A DNA stretch of 64,000 nucleotides from positions 278,605-342,604 of the forward strand of contig JAHBTE010000001.1 of NCBI GenBank assembly GCA_019638675.1, written 5' to 3'. Position numbers and translations under genes: made by a program. This document shows positions 1-64,000 of this stretch, one piece after another (positions within the stretch are counted from its first letter, which is position 1; each line of letters begins with the position of its first letter). Under the pieces are notes generated by a model. That model was not told the origin of the DNA and ran no database searches. It worked only from the letters and a program-made list of their open reading frames with translations. This stretch comes from Fimbriimonadaceae bacterium. GTDB taxonomy: Bacteria > Armatimonadota > Fimbriimonadia > Fimbriimonadales > Fimbriimonadaceae.

Positions 1-880
1 AGTTGTGCGTATCTGGCTTGAGTGCCGCTTCAATACTCACCTTGCTGGGCGAACCAATTGGACCGGGCGGCAATCCTGCGTTCAAATAAGTGTTGTAGGG
101 AGATTTCACTGTCCGTACAACTCCCGGGCCAAGAACTTTCCATTCGCCCAAAGCGTACAAAACGGTTGCATCGATTTCCAGCCGCATCCCTTTTTTGGTG
201 CGGTTTTCGATCACGCCGGCAACCATTGGTCGTTCCTTATCGAGAGCCGCTTCTAATTCGACCATTGAGCCAATAATCACCGCACGATTTAGGCCATCTT
301 CTCCTAATCCCTTAACTACCTTACTCTCGAACGCTTTGAGTTGGCGTTCGATCACCGCACGTGCGCCCAGCATCGGCGGCAGTTCGTATGTATCGGGATA
401 TAGATAACCTTCTAGCGAACCTACGGGCAACTTGAATTTCACGACATCTTTGAACTCTTCCGGCTTGTTCGCCAGTTCGATGTACTCTTCCTCAGTGCAA
501 ACCTGCTTATCCGCTAGCCGCTTTGCCACTCGCTTAATCCACCAGCCCTCAGGAATACGTACCATCTGAGAGATCGGCTTATTCATGCTGGCGATGATCT
601 GCTCGACTGTCTGCCCTGGTTGGAATTCATACGTTCCTTCCGCGACCGGTTTTGCATCGCCGTTGAACTTTACATACTGGGCGAAAACTTGCGGATTCCG
701 CACCACGCCCATTTTGCCAAGTTCGTTGACCGCACTCTTAAAACTGCGGGATGGCCACCGAACCATGACCTTCTTTCCAGATGGCATGGGTGCAATCTGT
801 GACTGAATCCAATTCACCCCTCCGAGGGCGATGATTGCTCCTAGCACAAGGCCAATCAGAAACTTAGCGAACTTAGACAT
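1..880 (-). CDS. mltG: Endolytic murein transglycosylase MltG (YceG-like); 3' end cut by window edge
   Basis: Absent from the ORF track because there is no stop inside the window. Manual translation from ATG 880-878 gives MSKFAKFLIGLVLGAIIALGG (TM anchor) ... RIPEGWWIKRVAKRLADK ... GSLEGYLYPDTYEL (YceG/MltG hallmark). The start overlaps the ruvX stop by 8 nt, the conserved ruvX-mltG arrangement. Confidence 0.8.
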   Translation of the reverse strand, partial: MSKFAKFLIGLVLGAIIALGGVNWIQSQIAPMPSGKKVMVRWPSRSFKSAVNELGKMGVVRNPQVFAQYVKFNGDAKPVAEGTYEFQPGQTVEQIIASMNKPISQMVRIPEGWWIKRVAKRLADKQVCTEEEYIELANKPEEFKDVVKFKLPVGSLEGYLYPDTYELPPMLGARAVIERQLKAFESKVVKGLGEDGLNRAVIIGSMVELEAALDKERPMVAGVIENRTKKGMRLEIDATVLYALGEWKVLGPGVVRTVKSPYNTYLNAGLPPGPIGSPSKVSIEAALKPDTHN

Positions 881-1280
881 GGCTCTCCTTAAACCTGTCC
901 AAGATTCGGCAGGCGGCTTCCGAATCCAGGCGTTTTTTTCGTTGGCTGGCTTTCATCCCTGATTCGTGCATAGCGGTAGAAGCTTCTACGCTCGTCAGGC
1001 TCTCATCCACATAGAAAACTGAACCGCCTAACGCTTCTAACTCAGCTCCGAACCTGCGCATTACACTTGCCATTTTCCCCTCTAATCCGTTTTCTAATGG
1101 GAGACCAAGTACATATCCTTCGGCGAGTTCTTGTTTGCCAGCCGCAAACACCTGATGAGCATCGCTTTTGAGCGCACCTTTAGCGGAGATCGGCTGCAAC
1201 GCGCGGGAAAGTCCAGTTTCAGTTTCCATCACTGCCAGGCCGATGCGGGCTTTGCCAAGATCAACCCCCAACACCCTCAT
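873..1280 (-). CDS. ruvX: YqgF/RuvX Holliday-junction-resolvase-like nuclease
   Basis: 135 aa. N-terminal MRVLGVDLGKARIGLAV matches the YqgF/RuvX RNase-H-fold signature. 4-nt overlap with the upstream gene. Confidence 0.85.
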   Translation of the reverse strand: MRVLGVDLGKARIGLAVMETETGLSRALQPISAKGALKSDAHQVFAAGKQELAEGYVLGLPLENGLEGKMASVMRRFGAELEALGGSVFYVDESLTSVEASTAMHESGMKASQRKKRLDSEAACRILDRFKESHV

Positions 1281-2053
1281 GATTGAAACGTCCTTGTCAC
1301 CAAATCTTTTAACCCAGGAGTCACACTCACCAGTTCCAAATCTCCCGATTGGGCCGGGTCATTCAATGGCTTGTCGCCGTTAAACTTCATAGCAACGCCA
1401 CCCGCTTCCTCCACGATTGGAATCACTGCGCTGATATCCCACCGACTCACCACTGGGTCGAGCATCATCTGGATTCGCCCACCAGCCAGAAGCATATGAC
1501 CGTAAGCGTCACTCCAGGTTCGACAAGCCATGACTTGACGGGCAATGGACATGGCTCCTTCTAGACGATTGTATTTTTCGAGCGACGTGGGACTGCCCGT
1601 GCTCATCACGACCCTTTTGAGTTCAGTTTCGTTACTCACCTGAATCTTTTTCCCGTTACAGAACGCTCCGCCGCCCCGTTCCGCCCAAAACATCTCCCCC
1701 AACGCGGGAAGATAGACCACTCCTAAAGTTGGCTGGCCAGCTTGCTCATAACTGAGCAAGGTCGCATAGAGTGGCACTCCGCTGATAAACGACTTTGTGC
1801 CGTCAATCGGATCAAGCACCCACCGGTCGTCTCCACTGCCCGTGAGCCCTTCTTCTTCACCCAGAACCGATTCACACGGGAACTGCTCGCTCAGCAACTG
1901 CCGCATGAGTCGCTCCGCGTTCTGGTCGGCGATGGTGACCGGTGAATCATCGCCCTTGAGATCAACCGCCGCGTTTTGCTGGAAGTGCAACAGGGTGCCA
2001 TCTCCCGCGGTTCTCACGATTTCAATCGCTTTTGATAATCTCTCTGAGTTCAA
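1277..2053 (-). CDS. Inositol monophosphatase family protein (SuhB/HisN-like)
   Basis: 258 aa. WVLDPIDGTKSF and LGEEEG metal-binding motifs of the IMPase superfamily. Confidence 0.8.
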   Translation of the reverse strand: MNSERLSKAIEIVRTAGDGTLLHFQQNAAVDLKGDDSPVTIADQNAERLMRQLLSEQFPCESVLGEEEGLTGSGDDRWVLDPIDGTKSFISGVPLYATLLSYEQAGQPTLGVVYLPALGEMFWAERGGGAFCNGKKIQVSNETELKRVVMSTGSPTSLEKYNRLEGAMSIARQVMACRTWSDAYGHMLLAGGRIQMMLDPVVSRWDISAVIPIVEEAGGVAMKFNGDKPLNDPAQSGDLELVSVTPGLKDLVTRTFQS

Positions 2054-2174
2054 AGCACCTTCATTCTGACAGGCTAGGCGTAGGGTTGCCGTTAAAATCG
2101 CCCCTGTGCCTATTAAGACCCGATGCAGACCCGCCGATAACTTTTCGTGAGGGTAATATTCTCATTCAATTCGT

Positions 2175-2250
2175 GGGGGCTTAGCTCAGTTGGGAGAGCA
2201 CCTGCTTTGCATGCAGGGGGTCAGGGGTTCGAGTCCCCTAGCCTCCACCA
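2175..2250 (+). tRNA. tRNA-Ala(TGC): tRNA-Ala (anticodon TGC), CCA encoded
   Basis: Manual cloverleaf: acceptor GGGGGCT/AGCCTCC with the Ala identity G3:U70 pair, D arm GCTC-AGTTGGGA-GAGC, anticodon arm CCTGC-TTTGCAT-GCAGG, T arm AGGGG-TTCGAGT-CCCCT, discriminator A, CCA. 76 nt. Confidence 0.95.
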
Positions 2251-2259
2251 CGAAGATTT

Positions 2260-3093
2260 TTACTGTAATTTCACACAAACCGCCTGAACCACGGCGATTC
2301 GATTCTCTGCCAAATTCCTCTGCACGTTTCCGAGTTTGGTCTTTGCCTCATCGCCCAACAGCAGATGCAATCCCAGCGGCGGCGGGCCGGAATCTTTGAT
2401 CTTTGCCAGCATCGCCAAAAACCATTCGTTGGAATACGCCGTTTTATCTTCCCACTGCAAGATCTCAAACCCAGCTTGGGAGATCGTTTCCTTTGCACTT
2501 TCGGGAGTGACCAAGTGGCTGATTTCTGGCCCGGGCGCCCAGGGAACCGGGAAGTGAACGTCCCCGCCTTCGCCTTGAAAAATATCGTGGAAAACCAGTT
2601 TGCCGTCCGGTCGAAGAACGCGATTTAGCTCTCCGTAAAAAGCAAGTTTGTCGGCAATGTTCATCTGGACGTGCTCCGTCCACACCACGTCAAATACTTC
2701 GTCTTCAAACGGCAGTTCCAGCGCACTGGCTTGCCAAAACGAAACCTGGTTCTGCATCCCCACCAAGTCGGTGAGCGCAACCGCCGTATCAATGTATTCC
2801 CCTGTCAGGTCAACCCCGGTTGCGATAATCCCGAACTCTTCGCAGAGATACCGAACTGATCCCCCGAGCCCGCACCCGACATCCAGTAGCCGCTGTCCGC
2901 GCTCAAGTTTTGCGAGATGGGCGAGTTCGGTTGTTGATTCTCGCCCGCGAATATGAAACTCATCGACCGGAGCCAGGTCTGCGGCAACGAGGTGGTTTAA
3001 ATCCTTCCCGATTGCTAAAAGAGCTGTCAAGATCGAGGTCAGAATATGGCCCGATTCGTAGTTTGCAATTACTCGATTCGTGGCCTCGTTCAT
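2260..3093 (-). CDS. Class I SAM-dependent methyltransferase
   Basis: 277 aa. SAM-binding motif I LLDVGCGLGG followed by the acidic loop GVDLT. Substrate not inferable. Confidence 0.75.
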   Translation of the reverse strand: MNEATNRVIANYESGHILTSILTALLAIGKDLNHLVAADLAPVDEFHIRGRESTTELAHLAKLERGQRLLDVGCGLGGSVRYLCEEFGIIATGVDLTGEYIDTAVALTDLVGMQNQVSFWQASALELPFEDEVFDVVWTEHVQMNIADKLAFYGELNRVLRPDGKLVFHDIFQGEGGDVHFPVPWAPGPEISHLVTPESAKETISQAGFEILQWEDKTAYSNEWFLAMLAKIKDSGPPPLGLHLLLGDEAKTKLGNVQRNLAENRIAVVQAVCVKLQ

Positions 3094-3217
3094 ATTTCCA
3101 TTCAGCTCCCAGTTTTGACGTTTAGATGCGTTTCGTCTAACTCCTAATATGCCTGATCAACCCGCTAAAGATGAAAGAAATATGAATCGAAAATTTATTC
3201 TCGCAATGGTAGGATGA

Positions 3218-3685
3218 ATGCCCATGTCAAATGTTGTTCCCATTCCCGAAGGATTCAATACGATTACCGCTTACCTGATTGTCGACGGAGCGGATGCGGC
3301 AATTGAACTCTATAAAAAAGCCCTTGGAGCCCAAGTGATGAGCGTTCATAAAATGCCAGATGGCAAGGTGCTCAACGCCCAACTGAAAATCGGTAATTCC
3401 ATGCTGATGCTCAACGACGAGTGGCCAGATTGGGGCGCAATCGGGCCGAAGAAAATCGGCAACACTGCAGTCACCATGCACTTGTATGTCGAGGATGTGG
3501 ACGCCGCATGGCAACGGGCGGTTGATGCAGGATTTGAAGTCAGCATGCCGCTGGACAATGCTCCCTGGGGCGACCGGTACGGCAGTCTGAAAGATCCGTT
3601 CGGTCACAGCTGGTCAATGGCAACTCACATCGAAGACGTTTCGGAGGAAGAACTGATGGAACGCTTCAAAAATATGCCGATGTAA
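3218..3685 (+). CDS. VOC (glyoxalase/bleomycin-resistance, PhnB-like) family protein
   Basis: 155 aa. N-terminal ITAYLIVDGADAAIELYKKALGA and C-terminal WGDRYGSLKDPFGHSW are typical of PhnB-type VOC proteins. Confidence 0.7.
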   Translation: MPMSNVVPIPEGFNTITAYLIVDGADAAIELYKKALGAQVMSVHKMPDGKVLNAQLKIGNSMLMLNDEWPDWGAIGPKKIGNTAVTMHLYVEDVDAAWQRAVDAGFEVSMPLDNAPWGDRYGSLKDPFGHSWSMATHIEDVSEEELMERFKNMPM

Positions 3686-3730
3686 TCGGTTTTTAGTAAG
3701 GGGTTTTGACTCATTGACGATCGAAGCCCC

Positions 3731-4081
3731 TCACTTAACATTTAGTAACTGTGGCAACTCATCCCAGTTACAATAAACGGCGTTAGGAAATTTGGCTTTG
3801 GTCGCTTCTACTTTCTCTGGCTTACCGCCCACAAAATAAATTAGAATGTGCAGACGACTTTTTGCCGACCACATCCATTCCGCGATCGCCCAACCATGCG
3901 AAGGCAATCGATCCAAGGAAATGACAAGCACGTCTGGCCATGGATTGTTGAGATCAGCCTTTTCGCCTTGACTCCAATGCCCCCGAATGTTCATTCCCGG
4001 CGATTGTAGCCGGGCCATGGTCTTGGCAAGTTCATCTTCTTGCCAGTGCACGACAAATATTTCCATTAACCAATTTTGCAT
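3731..4081 (-). CDS. Hypothetical protein (possibly receiver-like alpha/beta fold without a recognisable phospho-acceptor)
   Basis: 116-aa ORF in a locally AT-richer stretch. Alternating hydrophobic strands (IFVVHW, VLVISLD, ILIYFVGG). No diagnostic motif. Confidence 0.4.
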   Translation of the reverse strand: MQNWLMEIFVVHWQEDELAKTMARLQSPGMNIRGHWSQGEKADLNNPWPDVLVISLDRLPSHGWAIAEWMWSAKSRLHILIYFVGGKPEKVEATKAKFPNAVYCNWDELPQLLNVK

Positions 4082-4111
4082 AAATGATAGCGGTCACATT
4101 ACGTGACCGCT

Positions 4112-5356
4112 TTAGTTATAATCGCATAGCTTTAGTCCGTGGTCAGCCGCCCACCGCTTAAGCCATTGCTCTTGGTCAGCTGTAGCAATTGAATTCAGCC
4201 GTCCTCGAACTTGAACTACTTGGCGCATTCGAGGATCAATCTCGATAGTTAATCGTGAAAGTTCTTCCCCGATATGACCATCTCCGCTGATCGATTTGAA
4301 CCGCATCGAAAAAATTCGAGAAGCTCCGTTGATACAGTCGGATGTGTAAGTAAAGACGCAATGCCTTTGAATTCTTCCTTCCACTGCTAGCTCACGATTG
4401 CTTGTTAGCTCTCCGACCTGCACAAGTAATCCGTTTCTTTTCACTTCCCAAAAATCGAAATCCCTGCGCCAGGATTGATATTTGGTAAGCGATCCGACAT
4501 GAACACCTTGCCTCCAGCGAATAGTGAGTTCGCAAATCGATTTCAAACTTCTCCCTTGTAAAGAGAACTTTGGGTCGCTCAGCATATCCAAGATAAAGAA
4601 ATTGATATCGTAGACTTCCCAGCGGCCCATGTCCATCCAATTTGCCGCATAAAAGTTTACGATGCTATCAATTCTGCTGCCCAACCTGTTGCGCCAGTCG
4701 CCCCGACAAAAATCCTCAACGACGTAATTGCATATCTTTTCTGGCATAGCTGCCGCCCGGCACTTAGCCCAGAAGAGGTTCTTGCAGACTGAATTCTGAT
4801 CTGGAGCGCGCAAAAACCAATGCACTTCCTTTTTATTCAGAATGCCTTGCATTTGCTTCGCCAACGAATCGCCACGCGCCGCGCAATAGAACCACTCTAA
4901 AAGCTGTTCACGCTCAAGTTGCTCATCTTTTGACGTCGTGTTGCCGAAAACCAGATTTTCTCCACGTTCGTTCAATACCCCTCGGTACAAAAACAGAGGC
5001 ACTGGGTATTTGATGAACAAATGTTTGATTAAATGTAAGACTTGCTTGCATTCATCATAATTTTTTACCTTGTGTTCAGAATGGCACCTGATTGCACGAG
5101 ACGTGAAAACTGAAGGATATAAAAATTTGGAAAGATACGATATTTCTTTCCTTTTCTTATTTCCTTTATATTCTGCTTTATCTTGTAATTTTTTCTTGGC
5201 AAGAGCCTCAGCAATCAATTGGTTTTGCTGATCCCTTGACTCATGACGAAGTTGAATCTTGGATTTCTTTTTTCCCATTGTTTGAGGCGCAGTGAGACCT
5301 GCGAGTGGGCAAGCAAGGGAGCCACACGGAGTTGTGGTGAGATACAGAATCTGCAC
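4112..5356 (-). CDS. PcfJ-like domain protein (the true start may be the MGKKKSK Met at 5278)
   Basis: 414 aa. C-terminal ELAVEGRIQRHCVFTYTSDCINGASRIFSMR resembles the EG..xHCV..Y....G...I.S.R core I associate with PcfJ-like (conjugative-plasmid) proteins. Lys-rich N-terminus. AT-richer by eye. Confidence 0.45.
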   Translation of the reverse strand: MQILYLTTTPCGSLACPLAGLTAPQTMGKKKSKIQLRHESRDQQNQLIAEALAKKKLQDKAEYKGNKKRKEISYLSKFLYPSVFTSRAIRCHSEHKVKNYDECKQVLHLIKHLFIKYPVPLFLYRGVLNERGENLVFGNTTSKDEQLEREQLLEWFYCAARGDSLAKQMQGILNKKEVHWFLRAPDQNSVCKNLFWAKCRAAAMPEKICNYVVEDFCRGDWRNRLGSRIDSIVNFYAANWMDMGRWEVYDINFFILDMLSDPKFSLQGRSLKSICELTIRWRQGVHVGSLTKYQSWRRDFDFWEVKRNGLLVQVGELTSNRELAVEGRIQRHCVFTYTSDCINGASRIFSMRFKSISGDGHIGEELSRLTIEIDPRMRQVVQVRGRLNSIATADQEQWLKRWAADHGLKLCDYN

Positions 5357-5531
5357 GAAGGGGCAGTTTTAATTATTTGGGCGTTAGACAGATCGTCCTT
5401 GCCCGATCACATCTAACGACCCGTTCTGGGTCGATCATATTTCATGATTCAAATATTCTTGCATAGTTAACTTTATTTGTCAAGTAAGTCCTACTAAGTT
5501 TTATGCGAAATATGGCTTTTAATTCCCCTCA

Positions 5532-6371
5532 ATGATATTTAGCAGAACTCTCAATCAACATTTAGCGTCTTTTCAAAACAAGATGGTTCCAGTTCTTGCG
5601 CTCCTGATGATCCAAACCGCGAACACTCCCCACTGCAAAGTTGAGTTGATAGCGGAAAACACCGCCATCGCCCCCGGCGAATCAGCGCGAATCGGGGTTC
5701 GTGTCTCGATGGATGACGGATGGCATATTTATTGGAAGAATCCGGGCGATTCAGGAATCCCCACTAAAATCAACTGGAATTTGCCGAAAGGCTGGAAAGT
5801 CAGCGACATGAAGTGGCCCACGCCTCACGCTATAGAAGCAGAAGGATTTACGTCTTTCGGTTACGATAACTCAGTTCTATTTATGACCCGAATCGTCACG
5901 CCAAAGGATGCGAAAATTGGCTCGAAGATTCTGGTCTCTGCGGACATGGAGTTCCTCATCTGCAAAGAATCTTGTCTGCCGGGGAACGCCAAGCTCTCTA
6001 TGTTTCTTAATGTAGGTGAGGCAGCCTTAATCAAACCGACGAAATGGGCCGAGGAATTTGAGCGAACAGCATTTCATCTGCCGCGATCAGCCGCCAACTG
6101 GAAACTCTCGGCACGAAAGGTCGACAGTGTCATTGTTCTTTCTGGACAGCACCCAGATTACGCTCAAATAGGGGCTCTGAGATTCTTTGGAGAAGAGCCA
6201 GGAGTTTTTGATACTGGTGCGCTTCCACCTGCGATCTCAAGATCAGCAGGCGTGTTCACTCTGAACATCCCAATCTCTCCTTACGCCTCCGAAATTCCAA
6301 CCCAAATTAAGGGTGTGCTCACCGGATTTGGAACTCACAGCTACGAAATTAGTGTACCAATAACAAATTAA
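5532..6371 (+). CDS. DsbD N-terminal (DsbC/DsbD-alpha-like) thiol:disulfide interchange domain protein, secreted
   Basis: 279 aa. DGWHIYWKNPGDSGIPTKINWNLPKGW and LICKESCLPG (Cys pair) match the DsbD-alpha/'disulphide bond corrector' domain. Hydrophobic N-terminus. Confidence 0.65.
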   Translation: MIFSRTLNQHLASFQNKMVPVLALLMIQTANTPHCKVELIAENTAIAPGESARIGVRVSMDDGWHIYWKNPGDSGIPTKINWNLPKGWKVSDMKWPTPHAIEAEGFTSFGYDNSVLFMTRIVTPKDAKIGSKILVSADMEFLICKESCLPGNAKLSMFLNVGEAALIKPTKWAEEFERTAFHLPRSAANWKLSARKVDSVIVLSGQHPDYAQIGALRFFGEEPGVFDTGALPPAISRSAGVFTLNIPISPYASEIPTQIKGVLTGFGTHSYEISVPITN

Positions 6372-6436
6372 GTGAACTTTGACCACAAAAAAGGTGTTTA
6401 GACAAACATATCGTCTGAAACGAGGAGAAGAATCTG

Positions 6437-7054
6437 ATGAAAGTACAAATCACAATCGCAGCAATTTCAGCCATCATGATCGCTTCCGTAGTTGTTGCCC
6501 AACGCGCTCCAGCTGCCGTCGCAATCGGAAAACCAGCGCCGAACTTCAGCGCACCTGCCGCTAGCGGCAAAACAATCAGCCTCAACGACTACAAAGGCAA
6601 ATGGGTTGTTATGGAATGGAACAACAAAGATTGCCCTATCGTTGTTCGCCACTATAACTCAGGAAGTATGCAAGCTACCCAAAAGTGGGCGGCTGAAAAA
6701 GGCGTTGTCTGGCTCTCGGTTTGCTCAAGTGCACCTGGAAAACAGGGTCACGTTGATGCAACTGGAGCAAACGAAATGCTCAAATCAAAAGGAGCAACGG
6801 TTAGCCAATATCTGTTAGATCCACAAGGTGAGATTGGTCGGATGTACGGCGCGCGAACAACTCCGCACATGTTCGTCATCAATCCAGCCGGTGAAACCGT
6901 GTACATGGGAGCTATCGACGATAGTCCAAATGCAAGTGCCGCTAATACTAGCAAAGCTCGCAACTATGTTCGCGAAGCTCTGACTCTCGGCATGGCGGGC
7001 AAACCTGTCGAAGTAGCTACCTCACATCCGTACGGTTGCAGCGTCAAGTATTAA
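6437..7054 (+). CDS. Secreted thioredoxin-fold (redoxin/AhpC-TSA-like) protein
   Basis: 205 aa. Signal peptide MKVQITIAAISAIMIASVVVAQ, redox-site region EWNNKDCPIVVRHY, conserved C-terminal YGCSVKY. Paired with the DsbD-N protein upstream. Confidence 0.65.
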   Translation: MKVQITIAAISAIMIASVVVAQRAPAAVAIGKPAPNFSAPAASGKTISLNDYKGKWVVMEWNNKDCPIVVRHYNSGSMQATQKWAAEKGVVWLSVCSSAPGKQGHVDATGANEMLKSKGATVSQYLLDPQGEIGRMYGARTTPHMFVINPAGETVYMGAIDDSPNASAANTSKARNYVREALTLGMAGKPVEVATSHPYGCSVKY

Positions 7055-7073
7055 AACAACAAGCTACAAAATG

Positions 7074-7105
7074 ACTCGGATCAGGCTATGCCTTCTGATC
7101 CGAGT
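7074..7105. terminator. Hairpin between convergent genes (10-bp stem ACTCGGATCA/TGATCCGAGT), probable terminator
   Basis: Perfect 10-bp inverted repeat 7074-7083 / 7096-7105. The stop codon of the minus-strand gene (7086-7088) lies in the loop. The minus-strand reading is followed by ATTTTG. Confidence 0.45.
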
Positions 7106-7820
7106 TCATTATATATAAACTATCAGTGTTTACATCACAGTGGGGCTTCGCGCCTTTCTTAATAACGGGCAAGTCGAGCATCATCCACCTATGCGACAAG
7201 GCCACTGGCCAAGTGAAGCAGTTTAGTTGCGAATTCTCAGCGAAAATTTGGAACACTACGTTGTCCCCAGTTATTGAATCAACTAGAGCTACATACTGCA
7301 AAGATTTGATTTCATCCGAAATCTCGCATTGAATATTTTTTATTCGCGAATGACCGTCTGCGGTAGCGAAGTGATACAGTTCATTGATGTACGGAATTGC
7401 TATTTGGTTTGCCAGGCTTAAATATATGATGCATTCGGCCTTACCAGCTGATTCTCTGAAAAGCGAATCAAATGTAGCCTCAATTATTTGTATTGACTCA
7501 ACGGCAGCCCTGATCACAACCGTGTCGAAATTCAAATCATTTGACTCTAATACGCTGGTCAATGTAGTAGCCGAATGCGTAATGCAAGCTGGACTGGGCA
7601 CTGAATCGAAATTTTTGAGCAATTCTAATAGAGGAGTTGGAAGCCTCGACAAATTATCCTTAGCTCGATACAAAGCTACCCGAATTGCCTCTGCAGACTT
7701 GTAGTGCTCAGCCCCCCCCGCCTTCATGCGGCTGAACAGCACGTCGCTTAACTGGGATATCGTGTTTGAGCCAGTAAGCTGAAAAAGCTCATTTACCGAT
7801 GTTCGCTCTGATACAACCAT
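7086..7820 (-). CDS. Hypothetical protein
   Basis: 244-aa ORF, AT-richer by eye, no recognisable motif. Divergent from 7968..8339 across a repeat-bearing intergenic region. Confidence 0.45.
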   Translation of the reverse strand: MVVSERTSVNELFQLTGSNTISQLSDVLFSRMKAGGAEHYKSAEAIRVALYRAKDNLSRLPTPLLELLKNFDSVPSPACITHSATTLTSVLESNDLNFDTVVIRAAVESIQIIEATFDSLFRESAGKAECIIYLSLANQIAIPYINELYHFATADGHSRIKNIQCEISDEIKSLQYVALVDSITGDNVVFQIFAENSQLNCFTWPVALSHRWMMLDLPVIKKGAKPHCDVNTDSLYIMNSDQKA

Positions 7821-7893
7821 TGACCGTATTATATCAGAGAAATAGTACAGACGATACAGATATTTAATTAGTTTCAGAAATTATTTTCTAATT

Positions 7894-7911
7894 GATACAA
7901 TTTTTTGTATC
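7894..7911. promoter_or_regulatory. Operator-like palindrome GATACAA-TTTT-TTGTATC with extra TGATACA half-sites nearby
   Basis: Perfect 7-bp inverted repeat at 7894-7911 in the AT-rich divergent intergenic region. Further GATACA copies at about 7811, 7853 and 7916. Confidence 0.35.
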
Positions 7912-7967
7912 ATCTGATACACTAGTATTGCACGGAGGCAAAATCTTAATGGAGCAGAAACCAGAAA

Positions 7968-8339
7968 ATGCAAGAACATGTACTTTGGGCCGCAGTCTTT
8001 GCGGGTCCGTTCGCCCTCTTACCAGATGCTGTTCGTTGGCTAATTCATAAAAATTCGACACGACCAGTGTTGTTGCGAGTTATTGATGAAAAAGCTATGC
8101 CAAGGCGCGGCGTAAAGGTGCTCATCAATGAGAATTTTGTAGTTACAGTCGGGGAATCGGGGGAAATTAACGCTCGAGTTCCAAGAAGTGGATCCATTAC
8201 ATGCCACGTTTTCGACAATGATCAGCCAATGCTTATTGAGAACAGTATTAAGGGAGTATTTCACTTTAAACGTTCTTTCGCGGAAACAGAATCGACGGTT
8301 ATTCTAATAGTGCGCCCCCTTCCAAAACACTTACGTTAA
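7968..8339 (+). CDS. Hypothetical protein
   Basis: 123-aa ORF followed by a strong terminator. No recognisable motif. Confidence 0.4.
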   Translation: MQEHVLWAAVFAGPFALLPDAVRWLIHKNSTRPVLLRVIDEKAMPRRGVKVLINENFVVTVGESGEINARVPRSGSITCHVFDNDQPMLIENSIKGVFHFKRSFAETESTVILIVRPLPKHLR

Positions 8340-8375
8340 AAAATCTCCCCGACAATACAGTCGGGGAGATATTTT
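8338..8375. terminator. Bidirectional intrinsic terminator
   Basis: A-run 8338-8343, 11-bp perfect stem ATCTCCCCGAC (8343-8353) / GTCGGGGAGAT (8360-8370), 6-nt loop, then ATTTT. Sits between convergent 7968..8339 (+) and rsr (-). Confidence 0.75.
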
Positions 8376-8376
8376 G

Positions 8377-9963
8377 TTAACTCAAGAAGTCGGCGATCAC
8401 TTGAGGAACTGAGGAATCGAACCCAACAATGTTGAGCGTTCCCGCGTCCCGAGGATCGGCGATCGTGTTTCGAGTTGAAGCCATCGCGACCACGATCAGC
8501 TTCGCATCAATTCCCATCTTGGTTCGGTATTCAGCAATTGCTTCCGCAGGATGCTGAGATCCGTACCAAGTTTCCGAGTCTGTGTAAAGGATAAAGGCAT
8601 CAGCCCGAATCCTCTTGTCAATCGCGTATCGGATTGGCGCGGCGCAGTCGGTTCCTCCACCACCCGTTCGGGCGAGCAAGTTCACGACCTTATCGAGCCT
8701 TTCCTTTCGCGAAATCTTGAGCGGATACACGGAGGTATCGAATGCGAGATGAGTAACCTCACCTTCAGTCGCTTCGTGGATCAGAGCCATAGCTCCCGCT
8801 GCCTTTCGGCAGTCAAGGCCAGCGACTCCCGCCACTTGCGTTCCAACCATTGATCCAGAAACGTCGAGTCCGAGGACAAGTCGCTTTCCGATCGCAGGCG
8901 CAATCTTGAATGAGGCGTAAAACGCTTCATCCAACACATCCAGTATCGCTTGAACTGGCTTCCAGCTTCCGCTTCCTCGAACACCATGCCCGAGAGCGTA
9001 AGTGTTCAAAGCCGCGAGAATCCCGATTGGGTGAATCCGTGCTCGTTCCAATCGACCCGAATCCCGAAGGAGTTCGATAATCTTTTGAACCGAATCCGAA
9101 TTTCCACTCAGCCATCCATGCTTAAGCAAACCAACTTTCGTCATGTTCCCCAAGTTCCGGATAACCGCGGTGAGAGGCATATCCGCCAGCAACGCTTCCC
9201 AAATCGCAGATTCAGTTAGCATTTCCGTAGGAATTGCTTCTCGTGGAAGCCTACTCTTTCGAATCATGTCTGCCGCTTGGTTGACATCCTTGATTTCTCG
9301 CAATGCAAGCATTGCTCGGATCATTTGGAGGTCTCCGGTGACTTCACCATCAACCACCCACTTGAACAAAGCGTTTTGCTCTGCATCGTTAGTTTGCGGG
9401 TGCGACAATCGGAGTAAGTCTCGGTGAGACCACCCTTCTCGTGCTTGGTACTTCACCAACCCGTATTCCAATCGGTCGGTTGGTTGAGCCAAGTACCAGT
9501 TTGCAACCGCCTTCCGCATTCCTCGACCCCAACCTCGAAGCCCGCTGCAAACTTCGGCAAAGGCAAAGAGGTGAGTTCCAGTTCGGCAAACGAGAGGCAA
9601 TGCCTTCAGCGCCGCCGAGCGTGTCTTGTCGTCTCCAAGCGAGGCAGCCAATGCCAACGCGAAGATTGCAGGATCATTTTTTGGTGCGAGGCCGCTTTGG
9701 CTTGCGTCGACAATTCGCTCAACCACTCGCTCTCCATCTTCCTTAATGACCTCGATGACGTTCTTCGCGTGATCCGCCGTGAGCTTTTGGGCTCCGACGT
9801 AAAACGTTCCGTTTTCGCTACCAAGGATCAAGAATCGGTCGAGTAAGTTCCAGCGATCCACACTCCATCCAAATCCGCCGGCATGGTTTCGACGCTGCCC
9901 TGCATAAGGGAGCGGCTTCCGTTGCGACGTCTTGGTTGTGTTCATCAACTTGCTGTACTTCAT
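8377..9963 (-). CDS. rsr: Ro60-related protein Rsr (TROVE domain plus C-terminal vWA domain)
   Basis: 528 aa. N-terminal RRNHAGGFGWSVDRWNLLDRFLILGSENGTFYVGAQKLT is the TROVE signature. C-terminal vWA MIDAS motif LGLDVSGSM. AAGGAGA ribosome-binding site 13 nt upstream of the ATG. Confidence 0.9.
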   Translation of the reverse strand: MKYSKLMNTTKTSQRKPLPYAGQRRNHAGGFGWSVDRWNLLDRFLILGSENGTFYVGAQKLTADHAKNVIEVIKEDGERVVERIVDASQSGLAPKNDPAIFALALAASLGDDKTRSAALKALPLVCRTGTHLFAFAEVCSGLRGWGRGMRKAVANWYLAQPTDRLEYGLVKYQAREGWSHRDLLRLSHPQTNDAEQNALFKWVVDGEVTGDLQMIRAMLALREIKDVNQAADMIRKSRLPREAIPTEMLTESAIWEALLADMPLTAVIRNLGNMTKVGLLKHGWLSGNSDSVQKIIELLRDSGRLERARIHPIGILAALNTYALGHGVRGSGSWKPVQAILDVLDEAFYASFKIAPAIGKRLVLGLDVSGSMVGTQVAGVAGLDCRKAAGAMALIHEATEGEVTHLAFDTSVYPLKISRKERLDKVVNLLARTGGGGTDCAAPIRYAIDKRIRADAFILYTDSETWYGSQHPAEAIAEYRTKMGIDAKLIVVAMASTRNTIADPRDAGTLNIVGFDSSVPQVIADFLS

Positions 9964-10019
9964 TTGTTTTCTTTTCTCCTTGTTTTAGTTTTTTGGTTTA
10001 TGTTTTCTAGTGCAAAAAT

Positions 10020-10129
10020 CTCACAGGCAAGTGGTGCTCTGGCTGTTTTACTAACCATAAGGTTAGCCCCAGGGGTCGAACCTGGCCTGCTTTCGCATAA
10101 CCGATAAGCCACAGGCATCGGCCCGTAAG
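10020..10129 (-). ncRNA. Y-RNA-like module d (Ro-binding helix plus tRNA-like T arm and closed acceptor hairpin)
   Basis: Minus strand. 5' CTTACGGGC[C]GA (10129-10118) pairs with 3' TTGCCTGTGAG (10030-10020), leaving a bulged C. Internal CCAGG-TTCGACC-CCTGG T arm (10085-10069) is followed by hairpin GCTAACC-TTAT-GGTTAGT (10067-10050). Ends 56 nt upstream of the rsr ATG. Confidence 0.7.
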
Positions 10130-10142
10130 AACTCTCTACAAA

Positions 10143-10293
10143 CCTTCAGGCAAAAAGCGAATCTGGGCCAGATTGCCAAAACCGCGCTCTAAACGCCTCA
10201 CCTTTAATTTCAAGATGGCCGGCCTTTCCGCCGAAGTTTCCCAATACAGCAACCCGATGGTGGAGGGATAACCCAATTTCATCGGCCCGAAGG
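10143..10293 (-). ncRNA. Y-RNA-like module c (Ro-binding helix, non-tRNA-like effector domain)
   Basis: Minus strand. 5' CCTTCGGGC[C]GA (10293-10282) pairs with 3' TTGCCTGAAGG (10153-10143): 11 bp with one bulged C. Internal hairpins include AATCTG-GCC-CAGATT and CCGATG...CATCGG. Confidence 0.6.
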
Positions 10294-10309
10294 TCAAAAT
10301 TGTTGTCGT

Positions 10310-10441
10310 GTACGCGGACAAGGGTCGTCCTGGACATGATGCTCTACCACTGAGCTACTAACCGATTACTCGGTTAGGCTGGATTCGAACCAGCGACCAT
10401 CCACTTAGAAGGTGATAATCCAATGACTTCGGCCCGCGCAC
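10310..10441 (-). ncRNA. Y-RNA-like module b (YrlA-type: Ro-binding helix plus permuted tRNA mimic)
   Basis: Minus strand. 5' GTGCGCGGGC[C]GA (10441-10429) pairs with 3' TTGTCCGCGTAC (10321-10310). The interior reads T arm GCTGG-TTCGAAT-CCAGC (10394-10378), closed acceptor CTAACCG-AGTAAT-CGGTTAG (10377-10358), then D arm TA-GCTC-AGTGGTA-GAGC-A (10357-10340). Confidence 0.75.
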
Positions 10442-10457
10442 GTTAAATTGGGGAGGA

Positions 10458-10526
10458 GTACAGGCAAGTGATTGATCTGGCGCTTTTTTCGGTTTTTGAC
10501 GATAAACCAAACCATCCGGCCCGTAC
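10458..10526 (-). ncRNA. Y-RNA-like module a (short, about 69 nt, Ro-binding helix only)
   Basis: Minus strand. 5' GTACGGGC[C]GG (10526-10516) pairs with 3' TTGCCTGTAC (10467-10458), preceded by CAC as in the metazoan CACUUGAC 3' strand. Small A/U-rich interior. Confidence 0.55.
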
Positions 10527-10669
10527 AAAATTGGGTCTAAGGGAAGCGGGTCTGTCAGCCGCACTTCACAACGTCGATTATTAATGTTCTCTAGTGCCTC
10601 CGCCAAAACCCTGGGGAGGGAATCGACGCTGGTCACTCTAATGATTTAGAGTTCATTGCTTGGAGGCGG

Positions 10670-10700
10670 ACTATACCAAGCTTTCTGCGGGGTTTGTCAA
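10670..10700 (-). promoter_or_regulatory. Sigma70-type promoter reading toward the Y-RNA array and rsr
   Basis: Minus strand. Perfect -35 TTGACA (10700-10695), 19-nt spacer, extended -10 TGgTATAGT (10678-10670). Lies 54 nt downstream of the stop (10755) of the preceding same-strand (minus) gene and about 135 nt upstream of module a. Confidence 0.5.
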
Positions 10701-10754
10701 GGGTCTCAAAAAACTTTTAACAAAATGGGACCACTGCTCACCAAGTGGTTAGGT

Positions 10755-11501
10755 TCAATTGAGTTGAGAAATTACTTTTTCAATAAAGTCCCGAAGTTCT
10801 TCCAAATCCGGGCTATGAGCTCCGCCGTTTTGGCGATTGTCCAAGGCGATTTTTACGAGATCATTTTCAGGAAACTCCTGCAAATACCACTCCCCACCCT
10901 GCGACTTTGAGACCAGATCGCCCGTTTGCTTAAACCTGAGCGCGCGGCAAGCGTTGAGGGTGGAGTTTCGGCCAAATGGATCATGGTAAGGGTCACCCAG
11001 CTTTGTAAGGTGCCACGAAATGCCTTTGCGAAGCTCCTCTAAAATCCATTCTTTGGGGATGGGTGCGAAAACTCCTTCAGGGACTGGCCGGAATGAATTG
11101 AATAAATCGATTCCATATCGGCGTGCTATTTCGAAGTGGATCAGTAGTTCGCTGTCTTCACCCGGGCCATGCTCCTCAGTACGCCACGAACCCCCTACTG
11201 AAATTCCAAGCTCATAAGTAGGAATACGTTTTGGTTCCCTGAATTCTCCTGGCTTAACTAAACACAGTTCTATCCCTTTGTAGTGATTAACCCAAACGGA
11301 TAACAGCGATTTTATTCTCTTTTTCATCCACGGTTCAACCGGACACTCAATAACTCCTATCAAGTCAATATCACTCGATTTTGAATGGAAGTCGCCTTGT
11401 GCTATTGACCCGACAACATATAATCCTTCGAGCCAGTCTTCTGTTGCGTTCTTTAATACGATTTGTAGTTCTACTAATGTATCTTTCAGTTCTGAATCCA
11501 T
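10755..11501 (-). CDS. AadA/ANT(3'')(9)-like nucleotidyltransferase with DUF4111-type C-terminal domain
   Basis: The track ORF extends to 11546 (TTG start). The ATG at 11501 (MDSELK) abuts the upstream stop. NTase motif GSIAQGDFHSKSSDIDLIGV. The C-terminal NSTLNACRALRFKQTGDLVSK parallels AadA NVVLTLSRIWYSAVTGKIAPK. Confidence 0.65.
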   Translation of the reverse strand: MDSELKDTLVELQIVLKNATEDWLEGLYVVGSIAQGDFHSKSSDIDLIGVIECPVEPWMKKRIKSLLSVWVNHYKGIELCLVKPGEFREPKRIPTYELGISVGGSWRTEEHGPGEDSELLIHFEIARRYGIDLFNSFRPVPEGVFAPIPKEWILEELRKGISWHLTKLGDPYHDPFGRNSTLNACRALRFKQTGDLVSKSQGGEWYLQEFPENDLVKIALDNRQNGGAHSPDLEELRDFIEKVISQLN

Positions 11502-11502
11502 G

Positions 11503-12042
11503 TTAGTTACAGGCGGGATCCAAGCCTGGATCGGAATAACCAGCAAGAGACACTATATACGTAGTGCCCGTGCTCGGATGCTTTGGCCAATGTAAACTAT
11601 AGTCTTGGACATCGTATACGTGACTGAGATGAACGTCATCCTCAGCATCAAAAAACAGCAGTTCGGGAACAGCATAGTGTGCTGGCTCATTAAAACCACC
11701 TTCTACCCAAACTTTTATTCCATCATAATAGTCTTTTATCTCGGTTTTGCTGAGTGAACTATTCCGCATTTCACCGGCCCAGAACATACAATAGTTGCTT
11801 GATCCCCCTAACACGCCATAAGTGTCAATTACTGTTAATACTTTGTTGGTAGATGGATGGCTCAAATACTTATAGGCATCGCGATACCGTGATTGATGCA
11901 TCATGTTCCTGGCTGCATCAACTGAGCCCAATCCAACGACGCCAATGATTGGAACCATTATGACCCCGGATAGTATTGCTACAGGGATAAGGAAGGAAAT
12001 TGCCAACTCTTTGGCGATATTTACTTTAGTACGTTTAGTCAC
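11503..12042 (-). CDS. Hypothetical membrane-anchored protein
   Basis: 179 aa. Single N-terminal TM segment (LAISFLIPVAILSGVIMVPIIGVVGLG). 4-nt overlap with the upstream gene. Confidence 0.45.
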   Translation of the reverse strand: MTKRTKVNIAKELAISFLIPVAILSGVIMVPIIGVVGLGSVDAARNMMHQSRYRDAYKYLSHPSTNKVLTVIDTYGVLGGSSNYCMFWAGEMRNSSLSKTEIKDYYDGIKVWVEGGFNEPAHYAVPELLFFDAEDDVHLSHVYDVQDYSLHWPKHPSTGTTYIVSLAGYSDPGLDPACN

Positions 12043-12359
12043 CTAATTAGTGTCCCCACCTGAATTTTTAGAAGTTCAATCAACTCCTTGTCCATGAATT
12101 CATACACATCCGGTATGTCCAAAGTTTCCACTCTTGCAGATTGCATCGCTTCCGGAAACAACTCAGCGAGCCGTTCTGCATAGCGATCTTCCATTACACA
12201 AACTATATCCGCCCATTTTATATCGCTGAGCGTAACCTTGCGGGGGCTGCTTTTGCTTGTGCCACCACTTCTCACTTTGAACCCGGGATCGTTCCGAAAA
12301 ATTCGCTCAGCCGTCGGACTTCGGCGAAGATTTCTTCCACAAACAAATAAGATTTTCAA
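12039..12359 (-). CDS. Small cysteine phosphatase, LMW-PTP/ArsC-like (CX5R)
   Basis: 106 aa. N-terminal MKILFVCGRNLRRSPTAE carries the P-loop C-X5-R-S signature of low-molecular-weight phosphotyrosine phosphatase-like enzymes. Confidence 0.6.
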   Translation of the reverse strand: MKILFVCGRNLRRSPTAERIFRNDPGFKVRSGGTSKSSPRKVTLSDIKWADIVCVMEDRYAERLAELFPEAMQSARVETLDIPDVYEFMDKELIELLKIQVGTLIR

Positions 12360-12367
12360 TCGAAAGA

Positions 12368-12685
12368 TTACGCTCCGTTGACTTCAACCCCAGCCATGCC
12401 AAGCTCATCAATGAGTGCATATGCTTGCTTTCGAATTGATTCCAGAGTTTCGTCGTGGGCGCAATCGGAAAACCAGGGGACTTGGAGAATATGAGAAACC
12501 TGATCGGGATCGGGGCCGCTGATTTCAGCGTAATCGAAGTCGCAGGTGAGGATTACCGATTCCGCCCCTCTTTCGCGGAGTTCGGTAAGCATGCTGCGGA
12601 GTTCATTGGTCAATTCCTCGGCACTGGCACTTTGCGAAGCCCCTACATACAAGTTTCCGAACTGATCAGTTGCTTCCCACTGCAT
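12368..12685 (-). CDS. Hypothetical acidic protein
   Basis: 105-aa ORF, first gene of a 4-gene minus-strand cluster. No motif recognised. Confidence 0.4.
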   Translation of the reverse strand: MQWEATDQFGNLYVGASQSASAEELTNELRSMLTELRERGAESVILTCDFDYAEISGPDPDQVSHILQVPWFSDCAHDETLESIRKQAYALIDELGMAGVEVNGA

Positions 12686-12793
12686 GCTGTAAGTCTAGCA
12701 CTAGCCGCTGAACTGTGGATTGGATTAATTGCATAGCGTAGGATATTCCCGACCCGCTTCATCACTCGGGTAAAACCATGATTCGTTATCGGA

Positions 12794-13723
12794 ATGGCAC
12801 AAAGTCGCGCCCTGGTTATCACCCATCCCGCACGGTTGGGAGACTCAATTCTCTCCATTCCGCTTCACCGTGCCTTAGCGGCAAACTTTGAACTCCATAC
12901 GAACCTGGGTGAGCCGTACCGATTTTTATTCAATGGCTTTGAGAACCCGGTGAACTTTATGCCTCCCTTAGCCCCGAAATCTATTGGCGACTTAATGCGA
13001 GAGGCAAAGGAACTCCGGTCTCAAAATTTCGCGGCGGCATTCATTCTTCGACCATCCTTTCGCTCTGCATTACTTTGCAAATTAGCGAAAATCCCTCAGC
13101 GAATCGGCGAAGCGACTGAAGGCCGAGGCTGGCTACTAACTCACAAACTCCCTTACTCGCCTGACTTACCAGAATACGACCGGATGGATGCTTTAGCAAA
13201 TTTGGTTGGCCTGAATACTGATAAAACAACAACGCTTACTGCAACTTCAGATTCGCTTGAAAAGGCCCTTGAAAAGCTCAATGGAGCAACAATTGGGGTT
13301 GTTCCGGGTGGAACTTGGCCTGAAAAACTAATTCCTACTGAAACATTGCGATCAACCATCCACCATTTGGTAAACCTTGGCCACAAAGTAGCGATTCTGG
13401 GTGGCCCAGGAGACGAAGTTTACGCAAGTTCTCTATTGAAAGAAGATGCCGTTAATCTGGTTGCTCAGTTCAAACTTCCCGAAATGGCGGGGGTTCTTCA
13501 TTCACTAAAATTGCTTATCACTCCGGATGGCGGGCTAAGCCATTATTCGGTGGCATGCGGAACCCCGGCGCTCATTGCTTTCGGGCCAACACCGGCTAAG
13601 CGATGGGGCCACTTTAACGCCCCTCATAAAACTATTGTCGCTCCCGATAGTAAGATGGAAAGGTTGACCTTTGCAGAGTTTCAGCCGCATGTAGACGAAA
13701 TGCTCGCCCGAATCACAGGCTAG
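12794..13723 (+). CDS. Glycosyltransferase family 9 (heptosyltransferase-like)
   Basis: 309 aa. N-terminal ITHPARLGDSILSIPLHRAL and C-terminal LITPDGGLSHYSVACGTPALIAFGPT are typical GT9 motifs. Confidence 0.75.
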   Translation: MAQSRALVITHPARLGDSILSIPLHRALAANFELHTNLGEPYRFLFNGFENPVNFMPPLAPKSIGDLMREAKELRSQNFAAAFILRPSFRSALLCKLAKIPQRIGEATEGRGWLLTHKLPYSPDLPEYDRMDALANLVGLNTDKTTTLTATSDSLEKALEKLNGATIGVVPGGTWPEKLIPTETLRSTIHHLVNLGHKVAILGGPGDEVYASSLLKEDAVNLVAQFKLPEMAGVLHSLKLLITPDGGLSHYSVACGTPALIAFGPTPAKRWGHFNAPHKTIVAPDSKMERLTFAEFQPHVDEMLARITG

Positions 13724-15297
13724 TCTTTTCCTAGAACTCCGTTCATTTGCCGCCAAATACCGAGCGGATTGCCATTCTGCAGTTCATGAGGGAGCAATTC
13801 TTCTGGCGCATTTTGCCAGGTGATCGGCCTCACCCATCGCAAGATTGCCGCTGTGCCTACGCTTGTAAATCTGGAATCGGTTGTTGCTGGGTATGGCCCG
13901 CCATGTTGCATTGCAGAGCCAACTTCAACCCCCGTGGGATAACCGTTGAAAATAATGCGTCCTACTTTCTTGGCTAGTTTGGGAGCTAGGGTTTCAACGT
14001 AATTCGCATCCTCTCCGCTATGGAAAATCGTTCCTGTGAGTTGCCCTTCCAAAGCATCAACGACCTGAACCAATTGGTCAAGATCGTTGCATTTCACAAC
14101 AAGCGTTGCCGGGCCAAAGAGTTCGGCCTGCAACGATTGGTCGACCAAAAATTCCGCCCCGCTGGTAGAAAAAACGACCCCGGATCCAATGCAACCGCGC
14201 ATTGCCTCGGCCGATGCTTCTATTTGGATATTGCTCAATTTTGAGCGATCGGCCACCCCTTTTCCATAGCTTTCAGCGATCCCTTGATTAAGCATGACGC
14301 CGGGCGAAGAACCCTTGACTTTCTGGGCAACACTTTTCACCAGTTGGTCGAAATCATCACCCATCACGCCAATCAGCAATCCTGGGTTTGTGCAGAATTG
14401 ACCTACGCCCATAAGCAAAGAGTTTGCAAACCCGGTTGCGATCTCTTCACAGTCGTTAGCCATTGCTCCCGGTAGAACAAAAACCGGATTCACGCTTCCC
14501 ATTTCAGCAAAAACGGGGATCGGCTTGAGGCGTTTTGAAGCTAGATCAGACAGCGCTCTACCCGCCGCCAACGAACCGGTGAACCCAATTGCCTCTATTC
14601 CGTCAGATTTGGCAAGCCAAGTACCAACTTCTTTCCCGCCTTGCACCAAAGAAAAAACGCCATCGGGCATTCCTTCTCCAACGGCTGCTTTAACAATTGC
14701 TCTGCCCACTAATTCGCTTGTTCCGGGATGGCTTGGATGAGCTTTTGCGATCACCGGGCATCCGGCAGCAAACGCGCTGGCTGTATCGCCCCCTGCAACA
14801 CTAAACGCTAACGGAAAGTTACTAGCACCAAACACAGCAATCGGGCCAAGTGGGAAAAGCATTCGTCGCAAATCTGGGCGTGGAACAGGTTGTCGATCAG
14901 GCAATTCCAATTCGATCCTGGCATCAACCCAACTCCCTTCCTCAGCAACATCGGCAAACATCCTTAACTGCCCGCAGGTACGCGCCCGTTCGCCTGTAAT
15001 GCGAGCGGCTGGCAAACCTGTTTCTTGAACTGCCCGTTCAATTAGCTCGTCGCCAAGAGCTTCTAGTTCTTCGGCGATTCTCCTTAAAAACGTGGCCCGT
15101 GATTTGCCGGATTTCAACTGGAATTTTCGGGCAATAGAAACAGCCTTATCAACCGCCTGGTTAGTTTCTTCCTCGGTCGCCGACATGAACTCAGGGTGAA
15201 TTTCTTTACCTGTTTCTGGGTTGACCGCCCAAAAAGCCGAATCCCCTTTTCTTGATGGTTTAGAACCAATTAACTGCGAACCTAACAGCGGTGGCAT
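13720..15297 (-). CDS. NADP-dependent aldehyde dehydrogenase, alpha-ketoglutarate-semialdehyde dehydrogenase type
   Basis: 525 aa. ALDH fold (FTGS, EMGSVNP, QFCTNPG catalytic Cys region). The size and the context with hydroxyproline genes match KGSADH. Confidence 0.8.
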   Translation of the reverse strand: MPPLLGSQLIGSKPSRKGDSAFWAVNPETGKEIHPEFMSATEEETNQAVDKAVSIARKFQLKSGKSRATFLRRIAEELEALGDELIERAVQETGLPAARITGERARTCGQLRMFADVAEEGSWVDARIELELPDRQPVPRPDLRRMLFPLGPIAVFGASNFPLAFSVAGGDTASAFAAGCPVIAKAHPSHPGTSELVGRAIVKAAVGEGMPDGVFSLVQGGKEVGTWLAKSDGIEAIGFTGSLAAGRALSDLASKRLKPIPVFAEMGSVNPVFVLPGAMANDCEEIATGFANSLLMGVGQFCTNPGLLIGVMGDDFDQLVKSVAQKVKGSSPGVMLNQGIAESYGKGVADRSKLSNIQIEASAEAMRGCIGSGVVFSTSGAEFLVDQSLQAELFGPATLVVKCNDLDQLVQVVDALEGQLTGTIFHSGEDANYVETLAPKLAKKVGRIIFNGYPTGVEVGSAMQHGGPYPATTDSRFTSVGTAAILRWVRPITWQNAPEELLPHELQNGNPLGIWRQMNGVLGKD

Positions 15298-15301
15298 CCG
15301 A

Positions 15302-16552
15302 TTAAATTTTCCTCTCAGGAGATAGGGCGGAAATAGGCAACGAGGTTTTTTCTCCAGTCAAAATTTGGCTGACGAGACGACCGGTTGCTGGCCCCAGACT
15401 CATTCCCATCATAGCATGACCAGCCGCTAAAGTAAGGTTCTCCCAGACCTTCGCCCGGCCCAAATAAGGCAGTCCATCCGGCGTGCAAGGGCGGAACCCA
15501 ACCCAAATATTTTCTTTGCCGAAATCATGCGACTGCCAAGCAGGAATCACTTTCTGCAAACGCCGCTGAACCGCAGTGATTCTTTGCCGAATTGGTTTCG
15601 ATCCCCAATCGCCGAGGACGAAATTTCCGCTGATCCGTACACCGTCCACCATAGGGTTGATAGCGATCTTTCCTTCTTCCAGCAATATCGGTGCTGAAGG
15701 CACTTGACTCAGTCCAGTCACGGTCATCGAATGTCCTTTTCCCGGGAGCATCGGCAAGTTCAGATGAAGCAGACTAGCGAGTTTTCCTGTCCAACTTCCG
15801 GCGGCAAGGACAAATTCGTCGGCTGAAAAATCGCCTTTGTTGGTTCGCACAGCCCGGATTTTCCCGTTAGTCGCTTTAAAGTCTTGAACTTCGCACTCAT
15901 AATGCAAGTCTACGCCCGCGCTTGACAAATAGGTTTTCAGTTTTTCCATCACCTGATGTGGCGGCAAATCAGAATCACACAAAAAGTGAACGCCTCCAAA
16001 TGAGTTAATTTCTATGGAAAGCTGGTCTGAAACCTCCTCTCGATTTAATAGATGAGATTCCAAACCCAAATCCATCGCGGCTACTTGAAAGTGCGCGAGC
16101 TCATCCATACAGTTTTGAGATTCGGCAACCATGTAAAGCCCTCGCTTTTTTGGATGGTCGGGCATTCCAATCGCGGGCAACATTTCATCGTATTCGCCCT
16201 GACTCAATAGGTTTAGATCACGGATATAGGGTGCAACCCTGCTTGCATGATCGCTGAGTGCAAATCGACTGCTTCGCATTGCCCAGTTGCGAAATCCTGG
16301 AGTCATCGGCCTTGCGCCAAATGCAGCGGTTGGATTGAGTGCCATCTTTAAACCCGCCGTCATCATTCCTCGCGACGCAATCGGTACAAAATGGCTGGGC
16401 ACGATCAGCCCCGCATTGCCGTAGCTCGTTCCAGCAAAGTTTTCTTTAGAACGCTCCAAAACGGTGACCCGCCAACCTTTATTAACCAAGTAGTAAGCGG
16501 AACAAAGCCCAATAATTCCGCCACCGATTATTATTGCGGAGCGGTCACTCAA
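15302..16552 (-). CDS. FAD-dependent oxidoreductase, D-hydroxyproline dehydrogenase type (DAO family)
   Basis: 416 aa. N-terminal dinucleotide fold IIIGGGIIGLCSAYYL. Lies between the epimerase and KGSADH genes. Confidence 0.75.
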   Translation of the reverse strand: MSDRSAIIIGGGIIGLCSAYYLVNKGWRVTVLERSKENFAGTSYGNAGLIVPSHFVPIASRGMMTAGLKMALNPTAAFGARPMTPGFRNWAMRSSRFALSDHASRVAPYIRDLNLLSQGEYDEMLPAIGMPDHPKKRGLYMVAESQNCMDELAHFQVAAMDLGLESHLLNREEVSDQLSIEINSFGGVHFLCDSDLPPHQVMEKLKTYLSSAGVDLHYECEVQDFKATNGKIRAVRTNKGDFSADEFVLAAGSWTGKLASLLHLNLPMLPGKGHSMTVTGLSQVPSAPILLEEGKIAINPMVDGVRISGNFVLGDWGSKPIRQRITAVQRRLQKVIPAWQSHDFGKENIWVGFRPCTPDGLPYLGRAKVWENLTLAAGHAMMGMSLGPATGRLVSQILTGEKTSLPISALSPERKI

Positions 16553-17490
16553 TTGCCGCCTCGCTTAAACGCGGTGAACCCATCGCGTAACGGGTCGGCA
16601 GGGTCAATCAGCAGTTCCAGTTCGGCCGTCACAAATGCTTCACCCCGAATCACTGGCGTTATTGTATCGCCTTCAACTTCCACCCAAGCCTCAAAAACTG
16701 ACCCCGTAATACTTTCCTGCCGCCACACTTCTCCAGCTTTCAGTTTGCCGCGAGAATAAAGCGTCGCCACCTTTGCACTCGTTCCTGTGCCACATGGTGA
16801 CCGGTCATACGCTCCGCCTGGACAAAGCACAAAGTTCCGGCTGTCTGCTTCACCTATTGGATCAGCAAAGAACTCGACATGATCGACTTCGTAGTTATTG
16901 ATTCGATGCCCCGATGCAAAGAGTTTTTCTTTAATTGCGCCACTCACTCTGAGTAGCTCGTTTACGTTTTCCAGTTCCAGCTTCATCCCATGATCAGAGC
17001 ATAAAAAGAAGCCGTTTCCACCCCAAGCAATGTCCCCGTTGAAAACGCGACCATCCACTTCGACTGCAACATCTTTTTCATTTAGAAAGCTCGGCACATT
17101 TCTAAAAGTGACTTTTCCATCAACGCCGATATCGAGATTCACCACTCCCACTGGAGTATCAATTTGATGTTCGCCGGGTGACCAAATTCCAGCGTGAACC
17201 AGAGTCTTCGCGACCCCGATTGTGCCGTGGCCGCACATCCCCAATAACCCAGCATTGTTGAAGAAAATCACGCCGTGCTCGGCTCGAAACCCGGGAACAA
17301 GTAAAGCTCCGACCAGCACATCGGAACCCCGTGGTTCGCATACAAAAGCGGAACGCAAATGATCTAACCGGCTACCAAAATCCTCCCGGAAATCAGCCAT
17401 AGAATCGCCGCGCAAACCCAATCCGTCGCCAAATACGAATCGAGTTGGTTCTCCGCCGGTATGCGAATCAATGGCGCGGAATCGTTGCAT
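16549..17490 (-). CDS. 4-hydroxyproline 2-epimerase (proline racemase family, Cys/Cys type)
   Basis: 313 aa. Both catalytic cysteines are present (GMCGHG and DRSPCGTGTSA), so this is the epimerase/racemase rather than the dehydratase subtype. Confidence 0.8.
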   Translation of the reverse strand: MQRFRAIDSHTGGEPTRFVFGDGLGLRGDSMADFREDFGSRLDHLRSAFVCEPRGSDVLVGALLVPGFRAEHGVIFFNNAGLLGMCGHGTIGVAKTLVHAGIWSPGEHQIDTPVGVVNLDIGVDGKVTFRNVPSFLNEKDVAVEVDGRVFNGDIAWGGNGFFLCSDHGMKLELENVNELLRVSGAIKEKLFASGHRINNYEVDHVEFFADPIGEADSRNFVLCPGGAYDRSPCGTGTSAKVATLYSRGKLKAGEVWRQESITGSVFEAWVEVEGDTITPVIRGEAFVTAELELLIDPADPLRDGFTAFKRGGN

Positions 17491-18398
17491 TATCCAACTC
17501 GAGCCGGGATTTGAGGACGATTCTTGATTCCTTCATGAATGGTTGCCAGCACTCGTTGCCGCTCTGCTCCTTCGAGCATCAAGCGAGGGGCACGAACATA
17601 CTCTTTGCCTAAACCAGTTTCTTGGATGGCTAGCTTGATGTTCTGCACGAACTTATTTCCAACATCTAGGTGTAACAGCGGCGTGTACCAGCGATAGATT
17701 TCTTTTGCCTTTTCCCATTCTCCGGCTTGCATCAGGTTCCACAGGTACTGGTTTTCTTCTGGAAACGCCAGTCCGATTCCAGCGATCCACCCGGTTGCCC
17801 CGAGCATCGTGCATTCCAGAGCGAGATCATCAACTCCAGAAAAAACCGTATACCGATCACCCACATGGTTAAAAACATCTGTGATTCTGCGCGGATCGCC
17901 GCTGGATTCTTTTATCGCGACAAACTTCTCTTCCCTTGCCATTTCTTCTAGCATTTGGGGAGTGATATCCACTCTGTAAGCTAGTGGATTGTTATAGATA
18001 ATAATTGGCTGGGTGCTCGCTTTTGCGACGGTAAAGAAGTGGTTGAGAGTTTCGCGTTCATCGGAATGATAAACCATTGCGGGGAGAACCATAAAGCCAT
18101 CGACGCCTGCATTTTGCGCGGCTTGAACAAAATCACACGCCATATCGGTGCTGAGTTCGCTGACGCCACTAATCACGGGAATCTTGCCATTAGCAACTTC
18201 CAACGCACACTTCAGCACTTGGAGTTTTTCATCTCTTGAAAGCGTATTGTTTTCGCCCAGGCTTCCAAGCATCACCAAACCCTGGACTCCCGACTTGATG
18301 ACGACTTCCAAATGCTGAGCCGTTGCCTCAAGGTTCAGCCGCCCATCTGCGTACATCTGCGTCGTCGCCGCCGGAAAAACTCCACTCCAATTCGCCAT
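17490..18398 (-). CDS. DapA-family lyase, delta1-pyrroline-4-hydroxy-2-carboxylate deaminase type
   Basis: 302 aa. DHDPS/NAL family (GSLGE, IKESSG Schiff-base Lys region). First gene of the hydroxyproline operon. Confidence 0.7.
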   Translation of the reverse strand: MANWSGVFPAATTQMYADGRLNLEATAQHLEVVIKSGVQGLVMLGSLGENNTLSRDEKLQVLKCALEVANGKIPVISGVSELSTDMACDFVQAAQNAGVDGFMVLPAMVYHSDERETLNHFFTVAKASTQPIIIYNNPLAYRVDITPQMLEEMAREEKFVAIKESSGDPRRITDVFNHVGDRYTVFSGVDDLALECTMLGATGWIAGIGLAFPEENQYLWNLMQAGEWEKAKEIYRWYTPLLHLDVGNKFVQNIKLAIQETGLGKEYVRAPRLMLEGAERQRVLATIHEGIKNRPQIPARVG

Positions 18399-18522
18399 GT
18401 TTTTGATGTTACCTACGCCTAGCGTGTTGGTATTTTCATCAAAGCCATGTGGACGATTTCAGACTCTGCAACGGATTGAGGTGTAAACAATATGTTTCAC
18501 CAGGTAAACAGATGTTGAAATT

Positions 18523-19353
18523 ATGAGAACGTGGTTTATCACCGGAGCATCTTCCGGATTTGGACTGATCCTTGCTGAAAAACTGTTAGCGCAAGGCGAC
18601 CAGGTTATTGCCACAGCCCGAAAACCAGATGCACTAGTGGAGCTATCTGCGCAAAGTAATGGCAACTTACTGATCCAAAAACTGGATGTCAACAATCAAT
18701 CAGATATTGATGCGGCGGTTGAGGCAACTATTGAGAAGTTCGGCAAGATTGACGTGCTCGTCAATAATGCTGGGTACGGAATGGTCGGCACGATTGAAGA
18801 AGTCACCGATGCGGAAGTTCGCGCTCAGTTCGATACCAATGTATTCGGTCTGTTGAACGTCACCAGAGCAGTCTTGCCACACATGCGAGCCGCGAAGTCT
18901 GGACATATTTTGAATCTGTCCAGTATCGCCGGACTCACCGCTAGCGCAACATTTCCAATTTATTGCGCAAGCAAGCATGCAGTTGAGGCAATTTCAGAGG
19001 GGCTTGCCGCCAGCATGAAGCCGTTTGGAATACATGTCACCTTAATCGAGCCTGGTCTCTTCCGAACTAGGTTTGCTAACCAAACGAGTATCCAAATCAC
19101 AAAAAACCGGATGCCGGAATATGACGAACAAATGAGCGAAACCATGGACTGGCTGAAAGAAGTTGACGGCACTCAGCCCGGCGACCCTGACAAAGCGGTG
19201 GATGCGATGATTGCGATGGTCAACGACCCGAATCCACCGCTGCGCCTCCTTCTTGGCCCAGATGCCTGGGATCGTGCCCACGTCAAGCTTGAGGCTCTTA
19301 AGGCAGATTTCGACCGTAACGAACAGATCACGAAATCTGCGGTTTTCAACTAG
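18523..19353 (+). CDS. Short-chain dehydrogenase/reductase (SDR)
   Basis: 276 aa. TGASSGFG cofactor motif, NNAG, catalytic YCASKHA. Confidence 0.8.
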   Translation: MRTWFITGASSGFGLILAEKLLAQGDQVIATARKPDALVELSAQSNGNLLIQKLDVNNQSDIDAAVEATIEKFGKIDVLVNNAGYGMVGTIEEVTDAEVRAQFDTNVFGLLNVTRAVLPHMRAAKSGHILNLSSIAGLTASATFPIYCASKHAVEAISEGLAASMKPFGIHVTLIEPGLFRTRFANQTSIQITKNRMPEYDEQMSETMDWLKEVDGTQPGDPDKAVDAMIAMVNDPNPPLRLLLGPDAWDRAHVKLEALKADFDRNEQITKSAVFN

Positions 19354-19477
19354 TCATTGATTCAAGTGGAGGTTCTTCAAGCCTCCACTACTATTTCGGA
19401 CTCAAATTTTGTTCTTGGGCTCAAGCAAAACTCCCACCCAGCCCATAATCACTGTGGTATCTTTACTTCTCACAAGT

Positions 19478-19552
19478 TGCCGCTTAGCTCAGTGGTAGAG
19501 CAGCTGACTGTTAATCAGCGGGTCGTAGGTTCGAATCCTACAGCGGCAGCCA
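19478..19552 (+). tRNA. tRNA-Asn(GTT): tRNA-Asn (anticodon GTT), CCA encoded
   Basis: Manual cloverleaf: acceptor TGCCGCT/AGCGGCA, D arm GCTC-AGTGGTA-GAGC, anticodon arm GCTGA-CTGTTAA-TCAGC, variable GGGTC, T arm GTAGG-TTCGAAT-CCTAC, discriminator G, CCA. 75 nt. Confidence 0.95.
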
Positions 19553-19559
19553 CTAATTT
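19507..19559 (+). repeat. Direct repeat copy 1 (attL-like): 3' half of tRNA-Asn plus 7 nt of flank
   Basis: 53 nt ACTGTTAATCAGCGGGTCGTAGGTTCGAATCCTACAGCGGCAGCCACTAATTT, identical to 40435-40487. Confidence 0.9.
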
Positions 19560-19607
19560 CAACCTAAATCAGTGTTGATTTGAGAATTTTCTCACTTTAA
19601 TTTATCG

Positions 19608-19633
19608 TTCGTACAACAACGCGTACAACAACC
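19608..19633 (+). repeat. GTTCGTACAACAAC-GC-GTACAACAACC motif (boundary-associated repeat, copy 1)
   Basis: Tandem GTACAACAAC decamer 56 nt past the tRNA-Asn 3' end. A 25-nt identical copy lies at 40305-40329, a 13/14 match at 48076-48089, and TACAACAACC at 40541-40550. Confidence 0.8.
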
Positions 19634-19800
19634 CCGCCAACATCTGAAGATACTTCAGCCTGCTTTCGAATCTCGCAACCTCTAGCTACTCCGATTCGCC
19701 GGGTACATTTAGTTGGCGAAAGACCAACACTCGTCGTTGCTGCTTGGCGGCGGTTATCCCGGTTGGCGCAAAATTTGAAAGGAAAACCTAAGCGAAGATA

Positions 19801-20025
19801 ATGCCCCGAATATTTGATAATATCGACCTGCCCTTCTTGCCCGCACTTGAAGAAATGCTCAAAACGGGTTACCGGGCAGACTTTTGCGTGGGTTTCTTTA
19901 ACCTCCGAGGCTGGAACCGATTAGGTTCAGCCGTAGAGGAAACATTTACGGGAAATCCTGAAAGCCAATGCAGATTGCTCGTCGGCATGCAACGGTTGCC
20001 CGAAGACGAGGTGATCATTAGCTGA
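19801..20025 (+). pseudogene. N-terminal fragment (74 codons) of a PLD-domain/SNF2-type helicase-family gene
   Basis: [41 protein letters not shown]...[14 protein letters not shown] resembles the N-terminus of about 1000-aa PLD-nuclease/helicase proteins. The reading frame stops after 74 aa. Confidence 0.5.
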
Positions 20026-20429
20026 TGCCCGACTTGATCGAATTCGAAGTCGATGGCCAGCCACCTCTTAAAGGCGAAGCCTTGTCCCTGATGAACGCAA
20101 AGCATAAGCAGTTGAATCGAGTGGTCGCACTACTCTCAGCCGTTCAGAGGTTGAAGTCATCGAACAGTAACAACGGCTTTGGGAGTCACCTGATCCGCTT
20201 AGAAGTTGAAGTCCGATGCACAACCCTTCCACCCAAGGGTGACGCAACAAATTATCTCGGCGGAATCGGTGACATCTTGCAAGCACAAAAACCCCAGGGC
20301 AGTGATCATCTTGGGGAACTAGCGGGACTTAGCCTGTTCGACGATGATCGGCAAATCGTCGAGATTGCTTTTCGTGCGACCCTGAGCGAGGCAGATTCTT
20401 ACACAGTCCGACTGTCCCGCATTGATTGA
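20025..20429 (+). CDS. Hypothetical protein, possibly RusA-like endodeoxyribonuclease fold
   Basis: 134 aa. GDATNYLGGIGDILQ ... LFDDDRQIVEIAF parallels the RusA D-x-DN-x3-K-x3-D-x-L ... DD-x-Q-V pattern. TGATG start/stop overlap with the fragment upstream. Confidence 0.35.
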   Translation: MPDLIEFEVDGQPPLKGEALSLMNAKHKQLNRVVALLSAVQRLKSSNSNNGFGSHLIRLEVEVRCTTLPPKGDATNYLGGIGDILQAQKPQGSDHLGELAGLSLFDDDRQIVEIAFRATLSEADSYTVRLSRID

Positions 20430-20626
20430 CTACACGCCATCCCCTAGCCATCCAGGAGCCGTAGAATGGCTTCAGCAACCACCGACACATCTTTGTCAAG
20501 GCGGTTGAGATACCCGTGACCATCCGCCGCAACACACTCGAAGGTTTGCCTGTCGCGCCCTAAAGGGGCAAAGGTGATCCTATTCGCTTGACCTGGCTCC
20601 GTGTGCGATCGAGAAACTACATGGGT

Positions 20627-21061
20627 TCACTCATGTTTGAGTAAACCGATCCCAAGCAACAGAAATATCTTTGCCATCTCAAGTGCGATATACATCAGAT
20701 GGATACTGCTACCTGAAACCGGCTCGCGCGCTATTATTGCCAACGTTCGCGCGTCAATCACTGGCATAACAACCAACCACTGAATTGCAAAGATGATAAT
20801 TGGGATAATGGCGACAGCCCGTCGCTTACCGCTATCAAGAAAAAAACTCGGTATCAAAGCAGCGCAGAGAATAGCTTCTGCGATCCCAATCGAGTGGAAA
20901 GTCGCGCGTCCGACCTCAAGCGCGGAAGTCAGAGGCAAACTTGCCACCTGGAATTTCGCCATGGTGGCAATCAAGTTCCCTCCAACACATATCCCCACCC
21001 AAATTAGCGCAATCCGGCTGGCAAATCCATAGTTCCTAATGCTCTTGGCCACTATGATCAA
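20627..21061 (-). CDS. Integral membrane protein (about 4 TM), function unknown
   Basis: 144 aa, hydrophobic throughout. Overlaps the 3' end of the truncated-haemoglobin gene by 26 nt. Confidence 0.5.
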   Translation of the reverse strand: MIIVAKSIRNYGFASRIALIWVGICVGGNLIATMAKFQVASLPLTSALEVGRATFHSIGIAEAILCAALIPSFFLDSGKRRAVAIIPIIIFAIQWLVVMPVIDARTLAIIAREPVSGSSIHLMYIALEMAKIFLLLGIGLLKHE

Positions 21062-21485
21062 GTTCCACTACAGACTCTAACCGGGTTGCTATCCGTTTTG
21101 CATTCTCCATAAACGCCTCAGTAACCTCCGCTGAAGGAGCCAAATCAATCAGTGTTTTCTCAAACAAACTCAGCCAGTGCGTAAAATCGCCCGGACGAAC
21201 CCCCACTAGCTTTTGATGCGCAGGGACAGGTCTCCCAGAATAAGTATTCGATTTCAAAATGATCGTTGACCAAAAAGTCTTCATCTTTGCTAAATGCGGA
21301 TCCCAATTGTCGCCAATTTCTTGATCGAAAATTGGCCCAAGCCGCTCATCCGCACGAATCCGTTGATAGAAAGTTTCGACCAACTCCGAAATGAATTCTT
21401 CAGAAACGCCAATATCAACCATTGAGGCTATGTGTGCCTCCCGCTTAGACTGAACCATATGCAAATCAATCAAATCTGCCATCAA
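21036..21485 (-). CDS. Group III truncated haemoglobin
   Basis: 149 aa. FISELVETFYQRIRADERLGPIF ... WDPHLAKMKTFWSTIILKSNTYSGRPVPAHQKL matches the trHb group III (Ctb-like) pattern. Confidence 0.7.
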   Translation of the reverse strand: MMADLIDLHMVQSKREAHIASMVDIGVSEEFISELVETFYQRIRADERLGPIFDQEIGDNWDPHLAKMKTFWSTIILKSNTYSGRPVPAHQKLVGVRPGDFTHWLSLFEKTLIDLAPSAEVTEAFMENAKRIATRLESVVELDHSGQEH

Positions 21486-21674
21486 AATTTCGCTCCATTG
21501 CTCGAATAGGCCCGTGTATGACCCCGATCGAACCGCGAGCGAAATTCAATCGCAGTTTTGAGCGAAATCTTTATCTGATCAAATGCCGGACTAACTGCAC
21601 TTATTGGGGGGGCTGGACTGATTACCATGGGATTGTTCTTCATAGTAAGAATGATTCACTTTGTCAACGCAAGC

Positions 21675-21690
21675 TATGATCAAGGTCATA
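21675..21690. promoter_or_regulatory. Candidate Crp/Fnr-family box TATGA-TCAAGG-TCATA
   Basis: 5+5 dyad containing the TGA-N6-TCA core, 20 nt upstream of the ATG at 21711, in the divergent trHb/crp intergenic region. Confidence 0.3.
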
Positions 21691-21710
21691 CTTCAGACAG
21701 GGTTTTCAAA

Positions 21711-22415
21711 ATGAGCGAAGCAAATATACTGACTGCAAACGAAATCCTGCGCTGTAGCACGCTTTTGGGTTCACTCAATGACCAAGAAGTCACCGAACTC
21801 GCAATCCACTCAAAAATGGTGCGAGTGGCAAGATCCGAAGTCATTTGGAACCGTGGTGACAAACTGGATTATTTCGCAATAATCGGTACCGGATTCGTAA
21901 AGATGGTTCAGTCCACTCCAACAGGGCAAGAATTAACAAACGAAGTGATGGGTCCAGGAAATGCCTTTGGCCTTCTTGGTACCCTGGATGGCAAAGGATG
22001 TCCACTAACGGCCAAAGCCGTGTGCGATTCAGTTATTCTTCGAGTACCAAAAGCTGAATTCCTATCCGTATACCATTCAAACATAATCCTAATGGAAAAC
22101 ATTACGTCGGCTGCCACCCGTCGCATTCGCGAGACCCAGGATCTCATAAAATTCTTCGCCACCGGAAAGGTCGAGGAGCGAATCTCGGCCATTCTCCTTA
22201 CACTAGCTGACTCTTATGGTAAATCGCAAAACGGTCACCTCGTTATCACAGTCCCTCTCACGCGCCAAGACATCTCAGAAATGACCGGGACAACCGTAGA
22301 AAGCACGATCCGAACGATGAGTAGAATGCAGAAGAACGGAATCATCTCCACCGAAAAGAAGTACGTCATAGTCAAAAATCTCGACGCACTTAAAGCCCTG
22401 CTAAGTCAAATCTAA
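21711..22415 (+). CDS. Crp/Fnr family transcriptional regulator (no N-terminal Fnr Cys cluster)
   Basis: The track ORF starts at 21627. The MSEANIL Met at 21711 gives a typical length. cNMP-binding-like beta-roll then C-terminal HTH (LTRQDISEMTGTTVESTIRTMSRM). Confidence 0.8.
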   Translation: MSEANILTANEILRCSTLLGSLNDQEVTELAIHSKMVRVARSEVIWNRGDKLDYFAIIGTGFVKMVQSTPTGQELTNEVMGPGNAFGLLGTLDGKGCPLTAKAVCDSVILRVPKAEFLSVYHSNIILMENITSAATRRIRETQDLIKFFATGKVEERISAILLTLADSYGKSQNGHLVITVPLTRQDISEMTGTTVESTIRTMSRMQKNGIISTEKKYVIVKNLDALKALLSQI

Positions 22416-23107
22416 GATCGATTTAACACTTGTTCAACTAAACAATCGACACACTGCAACGTAATCATTCGGTTCTTTGTCTGTACCCAACCGGCTCTTT
22501 CCCACTTGCTGAGCGTTCGAATAGTAGTCTCAACGGTCGTATGTGAAATCTCCGCAATTTCGCGTCGCGTAAGCGGAATCTTCAGTGCAATCCGACCTCC
22601 ACTTTCTACTCCATAGCGTGAACCACACTCAAGTAAGGCGGAAAGTATCCGTTGATCGACTCGAGCGTAACCGCTTTGAGTGATTGAGCGATATGCCTGC
22701 GATAAATGTGTTGCTAACATCTCCGCAACAACTTTCAAAAACCCCGAATCCCCTCGTAATAGTTCAGCCACGACGGGTGTAGGAATTTTTATCGCTATCC
22801 CGTCCGAAATCGCCTGCGCTGATAGCTTATATGTAGATTGTTCATGAACTCCCAGCAATCCTAACATTTCTCCCGGACCAAGCACGGCAACGGTAACCGT
22901 ATCAGATTCACCAAACTGGCGCACCTGCTGTACAAAGCCATTAAGTACAATGTAAACGGCATCTCGCTCTTGACCCTGCGTGTAGAGTTTTTGTTTTCTT
23001 CTAAATTCGATGACCGTGCATTCGCGTGCAAGCAAGTCCCTTTCAAACTGGGAAATCTCACCAAACGGAGCAGTCCACAACCAATCATCCAGAACATTCG
23101 GTGTCAC
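22412..23107 (-). CDS. Crp/Fnr family transcriptional regulator
   Basis: 231 aa. Effector domain plus HTH LTRREIAEISHTTVETTIRTLSKW. Last gene of the long minus-strand moa-narB transcription unit. Confidence 0.8.
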   Translation of the reverse strand: MTPNVLDDWLWTAPFGEISQFERDLLARECTVIEFRRKQKLYTQGQERDAVYIVLNGFVQQVRQFGESDTVTVAVLGPGEMLGLLGVHEQSTYKLSAQAISDGIAIKIPTPVVAELLRGDSGFLKVVAEMLATHLSQAYRSITQSGYARVDQRILSALLECGSRYGVESGGRIALKIPLTRREIAEISHTTVETTIRTLSKWERAGWVQTKNRMITLQCVDCLVEQVLNRS

Positions 23108-23118
23108 ATTGCACCCAC

Positions 23119-25311
23119 TTATTCGGGGGTCGTATCCGGGCCATCAGCTCGCGAAATCTTGACAACAGATTTCTTGAATTCCGGAATCTTACTGACCGGG
23201 TCTAAGAATCTCCCCGTCATATTGTTCGCAGCTTTCTTGCCTGGCCAGTGATACGGAATAAAAACAGTATCAGGGCGAATTGTTGTCACTACCTTAGCTT
23301 GCAAAGTAACTTTGCCTCGGCGGCTCTCCACGCACATCCAGTTTTTATCCTTAATCCCATACTCCTCCGCCAATGTCGGGTGAATTTCCACATAAGGCTC
23401 CTCACAAAGATCAAGTAATCCCCCTAAGCGGCGTGTCTGGGTGCCACTTAAATAATGCATAACAACCCGTCCCGTTGTAAGAATCACCGGATATTCCTCA
23501 TCCGGTTCCTCCGCTGATGGTCGATACGGTGTGGGGTTAAAAACAGCTCGCCCATCCGGTTTTGAAAACTTCAAATCTTCAAACAATCGCGGTGTCCCCG
23601 GGTGACCAATTTCAGGGCACGGCCAGAAAACACCAAACTCATCCTCAATGCGCTTATAAGTGATCCCGTAATAATCCGCCGTTCCCCCTTTACTGGCAAC
23701 CCGCAGTTCATTGAAAATATCCTCACTGCTCTCATACTGGAAAAACTCCCCGCGCCCCAAACGCTTTGCTAGCTCAAGGAAAATCTTGGTGTCCTCCATT
23801 GCTTTACCCGGAGGGGTTACCGCTTGCCGAATCCGAATAACTCGCCCTTCTGCACTCGTACTCGTCCCTTCTTCTTCTTCGTGCAACGAACCTGCCATAA
23901 CGATGTCCGCGTGGTGAGCTGTCTCGCTTAAAAAAAAGTCAATCACCGTGTAATGTTCAAGCTTCGAAAGTGCTTCTCGCGTGTAATTTGAATCCGGCAA
24001 CGAAACCACGGGGTTAAAGCAAATCGAAATGAGCGCCTTTATCACTCCCTCATGGATCAAGTTCATGATCTCCTGCGCGCTATGCCCTTTAACCGGCATC
24101 TCAGATTCAGGGATGCCCCAAACATCAGCAATATATTGACGATGTTCTGGGTTCTCAATATCACGATTACCCGGAAGCTGATCGCACTTATGACCATGCT
24201 CGCGTCCCCCTTGTCCATTCCCCTGACCAGTAATCGTGCCGTAGCCGCAACCAGGACGACCAATTCTCCCCGTTGCCAAAACTAAATTGATACACGAAAC
24301 GACGTTGTCAACCCCTTTCGTCTGATGCTCAATCCCTCGGGCGTGAAGCAAAAAGCTCGTCTTCGCCTCGCCCCACATCTTCGCGGCTTTAACAATGTCA
24401 TCAACATGGACACCACAAATCCGGCTCGCCTCTTCCAGCGTCGTTGCCATCGCAACCGCCTTCGTTTCTTCCCACCCATTTGTATGATCCTGAATAAATT
24501 CCTCGTTGACCATTCCCTCTTCAATCAGCACGCGGAGCATCGCCGTCATTAGTGCTGAATCCGTTCCTGGTCGCACCGGAAGATGTAAATCACAAGTCCG
24601 GGCAAGCGGGGTCACCCTTGGATCAATCATGATCAGCTTCGCCCCCCGATCCCTCGCCCGCCAAATGTAATCGGTCGTAATCGGACTGCACTCCGCCACA
24701 TTCGTCCCCGTACACAAAATCACATCTGCTAAAACAATATCGTCCCAATAATTCGCCGCCCGATCAATTCCAAACGCCTTCTTGTTACCCGCCCCCGCAC
24801 TGACCATACAAAGCCGACCATTATAGTCAAGCTCTTTTGTTTGCAACGCAACACGTGCAAATTTCCCGACCAAATAACTCTTCTCGTTCGTCAAAGAGAC
24901 ACCAGATAGAATTGCCACCGCATCCTTCCCGTACTTCTCCTGAACCCGCTTAATCTCGCTGACCGTTGTCGAGAACGCTTCCTCCCACTCAATCGGGACA
25001 AACCCTTTTCCCTTAACCCTCTTTAACGGAGAAAGCAACCGATCCGGGTGATTGTTCTGCATATAGCGTTTAACCCCTTTCGGACACAATTTCCCTTCAT
25101 TAAACGGGAACTCTTCCCACGGCTCAAACCCAATGACCCGGTTGTCTTTAACCTTCAACTGAATCCCGCACTGCTGACCGCAAAAACAACAATGAGTCTT
25201 CACCAATTTATCGGGTTCCCCACGGCCCCGCCAACCACCAGCAGGTTCATCATTTCGGTGCGGACCAAACTTCTCGATCAACTCACTAACGGATACCGGG
25301 GGCTTTGCCAT
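23119..25311 (-). CDS. narB: Assimilatory-type (NarB/NasA-like) molybdopterin nitrate reductase, cytoplasmic
   Basis: 730 aa. N-terminal 4Fe-4S motif CCFCGQQCGIQLKV...KLCPKG, bis-MGD oxidoreductase body, no twin-arginine signal. Confidence 0.8.
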   Translation of the reverse strand: MAKPPVSVSELIEKFGPHRNDEPAGGWRGRGEPDKLVKTHCCFCGQQCGIQLKVKDNRVIGFEPWEEFPFNEGKLCPKGVKRYMQNNHPDRLLSPLKRVKGKGFVPIEWEEAFSTTVSEIKRVQEKYGKDAVAILSGVSLTNEKSYLVGKFARVALQTKELDYNGRLCMVSAGAGNKKAFGIDRAANYWDDIVLADVILCTGTNVAECSPITTDYIWRARDRGAKLIMIDPRVTPLARTCDLHLPVRPGTDSALMTAMLRVLIEEGMVNEEFIQDHTNGWEETKAVAMATTLEEASRICGVHVDDIVKAAKMWGEAKTSFLLHARGIEHQTKGVDNVVSCINLVLATGRIGRPGCGYGTITGQGNGQGGREHGHKCDQLPGNRDIENPEHRQYIADVWGIPESEMPVKGHSAQEIMNLIHEGVIKALISICFNPVVSLPDSNYTREALSKLEHYTVIDFFLSETAHHADIVMAGSLHEEEEGTSTSAEGRVIRIRQAVTPPGKAMEDTKIFLELAKRLGRGEFFQYESSEDIFNELRVASKGGTADYYGITYKRIEDEFGVFWPCPEIGHPGTPRLFEDLKFSKPDGRAVFNPTPYRPSAEEPDEEYPVILTTGRVVMHYLSGTQTRRLGGLLDLCEEPYVEIHPTLAEEYGIKDKNWMCVESRRGKVTLQAKVVTTIRPDTVFIPYHWPGKKAANNMTGRFLDPVSKIPEFKKSVVKISRADGPDTTPE

Positions 25312-25371
25312 TAATTAATTCTATGCCGCCCCACAGCCCAAAACTATGATGTTGATCATACATTTGATCGC

Positions 25372-26100
25372 TTAAATCAGCAACTTGACCGCCGCCGTAA
25401 CCAGCACGCACCCAAGCGCATAACGGATCCAAATGGGAGCCATCTTTTTCGCCCCAACATAGCTCCCCACCACCGACCCCACCACACAAACCAAGATCAT
25501 CCATCCTACTCCCGGCGCAAAACTCAATGTGTCCACATTCCACCGCCCAACCAAACCGGCGCATGAGTTAGCAAAGATAAAAATGGAACTCACCGCTGCC
25601 GTTTGTTTAGGGTCAGCCCACCTCAACAACAGCAAGACTGGGCTCAAAAATATCCCGCCACCAACCCCAACCATTCCCGATAAAAAACCAATTCCCCCTC
25701 CAATCAAAGTCGCTTTCCAAACCACTGGCTCCCTCGTATCTTCGGCACTCTTCGGTTTCCAAAACAACCGCCCCGCCGCAAGCAAAAGAACAACTCCCAA
25801 CAACAGTGAGTAGAACTCGGGTTTGAGTTTAAGAGTCGCTCCTAAATAGGAAAGGGGAATGGCCGAAACCAAAAATGGCCAAGTCAACGACCAAGAAAAG
25901 TTCTTCGCATGAGCATAAAAAGCAAAAGAAATCCCCGCTACAAATAGGTTCAACATCAAAGATGTCGATGCAATCGCCTCAGCACCTATTGTCGTCAACG
26001 ATAGAACTGCCAAATACCCCGAAGCTCCCCCATGCCCCACCATCGAGTAAAGCACCGCAACCAATAATAAGCCAAGTAAAACGACCGATGAATCAGGCAT
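25372..26100 (-). CDS. TauE/SafE family anion (sulfite-type) exporter
   Basis: 242 aa, multi-TM, internally duplicated Gly-rich helices (MVGHGGASG / MVGVGGGIF) typical of the TauE/SafE family. Confidence 0.65.
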   Translation of the reverse strand: MPDSSVVLLGLLLVAVLYSMVGHGGASGYLAVLSLTTIGAEAIASTSLMLNLFVAGISFAFYAHAKNFSWSLTWPFLVSAIPLSYLGATLKLKPEFYSLLLGVVLLLAAGRLFWKPKSAEDTREPVVWKATLIGGGIGFLSGMVGVGGGIFLSPVLLLLRWADPKQTAAVSSIFIFANSCAGLVGRWNVDTLSFAPGVGWMILVCVVGSVVGSYVGAKKMAPIWIRYALGCVLVTAAVKLLI

Positions 26101-27544
26101 CCCGTTCCTTCATCAACCGATCAATTCCGCCAACCAGGCTATAAGCATTCCTCACCCCCTCATCTCGTAAGCAGAACGCTCGGCGCAAACTCGTCCGACC
26201 CCGTTGGCAAACCAATACAATCTGTTCCGCACCCCTTTCAACCGCTTCTTCAACCGACCCCAAAACAACACAATCCGTTACTAAATCCATCAACTCTTGA
26301 GGTGAAGGAGTCTGTCTCACATCAACAAAAACAATCCCCGCACCGCCCACCACCGTACAAAGCTCGACCTCAATATCCGAGTCCAGAGATGTCATTTGGC
26401 CTGTGCTACAGATTGGGCACTCACTCCTTACCGGGCGATTGATCCTTAGCACTGAATAATCGCGTAAATCTACAGCTAAAAATGTGTCGGAAAGGCCACC
26501 ATCCACCCCTAGCAAAAACTTAATCGCTTCGTTCGCCTGCAATATCCCAAAGAATCCAGCAACCGTGCCCAATATCCCCTCTTCTTCACACGTTCCTACG
26601 CAAAAAGTCGGCGGTGGCACCGGTAATAAACAACGCAAACAAGGCCCACGATCGACAACCAAGATCTGACCCTGCCACCGATGAATACTCGCTGTAACCA
26701 ACGGCACCCCCGCCCCAACACAAGCATCATTCATCAAATATTTCGCCGCAAAGTCATCGGTACAATCAAGCACCAAATCGTGGGATGCTACAAGTGCCTC
26801 CACGTTGATTTCATCCAGTTTCTCGGCTACTGGCACAAACTCAACTGAATGGTCAATGTCTTGCACGCGTCGATGTAAAACGTCCACTTTTAGCCGACCA
26901 ACATCTGCAAATCCATAAGAAATCTGTCTGTTTAAGTTTGAAACATCTACAAAGTCAGGCTCAACAACCGTTATATGCCCGACTCCTGCCCGAACAAAAT
27001 ATTCAACTGCGGGAGTCCCCAATCCACCCGCTCCAACAACCAAAACTTTCGCCGCATGCAACTTCGCCTGCCCATCGCACCCCACTTCCGGCAATCTGAT
27101 CTGCCGATCATAGCGATCAGTATCCGCGCTCACTATGCTTTCCCCTTTTAACCACTCCGGATTCCCCTCCGAATAATCCTCTCGTTTCCAAATCGGCACA
27201 GATTTTTTGATTTCATCCATTGCCCATTCGCAAGCGTCAAATGCCGCTTTGCGGTGTGAAGAAAGCGCCTGCATCCAAATCGCAACATCTCCGATTTCCA
27301 ACAAACCGACGCGATGAATAGCTACTATTTTAAGAATATCAAACCGTCGCTCTGCTTCTGTCAAAATCCGGTTCCCCTCCGACAAAGCAAGCTCTTCATA
27401 AGCTTCATAAAATAACCGATCCACCCCCCGCCCATCGTTATGATTTCGTACCCGCCCCTCAAACGTCACCACTGCCCCTGCAGCTTCATTTGCCAAAACT
27501 ACAGGCACGATCTCGTTGGAAACAACCGAAAACTGAATCTCCAT
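26093..27544 (-). CDS. Fusion protein: MoaE (molybdopterin synthase large subunit), MoeB/ThiF adenylyltransferase and rhodanese
   Basis: 483 aa. The N-terminal approx. 140 aa are MoaE-like (VTFEGRVRN...PIWKRE). The middle is RYDRQIRLPEVG...VLVVGAGGLG (ThiF fold). The C-terminal part is a rhodanese active-site loop VCQRGRTS. Confidence 0.8.
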   Translation of the reverse strand: MEIQFSVVSNEIVPVVLANEAAGAVVTFEGRVRNHNDGRGVDRLFYEAYEELALSEGNRILTEAERRFDILKIVAIHRVGLLEIGDVAIWMQALSSHRKAAFDACEWAMDEIKKSVPIWKREDYSEGNPEWLKGESIVSADTDRYDRQIRLPEVGCDGQAKLHAAKVLVVGAGGLGTPAVEYFVRAGVGHITVVEPDFVDVSNLNRQISYGFADVGRLKVDVLHRRVQDIDHSVEFVPVAEKLDEINVEALVASHDLVLDCTDDFAAKYLMNDACVGAGVPLVTASIHRWQGQILVVDRGPCLRCLLPVPPPTFCVGTCEEEGILGTVAGFFGILQANEAIKFLLGVDGGLSDTFLAVDLRDYSVLRINRPVRSECPICSTGQMTSLDSDIEVELCTVVGGAGIVFVDVRQTPSPQELMDLVTDCVVLGSVEEAVERGAEQIVLVCQRGRTSLRRAFCLRDEGVRNAYSLVGGIDRLMKERDA

Positions 27545-27546
27545 AG

Positions 27547-27810
27547 CTAACCCCCCGAGACCGGAGGAATAAAGACCACGTGATCGCCAGCCGCAACCAC
27601 GTAATCTCGGTCAACAAAATTCGAATTCACAGCATATTGAATAAATCGCCCCGCTACGTCAAACTTATGTTTGCGGGCCAGCATCTGATAAACCTCGAAA
27701 ACCGAACAACTCACCAAAGCAACTTTCTCCTCCGCCATCCCAGCCTGATCGCGCAGACTCGCAAAATAGCTCACTCTAATCTCAACTTTGTCCATCACTT
27801 CAAGCTCCAA
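27547..27810 (-). CDS. moaD: Molybdopterin synthase sulfur-carrier subunit MoaD
   Basis: 87 aa, ubiquitin-like, ends in the diagnostic C-terminal Gly-Gly (IPPVSGG). Confidence 0.85.
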   Translation of the reverse strand: MELEVMDKVEIRVSYFASLRDQAGMAEEKVALVSCSVFEVYQMLARKHKFDVAGRFIQYAVNSNFVDRDYVVAAGDHVVFIPPVSGG

Positions 27811-29060
27811 TCAAAAGCCATGACTTGTATCTCTTCGCCAATCTCCAACTGCGTCTGATCGCTCGGAAACAACCCCAAATGAGTCGCACTCGCTAGTGCC
27901 ATCAGCATATGCGAACCCCGAAACTGATTAGTATAAAACGCCCCATCCTGAACCCATCCCGGAACAAACTCAACCCGGCCCGCTTTCTTTTTAATCACCT
28001 CTCCCGACGGCATACCAATCCAATCGCACTCACCCAACAACCCCATACTCGCTGCCAAAAATGGTCGGACAAACACAAATCCCGTCACCAGTGCCGAAAC
28101 CGGATTACCCGGCAAACAAAACACCACTTTATCATTCACTCTAACCATCGAAAATGGCTTACCTGGCTTCATTGCCACTCTGGAGAACACTTCATAGCCC
28201 CCTACTGCTTTCAAGGCACCCAAAATATGATCGCGTTCGCCATCTGCAAGCCCGCCTACCGTTATCACAACGTCACTCCATTCTAAGAGATCCCGCAGCA
28301 TTTTCACCGTTTGGTTAAAGTCATCACCAACATGTTCATACCGCAACTCTTCAGCTCCCATCGTCGTCAAAGCCGAAGACAAAGCAACTCCATTTGAATT
28401 GAAAATCTCACCCGATTCAAGTTCCTTGCCCAAACTCTTAACCTCATTCCCTGTTGTCAAAAGCCCAACCCTTGGCAAACAGTAAATCTGCACAGTATCA
28501 ACTCCACCAGAAGCCAATAATCCCAGACTGCTCGGGTTCAATATGCGTCCAGACTCCAAAAAAACAGCACCAATCTCAAAGTCCTCGCCCGCCCGCCGGA
28601 TATGCTGTCCAGGTCGGCCCAAATCCTTACATGAAACGCTCCCCTCATTAACAGAGCAATCCTCTTGCATGACAACCCGATCCGCCCCTGCCGGAACTGG
28701 CGCGCCCGTCAACACTCGAACCGCCTGTCCAGCTCTAACTTCGCAACTACCGACCTCAGACCCCGCAAACGACTCCCCAACTAACTCAAAACGGCTCGCT
28801 CCCCCCTCAAACGACCCCAGAGCAAATCCATCTACCGCCGAATTATCAAATCGTGGGGAATTGACCTTTGCGATGCACTGTTTCGCTATAGCTCGTCCAC
28901 AAGCTACATCTAAGGCCACTGCCTCATAACCAAAAGGTTGAGCAAGCTCCAGAACCCTGGCAAGCGCCTCTTCCCACGGCAACAAATTAGCCATCATGCC
29001 CCTCACCGACAAGCATCGGCAAAGCATGAAGAACATGGGGGAAAACCGCCGCAATCGCAT
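27795..29060 (-). CDS. moeA: Molybdopterin molybdotransferase MoeA (probable start at Met 28997/28994)
   Basis: LPWEEALARVLE N-terminus, central GANLRRAGEDF-like (HIRRAGEDF) and C-terminal LPGNPVSA motifs of MoeA. Confidence 0.85.
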   Translation of the reverse strand: MRLRRFSPMFFMLCRCLSVRGMMANLLPWEEALARVLELAQPFGYEAVALDVACGRAIAKQCIAKVNSPRFDNSAVDGFALGSFEGGASRFELVGESFAGSEVGSCEVRAGQAVRVLTGAPVPAGADRVVMQEDCSVNEGSVSCKDLGRPGQHIRRAGEDFEIGAVFLESGRILNPSSLGLLASGGVDTVQIYCLPRVGLLTTGNEVKSLGKELESGEIFNSNGVALSSALTTMGAEELRYEHVGDDFNQTVKMLRDLLEWSDVVITVGGLADGERDHILGALKAVGGYEVFSRVAMKPGKPFSMVRVNDKVVFCLPGNPVSALVTGFVFVRPFLAASMGLLGECDWIGMPSGEVIKKKAGRVEFVPGWVQDGAFYTNQFRGSHMLMALASATHLGLFPSDQTQLEIGEEIQVMAFDWSLK

Positions 29061-29916
29061 CCAGACATGCTCCCGGAGAACCCGGCAAACAAATCACCAA
29101 ACTCTTACCCATCACGCCCGCTAAACACCGACTCAACATCGCCGTCCCAACTCGTTCCTGACCATACCGCCGAATCTGCTCCTCCACCCCAGGTAATCGC
29201 AAATCCAAAAGCGGCTGGACCGACTGAGAAGTCACGTCACGGGGGCCAACTCCCGTTCCGCCAGTCAACAGAATAACATCCACATTTGCCAAACTCCGAA
29301 CCGTGTCAGCAATCAACCCCGTCTCATCCGGCACCAGCTTTCGCTCCACCGAATCAGCTCCAAAACCCTCAAGTGCATCTGCCAAAACTTGCCCAGAAAC
29401 ATCATCCTGCTCTCCAAGATAGCACCGATCCGAAACCGTCACAACCGCCGCCGAAAACCCCGTGATCGCTCCCCAGTCCGATTTGCCCCCTCGCTTTTCG
29501 ATCAATCGAATATCACCAATCGTAATCGTCTCGTCCACTGGCTTGAGCAAATCATAGAGGTTCAACGCCGCCACCGCCGCCGCGGCCATCGCTTCAACTT
29601 CTACACCGGTACGGTAAACCGCTTTAACCGTCACCGAACACTCGATTTCTGTATCCCGGATTTCAAACTCAACCAACACATGATCAATCGGAATCGGATG
29701 ACAATACGGAATAAAATCCGGCGTTTTCTTCGCCGCCTGAGTTGCCGCAACCCGGGCCACCGCAATCGGGTCGCCTTTGGGGGCCTTACCTGAACGAACA
29801 ATCTCAATCGTTTCTCTGCTCATGCGCACCACCGCCTTAGCCGTCGCAACCCGATACGAATTTGACTTATGAGAGATGTCGCGCATCCCCGGCTTTGGAA
29901 GCTGATTATCCGCCAA
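28987..29916 (-). CDS. Fusion protein: MoaC (cyclic pyranopterin monophosphate synthase) and MoaB/MogA-like domain
   Basis: 309 aa. The N-terminal half has the MoaC motifs (KGDPIAVARVAATQAAKKTPDFIPYCHPI). The C-terminal half is MogA/MoaB (VVTVSDR...LLTGGTGVGPRDVT). Confidence 0.85.
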   Translation of the reverse strand: MADNQLPKPGMRDISHKSNSYRVATAKAVVRMSRETIEIVRSGKAPKGDPIAVARVAATQAAKKTPDFIPYCHPIPIDHVLVEFEIRDTEIECSVTVKAVYRTGVEVEAMAAAAVAALNLYDLLKPVDETITIGDIRLIEKRGGKSDWGAITGFSAAVVTVSDRCYLGEQDDVSGQVLADALEGFGADSVERKLVPDETGLIADTVRSLANVDVILLTGGTGVGPRDVTSQSVQPLLDLRLPGVEEQIRRYGQERVGTAMLSRCLAGVMGKSLVICLPGSPGACLDAIAAVFPHVLHALPMLVGEGHDG

Positions 29917-30940
29917 TTTGAGTCATGCTCCTTGATTGAATTGTCGCGAGTTGGATCATAGGCCGATGCTCTTTCGGTTTCTTAGTCATTGCCGCTCGTA
30001 TCATCTCGGTCAGTTCCTCATCTCCTGCACCACTCCGCAACGCATCGCGCAAGCTCACCTCTGCTGGAGAAAATAAACAAGGCTTTACCGCACCGTCCGC
30101 CGTTAATCTCACCCGGTCGCAATCCCCACAAAACGTTTCTGTCATGGATGTCACAAAACCCACTTTCCCCTTAAACCCCGGCACAAAAAAGTCTTTCCCC
30201 ACCGCCGATGCTTCAGTCGAAACCCGCACTAACGGATGAACCTGTTCAATATCCCGCCTCATGTCCGCATAAGGATACAAACTCGCTTCCGACCACCGAT
30301 TCCCCATGAAAGGCATAAACTCAATAAACCGCACTGTCACCGCAAGATCCTCTGTCAACTGAACAAAGTCTAGCAATTCACCCTCATTGACTCCCTTCAT
30401 CACAACGACATTTATTTTCAATTCATCAAATCCTGCCTCATAGGCTGAATTAATCCCCCATAGAATGAGTTCCAGTTGATCGCGCCGTGTAATCCTCTTA
30501 AACCGTTCCTGGTTCAACGAATCCAAACTAATATTCAATACATTTAAACCCGCATCTCTATAACTTTGAGCCCGTTTGCTCAAAGTCGAACCATTAGTCG
30601 TCATCGCCACCATCTCAATTCCGTCAACCGCAACTAGCCTGGAAATCAATGTTTCCAGGTCTGGTCGAAGTGTCGGCTCGCCCCCCGTTAACCGAACTTT
30701 ATTCACCCCCATCCGAGCAAAAATCTCCGTCAGTCGAATAATCTCATCATCCGAGAGCAAATTTTCTTTCCGTTCCCATTCGTACCCTTCCGCAGGCATA
30801 CAGTAACTACATCGAAAATTACACTGGTCGGTCAGCGAAATCCGCAAGTAACGATGGGCTCTCCCATGAAGATCGCAAAGTGGAGCTGACATGGTAAAAG
30901 TTTGGCGACCTACTCGTTCCAAAAGTATGACGCTGATCAT
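29906..30940 (-). CDS. moaA: GTP 3',8-cyclase MoaA (radical SAM); likely start at Met 30892
   Basis: Radical-SAM cluster motif CNFRCSYCMP, C-terminal cluster CGDCDRVRLTADG, terminal GG. Confidence 0.9.
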   Translation of the reverse strand: MISVILLERVGRQTFTMSAPLCDLHGRAHRYLRISLTDQCNFRCSYCMPAEGYEWERKENLLSDDEIIRLTEIFARMGVNKVRLTGGEPTLRPDLETLISRLVAVDGIEMVAMTTNGSTLSKRAQSYRDAGLNVLNISLDSLNQERFKRITRRDQLELILWGINSAYEAGFDELKINVVVMKGVNEGELLDFVQLTEDLAVTVRFIEFMPFMGNRWSEASLYPYADMRRDIEQVHPLVRVSTEASAVGKDFFVPGFKGKVGFVTSMTETFCGDCDRVRLTADGAVKPCLFSPAEVSLRDALRSGAGDEELTEMIRAAMTKKPKEHRPMIQLATIQSRSMTQIGG

Positions 30941-30966
30941 AGAACTTATCTTTCAAATGCAAAAGG

Positions 30967-32463
30967 ATGATAAGTATGTCAAGCGACAAATTGCCGGGTC
31001 GGATGCTCGCGCTCAACACCCTCGCATTTACCATATGCTTCGCCGTATGGACGATGTACGGCGTGCTCATCACATTCCTGGTTGATAACCGAGTCCTTCT
31101 CATCGATAAGTCGCAAATCGGTTGGCTCATCGGGATACCGATCCTCACTGGCTCCCTCTTGCGTCTCCCCCTCGGCCTCCTCACAGATAAAATCGGAGGC
31201 AAACCAGTATTTCTCGGTTCAATGCTTTTTGCCGCTGCCTCGCTTGTCCTCACATCGTTTGCCAACAGCTTTACCATGTTTATGGTCTGCGGACTCCTCT
31301 TCGGAATCGCCGGTGCCACATTTGCTGTAGGTATCGCATACTCATCCGTGTGGTTCCCCAAAGAAAAACAAGGCACCGCCCTCGGAATCTTTGGCGTCGG
31401 TAATGCTGGCTCCGCAATCACGACTCTCTTCGCTCCGACTCTCCTCAAAACGTTCACCAACGCCGGACAAAACATCGAAGGCTGGCGAAAACTCCCTCTT
31501 GTCTATGCCGGTGCTCTTGTCGTCATGTGCATTGTTTTTGCTTTTGTTGCCGTAAACAAAACCGTCGAATCTTCAAAGCAAAAATCGATGGCGACAATGC
31601 TCTCCCCTCTCAAAGATATCCGAGTATGGAGATTTGGGTTCTATTATTTCCTCGTTTTCGGAGGATTCGTAGCCCTCGCGCAATGGTTGGTCCCGTACTA
31701 CCTCAATGTTTACGCTATGACCCTCGCTCAAGCTGGATTGATGGCTTCTATTTTCAGTCTCCCCTCCGGAGTTATTCGTGCGCTGGGTGGCTGGGCCTCC
31801 GATAAATTTGGTGCACGTTCGACCATGTATTGGGTTCTGAGCGCATGTGTGGTCTTCTTCCTCCTTCTCATCGCACCACGTATGGAAATCCGATCCCCCG
31901 GCGAAGGCATCATGGCCGACCGAGCCGGAACCGTTACATCCGTCACCCTCAACCAAATCACCGTTGACGACAAAACATACGATCTCAAGGCGCAGCCCAA
32001 TCGCCCGCTCACAACAAGTGACACAAAGGCGGTCGTTTTCCCAACCTTCACATCCTGGCAAGAACCCAGTGTCGAAGTAGGTCAAAAAGTCGCCAAAAAG
32101 GAGCTGCTCGCCCGAGGTCAAACTCATGTCTACTTCCAAGCCAATATGTGGATTTTCACTGGGTTCGTTTTTGCCGCCGGAATTATGATGGGCATCGGTA
32201 AAGCGGCGGTCTACAAACACATCCCGGAATACTTCCCTAACGACATCGGCGTCGTTGGCGGACTTGTCGGGGTCCTGGGTGGTCTCGGCGGATTCGTCTG
32301 CCCCATTCTCTTCGGCTACCTCCTCAAAGGAACCGGGCTCTGGACATCCTGTTGGCTCTTCCTTGCCCTCGTCAGTATCGCCTGCCTCATCTGGATGCAC
32401 CTCGTCATTCTCAAGATCGCAAAGAATCAAAACCCACTTGCCGAACAAGAAAGAAAAGTATGA
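30967..32463 (+). CDS. narK: MFS nitrate/nitrite transporter (NarK/NasA family)
   Basis: 498 aa, 12-TM MFS. NNP signature-like GWLIGIPILTGSLLRLPLGLLTDKIGGK and GLVGVLGGLGGF. Confidence 0.8.
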   Translation: MISMSSDKLPGRMLALNTLAFTICFAVWTMYGVLITFLVDNRVLLIDKSQIGWLIGIPILTGSLLRLPLGLLTDKIGGKPVFLGSMLFAAASLVLTSFANSFTMFMVCGLLFGIAGATFAVGIAYSSVWFPKEKQGTALGIFGVGNAGSAITTLFAPTLLKTFTNAGQNIEGWRKLPLVYAGALVVMCIVFAFVAVNKTVESSKQKSMATMLSPLKDIRVWRFGFYYFLVFGGFVALAQWLVPYYLNVYAMTLAQAGLMASIFSLPSGVIRALGGWASDKFGARSTMYWVLSACVVFFLLLIAPRMEIRSPGEGIMADRAGTVTSVTLNQITVDDKTYDLKAQPNRPLTTSDTKAVVFPTFTSWQEPSVEVGQKVAKKELLARGQTHVYFQANMWIFTGFVFAAGIMMGIGKAAVYKHIPEYFPNDIGVVGGLVGVLGGLGGFVCPILFGYLLKGTGLWTSCWLFLALVSIACLIWMHLVILKIAKNQNPLAEQERKV

Positions 32464-32505
32464 CCGCCATCATAGTCCTGTAGTTCAGTCCGGGCAAGAA
32501 TTCTA

Positions 32506-33867
32506 TTGCAGGTTGCAAAGAGAATCGCAATGACTGAAATTAACGAAACTAACAAACATTCAACAACAATGGATCAATGGAATCCAGAAGATGTTGATCA
32601 ATGGGAGGCAAGCGGAAAACCACTGGCCTGGAGAACGCTATGGATTACAACGTTCTGTCTCATTCTGAGCTTTACCACGTGGTTCATGGTGAGTGCAATG
32701 GTAGTCAAATTATCTGGAATTGGATTCAAATTTGAAACCCAACAGCTTTTCTGGCTCACCGCCATGCCCGGCCTCGCCGCCGGAACCCTCCGTATAATTC
32801 ACACCTTCTTAATCCCCATCTTTGGCACCCGTAAAACGATAACTGCTTCAACAATCCTATTGCTTATCCCTGCCCTTGGATGGGGGTTTGCAGTAATGAA
32901 TCCGGCAACCTCATACACAACATTTCTCACCCTTGCATTCCTCGCCGGGCTCGGGGGCGGAAACTTCAGCTCCTTCATGCCAAGCACCTCGCTCTTCTTC
33001 CCCAAAAAGAAGCAAGGAACTGCTCTCGGTATCCAAGCGGGAATCGGGAATTTCGGTGTCAGCCTTGTCCAATTCCTGACGCCAGCCATGCTCGGGCTTG
33101 CTCTCTACGGCGGAAGCCAAACATTCGATGACAAAAACGGTACCGTCGAAATTCACCTCCAAAACGCCGCCTTTATATGGGTGCCGTTCATTATTATTGG
33201 CGCAATTGCCGCATGGTTCGGGCTCAAATCCGTCCCCGTCAAAGCGAACTTCAAACAGCAACTCGATATCTTCAAGAACCGCGATACATGGCTCATGACA
33301 TCACTATACGTGATGACATTCGGATCATTCAGTGGGTTTGCCGCCGCGTTCCCAACCATGATTGGCAAAATGTTCGGCGGATTCGAAAACGCCCCCGAAC
33401 CTCTCAAGTTTGCATTCCTTGGCCCCTTGATCGGGGCCGCAATCCGTGCCCTCGCTGGGCCTGTATGCGATAAAGTAGGCGGCGGAAAAGTCACAACATT
33501 TGCCGCCCTCGGCCTCGTTGGATGTACCTTCGCCGCGACCGCTTTTACAAACCCCACCTCAATGGCAGCGTGGCCCGGATTCCTTGGTTGTATGCTCGGC
33601 ATCTTCTTCTTCAGCGGAGTTGGAAACGCCAGTACATTTAAACAAATGCCGATGATTTTCCCGCCACGGCAAGCTGGTGGAGTCATTGGATGGACATCCG
33701 CAATCGCCGCCTACGGCCCGTTCCTATTTGCAGTCCCGATCGGAACTCTCATCGCAAAACAAGGCCATCCAACCATGTTCTTCATGATTGCAGGTTGCTT
33801 CTTTGTAATCAACCTCTTCATTAACTACTGGTTCTACGCCCGCAAAAATGCCCCGACCCCATGCTAA
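32506..33867 (+). CDS. narK: MFS nitrate/nitrite porter (NarK family, second paralogue)
   Basis: 453 aa. NNP signatures GLAAGTLRIIHTFLIPIFGTRK and GIQAGIGNFG / GVIGWTSAIAAYGPF. Confidence 0.8.
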   Translation: MQVAKRIAMTEINETNKHSTTMDQWNPEDVDQWEASGKPLAWRTLWITTFCLILSFTTWFMVSAMVVKLSGIGFKFETQQLFWLTAMPGLAAGTLRIIHTFLIPIFGTRKTITASTILLLIPALGWGFAVMNPATSYTTFLTLAFLAGLGGGNFSSFMPSTSLFFPKKKQGTALGIQAGIGNFGVSLVQFLTPAMLGLALYGGSQTFDDKNGTVEIHLQNAAFIWVPFIIIGAIAAWFGLKSVPVKANFKQQLDIFKNRDTWLMTSLYVMTFGSFSGFAAAFPTMIGKMFGGFENAPEPLKFAFLGPLIGAAIRALAGPVCDKVGGGKVTTFAALGLVGCTFAATAFTNPTSMAAWPGFLGCMLGIFFFSGVGNASTFKQMPMIFPPRQAGGVIGWTSAIAAYGPFLFAVPIGTLIAKQGHPTMFFMIAGCFFVINLFINYWFYARKNAPTPC

Positions 33868-33892
33868 AGAATCGATAGCACTCTAAACAGTA

Positions 33893-33926
33893 AGTATCCT
33901 CGACCTAAAAGCCGGGGATACTTTTT
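33893..33926 (+). terminator. Candidate intrinsic terminator after narK2
   Basis: Stem AGTATCC (33893-33899) / GGATACT (33916-33922) followed by TTTT. The loop is long (16 nt) and contains the stop of the convergent decarboxylase gene. Confidence 0.4.
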
Positions 33927-35887
33927 GACACCAACTGATTTGCTGTCCTAAACAGGTGCTCCACAAACTCTGCTAAGTAATACCGACCATGCTTTTTGGC
34001 TTGCACATACCACGGATTCATCACAACACTCCTGAGAAGAAAGACACCCTCACGCTCGTAATCCTCCGCAGTAACCCCGAGCTTTTCCAAAAAGGCCTCC
34101 AGTGCATCAGGTGCGTAGCGATTTTTTGAAAGCTGGGTTCGGCTCACAAAGAACTCTTGACTATAAACCGGCCGAGCATTGTCAATATCAATACTCAGAG
34201 CCTTGTAAATCGCTCGGTTCAATTGATTAATTGAACCGAGCGATGATACCGATTTACCTCGAAACGCAAAGCAAACAATTGTCGATGAAGGTTGACATAA
34301 TGGTACCGCAACTACATCTCCTGCTAACTCGAGCCCATTCATATGCTCAAGCAGGGCATGCAGTTCGCAAGCATCCCGAACCGTCTGTTGCATCAACCCG
34401 CCATGACCAGAGGTGTCAAGCGGAATCAACTTGTGCGACAGCCATACACTCGCCGCCGTTGCTCCCGGACGGCTCCCTTCCAGTAAATAATGCCCCACTC
34501 CCTCATCCGCAAGTATTTCACCCGGCGAAGAATGATTCTCACCAATATAAGGCGCTGACTGGTTCAACAACAACTTGATCGCCTCGTTTCGGTAGCAGAT
34601 TGCCCCTGCTGCGTAAGGAACATAACCGAGCTTATGCGGATCAATCGTCACCGAGTCCGCCTCCTGCATCGCCACTAGCGCATCACACGCTATTCCCGTC
34701 GGCAAGTTCAAAGTTAGCTCAACGTCTTCTCCGCCAATCCTCGTCGTCGTGTGCGGATCACCCAAACCAATCCGGTTCGGAGTTACCATCGAACGCAAAT
34801 ACCCACCATAAGCCGCATCGCAATGCACCCAAAACGATTGCCGACCAGCCTGCTCCCGCTTCGCTCGGATCGCCAAAATCTGGTCAATCGGATCAATCGC
34901 CCCCTCCTCCGTAGTCCCAACAATCCCGACTACCGCCAATACGTGATCCCCATCCTGCTCCACCTGATCCAGTGCCGTCTCAAGGTTCTCGGGAATCATT
35001 TTAAAGTGATGATCAACCGGAATCACAACGAGCGATTGATAGCCCAAACCAAGGAGATCCAACGCTTTCCCAACACAGTAATGATGCGCCGCGGAGATCA
35101 AAATCTTAGGCTGAGAACTAATCCGTTGCACCACCGCCCCAATCCCCACCCGAGCAACATTGAAATCAGACTTAATAATCTCCTGGCTCACATCTGCCGC
35201 CGAAAAACCTGAATTCTCTAACTCTGCATAGAGTCTGAGCAATGCGGTCAGTGTGCTTTGAGGGTTAGCCGAGAAAGGTACCGAACCAAAGGGTTCCGGA
35301 GTCATGCCATGGCGCAACCGAATCTCATTAATTGCAAACGCAAAATACTTCAATGACCTCGCCGCCCAAAGAGCTTCAAAGTTGGCCACGGTTCCACCCC
35401 CCGTCAAGTGCCCCCACCCACTTTCTTCAAACCCCAGCATTCTGCATAGCATCTGAATTGCTTCATTCTCCAGCTGAACGGTCACCGGTGCCGCCTCCGA
35501 AGAAACATTATTGGGGTTATAAAGCAGGGCCGCAATCTGCCCGGCAATGCTAGGCAACGACTGCTCGGCAATCATGTGAGCAATGTAGCGTGGACTATGG
35601 AAAGGGCAATCGCCTTTCAAGCGAGCTAACAATTCATTCAACGCATCCGAGAAATCGTCCCGAAACGGCTCACCCGCACGAAGATCCGCCGATCGCACAA
35701 TCTGGCTATCCATCGGGAAATAATTCCGCCGCCAACCATAATAATCCTCCAAAGATTGAACTATCAGCTTCTGGAACCACTCAGCATTTTCTGCCTTTGG
35801 ACCTGCAAACCAAGATGAAAGATGATTACTGTGATGTTCCATAGGATTGAGCCAAGATTTCTTGCAGTTCGTCGGGGGAGTTAGCAC
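33905..35887 (-). CDS. Group II pyridoxal-phosphate-dependent decarboxylase (tyrosine-decarboxylase-like, long form)
   Basis: 660 aa (start possibly Met 35842). GGGTVANFEALWAAR, PLP-lysine motif TIDPHKLGYVP. Confidence 0.7.
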   Translation of the reverse strand: MLTPPTNCKKSWLNPMEHHSNHLSSWFAGPKAENAEWFQKLIVQSLEDYYGWRRNYFPMDSQIVRSADLRAGEPFRDDFSDALNELLARLKGDCPFHSPRYIAHMIAEQSLPSIAGQIAALLYNPNNVSSEAAPVTVQLENEAIQMLCRMLGFEESGWGHLTGGGTVANFEALWAARSLKYFAFAINEIRLRHGMTPEPFGSVPFSANPQSTLTALLRLYAELENSGFSAADVSQEIIKSDFNVARVGIGAVVQRISSQPKILISAAHHYCVGKALDLLGLGYQSLVVIPVDHHFKMIPENLETALDQVEQDGDHVLAVVGIVGTTEEGAIDPIDQILAIRAKREQAGRQSFWVHCDAAYGGYLRSMVTPNRIGLGDPHTTTRIGGEDVELTLNLPTGIACDALVAMQEADSVTIDPHKLGYVPYAAGAICYRNEAIKLLLNQSAPYIGENHSSPGEILADEGVGHYLLEGSRPGATAASVWLSHKLIPLDTSGHGGLMQQTVRDACELHALLEHMNGLELAGDVVAVPLCQPSSTIVCFAFRGKSVSSLGSINQLNRAIYKALSIDIDNARPVYSQEFFVSRTQLSKNRYAPDALEAFLEKLGVTAEDYEREGVFLLRSVVMNPWYVQAKKHGRYYLAEFVEHLFRTANQLVSKSIPGF

Positions 35888-36425
35888 TCCGTAATGTCAG
35901 CAAGTCAATCCCAACATCCTTCAGGTCTGCCTCTGAAACATTCTTGACCCGTAAGTATTCCACCCAGGCCATTAACCTCCGTTCTCCCGACTCAACGAGC
36001 CTGCGAAGCGAATGCCAACTGCTATCCCGGTACAACCCAACAAGCGGTTGCAATCTGCCCCCAATCCTCGGCAAAATCGCATCCACATCCTCACCAATCA
36101 ATCTCCCTAAAACTCCAATAATCGCCGGATCAAACAAAGGCATATCACAACTTAAAACCATCACGGTCGGAGCACACGGTTCAAAGAGTGCCAATGCAGT
36201 CAACGGCCCAGAAAATTCCTCTCGATCCTGCAGGAATCGAGATTCACCCAAAGGTCGCCGACCAATCGTTGTCGCCACATAACCCGCCTCGTTAAGCAAA
36301 TGGATCATCCGGTCGCCCATCGACAGACCATCAACGATCAACGAAGCCTTATCCTCACCCATCCGGCGACTCGCCCCGCCCGTCAAAAGGACGACTTCGA
36401 CGTCATCCAACATAAGGCACGCCAT
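35826..36425 (-). CDS. mobA: Molybdenum cofactor guanylyltransferase MobA
   Basis: 199 aa. N-terminal LLTGGASRRMGEDKA signature. Confidence 0.8.
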   Translation of the reverse strand: MACLMLDDVEVVLLTGGASRRMGEDKASLIVDGLSMGDRMIHLLNEAGYVATTIGRRPLGESRFLQDREEFSGPLTALALFEPCAPTVMVLSCDMPLFDPAIIGVLGRLIGEDVDAILPRIGGRLQPLVGLYRDSSWHSLRRLVESGERRLMAWVEYLRVKNVSEADLKDVGIDLLTLRSANSPDELQEILAQSYGTSQ

Positions 36426-37452
36426 CTATCTCAGATGCTTGATTCAGAGCAATCAGACGCCGCTTTTCTTGCGGACTCAGGTCTTGGTGTGCCCCAAAGT
36501 CCATCCCCACCTCTTTCATGATCACAACTAAATCGTCGTGATGCATCTTCGACTGAAAAGCCTCCCCAGATCGTGGACAAACCGCCTGCTCGCCTTCCCG
36601 ACCTTCTTCCTTGTAATAAGCCACCCCAAGCTGAGCCGGCCGCTGAATCACGTGAAACAACTTCCCGAACGGCATCCACAGCAATAAGACAATGACTGTA
36701 AATGCGTGCAACATTGAAATGAATGAAAAGTGTGAACCGCCCATCAATCGGTAACTCGCCGTTATCATCAATCCCGTAACCGAAACCGCAAAGAGCAAAA
36801 ACAGTGGCATAAAATCGTTCGTAAATGTTTCTACCGACTGCGCCCCATGCTCAAACAATCGCCGGTGCATCGCCATTCCGACTCCAACCAATACGAAAAC
36901 CGCACTGAAATTCAACCCATTGAAAAACAGGAATGCGATCACGCTATCGTGCGGAAAAGACATCATCGGCCTGCCCATAAACTCAACCATGTAGTCAACG
37001 CCATTTGCGCCGACTCCAAACTGAATCCAACCCCAGCTCAGAGGGAAGGTGATCGCAAACGCAATCAAACAACCCCAAGCAAGCGCCATGTGCGCCACCC
37101 AGCGGTTCGTCCCGCGATTTGAAATAAATTTCTGAAGAATGATGTTGTCAAACACCAACTTAACAAGCCGAACCATATTCTTGACTAACTTTCCGGGCCG
37201 CAAGAACAAACGCCACCCAGCTTTGAAATAAACCCAAGTTGCCGGACGCTGAACCCAAGAAACATAACGGTAAGTAATCGCAAACGCCGCCAAAATGGTC
37301 GCCGCCGCATAAGCCGCCAAAGGCGAATCAAACCGGGTCAACCGACCGGAACCAAAGTAAATCGCACCAAGAACCGCTAAGCCCGCCAAGGTCGCCGCAA
37401 TGAACGCTGTCCGTTCAGTGTTACGTGGAAATTGATTCTCACTCATTACCAT
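36403..37452 (-). CDS. NarI/DsrM/HdrE-like membrane di-haem cytochrome b with cytoplasmic C-terminal extension
   Basis: 349 aa, about 5-6 TM. Conserved His in helices (WVAHMALAW, MAMHRRLFEHG, MLHAF) and the family-typical PFGKLFHVIQRP motif. Confidence 0.5.
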   Translation of the reverse strand: MVMSENQFPRNTERTAFIAATLAGLAVLGAIYFGSGRLTRFDSPLAAYAAATILAAFAITYRYVSWVQRPATWVYFKAGWRLFLRPGKLVKNMVRLVKLVFDNIILQKFISNRGTNRWVAHMALAWGCLIAFAITFPLSWGWIQFGVGANGVDYMVEFMGRPMMSFPHDSVIAFLFFNGLNFSAVFVLVGVGMAMHRRLFEHGAQSVETFTNDFMPLFLLFAVSVTGLMITASYRLMGGSHFSFISMLHAFTVIVLLLWMPFGKLFHVIQRPAQLGVAYYKEEGREGEQAVCPRSGEAFQSKMHHDDLVVIMKEVGMDFGAHQDLSPQEKRRLIALNQASEIDGVPYVG

Positions 37453-37762
37453 TCTCCTCCAGCAAATCTTCGATCCAAGAAAGTGCGGCCATCATGTTTG
37501 GAAACCCAATCGTCGTTGTAGTCAACAAAATCGCATGTTTGACTTCTTCCGAAGTCACTCCAGCCGCCATTGCTTTTCGCACATGGCTCCTTAATGCCCC
37601 TTCCATCCGTGCCCCCGCCGAGATTCCAATCTTAACCAACGCCATTTGTTTGGCATCAAGCGGCCCCGCATCATTGATCGCATCCCCCAGTTGACGATAC
37701 GCCGCTCCAATTTGTGGGTTGTCTTCAACAAACCGCAGAAACCTTTGAGGAGGTTGCGTCAC
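37439..37762 (-). CDS. Carboxymuconolactone decarboxylase (CMD/AhpD-like) family protein
   Basis: 107 aa. LVKIGISAGARMEGALRSHVRKAMAAGVTSEEVKHAILLTTTTIGFP is the CMD-domain helix pattern. No CxxC. Confidence 0.6.
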   Translation of the reverse strand: MTQPPQRFLRFVEDNPQIGAAYRQLGDAINDAGPLDAKQMALVKIGISAGARMEGALRSHVRKAMAAGVTSEEVKHAILLTTTTIGFPNMMAALSWIEDLLEENGNE

Positions 37763-37998
37763 AACTGCCGCTCCAGTTTTCTAACCCCGATCAGCATCCA
37801 AATGTTGACTACTAGAATGACAATGCTAAACACAGCCGCAGGGATAGCGGTCGAAGTCTTTCCCGCCAAGATCGATTCCAAAACACTGACAAACAAGTAC
37901 AACTGCAGCAACATCAAGACCGACTGAAAGATCTGCAATCCTGTCAAAACCGAACTCTTTTGCCGCCGTCGTAACCGATCAGTCTGGTTCTGTCTCAC
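37759..37998 (-). CDS. Small two-TM membrane protein
   Basis: 79 aa. Both ends overlap neighbours by 4 nt (translational coupling), which argues it is real. Confidence 0.45.
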   Translation of the reverse strand: MRQNQTDRLRRRQKSSVLTGLQIFQSVLMLLQLYLFVSVLESILAGKTSTAIPAAVFSIVILVVNIWMLIGVRKLERQL

Positions 37999-38495
37999 GA
38001 ATGCGCCTCGTGGAATTTAATCCCAATCGCCCAGATCTCTTCGCCCCTAATTTCAATTTCAATTTGAGGAATCGGATGCGGCGGCGGCCCTTGTAAAACC
38101 GATCCATCTTCTACCGAAAAAGCACCATTGTGACAAGGGCAAAACAGCCGAGAGTTTTTGACCTCATACACTACGGGGCAAGAAAGGTGAGTACACCGCC
38201 GGGCGTAAGCCACATAATTTTTATCCGGCTTCTGGATCAACAAAGCCAAGTCAGTGGCTCGTGGAAAATTGAACGGCAAAGCTGTCCCTGGTTCAATATC
38301 TGATGTCAATGCAATCAGCGTCGGCTCAAAACTTGGCCCTCTTTCTTTGACCGTACTCCAGGCCGCCAACCCCATCGAACCAACCGCGAACGCACCGCTC
38401 GCAAGCGTCCCAAACTTCAAAAACTCGCGTCGAGTCACGTAGTTGTCATCTTCCCAATCCACCGGGAAATTTGAAGTCAGTTTTGTATCCATCAA
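37995..38495 (-). CDS. Rieske [2Fe-2S] protein with twin-arginine (Tat) signal/anchor
   Basis: 166 aa. Consensus Tat motif TRREFLKFG plus hydrophobic stretch. Cluster ligands CTHLSCPV ... CPCHNGAF. Confidence 0.8.
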
Positions 38496-39091
38496 TCAAC
38501 CCTCGCCATTTTCAACATGTCTAATTTTTGAACTTTAGAATTCGTTTTAACTTCTAGCTGCTTCGTGCCGTGCGGCATCATCAGGTGTACTTTCGTCGTT
38601 ACTTTTGTGCCGCCAAAAATGAACTCATTAACGGGCGTGCCACTCCGTTTCTCTGCGATTTCTTCCGGGGTTGCATACATCAGCGCCTGCGAAGGACAAA
38701 CCGTTGCGCACATGGGTTTTTTGCCAACCGACGTGCGGTCATAACACATATCGCACTTAATCATCTGATCGTATGCCGCATGATATTTCGGCACTCCAAA
38801 TGGACAAGCCATAACACAATTCGAACACCCAATACAACGAGGCTTCAACGATGTATGAACAACCCCATCCGGAGTCCGTTTGATCGCATCGGCTGGACAA
38901 ACCGCAGCGCAAGCCGGATCATCGCAATGCATGCAAACAACCGGAGTTGTCTGCACAGTGTCCCCCCGCTGAATTGTCTCCAAGTGGATCATCGAAATGC
39001 CGGCATGAGTATCGCATTCTGCGCAAGCCTCAACGCACGCATTGCATCCAATACACCTGCTGGGATCTATGTAAAACTGGCGCTCACTCAC
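38492..39091 (-). CDS. 4Fe-4S polyferredoxin (DmsB/NrfC/HybA-like electron-transfer subunit), no signal peptide
   Basis: 199 aa. Four Cys groups ([44 protein letters not shown]...CATVCP). Confidence 0.8.
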
Positions 39092-40304
39092 ATCGGCCTC
39101 GTTTCGGCATCATTCAATTCTGCGCCTACCACCCCAACTTTCCTATGACCTACATCATATTCTTTGCACCTTTGCAACGGGATTTCGTTCCGCCAAAAAG
39201 ACATAGATCTTCAACTGAACAAATTCAAGTTGTAACTCTTCGAACAACCGTCGACAGCGTTTGATAGATGCTGAGATGGGAGATCGTTCTTGCAATCTTG
39301 ACCAGTCAATTGCCTGGAAAATATTCGCCTCGCCGACCCGAACAGTCTCTAATCGTTGCCGAGGGGCACAATATCGAAACTTCCACGCGCTCGTTCGGTT
39401 CTTTGGCTATAGTCCTTCCGAACAGGTTTTTCGGCTTGCCTTTTTCGTCCGATTAACCGCGAGATTTGCGAAGAGTCCATCCGCTCGGGCCACCACGTCC
39501 TCCTCGTTCAACGCATGAACTGCCGGAGACAACACGGAACCGCAACCCCTCAGGGCTTCCATCTGGGCCATGCCCATCGACTTCACTTCGACAATGGTTA
39601 CAGATTCCCACGGGCGCATTGCTTTCTCTGCCCATACAACCCGCATAAGTAACAAAATGCTGAAGGCCAGCTTCTTCAAAAACTGACCAACCGAACACGT
39701 AATACACTCGCGTTCTGTCAATGGGTTATGGATCCAGAGCAGGATTAACTCCGCACACCATTTGGTGTAGTCAAAAATTTTAGTCTTGCCGGGTCATCCT
39801 TCACTTGGCTTGGACAGCCACTGTAGCAGAAGTAGTGACTCTAGCTGTAGTGGCCTTGGTCACCACAGGCTTTGTTAGCATCTTCGATAACTGCGGTCAG
39901 AGTGCCTTGTTTATGGGATGGCGTCTCCACTGATTATCTATACTGGACAACGAGGAAGATGAGGAGAACAGTGATCCGCGACCGGGCTTATGGGAATCGC
40001 GGGATTAGGCGGGAGACCATGGTTGAAATGCACTATCTCTGATGAAAATCTTTATGCTGCCTTATTCGATGAACCCACATTGGCGCATTCGCCCTTTTTC
40101 TCGATTTGGCACAGCCAGTTTCCCAGCTATGTATACTACACGGTTTCAGCTGCGTAACCATGCAATTCTTGCGTCAACAAAATCTGCCTAACAAGTCAGC
40201 CGTGCTGATTTGGGTACCAAGCACCAAAGTAGACAGAATTACTCGTGCAGGCCCGAATATTCAGATCACAAAAACTTAAACGACCTCCTCCAATGAATTG
40301 GTTC

Positions 40305-40329
40305 TCGTACAACAACGCGTACAACAACC
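40305..40329 (+). repeat. GTACAACAAC-GC-GTACAACAACC motif, copy 2
   Basis: 25 nt identical to 19609-19633. Lies 105 nt upstream of the 53-bp repeat copy 2. Confidence 0.8.
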
Positions 40330-40434
40330 GCGACGGATTTCAGCGGACGCAGCTGACAAATTGGTGACATCGAATCCGCAATTTTGAACCTAAAACAGCA
40401 CTAAACATCACACCAGCGGACAGTTTCAGGAGTA

Positions 40435-40487
40435 ACTGTTAATCAGCGGGTCGTAGGTTCGAATCCTACAGCGGCAGCCACTAATTT
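40435..40487 (+). repeat. Direct repeat copy 2 (attR-like): orphan 3' half of tRNA-Asn
   Basis: 53/53 identity to 19507-19559. No matching 5' half (no D arm or acceptor 5' strand) upstream, so it is not a functional tRNA. Confidence 0.9.
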
Positions 40488-41051
40488 TGAACCTAATTTC
40501 TTGTTTATTCGCCAATACATTAGCCCAATTCTTGGGTTTATACAACAACCTCAATAAAACATTAGATTTCCCACCACGTTGCAGTAATCTTGCCCGGCAA
40601 GGACTTTGGATTAAAGAGCGGAATAACCTGGGAGTCACCCAGTGCACTCTTCGCAAGTTATTTGACATGAAAATTGCCCTTAAGTGACACATCAGAAAGC
40701 CATATTATTGCCGGAATGCATCGCGTTATCCTTATCAGCATCATCGCTCTAGCTCTGGTCATTGCCAGTCGCTCATAACCCGTATCGAAGGAACCGACAA
40801 GCGATTCAACGCAGTCCTCTAGCTCGTCTGCCACCACCGAATCCTCGGACTAATCAACCGCTGAGTTCGAAATGGGCATTGCTGAGGTAAAAAAATCTAA
40901 CGTGCCCCCAAAGATAGAGCCCTTGAGCAAGACGAAGGCGGCGCAGGAATTGACATATGGAAGTACGATGACGGCGATGTGCGGTTTAACAACGGTAAAG
41001 TAAAAGAGTAATAGCGTAATTCACACGTCTCACGTCGTCCTTAAGCACAAA

Positions 41052-41429
41052 TTGATGAAACACTTTCTGGCCCTTTTCCTAACGGTCAGCCTGCTTTTCC
41101 CGCAGGTTCATCATCTTGTGCCTCATCACCATCACCTGCTGAGAGCGGAAAACGGATTCTCAAAGCTAATTCATAGCCACTCTCCATCTCATAGTGAAGG
41201 GGAATGTACAGCCCATCAAACGGAATCGGATCACAACGATTTCAGTAAAGATAATTCCCTTACCGCAAAGCGTTTTCAATATGAATTAGCAATAGCATTT
41301 CTTTTAGATTTCAAACTTGCAATTTCGCAACCGCTAAAACAAGGCTTTACGCCGATTCCCTGGCGTTCCCAGCAAACCGCGAACGCACCACCGAGTCGAA
41401 CCTGCTCCCGTGCCCCACCTGTTGCCTGA
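41052..41429 (+). CDS. His-rich small secreted protein, possible metal-binding accessory of the efflux operon
   Basis: 125 aa. Signal-like N-terminus, then HHLVPHHHHLL, HSHSPSHSEGECTAHQTESDH. Confidence 0.4.
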   Translation: MMKHFLALFLTVSLLFPQVHHLVPHHHHLLRAENGFSKLIHSHSPSHSEGECTAHQTESDHNDFSKDNSLTAKRFQYELAIAFLLDFKLAISQPLKQGFTPIPWRSQQTANAPPSRTCSRAPPVA

Positions 41430-41493
41430 GTTTCCCAACTCAGCGTTCCGTCCTTAATCAAATTTGAGGACATGACAACAACAGGAAATTTCA

Positions 41494-42702
41494 TTGATCA
41501 CCAAGAAAATATTGCCAATCATTGCGGCTCTTGCCGCCAGCACGGTCTTATCGGCCCAGCCGATCACCGCTGAACAATTCGTTCAGGAATCCATCAAAAA
41601 TAGCCTTGCGGTTAAAGCGGCCCAGGCACGACTCGAACAGTCCAACCACCTGCTCAAAAGCAGTCAGTCTCCTTTCAACCCGCAAATCGACATCGCCCCC
41701 GGTGTCGGCTTTACGAACAGCAACGCGATCCTATCCCAAGAATTTGACATCTTCGGGCGACGAAACGCACTGAGCGGGGTTTACGCGGCCCAATCATTGG
41801 TTGCCAACGCCGAGCTTATGACCGCCAACTTAGGCGTAGCCGCTAATGCTCTCGAAATCTATGCGGAACTTCTGTGGGCTCAGGAATCGCTGACCAACGC
41901 CGAGCAAGCCACCGAAGCCGCCGAGGCCTTGGTGCAAGCGGTCAAAAAACGAGTTGAAATCGGCGAAGCCCCCGAAGTCCACCTCACACGGGCCGAAGTC
42001 GAACTTGCGAGAACCCGACAGCAACAAACCGAAGCTCAAGCATTGGTCGCCGTCGCCCTGGTAAGTGCGAACTCATTGGTCGCCCAACCCCTCACGACCG
42101 AGATGGTCGTCGATGCTTGGGTTGATTCGCCGCGCAACGCCATTGCCGCTTCCCCCGAACTCCTCCTCGCCGCCGCCGACCTAGGGTTGGCAAACAGCGA
42201 ATTGGCATCGGTTAAAAAGCAAGGCAAACCCCGCCTCACCGCTGGAATCGCCAGCGACATCTGGAGCATAGATCGCGACATGGTCAAAGGCGATAACTTT
42301 GGGCTGCAGATCAACCTGTCCGCCCCCATCCTCGACAGAGGTGAAAACCGTTTCGCCGTCAAAGCCGCCGAATCCGAAATCGCACGCCGCGAAGCCAATC
42401 TCAAAGAAGCCGAGCGCATCGCCCAAACGAACTTTGAGCGCGCTCGAATCGGCGTCGAATCGACCGAATCGATCCGCCAAGCATTCCAAGGCGACATCGT
42501 CCCCAAAGGCGAACAAATGGTGGAAGCCATGCGATCCGGATACGAATCCGGACTCATCACCCTGATCGAAGTACTCGAAGCCCAACAGGCCCTGAACCGG
42601 CTCAAACTCGACCGGCTCAACGCCGATCGGAAATACCGCCTCGCGCAAATTGAACTGATGAAAGCAACCAATTCCTTCCCCGGTCTGGAGGTGGCAAAGT
42701 GA
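41494..42702 (+). CDS. Outer-membrane efflux protein (TolC/CzcC/CusC family)
   Basis: 402 aa. Signal peptide, two coiled-coil/beta-barrel repeats typical of OMF proteins. 4-nt overlap with the MFP gene. Confidence 0.75.
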   Translation: MITKKILPIIAALAASTVLSAQPITAEQFVQESIKNSLAVKAAQARLEQSNHLLKSSQSPFNPQIDIAPGVGFTNSNAILSQEFDIFGRRNALSGVYAAQSLVANAELMTANLGVAANALEIYAELLWAQESLTNAEQATEAAEALVQAVKKRVEIGEAPEVHLTRAEVELARTRQQQTEAQALVAVALVSANSLVAQPLTTEMVVDAWVDSPRNAIAASPELLLAAADLGLANSELASVKKQGKPRLTAGIASDIWSIDRDMVKGDNFGLQINLSAPILDRGENRFAVKAAESEIARREANLKEAERIAQTNFERARIGVESTESIRQAFQGDIVPKGEQMVEAMRSGYESGLITLIEVLEAQQALNRLKLDRLNADRKYRLAQIELMKATNSFPGLEVAK

Positions 42703-44888
42703 AGCGACTGCTCCCTCTCCTCCCCATCCTAATTCTCTTCTCGGCGGCAATCGCCCAAGAAAAAGAAGAACCCGGTCACATGCACGGCCCGGATGGTCGC
42801 CATATCGTAGCCCCCGCCGATGGCAATGGCGATTCCAGTTCGTTCATCCTCAGCCACCACGATATGCGTGTTGAAGGCACTGATGGAAAGTCCATTGAAG
42901 GCGTTAAAGTCGATTCGACGATCTATCCCAAAGGCGATCCGAACAACCCTATTCACACCGAGAAGAACGTATACGAGCCGGAAAACGAAGTCTACGGGTC
43001 GCACATGACCTACAACACGCCCGGCGAATACGTTATTTCGCAACAAGTGAAAATGCCCGATGGCAAGGAACTGCAAATTGAGTTCCCCGTCTACGTGCCC
43101 GAAATCGCCGAAGCCCATGCCCCTCACGGGCCCGCCCAACGTAATGACCTTCCCCTGCAAATCGGGGCTGGATTAGCCGGTCTTGCCCTCCTTTTCGGAG
43201 CATACAAGTACGGTCAAAAGAATGCTAAAACAACCGGAGCCGGTGTCCTGGCCCTCTTGCTGCTCGGCTCTGCGGTCATGCCTGTCACCGCTCAAGGAAA
43301 CGGCGACGAGGAAGGCCATATGCACGGCGCGGATGGACGTCACATCGTCACCCAAACCGACGCTGAAAAAGCCGATGGCCCTCAACTCAAAGCGTATCCC
43401 ACGCCCGACCAAGGCGAGGAAGCGACCAAAATCGTCGATGGTATCAAATTCGTTCTCAGCATCGAAAACGAAGAAATGACCCCCGACCCCGACCTCATTT
43501 CGGTCGCTGAACACGAGATCAGCATGATCGGCCTCGAAACTGCATCGGTCGAAATTTCACAAACCGCTGGTGGACTGCAAACCACCGGACGGGTCAGCGC
43601 AAACCCCAACGGAATGGTTAAAGTTAACGCACGGGGCGGCGGTCGAATCATCCGGCTCGGCGCATTACCCGGAACCGAAGTCAAACAAGGCCAAGTTCTT
43701 GCAGTTATCGAAAGCCCCGAGCTTGCCGACGCCCAATCGGCTTACCGACGCGCTTCGTCCGAAATTCAACAAGGACAAGCGGCAATCAAAATCGCTGAAT
43801 CCGGCCTGGCATCGGCAAAAACCGAACTCCAGATCGCGGAACGCAACCTCAACCGGCAAAAGCAAATGGCGTCGACAGGCGCATTCGAATCGCCCGCTGT
43901 CGAAGCGGCGAAGTCAAATGTAAGCGAAGCAACCGCATCTGTTGAATCCGCTCGGACAAAGGTTCAAACGCTCACCTCGCTCCTCCGCCGTCAACAACAA
44001 GGGTTGCAATCCGGAATCGTGTCGCGGCGCGAAGTCGAACAAACCGAGAACGACCTTCAGCTCGCGAAAAGCGATCTTGCCGACGCGCAAAGTCAGCTCG
44101 ACATTGCTCACTCCGCCCTCAAGCGCGAAGAGGCTATCGCCCAACGAGGACTCCGCAATGCAAGGGAAATCGAATCGGCTCAAGCCTCGGTTGATCTCAG
44201 CCGCGCGGGTGTTACCTCGGCGCAAAACCGAGTGACCCAAGCGAAAGCCGACCTAGCTCGCATCCAATCCTCCGTCCGAGTGGCAAGTGATCAGATTCGC
44301 ATCCTCGGCGGATCGCCAGGTGGTGGCAACACCATCACCATCACGTCGCCGATCAGTGCCGAAGTAGAACACCGATTCGCCAGCGTTGGACAAACAGTCG
44401 CAACCGGGGAACTTCTCTACGACCTGCTCAACGCAGATATCGTTTGGGTTCTCGCCGATGTTTACGAAAAAGACCTCAAGCACCTCAACATTGGACAGAG
44501 TGTCGAAGTCGTCGCCGATGCCCACCCCGACGATGTGTACGAAGGGCAAATCGCTTTCATACACAATGAAGTCGATCCCGAAACACGCACAACGCCCGTC
44601 CGGGTTGTCATCGACAATCCAAGAGAAAAACTCAAACAAAATATGTTCGTGCGGGTCATCCTCGGCACGTCCGAAGATCAGCTCACCCTTGTGCCATCGG
44701 CAGCGGTGCAAAAAAGCGGCGGACTCGACATCGTGTTCACCGAGGAGAAAACTGGCACATACCGGCGCAACATCGTTCAGGTGCAAGGAACGGTTGGCAA
44801 CCGCACAATCGTGAGGGGCCTCGACTCCAGCAAAAAGGTCGTGACCTCCGGGTCGTACCAACTGCTTGGGATGGGAGGTGGCAAGTGA
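42699..44888 (+). CDS. RND periplasmic adaptor (CzcB/CusB/HlyD family) with a long duplicated His-rich N-terminal extension
   Basis: 729 aa. The C-terminal approx. 430 aa are a typical MFP (coiled-coil hairpin, GQVLAVIESPELADAQ, beta-barrel). The N-terminal approx. 250 aa contain two signal-peptide-like segments, each followed by E-(E/P)-GHMHG-x-DGRHIV. Confidence 0.75.
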   Translation: MKRLLPLLPILILFSAAIAQEKEEPGHMHGPDGRHIVAPADGNGDSSSFILSHHDMRVEGTDGKSIEGVKVDSTIYPKGDPNNPIHTEKNVYEPENEVYGSHMTYNTPGEYVISQQVKMPDGKELQIEFPVYVPEIAEAHAPHGPAQRNDLPLQIGAGLAGLALLFGAYKYGQKNAKTTGAGVLALLLLGSAVMPVTAQGNGDEEGHMHGADGRHIVTQTDAEKADGPQLKAYPTPDQGEEATKIVDGIKFVLSIENEEMTPDPDLISVAEHEISMIGLETASVEISQTAGGLQTTGRVSANPNGMVKVNARGGGRIIRLGALPGTEVKQGQVLAVIESPELADAQSAYRRASSEIQQGQAAIKIAESGLASAKTELQIAERNLNRQKQMASTGAFESPAVEAAKSNVSEATASVESARTKVQTLTSLLRRQQQGLQSGIVSRREVEQTENDLQLAKSDLADAQSQLDIAHSALKREEAIAQRGLRNAREIESAQASVDLSRAGVTSAQNRVTQAKADLARIQSSVRVASDQIRILGGSPGGGNTITITSPISAEVEHRFASVGQTVATGELLYDLLNADIVWVLADVYEKDLKHLNIGQSVEVVADAHPDDVYEGQIAFIHNEVDPETRTTPVRVVIDNPREKLKQNMFVRVILGTSEDQLTLVPSAAVQKSGGLDIVFTEEKTGTYRRNIVQVQGTVGNRTIVRGLDSSKKVVTSGSYQLLGMGGGK

Positions 44889-44923
44889 TTTGCACGCTAA
44901 GTCTGGTGGTCGGAGAAGAGTAA

Positions 44924-47900
44924 ATGCTCAACAAACTGATCTCACTGAGCCTGCAACAACGGGCTCTGGTCGTTGTATTGACGGTCATGCTCATCCTCTT
45001 CGGCATGATCTCCATACCCAGGATGGATGTCGACGTTCTGCCCGACCTGAACCGGCCGGTCGTCACCATCATGACCGAAGCCCACGGCCTTGCCCCCGAA
45101 GAAACCGAAGCCCTCGTCAGTTTCCCCATTGAAACCATGATGAACGGCGCAACCGGCGTCCAACGGGTGCGGTCCGCATCGAGTGCGGGCTTTAGCATCG
45201 TCTTCGTTGAATTCGACTGGAACACCGATATCTATCGGGCCCGACAAATCGTCAACGAGAAGCTCCAGCTTGCCCAGTCGCGTTTGCCCGAAGGGGCAGT
45301 TGCATCGCTTTCGCCGATCAGTTCGATCATGGGCGAAATCATGCTCCTGTCCGTTTCGAGCAAATCTGGTAACACGCCTCCCATCGAAGTCCGGTCTTTA
45401 GCCGACTTTGTGATCCGCCCCCGGCTCCTCGCCGTCCCCGGCGTGTCACAGGTGGTTCCCATCGGCGGCGGAATGAAGCAGTACCAAGTGCTGACCGATC
45501 CAGCCAGGCTCAAGCAATACGGCTTGACCCTTGACGAAGTGGTTGAAGCCGCTCGCGAGAGCAACATGAACGCCGGTGGCGGGTTCTTTCAAGAGCCAGC
45601 TCAAGAAGCGGTCATCCGCATTCAAGGGCGCGTCAAAAGCCTCGACGATATCCGTAAAACGGTTGTCAAATCAGTGGATGGGGTTCCCGTGACCATCGGT
45701 CAAGTCGCCGATGTTCAGTTCGAAAAAGGATTGCCGAGAGGGGACGCAAGCGTCAACGGCGACCCCGCCGTGATCCTCTCCGTGCAAAAGCAACCTGATT
45801 CGAACACCTTGATGCTCACCAAAGAGATCGACAAGGCCCTTGATGAGATCGAATCGACTTTGCCGGACGACGTTATCGTCAGCCGCGATCTGTTCCGGCA
45901 AGAACACTTCATCAATACCTCGGTTCACAACGTCGAAAAGGCGTTGCTCGAAGCGGGCATCATCGTCCTCTTCGTCATCCTCGCGTTCTTGATGAATGTG
46001 CGAGCAACCGTGATCTCCCTTGTGTCGATCCCGGTGTCATTTATCCTGACCTTGCTCCTGCTCAACCGCTTCGGCATCAACGTGAACACGATGACGCTTG
46101 GCGGCCTCGCAATCGCCATCGGCCTCGTCGTTGACGACAGCATCGTTGACGTCGAAAACGTGTTCAGGCGATTACGGCTCAATAAGGCGTTAGAACAGCC
46201 GGAGAACCCCCTCAAAGTCATCTACAAGGCAAGCGCGGAAATCCGGAACAGTATTGTCTACGCCACGCTCATCATCGTCGTCGTCTTCATCCCCTTGCTA
46301 TCGCTGGAAGGGATGGAGGGCCGTGTCTTCCTTCCCCTCGGGCTTGCCTTCATCTTCTCGATGATGGCCTCACTCCTCGTCTCACTCACTTTGACGCCAG
46401 CCCTCTGCGCGTTGCTCCTCAGTAAGGTTTCGCCCAAAGATCATGGCGATTCCAAGCTGGTTCGGTTCCTCAAAAAGCTGAACGCACCGCTGGTCAACGG
46501 GTCGATGAACAGACCAGGCTTGGTTTTCGGGGCAACCCTCGCCATGACTGCCGTTGCCGTCTACGTCCTTCCGACCCTCGGACGGGAATTTCTGCCGAAG
46601 TTCAACGAGGGTTCGCTGGCTATAAACGCAATCTTGCCCCCGGGAACTAGTCTCGAAGAAAGCAATCGTATCGGGAGAATCATCGAAAAAACAGCTCTCA
46701 CAGTTCCCGAAGTAACCCATATCGGCCGGCGAACCGGTCGTGCAGAAATGGATGAACATGCAGAAGGCGTCAACCACTCAGAAATAGACGTGGGCCTTGC
46801 CAAGTCCAAGCGCGGACTCGAAGGTGCGACAGAGGAACTGCGGGCCAAAATCGGGGCCATCCCTGGTGTCTATGTGGCGTTCGGGCAACCGATCTCGCAC
46901 CGGCTTGACCACCTCTCGTCCGGTGTCCGCGCCGCCCTTGCCGTCAAAGTGTTCGGCTCCGATCTCGACGAACTCCGGCGACTCGCCGCGCAAGTCGAAA
47001 GTCAAATGGAAACCGTTGACGGAATCGTTGATTTGCAAGTTGAACCGCAAATCGAAGTCCCGCAAGTCAGCGTCGAAATTGACCGCGATGCCGCCGCAAG
47101 GTATGGGGTCACCCCCTACGAACTCGCGGAAAACCTAGAGGTCGGACTCGGCGGACACACCGTTTCGCAAGTGCTTCAAGGGCAACAAACCTTCGACCTC
47201 GTCGTTTGGTTCACCCCCGAGGCTCGAAACAACCTCGACGTCATTGGTTCGACCCTGATCAACACCCCATCCGGACAGCGAATCCCGCTTTCCCAACTGG
47301 CAACGGTCAGACGCACAACCGGCCCCAACACGATCAATCGAGAGAACGTCTCCCGGCGCATCGTTGTTCAGGCAAACGTCGAAGGGCGCGACCTCAACGG
47401 CGTCGTCACCGAGCTTCAGCAGAAAATGCGATCCGTCCAATCGGATTGGCCTCGCGGCTATTACGTGGAGTATGGTGGTCAGTTCCAAAGTCAACAGAGC
47501 GCAATGAGCCGTATTCTGTTCCTCGGAATATTCACCGTCGTCGCGATCTTCCTGATCCTGAACGTCGCCTTGCGATCATGGCGCATGGCACTACAGGTCA
47601 TGGTCAACCTCCCCCTCGCCCTAGTCGGCGGTGTCGTGGCGGTTTATCTGACGGGTGGGGTACTCAGCGTAGCGTCGATGGTCGGGTTCATCACCCTGTT
47701 CGGAATCGCAACCCGAAACGGGATCATGATGCTTTCGCACTACGTGCACTTGATGAAGGAAGAAGGAATGCCGTTCGGCAAGGAGATGATCCTTCGAGGC
47801 ACACAAGAACGGCTTTCGCCTGTTCTCATGACCGCCCTCGCCGCCGCGCTTGGCCTTCTCCCGCTTGCCCTATCTCAAGGCGAACCGGGTAAAGAACTGC

Positions 47901-48040
47901 TCCAACCCATCGCCGTGGTCATCCTCGGCGGACTGGTAAGCAGCACCTTCCTCGACCAAATCGTCACCCCCGCCCTGTTCTGGGTGTTCGGGAAAAAAGA
48001 GTGGATATCACCGCCCATCTCTGAAGATGAATTGGCATGA
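44924..48040 (+). CDS. Heavy-metal efflux RND transporter (CusA/CzcA family)
   Basis: 1038 aa. N-terminal MLNKLISLSLQQRALVVVLTV and 12-TM/two-large-loop architecture characteristic of HME-RND pumps. Confidence 0.9.
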   Translation: MLNKLISLSLQQRALVVVLTVMLILFGMISIPRMDVDVLPDLNRPVVTIMTEAHGLAPEETEALVSFPIETMMNGATGVQRVRSASSAGFSIVFVEFDWNTDIYRARQIVNEKLQLAQSRLPEGAVASLSPISSIMGEIMLLSVSSKSGNTPPIEVRSLADFVIRPRLLAVPGVSQVVPIGGGMKQYQVLTDPARLKQYGLTLDEVVEAARESNMNAGGGFFQEPAQEAVIRIQGRVKSLDDIRKTVVKSVDGVPVTIGQVADVQFEKGLPRGDASVNGDPAVILSVQKQPDSNTLMLTKEIDKALDEIESTLPDDVIVSRDLFRQEHFINTSVHNVEKALLEAGIIVLFVILAFLMNVRATVISLVSIPVSFILTLLLLNRFGINVNTMTLGGLAIAIGLVVDDSIVDVENVFRRLRLNKALEQPENPLKVIYKASAEIRNSIVYATLIIVVVFIPLLSLEGMEGRVFLPLGLAFIFSMMASLLVSLTLTPALCALLLSKVSPKDHGDSKLVRFLKKLNAPLVNGSMNRPGLVFGATLAMTAVAVYVLPTLGREFLPKFNEGSLAINAILPPGTSLEESNRIGRIIEKTALTVPEVTHIGRRTGRAEMDEHAEGVNHSEIDVGLAKSKRGLEGATEELRAKIGAIPGVYVAFGQPISHRLDHLSSGVRAALAVKVFGSDLDELRRLAAQVESQMETVDGIVDLQVEPQIEVPQVSVEIDRDAAARYGVTPYELAENLEVGLGGHTVSQVLQGQQTFDLVVWFTPEARNNLDVIGSTLINTPSGQRIPLSQLATVRRTTGPNTINRENVSRRIVVQANVEGRDLNGVVTELQQKMRSVQSDWPRGYYVEYGGQFQSQQSAMSRILFLGIFTVVAIFLILNVALRSWRMALQVMVNLPLALVGGVVAVYLTGGVLSVASMVGFITLFGIATRNGIMMLSHYVHLMKEEGMPFGKEMILRGTQERLSPVLMTALAAALGLLPLALSQGEPGKELLQPIAVVILGGLVSSTFLDQIVTPALFWVFGKKEWISPPISEDELA

Positions 48041-48050
48041 TACGGAATCT

Positions 48051-48074
48051 AGCCGCCCGGTAATACGGGCGGCT
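48051..48074 (+). terminator. GC-rich hairpin after the RND gene (no U-tract)
   Basis: AGCCGCCCG (48051-48059) / CGGGCGGCT (48066-48074), 6-nt loop. Followed directly by the GTTCGTACAACGAC motif rather than a T-run. Confidence 0.4.
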
Positions 48075-48075
48075 A

Positions 48076-48089
48076 GTTCGTACAACGAC
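48076..48089 (+). repeat. GTTCGTACAACGAC motif, copy 3
   Basis: 13/14 identity to 19608-19621. Lies 33 nt upstream of the third tRNA-Asn-like half. Confidence 0.7.
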
Positions 48090-48122
48090 TGACATAGAAT
48101 TCAGCAGATAGTTTCTGAAGTA

Positions 48123-48167
48123 TTTTTATTCGGCGTGTCGCAGGTTCAAATCCTGCGGCGGTAGCCA
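48123..48167 (+). repeat. Orphan, diverged tRNA-Asn-like 3' half (T arm, acceptor 3' strand, G, CCA)
   Basis: 35/45 identity to tRNA-Asn positions 19508-19552 by manual alignment. The T stem GCAGG/CCTGC differs from GTAGG/CCTAC by a compensatory pair. No 5' half present. Confidence 0.65.
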
Positions 48168-48220
48168 TTTGATTTAGATTTTTATCTATATCCCCACAGT
48201 CAGATAAACTAGCCCAAGCC

Positions 48221-48901
48221 TTGAGAATTCCCGACAGCGTCTTTCCCGAACCGTATTCCGTGCCCAACAACACCGACGAGCAATCGTACGTTGCTAAAGT
48301 GCGGTTTATCAAAAAGTGTTTGATCGGGCATTTGGTTTCTGTATTCGGTGCTACGGCCTGCGCGGTGTATTTGCGAATCCCACTCACCGATCCGCAGTTG
48401 ATTCAGATTCTTGCCGCTATCCTCATCGCCTTGACCATCGTTCGATTCAGTCTGCGAACTGGCAAGATTGAACAAATTTTCAGCACTGGCTTACTGATCG
48501 CTTCTTTGCCGATCATCGGACAACTTGCGCGTGACGTTCAAGAACTTGGCTACCCAGTCATCGCTTTTCCGATCACCGCAGTTTTAATCGGAATCTATAC
48601 ATTAGGAGTCGGGCGAGACTTTAGTTTCCCGGGAATGGTTGGTGTCTGCTCGGTCGCGCTTGCTCCTATTCTCTGGATTCTTCGCGCTCAGGGTGTGGAG
48701 ATGCTCGAAATGGTTGCGATCGGCTGGTTCATAGGAACGCTTTACGTGACGTATCTTTCTTACAACATGGCGATGATTCTCAAACGACGCCGACCAGATG
48801 AATTTTTATCAGTTGTCGCCGATTTCCTTCGTGATTTGCTGAATTTCACAACTTATCCAGTGAGAGTGCTTTTCCATTGGCGCGGCTATAACTTTCAATA
48901 A
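48221..48901 (+). CDS. Bax-inhibitor-1/YccA-like membrane protein
   Basis: 226 aa, about 7 TM. N-terminal VAKVRFIKKCLIGHLVSV resembles the R-x-F-[IL]-x-K-V-Y start of BI-1 family proteins. Confidence 0.5.
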   Translation: MRIPDSVFPEPYSVPNNTDEQSYVAKVRFIKKCLIGHLVSVFGATACAVYLRIPLTDPQLIQILAAILIALTIVRFSLRTGKIEQIFSTGLLIASLPIIGQLARDVQELGYPVIAFPITAVLIGIYTLGVGRDFSFPGMVGVCSVALAPILWILRAQGVEMLEMVAIGWFIGTLYVTYLSYNMAMILKRRRPDEFLSVVADFLRDLLNFTTYPVRVLFHWRGYNFQ

Positions 48902-48988
48902 ATCAGGTCAATTTACATCTGCATAATTTCTTTATAGTCAGCCCGCTAATGTTTACTTGAGGGTTACACGCAACCTGATAACTTAAAC

Positions 48989-49480
48989 TTGATGAAAATT
49001 CTCACTACATTAATAGTTCTCGGGGCGGTTGCAGCACAGCAGGCTCCTACTAGAGAACTCGTGCGCGTCACCGTGAACGGTGAGGACGTCACATTCGCCA
49101 CTACACAACCTTACGTCAAGGGTGGTCACACCTTGGTTCCCATCCGAGGCGTGTTCGAAAAAATCGGCGCTAAGGTTGATTACGACGCTAACAAGAAAAT
49201 GGTAAGTGCTTACAAGCCAGGAACAGAAGTCGTTCTCATTATTGGATCAAACAAAGCACTGGTCAATAACGAAGAAAAATGGATCCCAATGCCAGCTCAA
49301 GTGACGAGCGGGTCAACCATGGTTCCGCTTCGTTTCCTCACCGAAACTCTTGGCGGAACGATCAGCTATGACTACGAAGCAAAAATCGTAAATATTTATG
49401 TTCCGCAACACGAGGATGATCTCCGCCCTGGCGATCCGCCTCCGGTAATCACCAGTGGAACAGAAGGTCGAGTTCACTAA
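48989..49480 (+). CDS. Secreted copper-amine-oxidase N-terminal ('stalk') domain protein
   Basis: 163 aa. Signal peptide, VTVNGEDVTFATTQPYVKGGHTLVPIRGVFEKIGAKVDYD ... GSTMVPLRFLTETLGG repeats of the Cu_amine_oxidN1-type fold. Confidence 0.65.
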   Translation: MMKILTTLIVLGAVAAQQAPTRELVRVTVNGEDVTFATTQPYVKGGHTLVPIRGVFEKIGAKVDYDANKKMVSAYKPGTEVVLIIGSNKALVNNEEKWIPMPAQVTSGSTMVPLRFLTETLGGTISYDYEAKIVNIYVPQHEDDLRPGDPPPVITSGTEGRVH

Positions 49481-49493
49481 TCCTTTCCAGCAC

Positions 49494-49532
49494 AAAAAAC
49501 CCGCGCTCCAATTTCGGAGCGCGGGTTTTTTT
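49494..49532. terminator. Bidirectional intrinsic terminator
   Basis: AAAAAA, CCCGCGCTCC (49500-49509), loop, GGAGCGCGGG (49516-49525), TTTTTTT. Sits between convergent genes. Confidence 0.85.
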
Positions 49533-49541
49533 GTTTATCGG

Positions 49542-51257
49542 CTATTTACCTTTGTAGTTCATCACTACCGGAGTAGATTCTCTACCTTTCGCTGAAATCG
49601 CGGTCACTGTAACGCGATAGTTGTCAGCTTTCGAACCAAGAACGCCTTTCAGCTGGATTGCATCAGTTGCAAACGTTCCATCTTCCTTGACTTCGAGCTC
49701 GACCTCTCGTACTAATCCCGAGGTTTCAAGGAGTCCAAGCAGACTGCTTGTGTATTCCACTTTCACTCGAACTGTTTTAGCGTTCGATGCCGTGCCTTTT
49801 ACGACTAGGGAATCGCCCAAAGTTGAATCTGCAACTGGTGATGTCACGACTGGCTTTGGAGTCGAGGCTCCAACCATCGTAATCGTTTTGTCGGTTGCAT
49901 ATTCAAGGCGCTCGCCTCGAGCGTTTTCCATAACCACGATAATTGGAGTTTCGTCAAATGCATCTCCTTTTGCTACCGTGTAAGTTGCAGTCATGGTGCT
50001 TCCTGGATCGCCAACCATTTGGCGTAATGTTCCTTGCTGACCAAACTTCACCCAGGCACGACGCATGGTGGAGTCAACCTTTGCCGACATTTGAATGCGG
50101 TCACCTGGCTCGACTACTGATGGACTATCCAATGTGAAAGACTGGACAAGGTTTGTTGCATAGACCACGTCGAAGTCTGTTTCAACAGTGCTGATGTTGC
50201 CTGCCATATCCGCAACGGTTAGCTTCACATTGTGCATCCCTTCGCTGAGATCAGAATCTGGCTTCAAAAGGATAAGCTTGTCGGTGACATAAGCTGAGCT
50301 AGTCATATCCTTGCCATCAACCCATAAGCGAACAGAGCTTCTGTCAACTCCGCTACCGTTCATATCTTGGAGTTCAGCAGTGATCACTGGCCGTTTTTGA
50401 ACTAGTTTCTGCAACCGGGTTGGTTCAAAGTTCACAATGTTTGGCTTAGTGTTATCAACTTTAAGCGATTGAGTGGTGCGTATAGCTACTCGCTGCGAGT
50501 TCATTCCAACTACCGCAAAAGCATCTTCATCTTCAAACGAAACTCGTTGAACACCGGCATCTGGCACTGTATAAGAAGCCGTATAGTTGCCCGGCGTGGT
50601 CTCAGTGAACTTAATCTGAATTTGACCTTCATTTAAGTAAAGAGTCGCTGGTTGCTTAGGGCTTGCTTTGAGCGCAAAGGTGATCTGTTCCCCACTCCGC
50701 ATCCAGCCCGAACCTGTATGAGTCAAAGCTGTTGCCTGCGGCAATCCCGTCACATCGCCAGGGATTGGGGAGGTGATCACTTCATCTCGTGTGATCAAAA
50801 CTGTTTCGTCGGCGGCTCGCCAGCGAACTTCTGCACCAAATGCTTCCCCAAAGAATCGGAGAGGAACAAAGGTTCGTCCCTTTACAGCTTGAGCCGGAAC
50901 GTCAAGCAAAACTAATCTGTCGTTTACGGTTGCTTCGCGATCGCCGAGGCGAAGCTTGACAACTGTCTCATCTTGGCTTGCCGTAATAACATTGGTAGCG
51001 GGATCAAATTTAACGTCAATCCCCATCCCTTCTAACACAGCGCGTAATGGGACAAGAACCCGCCCGCCTGTCATTGTTGGTTTAGCATCTGGGAATCGCA
51101 AATAATTCCCGTTGTACTGCACGGCAATATCTGCCAATGCGACCGCACTAAATGCGAGAAGTGCGACCGTGGTCGAGAGTGCTTTTCCAATATTCATAGC
51201 ACTTTGATAATAAGAATCTGGGCGTGAAGCTTCCGTAGACGCCCGGCGGAGAAGCAT
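49542..51257 (-). CDS. Large secreted protein: stalk (Cu-amine-oxidase-N-like) domain followed by Ig-like/beta-sandwich repeats (likely start Met 51197)
   Basis: 571 aa. N-terminal GGRVLVPLRAVLEGMGIDVKFD ... GRTFVPLRFFGEAFGAEV, then repeated beta-rich segments (VTAEL, LTVADMAGN). Confidence 0.6.
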   Translation of the reverse strand: MLLRRASTEASRPDSYYQSAMNIGKALSTTVALLAFSAVALADIAVQYNGNYLRFPDAKPTMTGGRVLVPLRAVLEGMGIDVKFDPATNVITASQDETVVKLRLGDREATVNDRLVLLDVPAQAVKGRTFVPLRFFGEAFGAEVRWRAADETVLITRDEVITSPIPGDVTGLPQATALTHTGSGWMRSGEQITFALKASPKQPATLYLNEGQIQIKFTETTPGNYTASYTVPDAGVQRVSFEDEDAFAVVGMNSQRVAIRTTQSLKVDNTKPNIVNFEPTRLQKLVQKRPVITAELQDMNGSGVDRSSVRLWVDGKDMTSSAYVTDKLILLKPDSDLSEGMHNVKLTVADMAGNISTVETDFDVVYATNLVQSFTLDSPSVVEPGDRIQMSAKVDSTMRRAWVKFGQQGTLRQMVGDPGSTMTATYTVAKGDAFDETPIIVVMENARGERLEYATDKTITMVGASTPKPVVTSPVADSTLGDSLVVKGTASNAKTVRVKVEYTSSLLGLLETSGLVREVELEVKEDGTFATDAIQLKGVLGSKADNYRVTVTAISAKGRESTPVVMNYKGK

Positions 51258-51313
51258 ATATTAAATATAAAAATCTCGAATTCAACGATAGGCAAGCAGT
51301 ATTATCCGCTTAG

Positions 51314-51652
51314 ATGGTCAGTGTTATCGCCTTTGTGCGACCCCACAAAATCGAGGAAATCAAGTCTGCGCTTGCTTTGCTTCCGATTTCGGGATTGACA
51401 ATCGCCGACGCCCGGGGAGCAGGAAATAATCCTGAAACTCCTATTTCATTTATGGGCAAATCAATGGCTATCCCGCTCCCGATTCGCACAATGGTTGAAG
51501 TGGTTGTTCCCGCCGCATTAGCCGAAACCGTGATCACTGCTATTCGCAAAGCCGCTTATACTAGTGAACCGGGCGACGGAAAGATATTTGTCGAGAAAAT
51601 TAATCAAGCTATTAGAATTAGAACTTTAGAACGGGACATTGACGCAGTTTGA
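51314..51652 (+). CDS. P-II family signal-transduction protein with divergent T-loop (orphan)
   Basis: 112 aa. Colinear with GlnB (IAFVRPHKIEEIKSAL, GDGKIFVEKINQAIRIRT). T-loop residues R38/Q39/Y51 of GlnB are replaced (N, N, M). Confidence 0.7.
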   Translation: MVSVIAFVRPHKIEEIKSALALLPISGLTIADARGAGNNPETPISFMGKSMAIPLPIRTMVEVVVPAALAETVITAIRKAAYTSEPGDGKIFVEKINQAIRIRTLERDIDAV

Positions 51653-51705
51653 GTTACTTCGCGCGTCGAAAGGCGTCATAATTCAAGCGAGGCCCAATTC
51701 GACCG

Positions 51706-53409
51706 ATGTTTGCAAAGAGATTTCTTGGTGTTGGACTGCTGACTTCAATTACTGCCCTATCCATGGCAGCTATGACAATGACCGTTGACCTCAAAGAAGG
51801 TCAGGCTATCAGTGGTTCCTATAAGTTCGACGTGCGTGTGCAATCCGATTCCGTTGTTAATAGCGTAGAGTTCTACCTTGGCGACGACCTTCGAGATACT
51901 GATGAAAGCACCCCCTACCAATTTGGTATTGATACCTTAGCTGAAGCTGAAGGCAAAGTAAAAGTTACTTTTGCCGCATACAACGGTGCAGGCGAATCGG
52001 TTAAAAAGAGTTTCAACATTGTCATCGACAATCAGTTGAGTAAAGGTCTGAAATTCCACGTAGACCGCGCTACTGAGCTAACACGGGACGGTAAGTACGA
52101 CGACGCTGTTCAAGCTGCTCGAATCGCTCTTAAGATAGACAAAAACGACAACACTGCCCGTATGGCTATGGCTCGTGCCAATTACGCCATGAAGGTTTAC
52201 GATGTCGCGCAAAAGTACGCCGAAGACGTCGTAATGTCCGACCCTAAGAACGTTGACGGCAAGGCTCTGTTGGCGGCAATCAATCTACGTCGCGCATTCG
52301 CGGCAAGCGGTGGTAATGCAGCGGAAACAAATCGGATCATCAAGGATGCTTTGGTCAATGCGGCCAGCGCACAACGCGACATTCTCATCCTAGAAGCCGA
52401 TGCGGTTAAACGCCCAACCTCAGGAAGTTTAGTGCCTTATCTCGATGCGCAAATCAAAGCCATGCGATACAACGTTGTTGCAACGACTTTGCGTGCTGAT
52501 TACGAAAAGAATATGGACGATCCGGCTCTTACGAACCGATTCCTGCTGGCACTTTACAACACTGGTCGATTTGAAGAAGCTCTGAAGGTGATCAACAATA
52601 TTGATCGGTACGGTAGCCCCGATGCTTATTACTTTAGCTTGAAGTCACTTGTACTACAAGCGCTCGGTAATACTGCTGCATCCGAAAGTGCAGAAAAGGA
52701 AGTCATTCTAGAAGACCCTTCAGGCGCATTGAGCAAATATACGCAAGCTCAGCTTGCCCTTATGCGACGCAGAATTACAATCGTTCCTGGGTTTGTCGCT
52801 GAACTTGAACGGTCGGCTCCATCTAGCGCGGATGTGGATTACTTGAAGTCCGCAGTAGCGTTTATGGGCACTGACTTTGACCGTGCTTTGACCTCTGTTC
52901 AGAATGGTCTCCTTTCCAACCCAGCTCACGTTGCTCTGTTAGTTGAGCGTGGCAATCAGATTCTGGAATCAATATTCTCGCAGAATCTAACTGGCGACGC
53001 TCTTTCTGACCGCGCGACATTAGCTCAAGCATATTTTGAGGCAGCATTGGCAGCAAGGCCCGAATCGTTCCAGGCGTTAGTTGCTATGACGTATTCGCAC
53101 ATGGTCAACGGACAAACCGAAAAAGCGGTTGGCTATGCACGTGCCGCAGTAGCGGCTGCACCTGAATACGGTGGAGCCTACTACGCTCTTGCAGGTGCGC
53201 TTCGACAAGCGCAAGTCGATGCTCAAGCGGATATTTCAAAGCGAGCTGTGGCTTTGACCTACCGAGATCAAGCTGATGCCGCGCTCTTGCGAGCTGGGCA
53301 ATTAGATAGCCGACTCAAGGGCCAAATCGCTCCTAATGGAAAATCCATTTGGCAATACTCGTACTATGCAGGTCGCACAGCGATCCTTCCAATGCCTCCG
53401 AAAGAATAA
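51706..53409 (+). CDS. Secreted TPR-repeat protein with N-terminal Ig-like domain
   Basis: 567 aa. Signal peptide, SGSYKFDVRVQSDSVVNSVEFYLGDD (Ig-like), then Ala-rich TPR-like helices. Confidence 0.55.
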   Translation: MFAKRFLGVGLLTSITALSMAAMTMTVDLKEGQAISGSYKFDVRVQSDSVVNSVEFYLGDDLRDTDESTPYQFGIDTLAEAEGKVKVTFAAYNGAGESVKKSFNIVIDNQLSKGLKFHVDRATELTRDGKYDDAVQAARIALKIDKNDNTARMAMARANYAMKVYDVAQKYAEDVVMSDPKNVDGKALLAAINLRRAFAASGGNAAETNRIIKDALVNAASAQRDILILEADAVKRPTSGSLVPYLDAQIKAMRYNVVATTLRADYEKNMDDPALTNRFLLALYNTGRFEEALKVINNIDRYGSPDAYYFSLKSLVLQALGNTAASESAEKEVILEDPSGALSKYTQAQLALMRRRITIVPGFVAELERSAPSSADVDYLKSAVAFMGTDFDRALTSVQNGLLSNPAHVALLVERGNQILESIFSQNLTGDALSDRATLAQAYFEAALAARPESFQALVAMTYSHMVNGQTEKAVGYARAAVAAAPEYGGAYYALAGALRQAQVDAQADISKRAVALTYRDQADAALLRAGQLDSRLKGQIAPNGKSIWQYSYYAGRTAILPMPPKE

Positions 53410-53430
53410 GGTTCATTGAACCTGTAAAAA

Positions 53431-53466
53431 GGCGTCGTCCGGTCCTTTCCGGGCGACGCCTTTTTT
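53431..53466 (+). terminator. Intrinsic terminator
   Basis: GGCGTCG(T)CCGG ... CCGGGCGACGCC stem followed by TTTTTT. Confidence 0.8.
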
Positions 53467-53494
53467 ATGTGCCCAGGTATAGTCTTGCTCGTAT

Positions 53495-53571
53495 CGGGGC
53501 GTGGCTCAGCTTGGTAGAGCGCTTCTCTGGGGGGGAAGAGGTCGCGAGTTCGAATCTCGCCGCTCCGACCA
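53495..53571 (+). tRNA. tRNA-Pro(GGG): tRNA-Pro (anticodon GGG), CCA encoded
   Basis: Manual cloverleaf: acceptor CGGGGCG/CGCTCCG, D arm GCTC-AGCTTGGTA-GAGC, anticodon arm CTTCT-CTGGGGG-GGAAG (G37), variable AGGTC, T arm GCGAG-TTCGAAT-CTCGC, A, CCA. 77 nt. Confidence 0.9.
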
Positions 53572-53696
53572 AAATTTTCTTAAATACTAAGTCTTTCTGA
53601 ATTCAAATCCCAAGTTGCTCAAATCACATTCAAATCATCTGAACCAAACTTGGTCTAGAGGTACAGTTCTTGCAGGAAAGAAATTACGGCAGTTGA

Positions 53697-54584
53697 ATGA
53701 AACATCTTTTGAAAGTAATGAGACCCAAACAATGGGCAAAAAACTTGCTTGTGTTTGCGGCGATTATTTTCGCAGCGCGTATAACTGATTTTAACGCCAT
53801 TTCAGATACCCTGCTCGCATTCTTCGCTATGTGTTTAGCAAGTTCGGGCACCTATATCGCCAACGATATTTTCGATGCTCCAAGAGATCGAGCACATCCG
53901 AAAAAAAAATCACGCCCGATTGCCGCTGGCTTAATTCCTGTTCCCCTCGCGATCGTGTATTCCGGCGTACTCCTAATCAGTGGAATCACGTTGGCTTACA
54001 TGGCCGGGAGAGGATGTGCCTATATTGTGCTCATTTACCTGGCTTTGCAAATTGTTTATAATGCCAAGCTCAAACATGTGGCTATTGCCGACGTGTTTAT
54101 TATCGCAGCCGGGTTTATCTTAAGAGCGGCAATCGGTGCAAAAGCGATTGAAGCTCCAATGTCAGGTTGGATGTTTATCGTTACTGGGGTGCTAGCACTG
54201 ACCCTGGGGTTTGCTAAGCGTCGTAACGAGTTCATTTCCCAGGGAGAAGACCGCACACAATCTCGCGAATCTCTAGCCGACTACAGTAAGTCTACTCTTG
54301 ATGCGCTTGTGTTAATGTTTGCGAGTATGTCGTGTATGTCTTACTGTATTTACGCTATGGAATCTTCGACCGCCAAAGCCCATCCAGCGATAGTATTTAC
54401 GTCGCCTATGGTGCTCTATGGTGTTGCCCGGTACGTTCAAATCGTCTTTAAGAGAGATGAAGGAGGCGAACCCGCCGATCTTCTTTTCAAAGATCCACAT
54501 ATACTTTCGTCGGTCATTCTATTCATTGCTGTGGCTATCTTTGCAATTTCAACTCAAACAGTGCCCATTTTGGAGAATTCATAG
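53697..54584 (+). CDS. UbiA-family decaprenyl-phosphate phosphoribosyltransferase-like enzyme
   Basis: 295 aa. MRPKQWAKNLLVFAAIIFA start and NDIFDAPRDRAHPKKKSRPIAAG (ND-x3-D motif) match the Rv3806c-type DPPR synthase subfamily. Confidence 0.7.
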   Translation: MKHLLKVMRPKQWAKNLLVFAAIIFAARITDFNAISDTLLAFFAMCLASSGTYIANDIFDAPRDRAHPKKKSRPIAAGLIPVPLAIVYSGVLLISGITLAYMAGRGCAYIVLIYLALQIVYNAKLKHVAIADVFIIAAGFILRAAIGAKAIEAPMSGWMFIVTGVLALTLGFAKRRNEFISQGEDRTQSRESLADYSKSTLDALVLMFASMSCMSYCIYAMESSTAKAHPAIVFTSPMVLYGVARYVQIVFKRDEGGEPADLLFKDPHILSSVILFIAVAIFAISTQTVPILENS

Positions 54585-55321
54585 TGCCAACCAGCGTTAT
54601 CGGAGTCAAAGCCATCGTCGTCGGAGCATCTTCTGGCATTGGTCGAGAAATCACCCGCCAAATCGCGGACGGAGGAGGCTTGGTTGTTGCCGTTGCCCGT
54701 CGAGGCGACCGGTTAGAAGAACTCGCCGCGCTTTATCCTGGTCGTATTTTCCCAATGGTGCAAGACGTTACCGATCATGACTCCATCCCCAGCACATTCA
54801 TTGAAGCCACCGACAAACTAACGGGTCTGAACTTATTTGTCTATGCCAGCGGAGTGATGCCGGAAGTCGGGCCACAAGAATTCAACATCGAAAAAGACCA
54901 GCAGATGATTGATGTCAACATCAGTGGCGCAGTGGCTTGGATCAACCAAGCCGCTTTGCGGATGCAGGGCACTAAACACGGCTCTATCGTCGCAATCGGT
55001 AGCGTCGCTGGCGAACGTGGTCGCTGGGAACAGCCTGTATACAACGCATCCAAAACGTTTTTGCACGCCTACATGGAAGCGGTTCGGAACCGAGTCAGTC
55101 GGTACGGTGTTCACGTAGTTACGATCAAGCCTGGGCCTGTACAGACTGAAATGACGGAGCGGCTAAAGCTGAAAAATGCAATGTCTGCTGAGGCCGCCGC
55201 AGAGAAAATCCTTGCTTTGCGAAATCGCACCGGTGAGCACTACCTGAAGTTCACTCATCTCATTGCATTCGCGATTATCCGAAACATTCCCTCATTCCTT
55301 TTCCGCAGGCTCAAAATATGA
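54584..55321 (+). CDS. SDR, DprE2-like (decaprenylphospho-2-keto-ribose reductase type)
   Basis: 245 aa, GTG start sharing a nucleotide with the upstream stop. VVGASSGIG, YNASK catalytic motif. Position between the UbiA and DprE1-like genes. Confidence 0.6.
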   Translation: MPTSVIGVKAIVVGASSGIGREITRQIADGGGLVVAVARRGDRLEELAALYPGRIFPMVQDVTDHDSIPSTFIEATDKLTGLNLFVYASGVMPEVGPQEFNIEKDQQMIDVNISGAVAWINQAALRMQGTKHGSIVAIGSVAGERGRWEQPVYNASKTFLHAYMEAVRNRVSRYGVHVVTIKPGPVQTEMTERLKLKNAMSAEAAAEKILALRNRTGEHYLKFTHLIAFAIIRNIPSFLFRRLKI

Positions 55322-56736
55322 CCGCCGACCTCAACCGCATGACTCATGTCACCGGTTTTGGCCTTGTTACCGGAGCCGATAGCTATCTTTATCGTCCGAC
55401 AAGCGAAGACGAAGTCGCCGACATCTTAGAACTGGCGCGAAGGTCGGGAAGGCAGATCACCCTTCGAGGGGCAGGGCGCAGTTATGGTGACGCAAATATC
55501 GGCTCAGAAACTATCCTCCTCGATATCTCTCGCATGAACCAGATACTTCATTTCGATTCCGCACAAGGAACGATTGATTGCCAGGCCGGGGTGACTTTGG
55601 AGCAGATCTGGCGCCATGTGATTGAGGATGGATACTGGCCCCCCGTTGTGAGCGGCACAATGTTCCCCACTCTTGCCGGCGCGTTAGGAATGAATCTCCA
55701 CGGCAAGAACGCCTTCCAAGCTGGCCCAATCGGGAATTTTGTGCTGGAATACGATGTCGTTTTCCCCAACGGAACCCGCCGAACTCTTAATCAGAACAGC
55801 CCTCTGTTCTCAAAAATAATTTCCTCTGCCGGATTGCTCGGCGTTATTACCCGCGTTAAGTTGAAGCTTAAAAAAATCCAGTCGGGTGATCTCAGAGTGC
55901 TCCCTATATCTGTCCCGAATTGGCAAGCTCAATTTGCAGCATTTGAAGAGTTCAATGGCCAAGCGGATTACATGGTGAGTTGGATTGACTGCTTCGCGAA
56001 AGGAGAAAAGGCAGGTCGCGGATTATTCCACACGGCTTGGTATTTGGATGATGCTAGCGATGCGCCGCTTTCCCTCCGTCCTGAACATCAGGATTTACCC
56101 GACACGATCCTCGGGCGATTCCCCAAATCTACCGTTTGGCGATACCTCAAAAAACTCAATAATCGCCCGGGGATGAAGTTCACCAACTGGGGCAAGTATC
56201 TTTCTGCAAAACTTTTGGGCAACGGAAAACCCCATCCCCAAAGCCTGGTCGGCTTCTCATTCCTTTTGGATTACGTGCCAGGATGGCGAAAAGCATATCT
56301 TCCCGGCGGGTTTATTCAGATTCAAACTTTTGTGCCGAAAGAGCATGCGCCCCGAGTATTTGCCGAACAATTGCGCTTACAGCAAGAGGCAAAACTGGAG
56401 TCGTTTCTGGGCGTGATGAAACGGCATATTCCCGACCAATTCTTATTCAGCCATGGTGTTGACGGGTATTCACTAGCTCTAGATTTCAAAGTCACAAAAT
56501 CCAACAAAGAAAGAGTTTGGCAACTCGCACACGCGATTAACGACCTTGTGCTTACCGCTGGCGGAAAGTTTTATTTGGCAAAAGACAGCACCTTGCGACC
56601 AGAGGATTTTAAACAGTCACTTGGCGACGAAGCCTTTGCTGAATACGCTCGCCTTAAATTGGAACTTGACCCGGATGCGATCCTCACCAGCGATTTGGCA
56701 AAACGACTCTTGCTAGACCCAAGATCAGTTGGTTAA
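55318..56736 (+). CDS. FAD-binding oxidase, DprE1-like (decaprenylphosphoryl-ribose 2'-oxidase type)
   Basis: 472 aa. PCMH-type FAD domain with [12 protein letters not shown]. 4-nt overlap with the SDR gene. Confidence 0.6.
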
Positions 56737-57822
56737 GTGCTTCCACACCAAGTCGCCAACGTGAGCCATACCAACTAAATCTCCGGTCAAATGCTCGGCT
56801 TTCCCAACAACCGCGCACGGAACGTATTCGCGGCTATGATCGGAACTCTCATCGGTTGGGTCATTCCCATGGTCTGCCGTCAGGATAAGTAAATCGTCTG
56901 CCGTGAGCATAGATAAAAGCTCACCGAGCATAACGTCGAATTCTTCCAGACATCGGGCAAATCCCACCGGATCACTGCGGTGACCGTAGAGCATATCGAA
57001 ATCCTCAAAGTTCGCAAAAACGAACTCATTCGACTCACTCAATTTCGATTTGAGCATCGACCAATGTTCGGCGTTATTTTGCGTGCGTTTGATTTGCTGG
57101 AAGCCTCGCCCATCGAATAGTTCTGGCACGACGCCGATCCCGAGTACAGAACCGAACTTGGCCGCTATGCGATCTACTAAGTTTTCGGGTGGCGTGACAG
57201 GGAAATCTTTTCGGTTCTCGGTTCTGTGCCATGCCCCAGGTTCACCGACAAATGGTCGTGCTATGACCCTCTGCACGTTGTTAGGTGCAACACAAAGACG
57301 TCGTGCGATTCGGCACCAGTCGTAAAGTTGTTCGACCGGAACAACGTCTTCGTGGGCGGCTATCTGAAAAACTGAGTCCGCCGACGTGTACAAAATCGGT
57401 TTCCCGCTGGCGACGTGTTCTTCGCCTAGTTCTGCAATGATCGTTGTCCCGCTGGCTGGTTTGTTTCCAATAATTGCGCGCCCGATTTCACGTTCAAACT
57501 CGGCGACTAAGTCACTTGGGAATCCGTTGGGATAAGTTGGAAAAGCAACGTCGGTCACTACTCCCATCATCTCCCAATGACCAGTGACTGAATCTTTCCC
57601 CCTGCTCAGAGGAAGCAAGCGCGCATAGTTTGCGGTCTGGGCATCACCAATGCCGCATGCCGCCAGATAGCCGACTTGAGCTAGATTTGGCGCATGAAAC
57701 CCGCCTAGATGGTTCCACACGTTCTGCACGGTGTGAACCATTGCAACATCGTTGAACTCGGCAAAATCCGGAGCCGCCCCAGCCCCACACCCATCTAGAA
57801 CCACAACGATTGCCCGCTTCAC
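56725..57822 (-). CDS. deoB: Phosphopentomutase
   Basis: 365 aa. [20 protein letters not shown]-terminus and metal-site motif TADHGNDPT...DHSREYVP. Confidence 0.8.
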
Positions 57823-57831
57823 AGGTTCAGG

Positions 57832-58761
57832 CTACCCACTCGCCGCCGCGATCACCGAGTCCGCATCTAATCCGTGCCGCTCACAGTATCGCCGGAATAG
57901 GTTATGCGCCGAAGAATAACTGCTGAACGGAGACATAAAGTGGGCGAATTCAAAAGTGATGATTTTCTCCGCGGTCTTGCTCGCCGCTCCCATTTTGAGA
58001 TTCAAATACCGAAAATCAGCGGGAGGAAATCTGATCGGCATATCGCGGTCAAACGATTCGACGTTCGACCAAATTGTGATTCCGTGTTTATCGCCGAGCG
58101 CCTTCACACCTTGCAAGAATCCTGGCAATTCTCGGTACTGAATCTGCCCATCTTGGAACGCGCAGATATCAACGACTTCATGTGCCGCTTCAAAAATCTT
58201 GTCCCAATGGTCGAGGCTTTCTTCTAAGGTAAATGTTGCACCTTGAGCGAACTGCTTGCTCCCCATTGGGAACGGGCTGATCAGCACCGGAAGGTCTCGG
58301 ATTTGTTTGCAGTATCCGCCAATGTGACTGAACAGTTCGATGATATGGGAGCTATTGCTCCCTGTTTCGTGGCACAAATACCACCCTTTAAACGCCGGAT
58401 GGCTTGCATACTTTTCACCGACTTCATCCAGAAGCCGCTTATTGAACTCGACTTCTTTCCACCAGGTATTGCGATACCAATAGACGCCGGAGTCAAATGT
58501 GCCCCAATAAAGGTCAAGGCCGACTTCACCCGCCAGATCGAGAAACATCTGGGCAAGATCCTCACGCAATGGAAGAAATTCTCCTCCGCTCTTTACTGGG
58601 AAAATACATTTATCTTGGTAGCTTGCTCGGATGATGATTACCGTATCGATGCCGATCTGCTTGTACAGCTTAAATTCGCGACGCCACTCTTTTTCTCCCC
58701 AGTTCTGACTCGGAATATCGTGGGTGATTTCGTCAATAAAAGTTCCGGTCAATTTGAGCAT
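57832..58761 (-). CDS. DUF4434-like TIM-barrel (glycoside-hydrolase-like) protein
   Basis: 309 aa. N-terminal LTGTFIDEITHDIPSQNWGEKEW matches the DUF4434 start as I remember it. Confidence 0.5.
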   Translation of the reverse strand: MLKLTGTFIDEITHDIPSQNWGEKEWRREFKLYKQIGIDTVIIIRASYQDKCIFPVKSGGEFLPLREDLAQMFLDLAGEVGLDLYWGTFDSGVYWYRNTWWKEVEFNKRLLDEVGEKYASHPAFKGWYLCHETGSNSSHIIELFSHIGGYCKQIRDLPVLISPFPMGSKQFAQGATFTLEESLDHWDKIFEAAHEVVDICAFQDGQIQYRELPGFLQGVKALGDKHGITIWSNVESFDRDMPIRFPPADFRYLNLKMGAASKTAEKIITFEFAHFMSPFSSYSSAHNLFRRYCERHGLDADSVIAAASG

Positions 58762-58799
58762 TGACCGGATTCTATCCCGCTAAGACAAAATGAGCTTGA

Positions 58800-59324
58800 C
58801 TAGTTTTTGAGAAAGGTGGTGAATTCGTGAGAAAACTCGCCAAACATTCTCACCCACTCTTTCACTGTGACTTTTGTGACGCCGGTGGTTAGCAGTAAAT
58901 CTGCGCTAAGCATCGCGTCACCCTCGCGGTCGACATATGCCTTGACATAACGGCGAGAAGCATTCCACTCGTTGATCTTTCGCATATCCGCTACACGGGC
59001 GAGACGATTACCAACTGAAAGACCAAGGCTCGTTACCGGACCGCCTTCGGTATCTGAATACTGATAGAGTGCGCAGAGAATGGATTTATCTTCGTAAACA
59101 TAATACGCCATCAAGCCTTCGCTATCTTTTTCTTCCTGAATCGTAATCTTTTCGCCTTTAAAAGGAACCGCCGCTAATATCTCGCGAAGTTCCAACTCTG
59201 TAAGGGATGTCACCACCTGACCAGAAGACTCACTCATCTGAGTCTTGATTGGCGGGGTTTCTTGGAAGGCGTTCAGTCCGGTGAGGCATCCTAAAAGTAA
59301 TGTTAAGGCCAAAATCATTCTCAT
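58800..59324 (-). CDS. Lipoprotein, function unknown (YbjN-like fold possible)
   Basis: 174 aa. Lipobox LLLGC at residues 9-13. Confidence 0.45.
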   Translation of the reverse strand: MRMILALTLLLGCLTGLNAFQETPPIKTQMSESSGQVVTSLTELELREILAAVPFKGEKITIQEEKDSEGLMAYYVYEDKSILCALYQYSDTEGGPVTSLGLSVGNRLARVADMRKINEWNASRRYVKAYVDREGDAMLSADLLLTTGVTKVTVKEWVRMFGEFSHEFTTFLKN

Positions 59325-59461
59325 TTTTTTACTCTATCATTTACGACGACCAAAGCTCTCAAAATGAGCACAAGAAAATGTTGTGGAAAAGTTTTCTTGC
59401 GGGTATAGGCGCAAGAATAACGTGCCAATAATCTCTCGGGGAGATATACATCTGTTTAGAG

Positions 59462-60019
59462 ATGGATCGGTTAAAAGGGAGACGTGTTAGACTTACATCT
59501 GTCAAAGATGGGCGAGTTTTGACCGCTAAAGTGATTCAGGGCGAACCACTGAGTGCTGTCATCAAGAGCGAAGAATTACATCTCGCTCCGATCGAAGGTG
59601 CCCAAATTGTCGAAGGTTTTTCCACTTCGGATTACATGCTCTGCAAATGTGAAATTGAAAGAGGTCAAAACGACAAAGCCTGGCTCCAGGTTGTCAGTGG
59701 AACTTCCACGACGACTACCGAATACGATCTGAACTTCCTTAACTCCCGGCACCAAGTTCAGGTGAAAAAGAACTACCACAAGTACAAGGGCTTCGCAATC
59801 GGAGCCGGGCAAACTGCCATCGCAGTGGAACTATCCAAAACTATTGAACCGGGTGTATCTATTGACCTAATCCTTCAAGAAGAAGGGCACGAGCTAGAAG
59901 TTCAGGCCACAGTCACCAAATGCACACCGCGAGGAAAAGGATTTCTCGTGATCGCCACACTCGCCGACATGAGCCGCGTAACGAGCATGTATTGGAACCG
60001 ATTGTTAAAGACTGGGTAG
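59462..60019 (+). CDS. Hypothetical protein (weak PilZ-like N-terminal RxxxR)
   Basis: 185-aa ORF. RLKGRRVRL near the N-terminus, but no clear D/NxSxxG partner motif. Confidence 0.4.
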   Translation: MDRLKGRRVRLTSVKDGRVLTAKVIQGEPLSAVIKSEELHLAPIEGAQIVEGFSTSDYMLCKCEIERGQNDKAWLQVVSGTSTTTTEYDLNFLNSRHQVQVKKNYHKYKGFAIGAGQTAIAVELSKTIEPGVSIDLILQEEGHELEVQATVTKCTPRGKGFLVIATLADMSRVTSMYWNRLLKTG

Positions 60020-60073
60020 TGACACCTTTCGCCCAGAGCTATGCGTCCCGATAATCGAACCTGAGCGAATCTC

Positions 60074-61453
60074 ATGCGGCACACAAAAATCGTTTGCACC
60101 CTTGGCCCGGCGGTCGAATCACAAGAACTAATCGCCAGCTTGATCAAAGAGGGGATGAACCTAGCTCGGTTGAACTGCTCCCACGGCGATTGGGAATCCA
60201 AACGCAAATTTATTGAATGGATTCGCGCGGAATCGCCCGAACTCTCTCCCATCGGTATCATGGCTGACCTTCAAGGACCGAAAACTCGTTTAGCGAAGCT
60301 TGAAGGCGATGTCCGCACCTTCGCAACTGGAGAAAAAATCACAATTGGCTTGGCTGATGTTGACCTCCCCGTAGCCTCGCCTGAGCTAGTCCATAGTATG
60401 AAAAAAGGTGACCGCATATTGCTTGGTGATGGTCAGTGCGAACTCAAGCTCACAAGTGGCGAGGGCGATACTTTTGAAGCGAAAATCACTGCTGGCGGCA
60501 CGGTTAAATCTAAGCAAGGTGTCACGATTGTCGGGCGATCTTTCGATATCCCTGCCCTTACAACTAAAGACCTTGGAGACATCACTCAGGCAATCGCAGC
60601 GGGCTGTGACTACATCGCCCTCAGCTACGTGCGAACCGCGGCCGATATGCGTGAACTCCGCCAGATTGTTGACCGTATTGATCCTTCTGTTAAGCTGGTC
60701 GCAAAAATCGAAACAAAGGAAGCACTCAAGGAAATTGATGCGATTATCAAACTCAGCGACGTGATCATGGTCGCGCGAGGTGACCTTGGCCTTCAAATGG
60801 AAATTGAAGATGTTCCTGCGGCGCAAAAGCGGATCATCCACAAATGCAATTCGCAAGCGGTTCCAGTTATTACCGCCACACAGATGCTCGAAAGCATGGT
60901 TTCTGCCTCGCGCCCTACTCGCGCCGAAGCATCCGATGTCGCCAACGCAATTTTAGACGGTACGGATGCCGTCATGCTGAGCGGCGAAACCGCCAGTGGC
61001 GACTACCCCATTGAAAGCGTACGAATCATGGCGAAAATCGCGATGGTCACCGAAGATCACGTTAAAACTAAATTCAAAGATGACTTTTCTAGCCACACAA
61101 CCGATGTTGTAGCCGAGTCTGCCGTCAACATCGCTCGTGGAATCAAAGCCAAAGCAATTCTAACCACCAGTGCAAGCGGGATGACTCCCCGCATGGTTAG
61201 CAAGTATCGTCCGATTCAGCCGATTCTCTGCGCTTGCTGGTCAGACCGGGTGCAACGCCAGCTGTCAGTCTGCCGGGGAGTCCAATCTCTATTAGTGGAT
61301 GCACCGCTCAACACAGATGACGCGATTCGTTCCACCGTCAACGCGTTCCTGCGGCGCAAGCTGTTCAAGGTTGGCGACCAAGTCGTGGTCACCGCAGGAG
61401 TTCCAGTTGGCCAGCCAGGCAACACCAACTTAATCCAAGTTGTGAACGTGTAG
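60074..61453 (+). CDS. pyk: Pyruvate kinase
   Basis: 459 aa. MRHTKIVCTLGPA, MVARGDLG, signature IATQMLESM-like (ITATQMLESM). Confidence 0.95.
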   Translation: MRHTKIVCTLGPAVESQELIASLIKEGMNLARLNCSHGDWESKRKFIEWIRAESPELSPIGIMADLQGPKTRLAKLEGDVRTFATGEKITIGLADVDLPVASPELVHSMKKGDRILLGDGQCELKLTSGEGDTFEAKITAGGTVKSKQGVTIVGRSFDIPALTTKDLGDITQAIAAGCDYIALSYVRTAADMRELRQIVDRIDPSVKLVAKIETKEALKEIDAIIKLSDVIMVARGDLGLQMEIEDVPAAQKRIIHKCNSQAVPVITATQMLESMVSASRPTRAEASDVANAILDGTDAVMLSGETASGDYPIESVRIMAKIAMVTEDHVKTKFKDDFSSHTTDVVAESAVNIARGIKAKAILTTSASGMTPRMVSKYRPIQPILCACWSDRVQRQLSVCRGVQSLLVDAPLNTDDAIRSTVNAFLRRKLFKVGDQVVVTAGVPVGQPGNTNLIQVVNV

Positions 61454-61486
61454 GTCACAAATCGTGTAAAATCTATTCAGCTAAGG

Positions 61487-61759
61487 ATGGCTAACATGAA
61501 ACGACCTACCATCGTTCTTCTCACTCTCGCGCTCGCGATCACTACCGGAGCATTTCTTTCCCGCGCTCCCTGGCAGCAATTAAAGGCTCAAAAGGCTGAC
61601 TATGCGGAAAAGGTTGCCAAAACCCGCAAGATAGAATCAGAACGTGCCGAACTTCTGCAAAAAAACGCGAAGCTTGAGTCTCCTTTTGGGATGGAAGAAC
61701 GCGCCAGGGAACTTGGCTATCACAAACCGTACGAAAAGCCAATGAGCTTGGATAAATAA
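61487..61759 (+). CDS. Septum-formation initiator (FtsB/DivIC-like) protein
   Basis: 90 aa. N-terminal TM, coiled coil, C-terminal EERARELGYHKPYE typical of the family. Confidence 0.6.
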   Translation: MANMKRPTIVLLTLALAITTGAFLSRAPWQQLKAQKADYAEKVAKTRKIESERAELLQKNAKLESPFGMEERARELGYHKPYEKPMSLDK

Positions 61760-61760
61760 G

Positions 61761-63188
61761 TTACTTGAGCGATAAAGATATGAGGTCGCCTATTTTCTTA
61801 GCAGCGTGCTGTATCGCTTCTGCTTTTAGCAAGCCAAAACCTAACCTTAGGTATTGATCAGCATCTGGTTGGTTAGATACTCGGAAGCCTGGGCAGAACA
61901 TAACTCCGTTACTGAGAGCCCTCTGAGCTAATATGCGGGTATTAACCTGATCAGGCACTCTTATCCAAAAGGTTAAGCCCCCCTCAGGACGACTCCACTT
62001 ACACTCATTAGGGAAAGAAGACAGTATCACTCGATGCATGGTATCTCGACGTAATCTGTATTCAGGCAGAGTTCGTTTACAGTGTGCATCTAATTTGCCT
62101 TCTTGAATATATCTTCCGAGAGCCAACTGGATAAAAGGGGAGCCACTCACTTGGCTCAGTAGCAAATACTTTTCTAATCTGAGAGTGATTTCAGGTGGAC
62201 AACAAATCCATCCCATTCTTATGCCTGCAGTAAGCATATGATCAATACTGCCACAATAAATCACGCGATCAAATTTGTCGAACTGATAGAATGTTTGGGG
62301 TCTTGCCCCTTCAAAATACAGCCAACTCAAGGTATCCAATTCCAAAAGGTAGAAGTCATACTTTTCAGCTAGACCAAGGATTGATTGAATCTGTTTCTCA
62401 CCTAGCCGCTTACCAAATGGTGTAGTGATTCCCCCGCTAAGGATAAACATTCTGGGCTTCGTCCGTTTGATAGCCTCTTCCAACTTGTTTAAATCAAATC
62501 CTTGGAAATCAGATCGTACGTTGACTACGCGACGACCGATAAATTGTGCAAATTCCGCAGGTTTGTTCATATGCAAAGGGTCTTGCACAAGAATGATTTC
62601 CCCTGGCTTCGTGAGCGCTAAAATAGCTGCCTGGATGGAGTTTTCCAAACTAGAAGTAATAATTATTTGATTCAATGACACTGAGCACTCTTTTTCCGAC
62701 ATGATGGTTTGAAGTGCTGAGCCTAGCTCGGTATGCCCCAGAGTTTCACCTGAATAAAACAGCCACGGATCACAACCTCTTAGATCTGCAAAGTATGTAA
62801 CTAGCTCGTCACCGAAAAACAGCATAGGGTCTGGCACCGCGGTGGCGAGCGATCTAATTCCAGATTTTGAAACTGTGTGCTCGTAAGAGCTAAAAGGGCC
62901 GCGATCTTCTGAGCCTTTTAATATATTGCGACCAAACTCTGCTCCTGACGGTTCACAAACCACCGAGCCAGAACCAATGGTTGATTTGATAAACCCAAGC
63001 TGCTCAAGCTCAGAATACGCTCTGGAAACCGTCATCCTCCCGACAGAAAGTTGATGAGCCAATTCCCTTACTGGAGGCAATAGCTCTCCACTTAAAATCT
63101 GTCTCGCCAAAATTGCTGATCGGATTTGCTCTGCAATTTGCTGGTATTTAGGTCGAGTTGATGAATCTAAGATAATCGGTATCTTCAT
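61761..63188 (-). CDS. MocR/PdxR-type regulator (GntR HTH fused to aminotransferase class I/II domain)
   Basis: 475 aa. N-terminal GntR-type wHTH (LPPVRELAHQLSVGRMTVSRAYSEL) plus a long fold-type-I PLP domain. Confidence 0.75.
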   Translation of the reverse strand: MKIPIILDSSTRPKYQQIAEQIRSAILARQILSGELLPPVRELAHQLSVGRMTVSRAYSELEQLGFIKSTIGSGSVVCEPSGAEFGRNILKGSEDRGPFSSYEHTVSKSGIRSLATAVPDPMLFFGDELVTYFADLRGCDPWLFYSGETLGHTELGSALQTIMSEKECSVSLNQIIITSSLENSIQAAILALTKPGEIILVQDPLHMNKPAEFAQFIGRRVVNVRSDFQGFDLNKLEEAIKRTKPRMFILSGGITTPFGKRLGEKQIQSILGLAEKYDFYLLELDTLSWLYFEGARPQTFYQFDKFDRVIYCGSIDHMLTAGIRMGWICCPPEITLRLEKYLLLSQVSGSPFIQLALGRYIQEGKLDAHCKRTLPEYRLRRDTMHRVILSSFPNECKWSRPEGGLTFWIRVPDQVNTRILAQRALSNGVMFCPGFRVSNQPDADQYLRLGFGLLKAEAIQHAAKKIGDLISLSLK

Positions 63189-63258
63189 TTAATTCAATAC
63201 AGACAATACCGTCGCAAAAATTGGGGCAGCTAAAAAGCCAACCCCAACCTGGAGGAGA

Positions 63259-64000
63259 TTACTTACTTACAAACCTTTTTCCCTTCCACAACGCAGCAAT
63301 AGCAATTGCCATAAGCGATATTGACCCGGGCTCAGGAACCGCTTCAGGGCCAAACACAAAATTATTAGGTCGAGTCAGCCCCCCTGCATTTGCAGACACG
63401 AATGTTCCTATAAGCGCACCGCTCGTTGGATCATATTTGTTAATGAAATTGCCGCTCCAACTGCCTACATACAGCTTTCCATCTGGGCCGATTTCCTGAC
63501 CCTGTGTTTGCCCAAGGCCTGTAATAAAGTCGCTTATAAACGATCCGTCTGATCCCTTGTAACGCTTTACGGTTCCTGTATTGAAATCGTTTACAAACAG
63601 GTCGCCATCTGCCCCGAATCGGCTATCAAGAGGCGAAGTTAACGAAGCACTTGCAAATACTGATTGAAACACACCCGCACTGTTGTATTTGATGATTTGA
63701 CCCGTATTAAATGAACTCACATAGATGCTTCCTGTTGAATCAAATGAAACTCCGTCGGTGCCATTTAATGGACCGCCAGCTGCAGCATTCCCTAAATACT
63801 GTTTAGTAGCTACGTTGAATTTCGCCACTACCGAAGGGCTTGCTGCTGTTCCGATCTTGCAACTAACTAATAAATCCTGCCCTCGAAATTGAAGGTCTGC
63901 GGGAACATTCATTGCTGTTCCTTCAGTCACGTTTTCGATAAATGCTCCGGTCTGACCGTTGTATTTCAGCACTGCATGACCTGCCAATGACCAAGAACTC
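63259..64000 (-). CDS. NHL/beta-propeller repeat protein with C-terminal PEP-CTERM sorting signal; 5' end beyond window
   Basis: The frame stays open to the window edge (the track Met is a TTG). The C-terminal VPEPGSISLMAIAIAALWKGKRFVSK is PEP, TM helix and basic tail. Confidence 0.7.
   Translation of the reverse strand, partial: SSWSLAGHAVLKYNGQTGAFIENVTEGTAMNVPADLQFRGQDLLVSCKIGTAASPSVVAKFNVATKQYLGNAAAGGPLNGTDGVSFDSTGSIYVSSFNTGQIIKYNSAGVFQSVFASASLTSPLDSRFGADGDLFVNDFNTGTVKRYKGSDGSFISDFITGLGQTQGQEIGPDGKLYVGSWSGNFINKYDPTSGALIGTFVSANAGGLTRPNNFVFGPEAVPEPGSISLMAIAIAALWKGKRFVSK

What the first reader, a model, noticed from the sequence alone, without database searches (positions are those of the whole stretch)
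10020..10526. Head-to-tail array of four Ro60-type Y-RNA candidates directly upstream of rsr
The ORF-poor gap upstream of the TROVE/vWA Ro60 gene resolves on the minus strand into four modules: 10526-10458, 10441-10310, 10293-10143 and 10129-10020. They are separated by only 13-16 nt. Each module is closed by the same terminal helix. The 5' strand NNN-CGGGC[C]G-R pairs with the 3' strand TTG-Y-C-Y-G-NNN, leaving one bulged C followed by a G:U and an A:U (G:U in module a) pair. The core GGGC[C]GA / TTGCC is the architecture of the Ro60-binding helix of metazoan Y RNAs (GGUC[C]GA / UUGACU) with a compensatory U:A to G:C swap. Three modules even keep the CACTTG 3'-strand context. The outer base pairs differ between modules yet stay complementary: GTAC/GTAC, GTGCGC/GCGTAC, CCTTC/GAAGG, CTTAC/GTGAG. 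That is internal covariation support. Bacterial Y RNAs beside rsr are established (Deinococcus, Salmonella YrlA/YrlB, Mycobacterium). A tight four-member array with mixed effector domains looks unusual, and I cannot tell whether it has been described for this lineage.
Basis: partly seen in the sequence, partly recalled or inferred. Interest (0 to 1): 0.8.

Follow-up and report, generated by a model that had tools for sequence, protein, structure and literature searches.

The report
Four-gene Y RNA array before rsr
Just upstream of a bacterial Ro60 (rsr) gene sit four small-RNA genes in a row that share one Ro60-docking stem but carry four different outer domains; this arrangement is conserved in related bacteria and extends the known one- or two-member bacterial Y RNA sets.

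Summary
Window 10020-10526 (minus strand) holds four head-to-tail modules, 69, 132, 151 and 110 nt long, 56 nt upstream of a genuine Ro60 ortholog (rsr, 8377-9963). All four share GGGCCGR-N6-UGGNUUAUC on the 5' side and YUUGYCYG on the 3' side. These form a helix with a bulged C whose outer pairs covary.

- Module b is a YrlA-type tRNA mimic (Rfam YrlA, E 1.6e-7, below the gathering score).
- Module d has a T arm and a closed stem but no D arm.
- Module a is a minimal hairpin.
- Module c carries an outer domain matching no Rfam family: a rod ending in a tight four-way junction.

All ten closest rsr loci (Fimbriimonadaceae, Armatimonadota) have 4-6 such modules in the same order, with strong compensatory changes. 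Short homologous modules in other loci pass the gathering score of the nematode stem-bulge (Y-like) RNA family.

Most likely mechanism (inferred): one promoter drives a precursor of leader, a, b, c, d and rsr. It is cut at AU-rich spacers, and each RNA docks on Rsr and brings a different partner.

Expression and Rsr binding are untested. I rate it a new variant of a known kind, of moderate interest.

The parts
10458..10526 (-). Module a: minimal Y RNA candidate, 69 nt. It has the lower Ro-type helix GUACGGGC[C]GG / CUUGCCUGUAC, an upper stem, and an A-rich loop that starts with UUUAUC.
   Evidence: Sequence. Fold z -3.2. The generic stem model R2, built without the window, hits 10457-10527 at E 3e-5. 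The short-module family in relatives keeps the terminal helix with compensatory changes. No Rfam hit.
10310..10441 (-). Module b: YrlA-type Y RNA candidate, 132 nt. From the Y stem outward it has a V hairpin, a T arm (GCUGGUUCGAAUCCAGC), a closed acceptor-like stem and a D arm (GUAGCUCAGUGGUAGAGC).
   Evidence: Rfam YrlA RF02553, 41.1 bits, E 1.6e-7, full length, below the gathering score of 69. Fold z -4.1. In the 11-sequence alignment 96% of cells are paired, 22 of 40 pairs show compensatory change, and 0 of 500 shuffles do as well.
10142..10294 (-). Module c: Y RNA candidate, 151-153 nt, with an outer domain that matches no Rfam family.
   Evidence: Terminal helix and UUAUC motif. One copy per locus in 12 loci of the closest Rsr clade at 47 bits or more with model R1. 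97% paired, 17 of 30 pairs with compensatory change. No Rfam match at E up to 10.
10169..10256 (-). Outer (effector) domain of module c. A 7-bp helix (CGGGUUGCU/GGCAAUCUG) and an internal loop lead to a 5-bp helix that closes a tight four-way junction with three hairpins (UUCGGC-GGAAAG-GCCGG; CCAUCUU...AAGGUG; GCGU-UUAGA-GCGC).
   Evidence: RNAduplex per sequence. RNAalifold and pair counts give 95.5% paired, 18 of 26 pairs with compensatory change, 0 of 500 shuffles. Caveat: the sequence ends were cut using the predicted outer helix.
10020..10129 (-). Module d: Y RNA candidate, 110 nt. It has the Y stem, a small hairpin, a T arm (CCAGGUUCGACCCCUGG) and a closed 7-bp stem (GCUAACC/GGUUAGU), but no D arm.
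   Evidence: Fold z -2.2. R2 hit at 10020-10129, E 3e-5. RF01656 at 22.5 bits, E 0.055. In the 10-sequence alignment 92.5% paired and 15 of 26 pairs with compensatory change.
10527..10665 (-). Conserved structured leader between the promoter-like site and module a. It has the hairpin ACUCUAA/UUAGAGU and a long helix GCGUCGAUU...AAUCGACGU, and ends in CAAUUUU directly before module a.
   Evidence: Conserved in L001, L002, L003, L004 and L008. Fold z -2.7. No Rfam hit. Function unknown.
10670..10701 (-). Promoter-like site: CTTGACA (10701-10695), a 19-nt spacer, then TATAGT (10675-10670).
   Evidence: CTTGAC is invariant across five aligned relatives and is also present in F. ginsengisoli. The tool instead flags TTGGCG-18-AATAAT at 10606-10577, inside the conserved leader. 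Neither site has been verified.
10730..10749 (-). Terminator-like hairpin followed by a U run, directly after the upstream nucleotidyltransferase gene (10755-11546). It separates that gene from the array.
   Evidence: Pfam for the upstream gene.
8377..9963 (-). rsr, the Ro60 ortholog (528 aa). The ribosome-binding site AGGAG lies at 9976-9980.
   Evidence: Pfam TROVE and vWA_Ro60. PDB matches 2NVO at 4e-112 and 1YVP at 1e-102. 97% identical to a Fimbriimonadaceae MAG protein.

Best explanation
The gap upstream of rsr encodes four Y RNAs, the noncoding partners of the Ro60/Rsr ring protein, arranged as an operon-like array with rsr.

Shown by sequence and comparison:
- Each module closes with the same Ro60-type helix (GGGC[C]GR paired to YUUGYC).
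- Above it sits an imperfect upper stem, and then UUAUC.
- The outer domains differ: hairpin (a), YrlA tRNA mimic (b), four-way junction (c), T arm plus closed stem (d).
- The set, in the order a-b-c-d, is conserved next to rsr in related genomes whose other flanking genes differ.

Inferred:
- A single promoter near 10700-10670 gives one precursor carrying leader, a, b, c, d and probably rsr. The 11-16 nt spacers leave no room for separate promoters outside the neighbouring modules, and no conserved terminator precedes rsr.
- Endonuclease cuts in the AU-rich spacer ends (CAAUUU), followed by exonuclease trimming back to the terminal helices, release the four RNAs.
- Rsr binds the shared helix of each RNA and protects it.
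- By analogy with D. radiodurans Yrn1, which tethers Rsr to PNPase, each outer domain tethers Rsr to a different partner or gates access to its cavity. The four RNAs would then give one protein several specificities.
For: - A genuine Ro60 gene lies 56 nt downstream on the same strand.
- The four-fold motif is far beyond chance and is recovered independently as a repeat family.
- Module b matches YrlA at E 1.6e-7 and has a covarying V arm, T arm and acceptor-like stem, plus an invariant D arm.
- c and d form conserved, covarying families.
- Outer pairs of the terminal helix covary across 124 motif-defined modules.
- Upper-stem strands of the same module pair at -10.7 kcal/mol on average, against -6.3 for strands taken from different modules (p about 1e-39, 147 modules).
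- By my helix finder, 147 modules lie on the rsr strand and 18 on the opposite strand. All 84 R1 hits lie on the rsr strand, as do the 46 of 54 R2 hits that fall in bacterial loci oriented on rsr.
- Frequent G:U pairs in the conserved helices fit only this strand.
- All ten closest loci have 4-6 modules in the same type order, while flanking genes are conserved only in L001.
- Spacers are 9-25 nt and often end in CAAUUU. The gap from the last module to the rsr start is 35-55 nt in eight of the fourteen loci examined (up to about 200 nt in the others) and contains a ribosome-binding site.
- CTTGACA is conserved upstream of the leader.
- Precedent: M. smegmatis YrlA and YrlB lie upstream of rsr and are processed from a single precursor. 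In D. radiodurans, Yrn2, tRNA-Asp and Yrn1 are polycistronic (PMC4201824).
Against: - There is no expression, end-mapping or binding data.
- No module in the window reaches an Rfam gathering score.
- Module c's own fold is no better than shuffles (z -0.85).
- Module a has G where metazoan and most bacterial sites have A (GGGCCGG), although 57 of 147 related modules share this.
- The proposed promoter has an atypical 19-nt spacer, and the scan tool prefers another site inside the leader.
- The U run after module d (GAUUUUUG) could terminate some transcripts before rsr, but it is not conserved in relatives.
- Partners of the outer domains are entirely unknown. Even for YrlA the partner has not been established (PMC4201824).
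Confidence: 0.85

Rival explanations
1. The four Ro-type helices are cis-acting Rsr-binding sites in the 5' untranslated region of the rsr mRNA. Excess Rsr would bind its own leader and alter translation or decay. They would not be released as stable trans-acting RNAs.
For: The array lies between a promoter-like site and the rsr ribosome-binding site, with no conserved terminator. The closest loci all keep the array directly upstream of rsr.
Against: Autoregulation would not need four different, individually conserved and covarying outer domains, one of them a full YrlA tRNA mimic. In some relatives the modules lie downstream of rsr (L031, L088). In M. smegmatis, similarly placed RNAs are processed to stable Rsr-bound species. 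The two roles are not mutually exclusive.
Confidence: 0.08
2. The region is a decayed tRNA gene cluster, or a set of tRNA-derived repeats, with no specific link to Rsr.
For: Modules b and d contain T-arm sequences and b a D arm. The Rfam tRNA model scores b at 23.5 bits. In Chloroflexota, rsr is preceded by long tRNA arrays.
Against: ARAGORN finds no tRNA here and the tRNA score is below the gathering score of 29. Modules a and c have no tRNA features. The element shared by all four is the Ro-type helix plus UUAUC, not a tRNA element. The arm order in b (T, closed stem, D) is the permuted YrlA order. Conservation and covariation argue against decay.
Confidence: 0.02
3. The repeats are a non-functional tandem duplication or a chance resemblance to Y RNA stems.
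For: The bare octamer CGGGCCGR is not enriched in the window (8 found, 5 expected). Module c's fold energy is ordinary.
Against: The 15-base extended motif occurs four times against 0.22 expected. It is conserved next to rsr in Armatimonadota and Chloroflexota and on viral contigs, 28 of 120 of which carry a TROVE gene. Compensatory changes are seen in every helix.
Confidence: 0.01

Closest known systems
YrlA (Rfam RF02553; Salmonella Typhimurium, Mycobacterium smegmatis and more than 250 other species; Chen et al. 2014, PMC4201824)
   Same: Module b has the GNCGAAG motif (GCCGAAG), a V hairpin starting at UUAU, a T arm, a closed acceptor-like stem and a D arm, in the YrlA order. It lies within 4 kb of rsr on the same strand. 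The match is full length at E 1.6e-7.
   Different: It scores 41 bits against a gathering score of 69, and no relative exceeds 49 bits. Both strands of the Ro60 helix are conserved (GGGC[C]GA / CUUGYC), whereas published YrlA RNAs are said to keep only the 5' strand. It is one of four modules rather than one of two.
Deinococcus radiodurans Yrn1 and Yrn2, with RNAs a, b and d upstream of rsr
   Same: Several small RNAs are clustered upstream of rsr and made from a polycistronic precursor. Both strands of the Ro60 helix are retained, with protected bases G7 G8 C9 G11 A12 matching GGCCGA. Yrn1 has a T arm without a clear D arm, like module d.
   Different: Only two of the five Deinococcus RNAs have the Ro-type helix, whereas all four do here. 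Rfam Deinococcus_Y_RNA does not match the window and only weakly matches one relative's d-type module (24.4 bits, E 3.9). No tRNA gene is interspersed here.
Metazoan Y RNAs and nematode stem-bulge RNAs (Rfam RF00019, RF01656)
   Same: The layout is the same: a lower helix with a bulged C, an internal loop, an upper stem, and a loop that starts with UUAUC. The UUAUC motif is reported as conserved in vertebrate Y RNAs and sbRNAs (PMC4726728). Six homologous short modules in bacterial rsr loci pass the RF01656 gathering score at 39-47 bits. Window module d aligns end to end at 22.5 bits.
   Different: The motif is GGGCCGA/UUGCC rather than GGUCCGA/UUGAC. Only module d contains GUG and CAC, and there they do not pair with each other. 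These are bacterial transcripts, not RNA polymerase III products with oligo-U tails. The outer domains are structured rather than pyrimidine-rich loops. The window modules themselves are below the gathering score.
Thermus phage phiLo Yrl1 and Yrl2 (PMC12135203)
   Same: Several Y-like RNAs are encoded directly upstream of a Ro60 gene. They were identified by a stem plus a CGAA-type motif, and were shown there to bind the phage Ro60 and host PNPase.
   Different: There are two RNAs, not four. The phage Ro60 is only distantly related to this Rsr (E 6.5e-9). No tRNA-like or four-way-junction domain is described there.

Membership tests
Bacterial Y RNA (Rsr-associated noncoding RNA) | Encoded close to rsr (within about 4 kb) on the same strand | tested here: met
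   The modules span 10020-10526 (-). rsr is at 8377-9963 (-), 56 nt downstream of module d.
Bacterial Y RNA (Rsr-associated noncoding RNA) | The 5' and 3' ends pair into a long stem carrying the Ro60-binding sequence (GGYCCGA-like or GNCGAA on the 5' strand) | tested here: met
   All four modules have GGGC[C]GR paired to YUUGYC, with covarying outer pairs. The strict motif GNCGAAN0-1G is met only by b (GCCGAAG). c and d have GCCGAUG and a has GCCGGAU.
Bacterial Y RNA (Rsr-associated noncoding RNA) | Accumulates as a discrete small RNA that is bound and stabilised by Rsr | not testable with these tools
   No transcriptome or binding data are available. This needs Northern blots or RNA-seq and Rsr immunoprecipitation.
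YrlA (RF02553), module b | Score at or above the Rfam gathering score (69 bits) | tested here: not met
   41.1 bits, E 1.6e-7, full-length alignment. The best score among relatives is 49.1 bits.
YrlA (RF02553), module b | tRNA-like domain with T arm, closed acceptor-like stem-loop and D arm in that order, plus a V hairpin after YUAY | tested here: met
   GCUGGUUCGAAUCCAGC, an 8-bp closed stem, GUAGCUCAGUGGUAGAGC, and a V hairpin after UUAUC. The helices covary in 11 sequences, except the D stem, which is invariant.
YrlA (RF02553), module b | Pseudouridine 55 and dihydrouridine modification; recognition by tRNA enzymes | not testable with these tools
   This needs biochemical assays, as in PMC4201824.
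Metazoan Y RNA / nematode sbRNA (RF00019, RF01656) | Score at or above the Rfam gathering score (38 bits) | tested here: not met
   In the window, d scores 22.5 bits on RF01656 and nothing matches RF00019. Six homologous short modules in other rsr loci do pass RF01656 at 39-47 bits.
Metazoan Y RNA / nematode sbRNA (RF00019, RF01656) | Lower helix with a bulged C, and UUAUC at the start of the loop | tested here: met
   Present at identical spacing in all four modules. In related modules, 75 of 147 have TTATC and 112 of 147 have a close variant.
Metazoan Y RNA / nematode sbRNA (RF00019, RF01656) | Conserved GUG/CAC pair motif in the upper stem | tested here: not met
   The upper stems read UGG(N)/(N)CCA. 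Only d contains GUG and CAC, and they do not pair with each other.
Metazoan Y RNA / nematode sbRNA (RF00019, RF01656) | RNA polymerase III transcript ending in oligo-U | tested here: not met
   The host is a bacterium. Only d is followed by a U run, and that run is not conserved.
tRNA | Cloverleaf with anticodon arm recognised by tRNA finders | tested here: not met
   ARAGORN finds none in 9800-10900. The Rfam tRNA model scores 23.5 bits, below the gathering score of 29.

The most novel reading that the evidence does not exclude
Fimbriimonadaceae, along with some Chloroflexota and Ro60-carrying viral contigs, keep an ancestral-looking Y RNA scaffold. It has both strands of the Ro60 helix, an upper stem and UUAUC, and some copies are recognised at curated threshold by a nematode Y-like RNA model. 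This scaffold has been multiplied into an operon of 4-6 adaptor RNAs. Because the same scaffold carries a YrlA tRNA mimic (b), a Yrn1-like T-arm domain (d) and a previously undescribed four-way-junction domain (c), three things would follow. The YrlA and 'metazoan-like' bacterial Y RNA lineages, described as independent, would share one origin. Bacterial and animal Y RNAs would be homologous rather than merely analogous. And Rsr would be directed to at least one partner that is still unknown.
Probability: 0.35. Interest if true: 0.7.

Novelty: new variant of a known kind. Interest (0 to 1): 0.55.

Why it matters
Y RNAs are thought to decide what the Ro60 ring does, but only one bacterial partner is known: PNPase, through Yrn1.

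A conserved set of four to six Y RNAs on one docking stem, each with a different structured outer domain, gives a natural panel for finding further partners. The four-way-junction domain of module c is a ready bait.

The array also places a YrlA-type tRNA mimic on a two-stranded, animal-like Ro60 helix with the UUAUC motif. This bears directly on whether bacterial and animal Y RNAs share ancestry. Published work treats YrlA and the Deinococcus/animal-like type as separate lineages (PMC4201824), and a review calls bacterial Y RNAs not homologous to vertebrate ones (PMC4726728).

Current Rfam models miss these RNAs at their gathering scores, so they go unannotated.

A cultured relative, Fimbriimonas ginsengisoli Gsoil 348, has at least three such modules between LigT and rsr-RtcB, which makes experiments feasible.

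Tried and rejected
- Rfam at gathering scores found nothing in the region. At E up to 10, modules a and c and the leader have no match at all.
- ARAGORN found no tRNA.
- RNAalifold on 16 short (a-type) modules and on 66 spliced stems recovered only the lower helix. The 3' strand of the upper stem shifts register by 1-3 nt between modules. I tested the upper stem instead by duplex energy of matched against mismatched strands.
- The generic stem model R2 found a and d but not b or the whole of c, because their 100-nt inserts exceed what the model tolerates. It is therefore not a complete detector.
- The promoter scan flagged TTGGCG-18-AATAAT at 10606-10577. I give more weight to the conserved CTTGACA upstream, but neither is proven.
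- The idea that the U run after module d is a conserved terminator was dropped, because relatives lack it.
- A conserved partner gene was sought. Flanking genes are shared only with L001, and the 244-aa gene downstream of rsr is not found in any locus. There is no RtcB or LigT in the window neighbourhood, unlike F. ginsengisoli.
[quoted passage not shown] 2014 are not held. Prior description therefore cannot be fully excluded. Full-text searches linking Armatimonadota to Y RNA returned nothing.
- A 17-nt repeat (GCACUAGARAACAUWAA at 10581-10597 and 9997-10013) is shared only with L001 and was not pursued.
Full report
**What is there**

The downstream gene is a genuine Ro60 ortholog:
- Pfam finds TROVE and Ro60-vWA domains.
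- It matches D. radiodurans Rsr (2NVO) at E 4e-112 and X. laevis Ro60 (1YVP) at E 1e-102.
- Its nearest relatives are Fimbriimonadaceae (Armatimonadota) genomes assembled from metagenomes (MAGs), the closest at 97% identity.

**Checking the observation**

- A repeat finder independently reports a four-copy 23-nt family at 10103, 10267, 10414 and 10501.
All four read GGGCCGR, six bases, UGG, one base, UUAUC at identical spacing.
- This 15-base pattern occurs four times in the 64 kb, all here. Even with two mismatches allowed, 0.22 matches are expected. The bare octamer alone is not significant.
- Single-sequence folds close each module with the terminal helix. Z-scores are -3.2 (a), -4.1 (b), -0.85 (c) and -2.2 (d), so c needs comparative support.
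- One detail is wrong: CACTTG is kept by a and d only.

**Identity of the modules**

No module reaches an Rfam gathering score. With relaxed thresholds:
- Module b aligns over the full YrlA model (41.1 bits, E 1.6e-7; gathering score 69).
- Module d aligns end to end with RF01656, a nematode stem-bulge RNA family regarded as homologous to Y RNAs (22.5 bits, E 0.055).
- The tRNA model scores b at 23.5 bits, below its gathering score.

ARAGORN finds no tRNA. Modules a and c and the upstream leader match nothing at E up to 10.

**Comparative evidence**

I fetched 75 rsr loci from genomes and 77 from metagenomes.

*The terminal helix.* I defined modules by sequence motifs only: a 5' GGGCCGR and the last downstream TTGYCY before the next 5' motif.
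- 60 of 124 have at least four contiguous outer pairs, against about 10 when 3' flanks are permuted among modules.
- These use 33 different flank 4-mers.

*The upper stem.* It shifts register between modules, so column-based counting fails. Matched 5' and 3' strands pair at -10.7 kcal/mol on average, against -6.3 for mismatched strands (p about 1e-39, 147 modules).

*Strand.*
- By my helix finder, modules lie on the rsr strand 147 times and on the opposite strand 18 times.
- All 84 hits of model R1 are on the rsr strand.
- So are the 46 of the 54 hits of model R2 that fall in bacterial loci oriented on rsr; the other eight are on viral contigs of arbitrary orientation.

*An independent model.* R2 was built from 66 spliced stems of relatives, with the window and its closest relative excluded. 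It finds a (10457-10527) and d (10020-10129) at E 3e-5 and nothing else in the window except a fragment of c. It cannot span the long inserts of b and c.

**The array is a clade trait**

All ten closest loci (L001-L010) have 4-6 modules within 1.6 kb upstream of rsr. Other Armatimonadota, Chloroflexota and Poribacteria loci have 0-3 by the same strict criteria.

The order of types recurs: one or two short hairpins, then a YrlA-like module, then a roughly 150-nt module, then a T-arm module.

| Family | Sequences | Cells paired | Pairs with compensatory change | Shuffles as good |
|---|---|---|---|---|
| b | 11 | 96% | 22 of 40 | 0 of 500 |
| c | 9 | 97% | 17 of 30 | 0 of 500 |
| d | 10 | 92.5% | 15 of 26 | 0 of 500 |

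- Sliding the partners by one to three columns drops pairing to 30-47% in all three families.
- Flanking genes are shared only with the nearest relative, so the conserved unit is the array plus rsr.
- The cultured species Fimbriimonas ginsengisoli has at least three modules between a LigT-like gene and rsr-RtcB.

**Module c**

A covariance model (R1) finds one copy per locus in 12 loci of the closest Rsr clade (47-149 bits) and none elsewhere.

Its outer domain (window 10169-10256) has this layout:
- A 7-bp helix with clear compensatory variants: GUUGC/GCAAC, GUUAC/GUAAC, GACUG/CAGUC, GGCUGC/GCAGUC and GGCGUC/GACGUC.
- An internal loop.
- A 5-bp helix that closes a four-way junction with 0-2 nt linkers.
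- Three hairpins, the first with the conserved loop GGAAAG.

On ten sequences, 95.5% of cells pair and 18 of 26 pairs show compensatory change. The caveat is that I cut the sequence ends using the predicted outer helix. The shape is cloverleaf-like, but the loops are not tRNA-like, and no Rfam family matches it here or in four relatives.

**Resemblance to animal Y RNAs**

UUAUC at the start of the loop is reported as conserved in vertebrate Y RNAs and nematode stem-bulge RNAs (PMC4726728).

Six short modules in bacterial rsr loci pass the gathering score (38) of RF01656:

| Locus and position | Bits |
|---|---|
| L017 3159-3233 | 46.9 |
| L088 196-260 | 45.7 |
| L088 2017-2082 | 44.7 |
| L079 370-439 | 41.2 |
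| L033 3649-3718 | 39.8 |
| L088 109-174 | 39.2 |

Published work states two things:
- YrlA and the more animal-like Deinococcus RNAs evolved independently.

Here a YrlA-type domain sits on a two-stranded, animal-like helix, next to paralogs with other domains on the same scaffold. That argues for a common scaffold. The window modules themselves stay below the metazoan models' gathering scores, and the GUG/CAC upper-stem motif is absent.

**How it probably works**

These steps are inferences.
- A terminator-like hairpin (10730-10749) ends the upstream gene.
- Just downstream, CTTGACA (10701-10695) is invariant across five aligned relatives and is followed by TATAGT after 19 nt.
- A conserved structured leader (10527-10665) follows.
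- Spacers of 11-16 nt cannot hold separate promoters outside the neighbouring modules.
- The leader and many spacers end in CAAUUU directly before the next module. From my own knowledge, this resembles the AU-rich single-stranded sites preferred by RNase E-type enzymes.
- No conserved terminator separates the last module from the rsr ribosome-binding site.

I therefore propose one precursor, cut in the spacers and trimmed back to the Rsr-protected helices. M. smegmatis YrlA and YrlB, and the D. radiodurans Yrn2-tRNA-Yrn1 unit, are processed this way. By analogy with Yrn1 and PNPase, the four outer domains would link Rsr to different partners or gate its cavity. None of these partners is known.

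**Rival readings**

- A purely cis-acting, autoregulatory leader does not explain four distinct, conserved outer domains, or modules that lie downstream of rsr in some relatives.
- A decayed tRNA cluster is contradicted by the shared non-tRNA scaffold and by purifying selection on structure.
- Chance is excluded by the comparative data.

**Wider distribution**

A scan of viral contigs with the 14-base core returned more than 120 loci. Of the 120 returned, 28 carry a TROVE gene beside the motif. One (L155) has six modules upstream of it and another (L160) has five. Multi-member arrays are therefore not confined to this clade.

**Novelty**

Bacterial Y RNAs next to rsr are established. Multiple small RNAs upstream of rsr are known in Deinococcus, and the authors of the 2014 survey predicted more.

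What I could not find described (three key reviews not held):
- Conserved arrays of four to six RNAs that all carry the Ro-type helix.
- A YrlA domain on a two-stranded, UUAUC-bearing scaffold.
- The four-way-junction domain of module c.

I class this as a new variant of a known kind. Interest is moderate: useful to specialists and experimentally tractable, but not a new principle.

Noticed in passing
window 10527-10665 (-): There is a conserved structured leader between the promoter-like CTTGACA and module a. It has a hairpin (ACUCUAA/UUAGAGU), a long helix (GCGUCGAUU...AAUCGACGU) with some compensatory change, an invariant GCAC, and ends in CAAUUUU. It is shared by L001, L002, L003, L004 and L008, lacks the Ro-type motif, and has no Rfam match. 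It could be a fifth RNA, a processing platform or a regulatory element.
   Followed up: partly
L014, L016, L017, L022, L030, L082 (for example L022 1299-3349, L016 1502-3574): In Chloroflexota rsr loci, long arrays of 10-25 tRNA genes lie on the rsr strand directly upstream. Y-like modules sit between the last tRNA and rsr. This suggests co-transcription and shared processing of tRNAs and Y RNAs on a much larger scale than the single tRNA-Asp in the Deinococcus locus. No tRNA gene lies near the window's array.
   Followed up: no
L017 3159-3233; L088 109-174, 196-260, 2017-2082; L033 3649-3718; L079 370-439: Short bacterial modules next to rsr score above the curated gathering score of the nematode stem-bulge RNA family RF01656 (39-47 bits against 38). 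Automated annotation would therefore label bacterial DNA with a nematode RNA family.
   Followed up: partly
L155 694-2268 and L160 2787-3819 (IMG/VR contigs of 131 kb and 52 kb): Putative viral contigs carry a Ro60/TROVE gene preceded by six and five Y-type modules respectively. Of the 120 viral loci returned for the 14-base scaffold motif, 28 have a TROVE gene beside it. Whether these contigs are truly viral was not checked.
   Followed up: partly
window spacers 10527-10533, 10442-10457, 10295-10309; the same positions in L002-L010: The leader and most inter-module spacers end in CAAUUU, 0-3 nt before the next module. This may be a shared endonuclease site. The c-d spacer in the window lacks it.
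   Followed up: partly
window 10581-10597 and 9997-10013 (-): A 17-nt direct repeat, GCACUAGARAACAUWAA, occurs once in the leader and once between module d and the rsr ribosome-binding site. It is shared only with the closest relative L001. It may be chance or a lineage-specific regulatory site.
   Followed up: no
window 10345-10364 (module b) and 10051-10067 (module d): The closed acceptor-like stems of b and d share the sequence CUAACC...GGUUAG in the window and in L001, but not in other relatives. This hints at recent exchange or duplication between the two modules in this lineage.
   Followed up: no
L153 (Fimbriimonas ginsengisoli CP007139.1) 1491-5934: In the cultured relative, the Y RNA region and rsr are flanked by a LigT-type 2',5' RNA ligase/phosphoesterase gene upstream and RtcB downstream. 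The window lineage has neither nearby; its flanks are a nucleotidyltransferase-like gene and an unassigned 244-aa ORF.
   Followed up: partly
L031 5633-5777; L088 2017-2163: In a Chthonomonadales MAG and in one metagenome contig, short Y-type modules lie downstream of rsr rather than upstream, as in the Salmonella arrangement.
   Followed up: no

Follow-up and report, generated by a model that had tools for sequence, protein, structure and literature searches.

A predicted Y RNA array beside the Ro60 gene of an Armatimonadota bacterium includes a conserved circularly permuted tRNA mimic

Introduction

What is specified by tRNA-like pieces that lie in permuted order next to a protein-coding gene? 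This question is raised by an intergenic region in the 64-kb stretch of Fimbriimonadaceae DNA analysed here (the window). A sequence-only reading had noticed that a T arm, a closed acceptor-like hairpin and a D arm follow one another on the minus strand in the circularly permuted order of YrlA-type Y RNAs. YrlA is known from Salmonella Typhimurium and >250 other bacteria and phages (Rfam RF02553; PMC4201824; bioRxiv 10.1101/312249), and the crystal structure of its tRNA-like domain has been solved (PDB 6CU1; Wang et al. 2018, bioRxiv 10.1101/312249). Published work on YrlA, YrlB and Yrn1 describes binding by Rsr, modification to Psi55 and D, processing from polycistronic precursors and tethering of PNPase (PMC4201824; bioRxiv 10.1101/312249). 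YrlA is bound by Rsr in vivo, and its Psi55 and dihydrouridine are introduced by TruB and DusA.

Results and Discussion

A four-module array upstream of rsr

The gene beside the permuted elements is rsr, encoding a Ro60 orthologue (Pfam PF05731, 3.4e-38; PF25045, 5.9e-57) and preceded by an AAGGAG Shine-Dalgarno sequence, in keeping with the suggested likeness to YrlA. Across the 64 kb, the Ro-helix motif GGGCCGR-N5-12-GGNTTATC was found four times, each time within the intergenic region 5′ of rsr. All four modules found there are closed by a Y RNA helix, with GGGCCGR...GGNUUAUC on the 5′ strand and YUUGYCY on the 3′ strand. Such a bulged closing helix is of the kind bound by Ro60, and by analogy Rsr would bind it here. 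We read the region 10700-9964 (minus strand) as encoding four arrayed Y RNA modules, named a-d (Table 1) and placed 56-565 nt 5′ of the Ro60/TROVE gene on the same strand. We assign a probability of roughly 0.85 to this explanation as a whole, that is, jointly to the Y RNA array, the permuted mimic in module b and the link to Ro60.

Table 1. Features of the array and of the adjoining gene (window coordinates)
Feature	Position	Strand	Basis or content
rsr, Ro60 orthologue, 528 aa, TROVE ring and Ro60 vWA domain	8377..9963	-	Pfam
Module d, D-arm-less Y RNA	10019..10129	-	Sequence, fold, model R1
Module c, Y RNA-like	10142..10293	-	Ro helix; distinct conserved internal domain, core CUUCGGCGGAAAGGCCGGCC
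Module b, YrlA-type Y RNA	10310..10441	-	Rfam YrlA, fold, covariation, model R1
U8-A9, D arm, A26 and U27-C28 of b	10338..10357	-	Sequence, alignment, covariation
Closed acceptor-like hairpin of b	10358..10377	-	8 bp, GUAA tetraloop cap
T arm of b, GCUGG-UUCGAAU-CCAGC	10378..10394	-	Sequence, fold, covariation
Helix 4 and variable loop of b	10395..10401	-	GA 10401-10400 pairs with UC 10339-10338
Anticodon-arm-like hairpin of b, CAC-CUUCUAA-GUG	10402..10414	-	3-bp stem, 7-nt loop, U33/A37 equivalents
Module a, short Y RNA-like hairpin	10455..10528	-	Ro helix GGGCCGG.../...CUUGCCUG, A-rich loop
Structured leader, promoter to module a	10529..10669	-	Partly conserved; GUCGA...UCGAC long-range pairing
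Candidate sigma-70 promoter for the entire RNA array	10670..10700	-	Read from sequence; function inferred

For comparison we used 75 related loci fetched for rsr. When eight flanking ORFs were searched against these loci by tblastn, matches were found in the near-identical L001 only. Therefore, the upstream nucleotidyltransferase-like gene (10755-11546) was rejected as a conserved partner. A scan of the flanking ORFs across ~7.1-16.6 kb of the window identified none of the known effector genes rtcB, rtcA and pnp.

Module b is a YrlA-type RNA

The strings quoted by the sequence-only reading for modules b and d were all found where it had placed them on the minus strand, and 10394-10340 reads, base for base, as T arm, closed acceptor-like hairpin, UA and D arm. 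Around this core, module b is closed by helix 1, the predicted Ro-binding helix (10441-10432 paired with 10319-10310). Near its 5′ end stands the GNCGAAN0-1G motif of YrlA RNAs, a presumed Rsr contact, here reading GCCGAAG at 10433-10427; modules a, c and d carry one-base variants of GNCGAAG (GCCGGAU, GCCGAUG). Helix 2 (10427-10418 paired with 10335-10327) is followed by UUAUC (10418-10414) and by the anticodon-arm-like hairpin, which is the ‘V’ stem-loop of Chen et al. 2014 (PMC4201824). The sequences CTTCTAA (10411-10405) and (A)TGGTC (ATGGTC, 10400-10395), once likened to an anticodon loop and a variable region, are real and conserved features, the latter containing a 5-nt variable loop (UGGUC, 10399-10395) whose last base is C. 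Helix 4 corresponds to tRNA pairs 27:43 and 28:42. Beyond the acceptor-like hairpin come U8-A9 (10357-10356), the D arm GCUC-AGUGGUA-GAGC (10355-10341), A26 (10340) and U27-C28 (10339-10338); a 17-nt D arm string is identical to one in the window's own tRNA-Asn. The 3′ boundary of the module lies 347 nt ahead of the rsr start codon (9963), both on the minus strand. [quoted passage not shown] The acceptor-like hairpin had been described as 7 bp under a 6-nt loop; the hairpin is present, but it is better read as 8 bp under the GNRA tetraloop GUAA, its outer 7 bp corresponding to tRNA pairs 1-7:66-72.

The Rfam YrlA model matches module b end to end (10312-10435) with 41.1 bits and an E-value of 1.6e-7, the alignment carrying a 13-nt insertion at the anticodon-like hairpin. 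This score lies under the gathering threshold of 69 bits. However, 0/15 related rsr loci from six phyla reach that threshold, and therefore it is uninformative as a criterion of membership here, reflecting a narrow seed and not absence of the family. Minimum free energy folds reproduced the arms of modules b and d and gave z-scores of -4.4 and -3.1, respectively, in a shuffle test.

The sequence-only reading had allowed for chance similarity, which absence of the elements from orthologous loci would indicate. We found them present, paired and covarying in 12 Armatimonadota b-type orthologues, where 94.2% of cells pair compared with 32-43% in slid controls. Compensatory changes occur at 19 of the 36 modelled pairs, and the observed values were reached by 0/500 shuffles. 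Both pairs of helix 4 are 100% paired with compensatory changes and take many pair types across phyla; the anticodon-like hairpin, seen again in several phyla, shows compensatory changes at 2/3 pairs; and the outer pairs of the acceptor-like hairpin covary, with compensatory changes at 3/4. In the orthologues this stem ranges from 5 to 14 bp under GNRA or UNCG caps. The D stem GCUC/GAGC and the U33 and A37 columns of the anticodon-like loop are invariant in the 12 sequences, and the columns of the T loop UUCGAAU and the D arm are conserved or invariant. Moreover, a model built from the b orthologues (R1) scored module b at 124 bits and found 151 matches in 76 sources, 151/151 of them on the rsr strand. 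The tRNA-like elements are seen again on that strand in dozens of other genomes.

[quoted passage not shown] Dimeric tRNA genes can indeed imitate a T-then-D order, a caveat given in PMC4201824, tRNA arrays adjoin rsr in other phyla, and the 5′ two-thirds of module b score with the Rfam tRNA model (below). However, compensatory changes were found in every variable helix, and the tertiary-contact nucleotides are invariant, among genomes whose Rsr proteins are only 50-69% identical. The constant orientation of the R1 matches also argues against such pseudogenes, as do the acceptor strands, which pair mutually across a tetraloop and not with the partners they would have in tRNA genes. Chance is likewise countered by the YrlA E-value, the four-fold Ro motif, the recurrence in other genomes and the fold z-scores. 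We consider this explanation barely credible. Judged by its sequence and conserved structure, module b is a YrlA-type Y RNA and a conserved circularly permuted tRNA mimic.

Resemblance of module b to a whole tRNA

It had been anticipated that tRNA scanners might ignore this region, and they do. ARAGORN called no tRNA in native order in 9964-10754, and the Rfam tRNA model gave 23.5 bits against a threshold of 29 on 10370-10436, the 5′ two-thirds of module b. By neither program does module b show the native-order cloverleaf of a canonical tRNA gene. When the Armatimonadota b modules were un-permuted in silico, ARAGORN called 14/14 as complete tRNAs, compared with 0/14 native modules and 0/700 shuffles. 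The window's own module was called as tRNA-Arg(UCU), with a full cloverleaf, a 7-bp acceptor stem, discriminator A and a U33/A37 anticodon loop; the 2-bp covarying helix and the 3-bp hairpin rebuild a 5-bp anticodon stem with a 7-nt loop. The published YrlA model draws the hairpin 5′ of the T arm as a variable arm (PMC4201824). In module b it may instead stack as an anticodon arm at the three-way junction, as predicted from its geometry. The class to which module b belongs has been known since 2014; here the mimic is unusually complete and retains the anticodon arm. A search of indexed RNA runs found none containing the locus. In a metatranscriptome from a related sample, 10377-10412 was the only part matched, at ~89%, by contigs of other organisms that continue as ordinary tRNA 5′ halves; these matches reflect likeness to a tRNA 3′ half and have no bearing on expression of the locus.

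Could module b then be a permuted pre-tRNA gene, whose transcript would lose the Ro stem, be rejoined between positions 28 and 29, have its acceptor loop cut by RNase P or RNase Z and gain CCA, yielding a functional or aminoacylatable tRNA? The complete un-permuted cloverleaf would fit, and in vivo RNase P cleaves the YrlA of M. smegmatis, whose acceptor stem is 7 bp long, and CCA is added to it (PMC4201824); Wang et al. raised such processing as a possibility, while noting that a bacterial splicing endonuclease of the required type is unreported (bioRxiv 10.1101/312249). However, the triplet at the anticodon position varies at the orthologous locus (UCU, GUU, CUU, GUC, GAU) and includes triplets not normally used (AUU, AUA, AUC, CUA), and therefore there is no decoding selection on the ‘anticodon’. 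Moreover, the stable GNRA and UNCG caps and the varying stem length fit an acceptor that is permanently closed, and the module is always inside a Ro-binding helix beside rsr. We regard maturation into a tRNA as highly improbable. Module b as a conserved RNase P substrate, by way of a 7-bp acceptor stem, was likewise rejected given the tetraloop caps and the variable stem length.

A further hypothesis concerns origin. In Armatimonadota and scattered Chloroflexota and other lineages, YrlA would be a complete circularly permuted tRNA, its ‘V’ hairpin being the anticodon arm of an ancestral upstream tRNA, and the clusters would be living intermediates of a dimeric-tRNA origin. The 5′ two-thirds of module b would then resemble a whole tRNA whose acceptor 5′ strand had turned into the Ro60-binding motif GGGCCGA, and the shape of the loop (U33, A37, 7 nt) would be under selection while the triplet drifts. 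In Chloroflexota, large arrays of tRNA genes surround the rsr/Y RNA clusters, and un-permuted tRNA-like genes there carry the Ro motif; a literature search found no link between tRNA arrays and Ro60. We offer this hypothesis tentatively and rate it at somewhat less than an even chance. If true, it supports the dimeric-tRNA origin of Y RNAs (the model of Sim and Wolin) and implies that an effector recognises the entire L of the tRNA, anticodon loop as well as elbow, rather than the elbow alone. The completeness of the mimic and the tRNA arrays found near such loci provide material for testing both the origin of Y RNAs and what an effector of YrlA recognises.

Modules d, c and a

Module d is a second conserved design, with a T arm and a hairpin and with no D arm. 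Helix 1 (10129-10121 paired with 10028-10020) and the upper part of helix 2 (UGGCU, 10111-10107, paired with AGCCA, 10044-10040) enclose the unpaired UAUCGGUUA (10106-10098), a small GAAA-capped hairpin (10097-10088), the T arm CCAGG-TTCGACC-CCTGG (10085-10069) and the 7-bp hairpin GCTAACC-TTAT-GGTTAGT (10067-10050). The stretch that follows, AAAACAGCCAGAGCA (10049-10035), had been taken for a degenerate D arm; it is in fact the 5-nt linker AAAAC (10049-10045) and then AGCCA, the 3′ strand of the module's own stem. Module d is scored by R1 at 36 bits (E 3e-5). T-arm-only Y RNAs such as YrlB of M. smegmatis (PMC4201824) have a Ro helix and a T arm, lack a complete D arm and are encoded beside rsr with YrlA or another Y RNA. 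Module d shows these features, and we liken it to YrlB, and to Yrn1, by architecture and not by sequence homology.

The proposal of one intact and one eroded mimic after duplication, in which d is a recent, decaying paralogue of b, draws on the Ro helix, UUAUC, small hairpin, T arm and similar 7-bp hairpin (CUAACC/GGUUAG) that the two share. It did not survive comparison. Folded independently by MFE, modules from six other Armatimonadota genomes (L001, L002, L003, L006, L009, L010) gave the same D-arm-less layout; in these genomes the helix sequences differ and all helices are maintained; column pair counts from the d-type MAFFT alignment were discarded, as the 3′ strand of helix 2 slips register, and independent folds were compared instead. 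Moreover, module d has a conserved extra segment, GGUWA, that is absent from b, its supposed relic of a D arm is a linker and a helix 2 strand, and D-arm-less Y RNAs with a T arm are widespread and published (YrlB, Yrn1). In the fetched loci we counted 52 further modules with Ro motif, UUAYC and T arm and no recognisable D arm, and T-arm-only Y RNAs are common in other phyla too. An eroded copy is thus very unlikely. Modules b and d may share an origin by ancient duplication; recent erosion is excluded. The conserved, unpaired UAUC-GG-UWA of d, by virtue of its conservation alone, may supply a D-loop GG that docks on the T loop.

Module c has no tRNA-like elements and no match in Rfam; its R1 score of 29 bits comes from the Ro helix alone. 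Module a also lacks a tRNA-like domain, and short modules occupy the same position in L001-L010.

Comparison with known systems

As with YrlA elsewhere, module b lies within 4 kb of rsr on the same strand, has the 5′ GNCGAAG and YUAY/UUAUC motifs, shows the order V hairpin, T arm, closed acceptor-like stem-loop, UA, D arm, and combines the invariant D stem with the tertiary nucleotides of elbow and core, including G15:C48 (Levitt pair 15:48). It differs in that its Ro helix is recognisable on both strands, as in metazoa and Deinococcus, whereas Salmonella and M. smegmatis show a recognisable 5′ strand alone; its V hairpin has the geometry of an anticodon arm, whereas Salmonella YrlA ‘lacks the anticodon loop’; and it is one of four tandem modules, with no rtcBA adjoining and an Rfam score under the gathering threshold.

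A similar arrangement is that of M. smegmatis YrlA and YrlB, where a full tRNA-like module and a T-arm-only RNA lie 5′ of rsr, the same pairing as b and d, and come from a single precursor, as we presume for the window. The 7-bp acceptor stem is also shared. However, RNase P opens the acceptor loop of M. smegmatis YrlA, to which CCA is added, whereas module b has 8 bp under GUAA, and because stems in the orthologues span 5-14 bp, cleavage is not predicted to be conserved. The D. radiodurans RNAs Yrn1 and Yrn2, for which the mechanism, tethering of Rsr to PNPase, is best characterised, share the two-stranded, metazoan-like Ro helix, a T arm without a full D arm and, presumably, a polycistronic precursor. 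In Yrn1 the tRNA-like elements are un-permuted with a 6-nt ‘anticodon’ loop, whereas those of b are permuted, and in module d the T arm is followed by an additional hairpin.

The order of 3′ half, acceptor loop and 5′ half, with the acceptor stem closed in the primary transcript, is shared by the permuted tRNA genes found in Cyanidioschyzon merolae and in certain other algae and archaea. However, the transcripts of those genes are matured to real tRNAs by splicing endonuclease and ligase, whereas in module b the break lies in the 5′ strand of the anticodon stem (28/29) and is filled by the Ro-binding stem, and the anticodon differs between orthologues. Vertebrate Y RNAs and nematode stem-bulge RNAs share the bulged Ro helix, with GGUCCGA-like 5′ and UUGACC-like 3′ strands, and the UUAUC motif after the stem (PMC4726728), and module d weakly matches the nematode stem-bulge (Y-like) RNA ceN72-3 in Rfam (22.5 bits). 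The animal RNAs differ in having no tRNA-like domain and in being separate Pol III genes, and their upper stem has an unrelated role, in DNA replication.

Expression and possible function

The candidate promoter consists of TTGACA (10700-10695), a 19-nt spacer and an extended -10, TGG-TATAGT (10678-10670); such a spacer exceeds the range of the promoter scan tool, and the promoter was read directly from the sequence. The TTGACA box aligns in 5/6 Armatimonadota loci, ~165-180 nt 5′ of the first module. A terminator scan found no strong terminators between modules, and a U5 run follows the closing stem of module d (~10018-10014), 50 nt ahead of the rsr start. By analogy with characterised Y RNAs, modules a-d would probably be transcribed from this one promoter, possibly together with the downstream rsr, and the transcript would probably be processed into separate small RNAs.

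The same signals could be taken to mean that all 700 nt of structured RNA act in cis as the 5′ leader of rsr mRNA, for instance through autoregulatory Rsr binding or tRNA sensing, and yield no trans-acting sRNAs. The conserved promoter is single and stands 5′ of the array, only the U5 run follows module d before rsr, and four Ro-binding helices immediately 5′ of rsr could titrate Rsr. However, in M. smegmatis and D. radiodurans, where Y RNAs occupy this position too, processing of polycistronic precursors gives stable RNAs bound to Rsr, and in Obscuribacterales YrlA lies 3′ of rsr (L036, L039-L042, L045), which is incompatible with a role as 5′ leader. Moreover, cis and trans roles are not mutually exclusive. 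A purely cis-acting leader is unlikely.

For the Y RNA array, we propose the following mechanism. Because each module is closed by a Ro60-type bulged helix, each of the four would load one Rsr ring. The distal domain of module b comprises the T arm, the tetraloop-closed acceptor-like stem, U8-A9, the D arm and the 5-nt variable loop. Since it carries the nucleotides for a tRNA elbow and core, it should fold to an L shape and suit tRNA enzymes that recognise the elbow, e.g. TruB and Dus, which handle the RNA in Salmonella. The 2-bp helix and 3-bp hairpin would stack as a 5-bp anticodon stem with a U-turn-type 7-nt loop, with the Ro-binding stem entering the mimic through the break between positions 28 and 29, and the closed acceptor end would bar the RNA from aminoacylation. 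By analogy with the characterised Y RNAs, module b may tether Rsr to an effector that binds tRNA or acts in RNA decay or repair, such as PNPase.

Consequences for annotation

These modules extend an experimentally defined class of bacterial Y RNAs to Armatimonadota, a phylum without a characterised Ro60 RNP, and the curated Rfam model, applied at its threshold, leaves the Armatimonadota Y RNAs unannotated. Each of the three characterised species has two reported Y RNAs, compared with four modules in the array here and up to about seven in relatives. Lastly, a 92-aa ORF (10358-10636) overlaps modules a and b (10528-10310) and should not be counted as a gene.

Y RNA modules upstream of rsr

The 64-kb window has four copies of the motif GGGCCGR-N5-12-GGNTTATC, every one of them within the intergenic region upstream of rsr. 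Each copy is paired with a downstream TTGYCYG, giving four modules (a–d), the last ending 56 nt before the rsr ORF, and each module is closed by a bulged helix resembling the Ro60-binding helix of Y RNAs. Directly after the stem all four carry GGNUUAUC (10414-10421, 10501-10508, 10267-10274 and 10103-10110, minus strand); the same UUAUC motif is reported to matter for the function of nematode stem-bulge RNAs, and vertebrate Y RNAs have it too (PMC4726728). Modules a and b are overlapped by a mechanically called 92-aa GTG ORF (10358-10636, minus) that is almost certainly no gene. Two ORFs without Pfam hits (7086-7820, minus; 7968-8339, plus) separate rsr from the next conserved gene; they are absent from the near-identical locus L001 and therefore look like an insertion.

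Module a has candidate promoter boxes 178 nt upstream, of which the TTGACA box can be aligned in five Armatimonadota genomes. In these genomes the first module is also preceded by a partly conserved structured leader of ~150 nt with GUCGA...UCGAC pairing; in the window, box and leader fall within 10524-10705 (minus). Of the four modules, d is the only one with a U run behind it. On the model of M. smegmatis and D. radiodurans, a single precursor may be processed into four Rsr-bound RNAs, in which the tRNA-like L of module b could act as an effector-binding or protective domain.

Features in the window and at fetched loci with related Rsr (handles beginning with L)
Feature	Position	Strand	Remark
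rsr ORF	9963-8377	minus	Ro60 orthologue; Pfam TROVE 3.4e-38, Ro60 vWA 5.9e-57
Module a	10528-10455	minus	
Module b	10441-10310	minus	
Module c	10293-10142	minus	
Module d	10129-10019	minus	
b, CTTCTAA	10411-10405	minus	
b, ATGGTC	10400-10395	minus	
b, T arm	10394-10378	minus	
b, closed acceptor-like hairpin	10377-10358	minus	
b, UA + D arm + A	10357-10340	minus	
d, T arm	10085-10069	minus	
d, hairpin	10067-10050	minus	
TTGACA box	10700-10695	minus	candidate
Extended -10, TGG-TATAGT	10678-10670	minus	candidate
Downstream YrlA	~5518-5723 in L036, L039, L041, L042, L045; 1915-2054 in L040		
tRNA-array loci	~1-3700 in L012, L014, L016, L022, L023, L030, L052, L065, L074		L012 also downstream of rsr
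Ro-motif tRNA-like genes	L018:574-650, L030:1915-1985, L074:1717-1788, L020:1372-1450, L024:3317-3395, L017:1647-1730		
Long-D-loop modules	L004:565-705, L004:716-852, L008:3300-3432, L009:3534-3657		

Module b is a YrlA-type RNA

A sequence-only reading had proposed permuted tRNA mimics in modules b (intact) and d (eroded), and string location on the minus strand (10441-10019) placed every string that it quoted where it had put it. YrlA RNAs are defined by a GNCGAAN0-1G motif, a V stem-loop starting YUAY, T, closed acceptor-like (AS) and D stem-loops, and a position near rsr on the same strand (Chen et al. 2014, PMC4201824). Module b has all of these sequence and structure features and falls short of the Rfam cut-off alone. 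At gathering thresholds the Rfam scan found no match in the intergenic region; a permissive scan aligned module b end to end with YrlA (RF02553; 41.1 bits, E 1.6e-7, gathering score 69). The cut-off was reached by none of 15 related loci. In its minimum free energy fold the arms are recovered, enclosed by a long closing stem (z -4.4). As the sequence-only reading foresaw, tRNA scanners may ignore the region: the three tRNAs that ARAGORN calls in the window are ordinary ones, and all lie elsewhere.

With Rsr as query we recovered 75 loci, the closest being a Fimbriimonadaceae MAG (Rsr 97% identity), which places the window in an Armatimonadota genome; environmental runs containing the sequence came from sludge and freshwater. 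Armatimonadota relatives (Rsr 50-69% identical) carry ~4-7 such modules upstream of rsr, of recurring types. In an alignment of 12 b-type modules, scored on a 36-pair structure, 94.2% of cells were paired versus 32-43% with partners slid, compensatory changes occurred at 19 pairs, and none of 500 shuffles attained the observed values. The D stem is invariant, matching published YrlA. A covariance model from this alignment gave 151 matches in the window and the 75 loci, all on the rsr strand, with strong non-seed matches in Poribacteria, Obscuribacterales, Chloroflexota, Actinomycetota and others; thus the elements, whose absence would have spoken against the proposal, are present at orthologous loci. 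The finding in module b is genuine, and its identification as a permuted tRNA mimic of the YrlA type is correct; RNAs of this kind have been known since 2014. In six Obscuribacterales and related loci, YrlA directly follows rsr instead of preceding it.

Chen et al. also demonstrated Psi55 and D modification, a YrlB with a T arm only, and the processing of these RNAs out of a shared precursor; M. smegmatis YrlA, with a 7-bp stem, is cleaved by RNase P and receives CCA (PMC4201824). The tRNA-like domain was solved by Wang et al. (2018, bioRxiv 10.1101/312249), who discuss dimeric tRNA transcripts as an origin and point out that the anticodon loop is missing from Salmonella YrlA. The additions made here are of moderate interest, namely a proposed complete anticodon arm, the four-module array, a two-stranded Ro helix and a tRNA-array link in other phyla, and bear chiefly on the origin of Y RNAs.

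A proposed complete anticodon arm

Right after A26, U27 and C28 (10339-10338) pair with G and A (10401-10400), which immediately precede the 5-nt variable loop. In the alignment the two pairs form in 100% of sequences and show compensatory changes; across phyla they take many pair types. Directly 5′ of 10401-10400 is a hairpin whose 3-bp stem carries a loop of 7 nt (10414-10402). CTTCTAA had been called anticodon-loop-like, and this is borne out by the 12-module alignment, where loop positions 2 and 6 are U and A in every sequence and correspond to U33 and A37. Stacked, the 2-bp and 3-bp helices would make up an anticodon stem of 5 bp with a break in its 5′ strand between 28 and 29, where the Ro-binding stem (helix 2) would enter.

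Modules were un-permuted in silico, by opening the acceptor loop and joining 28 to 29, and submitted to ARAGORN. The program then called a full-length tRNA in each of the 14 Armatimonadota b modules and in several modules of other phyla, with tRNA-Arg(UCU) as the call for the window; there were no calls among the 14 native modules or 700 shuffles, nor for un-permuted mini-hairpin YrlAs of Poribacteria and Obscuribacterales. The 'anticodon' differs among orthologues (UCU, GUU, CUU, GUC, GAU, AUU, AUA, AUC, CUA); loop shape is conserved and coding capacity is not, which argues against a decoding role. In the acceptor hairpins, a GNRA or UNCG tetraloop closes a stem of 5-14 bp, arguing that closure is the conserved state.

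In contigs of other organisms, ~89% matches to 10377-10412 run on into an ordinary tRNA 5′ half. Part of module b (10370-10436, minus) aligns to the whole Rfam tRNA model at 23.5 bits, and L052:3744-3809 at 32.7 bits, above threshold. The aligned part is the 5′ two-thirds of the YrlA module (Ro 5′ strand, UUAUC, anticodon-like arm, variable loop, T arm and acceptor 3′ strand), which fits an origin from an upstream tRNA.

Modules d and c

The minimum free energy fold of module d also recovers its arms inside a long closing stem (z -3.1), and the permissive Rfam scan gave a weak likeness to ceN72-3, a nematode stem-bulge RNA family (Y RNA homologue). The supposed degenerate D arm (10049-10035) is instead a linker AAAAC, AGCCA pairing with UGGCU (10111-10107), and lower-stem nucleotides. 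Independent folding found the layout of d in L001, L002, L003, L006, L009 and L010: Ro helix and helix 2, unpaired UUAUC-GGUWA, a small hairpin, a 5-bp T arm, a 7-10-bp hairpin and a short linker. Helix sequences differ among them. Moreover, 52 modules with Ro motif, UUAYC and T arm lack a D arm and are common in other phyla too. Therefore, the reading of d as an eroded copy was wrong, and d is no decaying paralogue but belongs to a maintained D-arm-less class, comparable to YrlB and Yrn1. In d, UUAUC is followed by a conserved GG, placed before the hairpin and T arm as in normal tRNA order; this GG might act as a stem-less D loop, as in tmRNA.

Module c combines the Ro helix with a distinct internal domain (core CUUCGGCGGAAAGGCCGRCC...GAGGYGU), kept in L001-L006 and L008; the Rfam scan gave no match to it.

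tRNA arrays and tRNA-like relatives

In Chloroflexota MAGs and one Haliangium MAG, same-strand arrays of 10-34 ARAGORN tRNA genes lie directly upstream of the rsr/Y RNA cluster; our literature search found no paper linking tRNA arrays with Ro60. Six loci, L030 and L074 of this group among them, carry un-permuted tRNA-like genes that open with the Ro motif GGGCCGR...GGUUAYC and continue with a 7-nt-loop anticodon arm, 5-nt variable loop, T arm and CGUYCCCA. Some are tRNA-Met or tRNA-Asn according to ARAGORN. These genes may encode Y RNAs of the Yrn1 type or represent intermediates between tRNA and Y RNA. Lastly, extra tRNA-like Y modules have long-D-loop D arms (GCCAAGUCAGGUUAAGGC, CCCAAGUGGCCRAAGGG, GACGAGUGGUUAAAGUC) reminiscent of class II tRNAs, and some arrays thus hold two or three different tRNA mimics.

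Follow-up and report, generated by a model that had tools for sequence, protein, structure and literature searches.

What brought a 21-kb block of nitrate and molybdenum-cofactor (Moco) genes to lie directly behind a tRNA gene, and can it still move? The question arises in a 64,000-nucleotide stretch of DNA, here called the window, from a wastewater Armatimonadota bacterium with a 2.83-Mb genome, for which the original prediction had proposed integration of a metabolic island into a tRNA gene. We consider it highly probable that the block is, as a whole, a tyrosine-integrase island in tRNA-Asn, a deletion derivative that forms one unit of an array and carries nitrate-reduction cargo. Genomic islands of this kind are ordinary, and the block is a well-documented case.

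The tRNA-Asn target and the array behind it

The integration target, on the attL side, is an intact tRNA-Asn(GTT) gene (19478–19552, + strand; ARAGORN; Rfam RF00005, 74.7 bits) that folds into a cloverleaf and is identical in two relatives (L001, which is CP075366, and L002). The predicted 53-bp direct repeat of its 3′ half is exact, with one copy forming the attL core (19507–19559, +) and the other (40435–40487, +) acting at once as the attR core of island 1 and the left att of island 2. This core consists of the last 46 nt of the gene plus 7 nt, beginning 3 nt 5′ of the anticodon and extending through the CCA, and a 25-nt sub-pattern of it has two matches against 0.00 expected in shuffles. 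That the second copy lacks a 5′ half was also correctly seen: ARAGORN calls no tRNA there, and the DNA upstream of 40435 bears no relation to the tRNA-Asn 5′ half. The attR junction of island 1 is also present in the JGI genome (L006 9916–9963).

Both cores are accompanied by arm-type repeats that had previously been missed. The P′ arm of island 1 (19560–19640, +) begins with AATTT-CAACCTAA and carries, 58 nt after the CCA, two GTACAACAAC repeats (19611–19620 and 19623–19632); the P arm (40287–40434, +) carries two more (40307–40316 and 40319–40328), which end 106 nt before the core. The two repeat pairs (19609–19636 and 40305–40332) agree at 27 of 28 positions, and within the window the motif occurs at att-proximal places only. 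In CP075366 the motif recurs, again 58 nt after the CCA (L001 11089–11110), so that the P′-side distance is 58–59 nt in the window, in that genome and in the P′-like arm of island 2, and the P-side distance of 106 nt recurs in the JGI genome and in L008. In distant Armatimonadota (L008/L009) an element carrying kdp has a P arm 92.6–93.2% identical to this one, against 64–68% for the flanks. Metagenome contigs hold 40287–40463 behind differing upstream DNA, and in related genomes the same arms border tRNA-Asn elements with other cargo. The paired repeats are candidate arm-type sites to which an integrase may bind.

Alignment locates a further copy of this tRNA 3′ half at 48122–48174 (+), the third and a diverged one, where the array as a whole ends on the right. 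This copy matches the core at 39 of 53 positions in register, compared with a maximum of 34 of 53 in 200 shuffles, and its T-stem change is compensatory (T-A to C-G). Upstream lie TCGTACAACGAC (48078–48089) and the P-proximal motif GATAGTTTCTGAAGTA; directly 3′, in the window as in the JGI genome, the conserved chromosomal flank begins. This third copy shows that tRNA-Asn holds a tandem array of island 1 (nitrate/Moco, 19553–40487) and island 2 (czcCBA-type efflux, 40488–48174). The earlier picture of a single island holds for the insertion at tRNA-Asn, but the island is not alone: it is the first unit of an array ending at 48174. Neither the third copy nor the second island had been noted before.

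Island 2 (40488–48121, +; composition; Pfam OEP, HlyD_D23 and ACR_tran) contains a degenerate P′-like arm (TATACAACAAC at 40540, 59 nt after the CCA), a small His-rich ORF (41052–41429, +) and a CzcC/CzcB/CzcA-type RND efflux operon (41494–42702, 42699–44888 and 44924–48040, +; Pfam), and the search of the 64-kb window found no integrase in it. Its composition is foreign, with a GC content of 0.55 versus 0.49 and a tetranucleotide correlation of 0.65. The att junction is the precise site at which the czc segment forms an indel; island 2 is missing at this junction in the JGI genome, and L025 has a Cu-ATPase module in its place.

Deletion scar and missing integrase

The left end of island 1, originally described as gene debris, is a genuine deletion scar with its junction at 19998/19999. 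The 74-codon stub reported there as a PLD/helicase N-terminus is confirmed by tblastn (60–64% identity to the N-termini of annotated helicase-related or PLD-domain proteins, E 1e-21); 66 of its codons belong to the deletion-cut gene (19801–19998, +), and the ORF extends 27 nt beyond 19998 into unrelated sequence. A metagenomic copy, L015, is 99.52% identical to window positions 19999–31482 and unrelated left of exactly 19999, and comparison with it reveals the truncated N-terminus joined to the final 27 nt of a 110-aa gene. One metagenome contig is identical across 19819–20012 and then continues with other sequence; together with L015 it delimits 14 nt of apparent microhomology at the junction (19999–20012).

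Left of 19999, L015 carries the 110-aa gene, an Mrr-like nuclease, an HTH regulator, a Sie-like gene, a 391-aa tyrosine integrase, an AlpA-like (AlpA/HTH_17) excisionase and a type I methyltransferase. The integrase is 78% identical to that of the CP075366 element at tRNA-Asn. No integrase or remnant was detected in the 64-kb window by tblastn or six-frame Pfam searches, the island ends included, where recombinase remnants had been suggested as a target; the island has lost its recombinase. The 20 kb of L015, which does not reach the element's left end, contains no att core or arm motif anywhere, and in both L015 and CP075366 the integrase sits mid-element rather than beside an att site, so the 'full-length' element of L015 could be two fused islands with the internal att lost. 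In strain X2 an att core lies just 3.2 kb left of position 19999, which again leaves no room for an integrase, so the island's original left boundary may have lain elsewhere.

We propose that a tyrosine-integrase element inserted 19553–40487 into the 3′ half of tRNA-Asn, its attP bearing its own copy of the tRNA 3′ part, starting at the anticodon loop, and the crossover probably falling at the anticodon-loop edge of the core. With such an attP, a working tRNA would be rebuilt on the left and the 53-nt partial copy left on the right, and because that copy lies right of the cargo, the cargo must lie inside the inserted DNA. An internal deletion at 19998/19999 then took out the integrase/excisionase module and neighbouring defence genes, presumably of the L015 type in the window's ancestor, while sparing both att cores and both arms. 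With the module gone and cores and arms intact, island 1 is non-autonomous and CIME-like, in the sense of a cis-mobilizable element, which is defined by perfect att cores and intact arms. It forms the tRNA-proximal unit of the array, with the integrase-less island 2 between it and the original chromosomal flank, and it might still be movable in trans.

Relatives and competing explanations

CP075366 and the JGI genome share the left flank with the window, and what follows tRNA-Asn differs greatly: in the former an integrase-bearing type I R-M island, in the latter CRISPR-Cas9 and copper genes. The nitrate block of the JGI genome, rather than lying at another locus or free of the repeat, is part of the corresponding tRNA-Asn array, and its right arm and att copy are those seen in the window. 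There the island is 94.5% identical to that of the window, against 76–78% for the flanks; in closer strains the values are 99.5–99.8% and 92–95%, and in the closest 99.64–99.80% and 92–95%. The island interior is more than 99% identical in contigs from four metagenome runs belonging to four different studies. This contrast is the pattern of recent horizontal spread, and for this lineage of the Fimbriimonadaceae tRNA-Asn is a hot spot of integration. The empty tRNA-Asn site that was sought occurs in none of the relatives compared, which makes the state before insertion a reconstruction. The proposed composition scan gave a divided answer: the GC content of island 1 (0.499) is indistinguishable from that of the flanks (0.485–0.490), whereas tetranucleotide and codon profiles are mildly shifted.

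Site-specific recombination into the tRNA-Asn 3′ half is supported by the repeat, the arms and the cross-genome identity, and the checks proposed in advance to overturn the idea did not do so. That the repeat is instead a local partial tRNA duplication or chance, and the block ordinary, vertically inherited chromosome, would agree with the flank-like GC content and with NarB homologues being common throughout Fimbriimonadaceae among the matches listed; yet an exact 53-nt repeat is far beyond chance, and a local duplication leaves unexplained both the identity pattern across genomes and the arms beside both copies, which are common to other elements in other genomes. Vertical descent, for its part, is at odds with a block 94.5% identical between flanks of 77%, with the shifted tetranucleotide and codon profiles, and with the closer relative CP075366 (a 2.76-Mb contig), where other DNA follows the tRNA and which contributes no NarB to the best 120 matches. 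Contradicted by the shared P arm, the identity contrast, the L015 copy and the closer-strain comparison, this account is extremely improbable. A fusion of two islands, the left with defence genes and integrase and the right with cargo, that trapped the nitrate block between att copies and later lost its internal junctions, is unlikely to a much lesser degree. It would accommodate the mid-element integrase of L015 and CP075366, the order HTH_17, unknown, integrase and Sie-like gene kept in both, a degenerate tRNA-like stretch in the P arm (40350–40400) that could be an old internal att, and the att core of strain X2, but not readily the 20 kb of L015 devoid of core and arm motif, nor a block that still lies between the full tRNA and the partial copy, has conserved arms and moves between genomes as a unit. 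Fusion would in any case alter the island's history, not its nature.

Whether the integrated island remains mobile is a separate matter. Mobilization in cis, through a related tRNA-Asn integrase supplied in trans from another part of the genome or by an incoming element, or through composite excision from outer att sites (accretion–mobilization), is a serious possibility, although we lean against it. It would fit the perfect cores (53/53), the near-perfect arm repeats (27/28), the occurrence of 99.5–99.8% identical copies in several metagenomes and studies when host flanks reach just 92–95%, the single integrase family (78% identical) of the elements that occupy this site in relatives, and the P arm module that elements of the same communities have in common despite differing cargo; other systems with documented tandem arrays and CIME mobilization offer a precedent (PMC5704250). 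Against it stand the integrase-free window and assembled metagenome contigs in which we found no excised circle, attP or empty-site junction. Near-identical copies, moreover, differ at their ends (a left end of 431 nt versus 3,227 nt; a decayed attR in L025). Independent decay after gain of an autonomous parent would explain this no worse than transfer of a decayed form. The label 'fixed, immobilised' was nevertheless not borne out, given perfect att cores, intact arms and near-identical copies in several metagenomes.

Cargo of island 1 and its regulation

Pfam confirms each of the cargo genes predicted: globin, two Crp/Fnr regulators, narB, Moco genes, two narK and a redox operon. The truncated (bacterial-like) globin (21036–21482, −; Bac_globin, 23.3 bits against a cut-off of 21) is found as an identical protein on 17 metagenome contigs. 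The Crp/Fnr-family regulators (21627–22415, +, and 22412–23107, −) both match cNMP_binding and HTH_Crp_2; the first likely starts at the ATG at 21711, and its orthologue in L010 has 234 aa. The NarB/NasC-like molybdopterin nitrate reductase catalytic subunit (23119–25311, −; Molybdop_Fe4S4, Molybdopterin and Molydop_binding) lacks a twin-arginine signal, and its top NCBIfam match is NasC (839 bits, under the cut-off of 1100). The Moco block (26093–30940, −; Pfam) encodes a MoaE–MoeB fusion (26093–27544; MoaE and ThiF), MoaD (27547–27810; ThiS), MoeA (27795–29060; MoeA_N/MoCF_biosynth/MoeA_C), a MoaC–MoaB/MogA fusion (28987–29916; MoaC and MoCF_biosynth) and MoaA (29906–30940; Radical_SAM and Mob_synth_C), and a MobA-like molybdenum cofactor guanylyltransferase lies at 35826–36425 (−; NTP_transf_3). 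Two NarK-family nitrate/nitrite MFS transporters (30967–32463 and 32506–33867, +) match MFS_1 and, in NCBIfam, TIGR00886 (NarK family) and NarU. The electron-transfer operon (36403–39091, −; Pfam and NCBIfam) comprises 4Fe-4S DmsB-like (38492–39091), TAT-signal Rieske (37995–38492), DUF6755 (37759–37998), CMD (37439–37762) and NarI/QmoC-like membrane-subunit (36403–37452) genes; these directly follow narB in L013 and adjoin it in L014, the NarB-like enzyme of relatives being operon-linked to an FeS/Rieske/cytochrome-b-like module.

NarB homologues of 76–92% identity occur across Fimbriimonadaceae among the matches listed, and the cargo is typical of this family rather than foreign to the lineage. 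The claim that the island delivers nitrate use is overstated, with a NasC score below cut-off and no nitrite reductase on island 1. The latter leaves 'nitrate assimilation' unproven, and the NarB-like enzyme could serve assimilatory or dissimilatory use.

Five exact TATGA-N6-TCATA palindromes lie in island promoter regions (21675, 25345, 30926, 32459 and 39144; overall span 21675–39159). They are the only matches in a pattern search of the window, all within island 1, against 0.01 expected, and are candidate operators that the island's own Crp/Fnr regulators may bind. The cargo would then constitute a self-regulated nitrate-reduction module of NarB-like reductase with its FeS/Rieske/cytochrome-b-like operon, two NarK transporters, the full Moco pathway, globin and two Crp/Fnr proteins.

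At the right end, the predicted absence of intact ORFs holds: 39092–40434 (about 1.3 kb) has short ORFs only and no six-frame Pfam match. A part of about 1.2 kb (39092–40286), in which no gene is recognisable and tblastn finds no integrase remnant, is kept in further copies of the island and runs collinear with L006 and L025. Near the left end, a conserved 134-aa ORF (20025–20429, +) has a gene call in each copy of the island (L015–L021); the 'RusA-like' label it had received is unsupported, with no family match in Pfam, NCBIfam, PHROGs, PADLOC or PDB sequences. A small membrane-protein ORF (20627–21061, −; ORF list and translation), without a Pfam match, is called as 115–141 aa in relatives. 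Two further cargo genes had gone unlisted: a TauE/SafE-family anion permease (25372–26100, −; Pfam TauE) and a 660-aa PLP-dependent, tyrosine-decarboxylase-like decarboxylase (33905–35887, −; Pyridoxal_deC and tyr_de_CO2_C; NCBIfam tyr_de_CO2_Ent below its cut-off), the latter being extra cargo that is missing from the L010 version of the block.

A tandem array of islands at tRNA-Asn

The intact tRNA-Asn(GTT) gene at 19478-19552, identified by both ARAGORN and Rfam, carries the first copy of an exact 53-nt direct repeat (19507-19559), the second copy of which lies at 40435-40487. This repeat starts 3 bases ahead of the anticodon and ends 7 bases beyond the CCA, and the sequence ahead of the 40435 copy bears no relation to the 5' half of tRNA-Asn. 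The original prediction had described the gene and the exact repeat of its 3' half in this form, and the description is correct as written according to ARAGORN, Rfam, a repeat search of the window and shuffled controls, in which a 25-nt sub-pattern of the repeat matched the window twice and none of 100 shuffles. Across the whole window, Rfam detects three tRNAs only.

The two cores bound island 1 (19553-40487) as attL and attR, and each is accompanied by candidate integrase arm sites. To the right of the left-hand core, in the P' arm, the arm repeat TCGTACAACAACGCGTACAACAACC, made of two GTACAACAAC units, occupies 19609-19636, 58 nt right of the CCA, and a second copy that is 27/28 identical lies at 40305-40332, left of the right-hand core, in the P arm. 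The decamer GTACAACAAC is found at no other place in the window. The wider arm pattern GTACAACAAYNNRTACAACAAC is too unspecific for searches of genome contigs: among the 80 listed of its 112 matches, only CP075366 could be tied to the tRNA-Asn system, most of the others belonged to unrelated taxa, and an Armatimonadaceae match (L082) proved to be a coding Thr-Gly repeat. Within the P arm, 40350-40400 shows a degenerate likeness to the 3' half of tRNA-Asn (GCAGCTGAC...TCGAATCC...AATTTTGAACCTAAA). It may be a fossil or ancient internal att site built into the arm, and as it is kept in the P arms of both the JGI genome (right junction, L006) and a distant member of the Armatimonadota (L008), we treat it as an arm component.

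A third copy of the core, in register and 39/53 identical, lies at 48122-48174, a level of identity reached neither by the best of 200 shuffles (34/53) nor by the other tRNAs of the window (only 29-31). Its differences keep the tRNA structure, with a T-A pair of the T stem changed to C-G and two acceptor pairs changed to G-U, which suggests that it was derived from a working tRNA allele rather than by decay in place. The 16 nt to its left (GATAGTTTCTGAAGTA) are similar to the 16 nt left of the second copy (GACAGTTTCAGGAGTA), and weaker arm-like motifs occur at 40540 and 48078. The second and third copies enclose a CzcC/CzcB/CzcA-type RND operon (Pfam) in a segment of clearly foreign composition (GC 0.55-0.57 versus 0.49, tetranucleotide correlation 0.65). 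With this second island between the second and third cores, the tRNA-Asn gene bears a tandem array of two islands, 19553-40487 and 40488-48174, both without an integrase. The insertion itself was rightly recognized in the original prediction, in a picture that lacked the tandem array and the arm sites.

Relatives, hot spot and recent transfer

Comparison with related genomes reveals a presence/absence polymorphism at this tRNA-Asn gene, as the left flank and the tRNA recur in CP075366.1 and a JGI genome with other DNA after them. Their arrays lie around 2.33-2.37 Mb of CP075366.1 and at 1.2096-1.2727 Mb of JGI Ga0183872_11934103. In CP075366.1, with flanks 87-90% identical to the window and an identical tRNA-Asn, the gene precedes a P' arm that agrees with the window in repeat and spacing, a type I restriction-modification system, an HTH_17 protein and a tyrosine integrase of 383 aa. 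In the JGI genome (flanks 76-78% identical), it is followed by a CRISPR array, Cas9 and copper genes, and the nitrate and molybdenum-cofactor (Moco) block lies about 63 kb beyond this region. The right end of that block runs collinear with 39100-40487 of the window, with arm repeat and att copy both in place, and adjoins the chromosomal flank that follows 48174 in the window, with no czc island between. In the closest strain, the island adjoins a decayed att copy that has lost 22 nt of the T arm, and a copper ATPase module comes next. Even in the distant Armatimonadota loci L008 and L009 (flanks 64-68% identical), a P arm and core 93% identical lie beside a kdp operon. No fully empty tRNA-Asn site was found among the related genomes compared. 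The tRNA-Asn gene is thus a hot spot for one element family with interchangeable cargo, documented here in Armatimonadota, a phylum whose mobile elements have hardly been described.

Several features of these loci were observed alongside. In the left part of the JGI locus (L002), the CRISPR array of about nine repeats (11180-11770) and the 997-aa Cas9 (11936-14929) come directly after tRNA-Asn and are preceded by a P'-like start, ACTTTTGAACCTAAC, so that a type II CRISPR-Cas locus apparently occupies this integration hot spot as well. The nitrate/Moco block also exists in a more distantly related form (L010; NarB 92% identical at the amino acid level, DNA 74%), which is bounded at 16060-16110 (minus strand) by the 3' fragment of a different, non-Asn tRNA, comprising T arm, acceptor and CCA. 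After the fragment comes AATTTTGAACCTAAAT, with which the P' arms of the window system also open, and beyond it lie the defence-like genes AAA_13, UvrD and DUF2326. The left flank of the window (13720-18398) holds a hydroxyproline-catabolism-like cluster that is syntenic in all close relatives and encodes an aldehyde dehydrogenase, an FAD D-amino-acid-type oxidase, a proline-racemase-family epimerase and a DHDPS-family enzyme. Farther left, at 10340-10420 (minus strand), a permuted tRNA-like RNA is situated some 380 nt upstream of a Ro60/TROVE gene (8377-9963, minus strand; Pfam TROVE and vWA_Ro60). In its predicted fold it has a T arm, a closed acceptor-like stem and a D arm, and 18 nt match the D arm of tRNA-Asn exactly. 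It resembles a YrlA-type bacterial Y RNA, with no Rfam match at the gathering threshold.

The horizontal origin of island 1 is evident from the contrast in identity between island and flanks. Relative to the window, the JGI genome is 77.3-78.4% identical in the left flank and 76.2-77.9% in the right, versus 94.5% over 9.97 kb of the island, and the closest strain is 91.8-95.0% identical in the flank versus 99.64-99.80% over 12.45 kb of the island. Furthermore, the interior from 19999 onwards is more than 99% identical on contigs of four metagenome runs from four different studies (biofilm, sludge and one unspecified metagenome), and an identical island 1 globin is encoded on 17 contigs. Compositional shifts are modest: GC is not distinct (0.499 versus 0.485-0.490 in the flanks), tetranucleotide correlation in 4-kb windows is 0.73-0.80 in island 1 versus 0.83-0.91, and codon-frequency correlation is 0.75 for island 1 versus 0.89 between the two flanks. 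Such mild distinctness fits donors from the same family, given that NarB homologues with 76-92% identity are spread through Fimbriimonadaceae and Fimbriimonadales. Repeat structure, site polymorphism and identity contrast together bear out the earlier reading of the segment as a genomic island.

Probable loss of the integrase and possible remaining mobility

Neither tblastn nor six-frame Pfam searches recovered an integrase or a remnant of one in the window; tblastn with the CP075366 integrase and its neighbours gave no match, nor did a six-frame Pfam search of 39092-40434. A probable counterpart of the missing genes is present on a metagenome contig (L015) that is 99.52% identical to window 19999-31482. 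Left of the equivalent of 19999, this contig first has a 110-aa gene, genes for an Mrr-like nuclease (PADLOC PDC-S02) and an HTH regulator, and a Sie-like/tRNA_anti-like gene. Next come the genes for a tyrosine integrase of 391 aa (phrog_1, E 2e-69), a 339-aa protein, an excisionase-like AlpA/HTH_17 protein and a type I methyltransferase, with no att core or arm motif anywhere between the island part and these genes. The integrase of L015 shares 78% identity with the enzyme of CP075366 and contains the motifs HDLRH...LLGH...Y; the integrases of the relatives combine Phage_int_SAM_3 and Phage_integrase domains.

In the window, a PLD-domain helicase-related gene (E 1e-21) is represented by a stub of its first 66 codons, which is joined at 19998/19999 to the final 27 nt of the 110-aa gene. 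A metagenome contig matches the window exactly over 19819-20012 and diverges after, and L015 is identical from 19999, so that the parental sequences have 14 nt in common, with the appearance of microhomology at the junction of a deletion. From these sequence comparisons, we infer that the window copy descends from an integrase-bearing element through an internal deletion. Its history could also involve the fusion of two units, given that the integrase lies mid-element in both L015 and CP075366, that another strain has an att core 3.2 kb left of 19999 and that the attL end of the L015 element was not recovered in metagenome scans. Scans of metagenomes with a 30-mer of the PLD/helicase stub, for the undeleted parent, and with an island Crp protein, for the left end of the JGI copy, returned no match and no relative, respectively. 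The integrase-bearing copy, two different decayed copies and the tandem arrays form a clean natural series on island fixation.

Integration would proceed through a tyrosine integrase recombining the tRNA-Asn gene with attP (P arm, 53-nt core and P' arm). Since the core begins at the anticodon loop and takes in all of the tRNA 3' part, the event would restore the gene at attL and leave a partial copy at attR, which is the established behaviour of tRNA-targeting integrases; that island 1 would have followed it rests on the geometry of the repeats and the comparisons. The array would then grow as further elements enter the tRNA or an att copy. Array building by entry into att copies is known from CIME accretion (PMC5704250), and tandem pile-up has been described for tycheposons (bioRxiv 10.1101/2020.12.28.424599).

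The original prediction had called the island immobilised, which is overstated, as both att cores of island 1 are perfect and both arms intact. L015 ties the same cargo to an integrase and an excisionase, on an element with an unrecovered attL end and no transfer genes seen. No attP-type or empty-site junction is visible at attR in the assembled contigs of related strains, and an apparent back-joint in one metagenome contig set (X1) was a P' arm of the CP075366 type matching the repeated motif. Viral contigs (IMG/VR) scanned with the L015 integrase and the P-arm/core junction gave no match, which argues against a phage-like element in IMG/VR.

Among known systems, the closest are CIMEs and cargo-carrying tRNA islands such as tycheposons. 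Like the ICESt1/ICESt3-related CIMEs of Streptococcus thermophilus (PMC5704250), island 1 has lost its integration genes and kept attL and attR, here with a scar at 19998/19999, in agreement with the definition of a CIME. CIMEs also stand in tandem with other elements of the same target, in arrays formed by integration into a resident att copy, although they target fda or tRNA-Lys in Firmicutes rather than tRNA-Asn in Armatimonadota. None of the related elements compared showed genes for conjugation or a relaxase. Prochlorococcus tycheposons (bioRxiv 10.1101/2020.12.28.424599) are likewise tyrosine-recombinase elements at tRNA genes that leave partial tRNA copies, pile up in tandem with decayed remnants and carry metabolic 'plug-in' cargo, among it a complete cluster for nitrate assimilation. 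They differ in phylum and habitat from island 1, whose host is a wastewater/sludge member of the Fimbriimonadaceae, and island 1 in turn carries a whole Moco pathway and a membrane electron-transfer operon without a nitrite reductase. A tycheposon-type replication module (primase/helicase) was not identified, and the 339-, 311- and 287-aa neighbours of the relatives' integrase match no family.

Classical tRNA islands share with island 1 an identity block from the anticodon loop to the tRNA 3' end, a restored gene and bounding direct repeats, and with the present elements the arm-type repeats to either side of the core and, in intact relatives, an AlpA-type excisionase beside the integrase. Such classical islands have P4/lambda-type tyrosine integrases, with the block beginning at the anticodon loop; sublocation classes were reportedly treated by Williams in 2002. 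Unlike in classical islands, the integrase of the intact relatives is mid-element rather than tRNA-adjacent, and the window copy has none. Respiratory 'metabolic islands', such as the perchlorate-reduction island PRI (PMC4623255), are similarly transferred blocks of a molybdoenzyme with accessory, regulatory and cofactor genes; the PRI has no uniform tRNA att structure, whereas both boundaries of island 1 are nucleotide-exact.

A nitrate-reduction cargo with predicted operators

Pfam confirmed every cargo gene named in the original prediction and added a TauE permease and a 660-aa PLP decarboxylase. The genes for nitrate reduction and Moco synthesis thus stand as described, and it is the label of assimilation that goes too far. 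No island protein has a domain of an assimilatory nitrite reductase (NirA/NirBD/NasB) in Pfam, the NarB-like enzyme scores 839 bits against its best NCBIfam model, NasC, below the equivalog cut-off of 1100, and the two NarK transporters, Fnr-type regulators and globin would suit not only assimilation but also dissimilatory reduction of nitrate to nitrite, so that a role in nitrate assimilation is unproven.

The 'redox operon' of the island is probably the partner of the reductase, because 4Fe-4S, Rieske and DUF6755 genes directly follow narB in one relative (L013) and lie beside it in another (L014). The NarB-like reductase (23119-25311) is consistently linked to a DmsB-like 4Fe-4S protein, a TAT-signal Rieske protein, the small membrane protein DUF6755 and a NarI/QmoC-like membrane subunit (36403-39091), a set that forms one operon at L013 10001-14056 and is also seen at L014 6115-12187. 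DUF6755 was not mentioned in the literature searched. The set may constitute an undescribed quinol-coupled nitrate reductase architecture.

Five exact TATGA-N6-TCATA palindromes (21675, 25345, 30926, 32459 and 39144), versus 0.01 expected in the window, all fall in promoter regions of island 1. They are plausible candidate operators of the two island-encoded Crp/Fnr regulators and probably mark a private Crp/Fnr regulon. The nitrate/Moco block is self-contained and, with these predicted operators, would be self-regulated. A frameshifted third Crp/Fnr gene, suspected by eye at 39290-39900 (minus strand), found no support from tblastn with both island Crp proteins, nor from Pfam, and was rejected.

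The whole trait can travel between Fimbriimonadaceae of wastewater and sludge communities as one unit with nucleotide-level boundaries, comprising nitrate reductase, electron-transfer partners, transporters, regulators with their predicted operator sites and a complete Moco pathway, and the capacity to reduce nitrate to nitrite is relevant to nitrogen removal in such communities. As the kind of element is well known, its value is that of a good example with leads to follow, namely the arm sites and the NarB partner operon: it is a clean, well-bounded case, with signs of recent spread in wastewater communities, from a phylum that has received little study, and introduces no new principle. A more far-reaching joint reading, which strikes us as rather doubtful, would make island 1 a circulating nitrate 'plug-in' of wastewater Armatimonadota. 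It would belong to a tRNA-Asn element family of uniform arm/core architecture that exchanges nitrate/Moco, restriction-modification, CRISPR-Cas9, kdp, copper and czc modules as cargo; integrase-less members like it would still be mobilised in trans or within composites, and its NarB/4Fe-4S/TAT-Rieske/DUF6755/cytochrome-b-like genes would specify a membrane-coupled form of nitrate reductase not described so far.

Two further open reading frames of island 1 deserve mention. The 134-aa product of 20025-20429, previously taken as RusA-like, drew no hit from Pfam, where E values up to 10 were allowed, or from NCBIfam, PHROGs, PADLOC and PDB sequences, and for want of any such match we rejected the RusA identity. 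The PLP enzyme, tyrosine-decarboxylase-like and encoded at 33905-35887 between narK2 and mobA, has no counterpart in the block of L010 and is split in the copy of the JGI genome.
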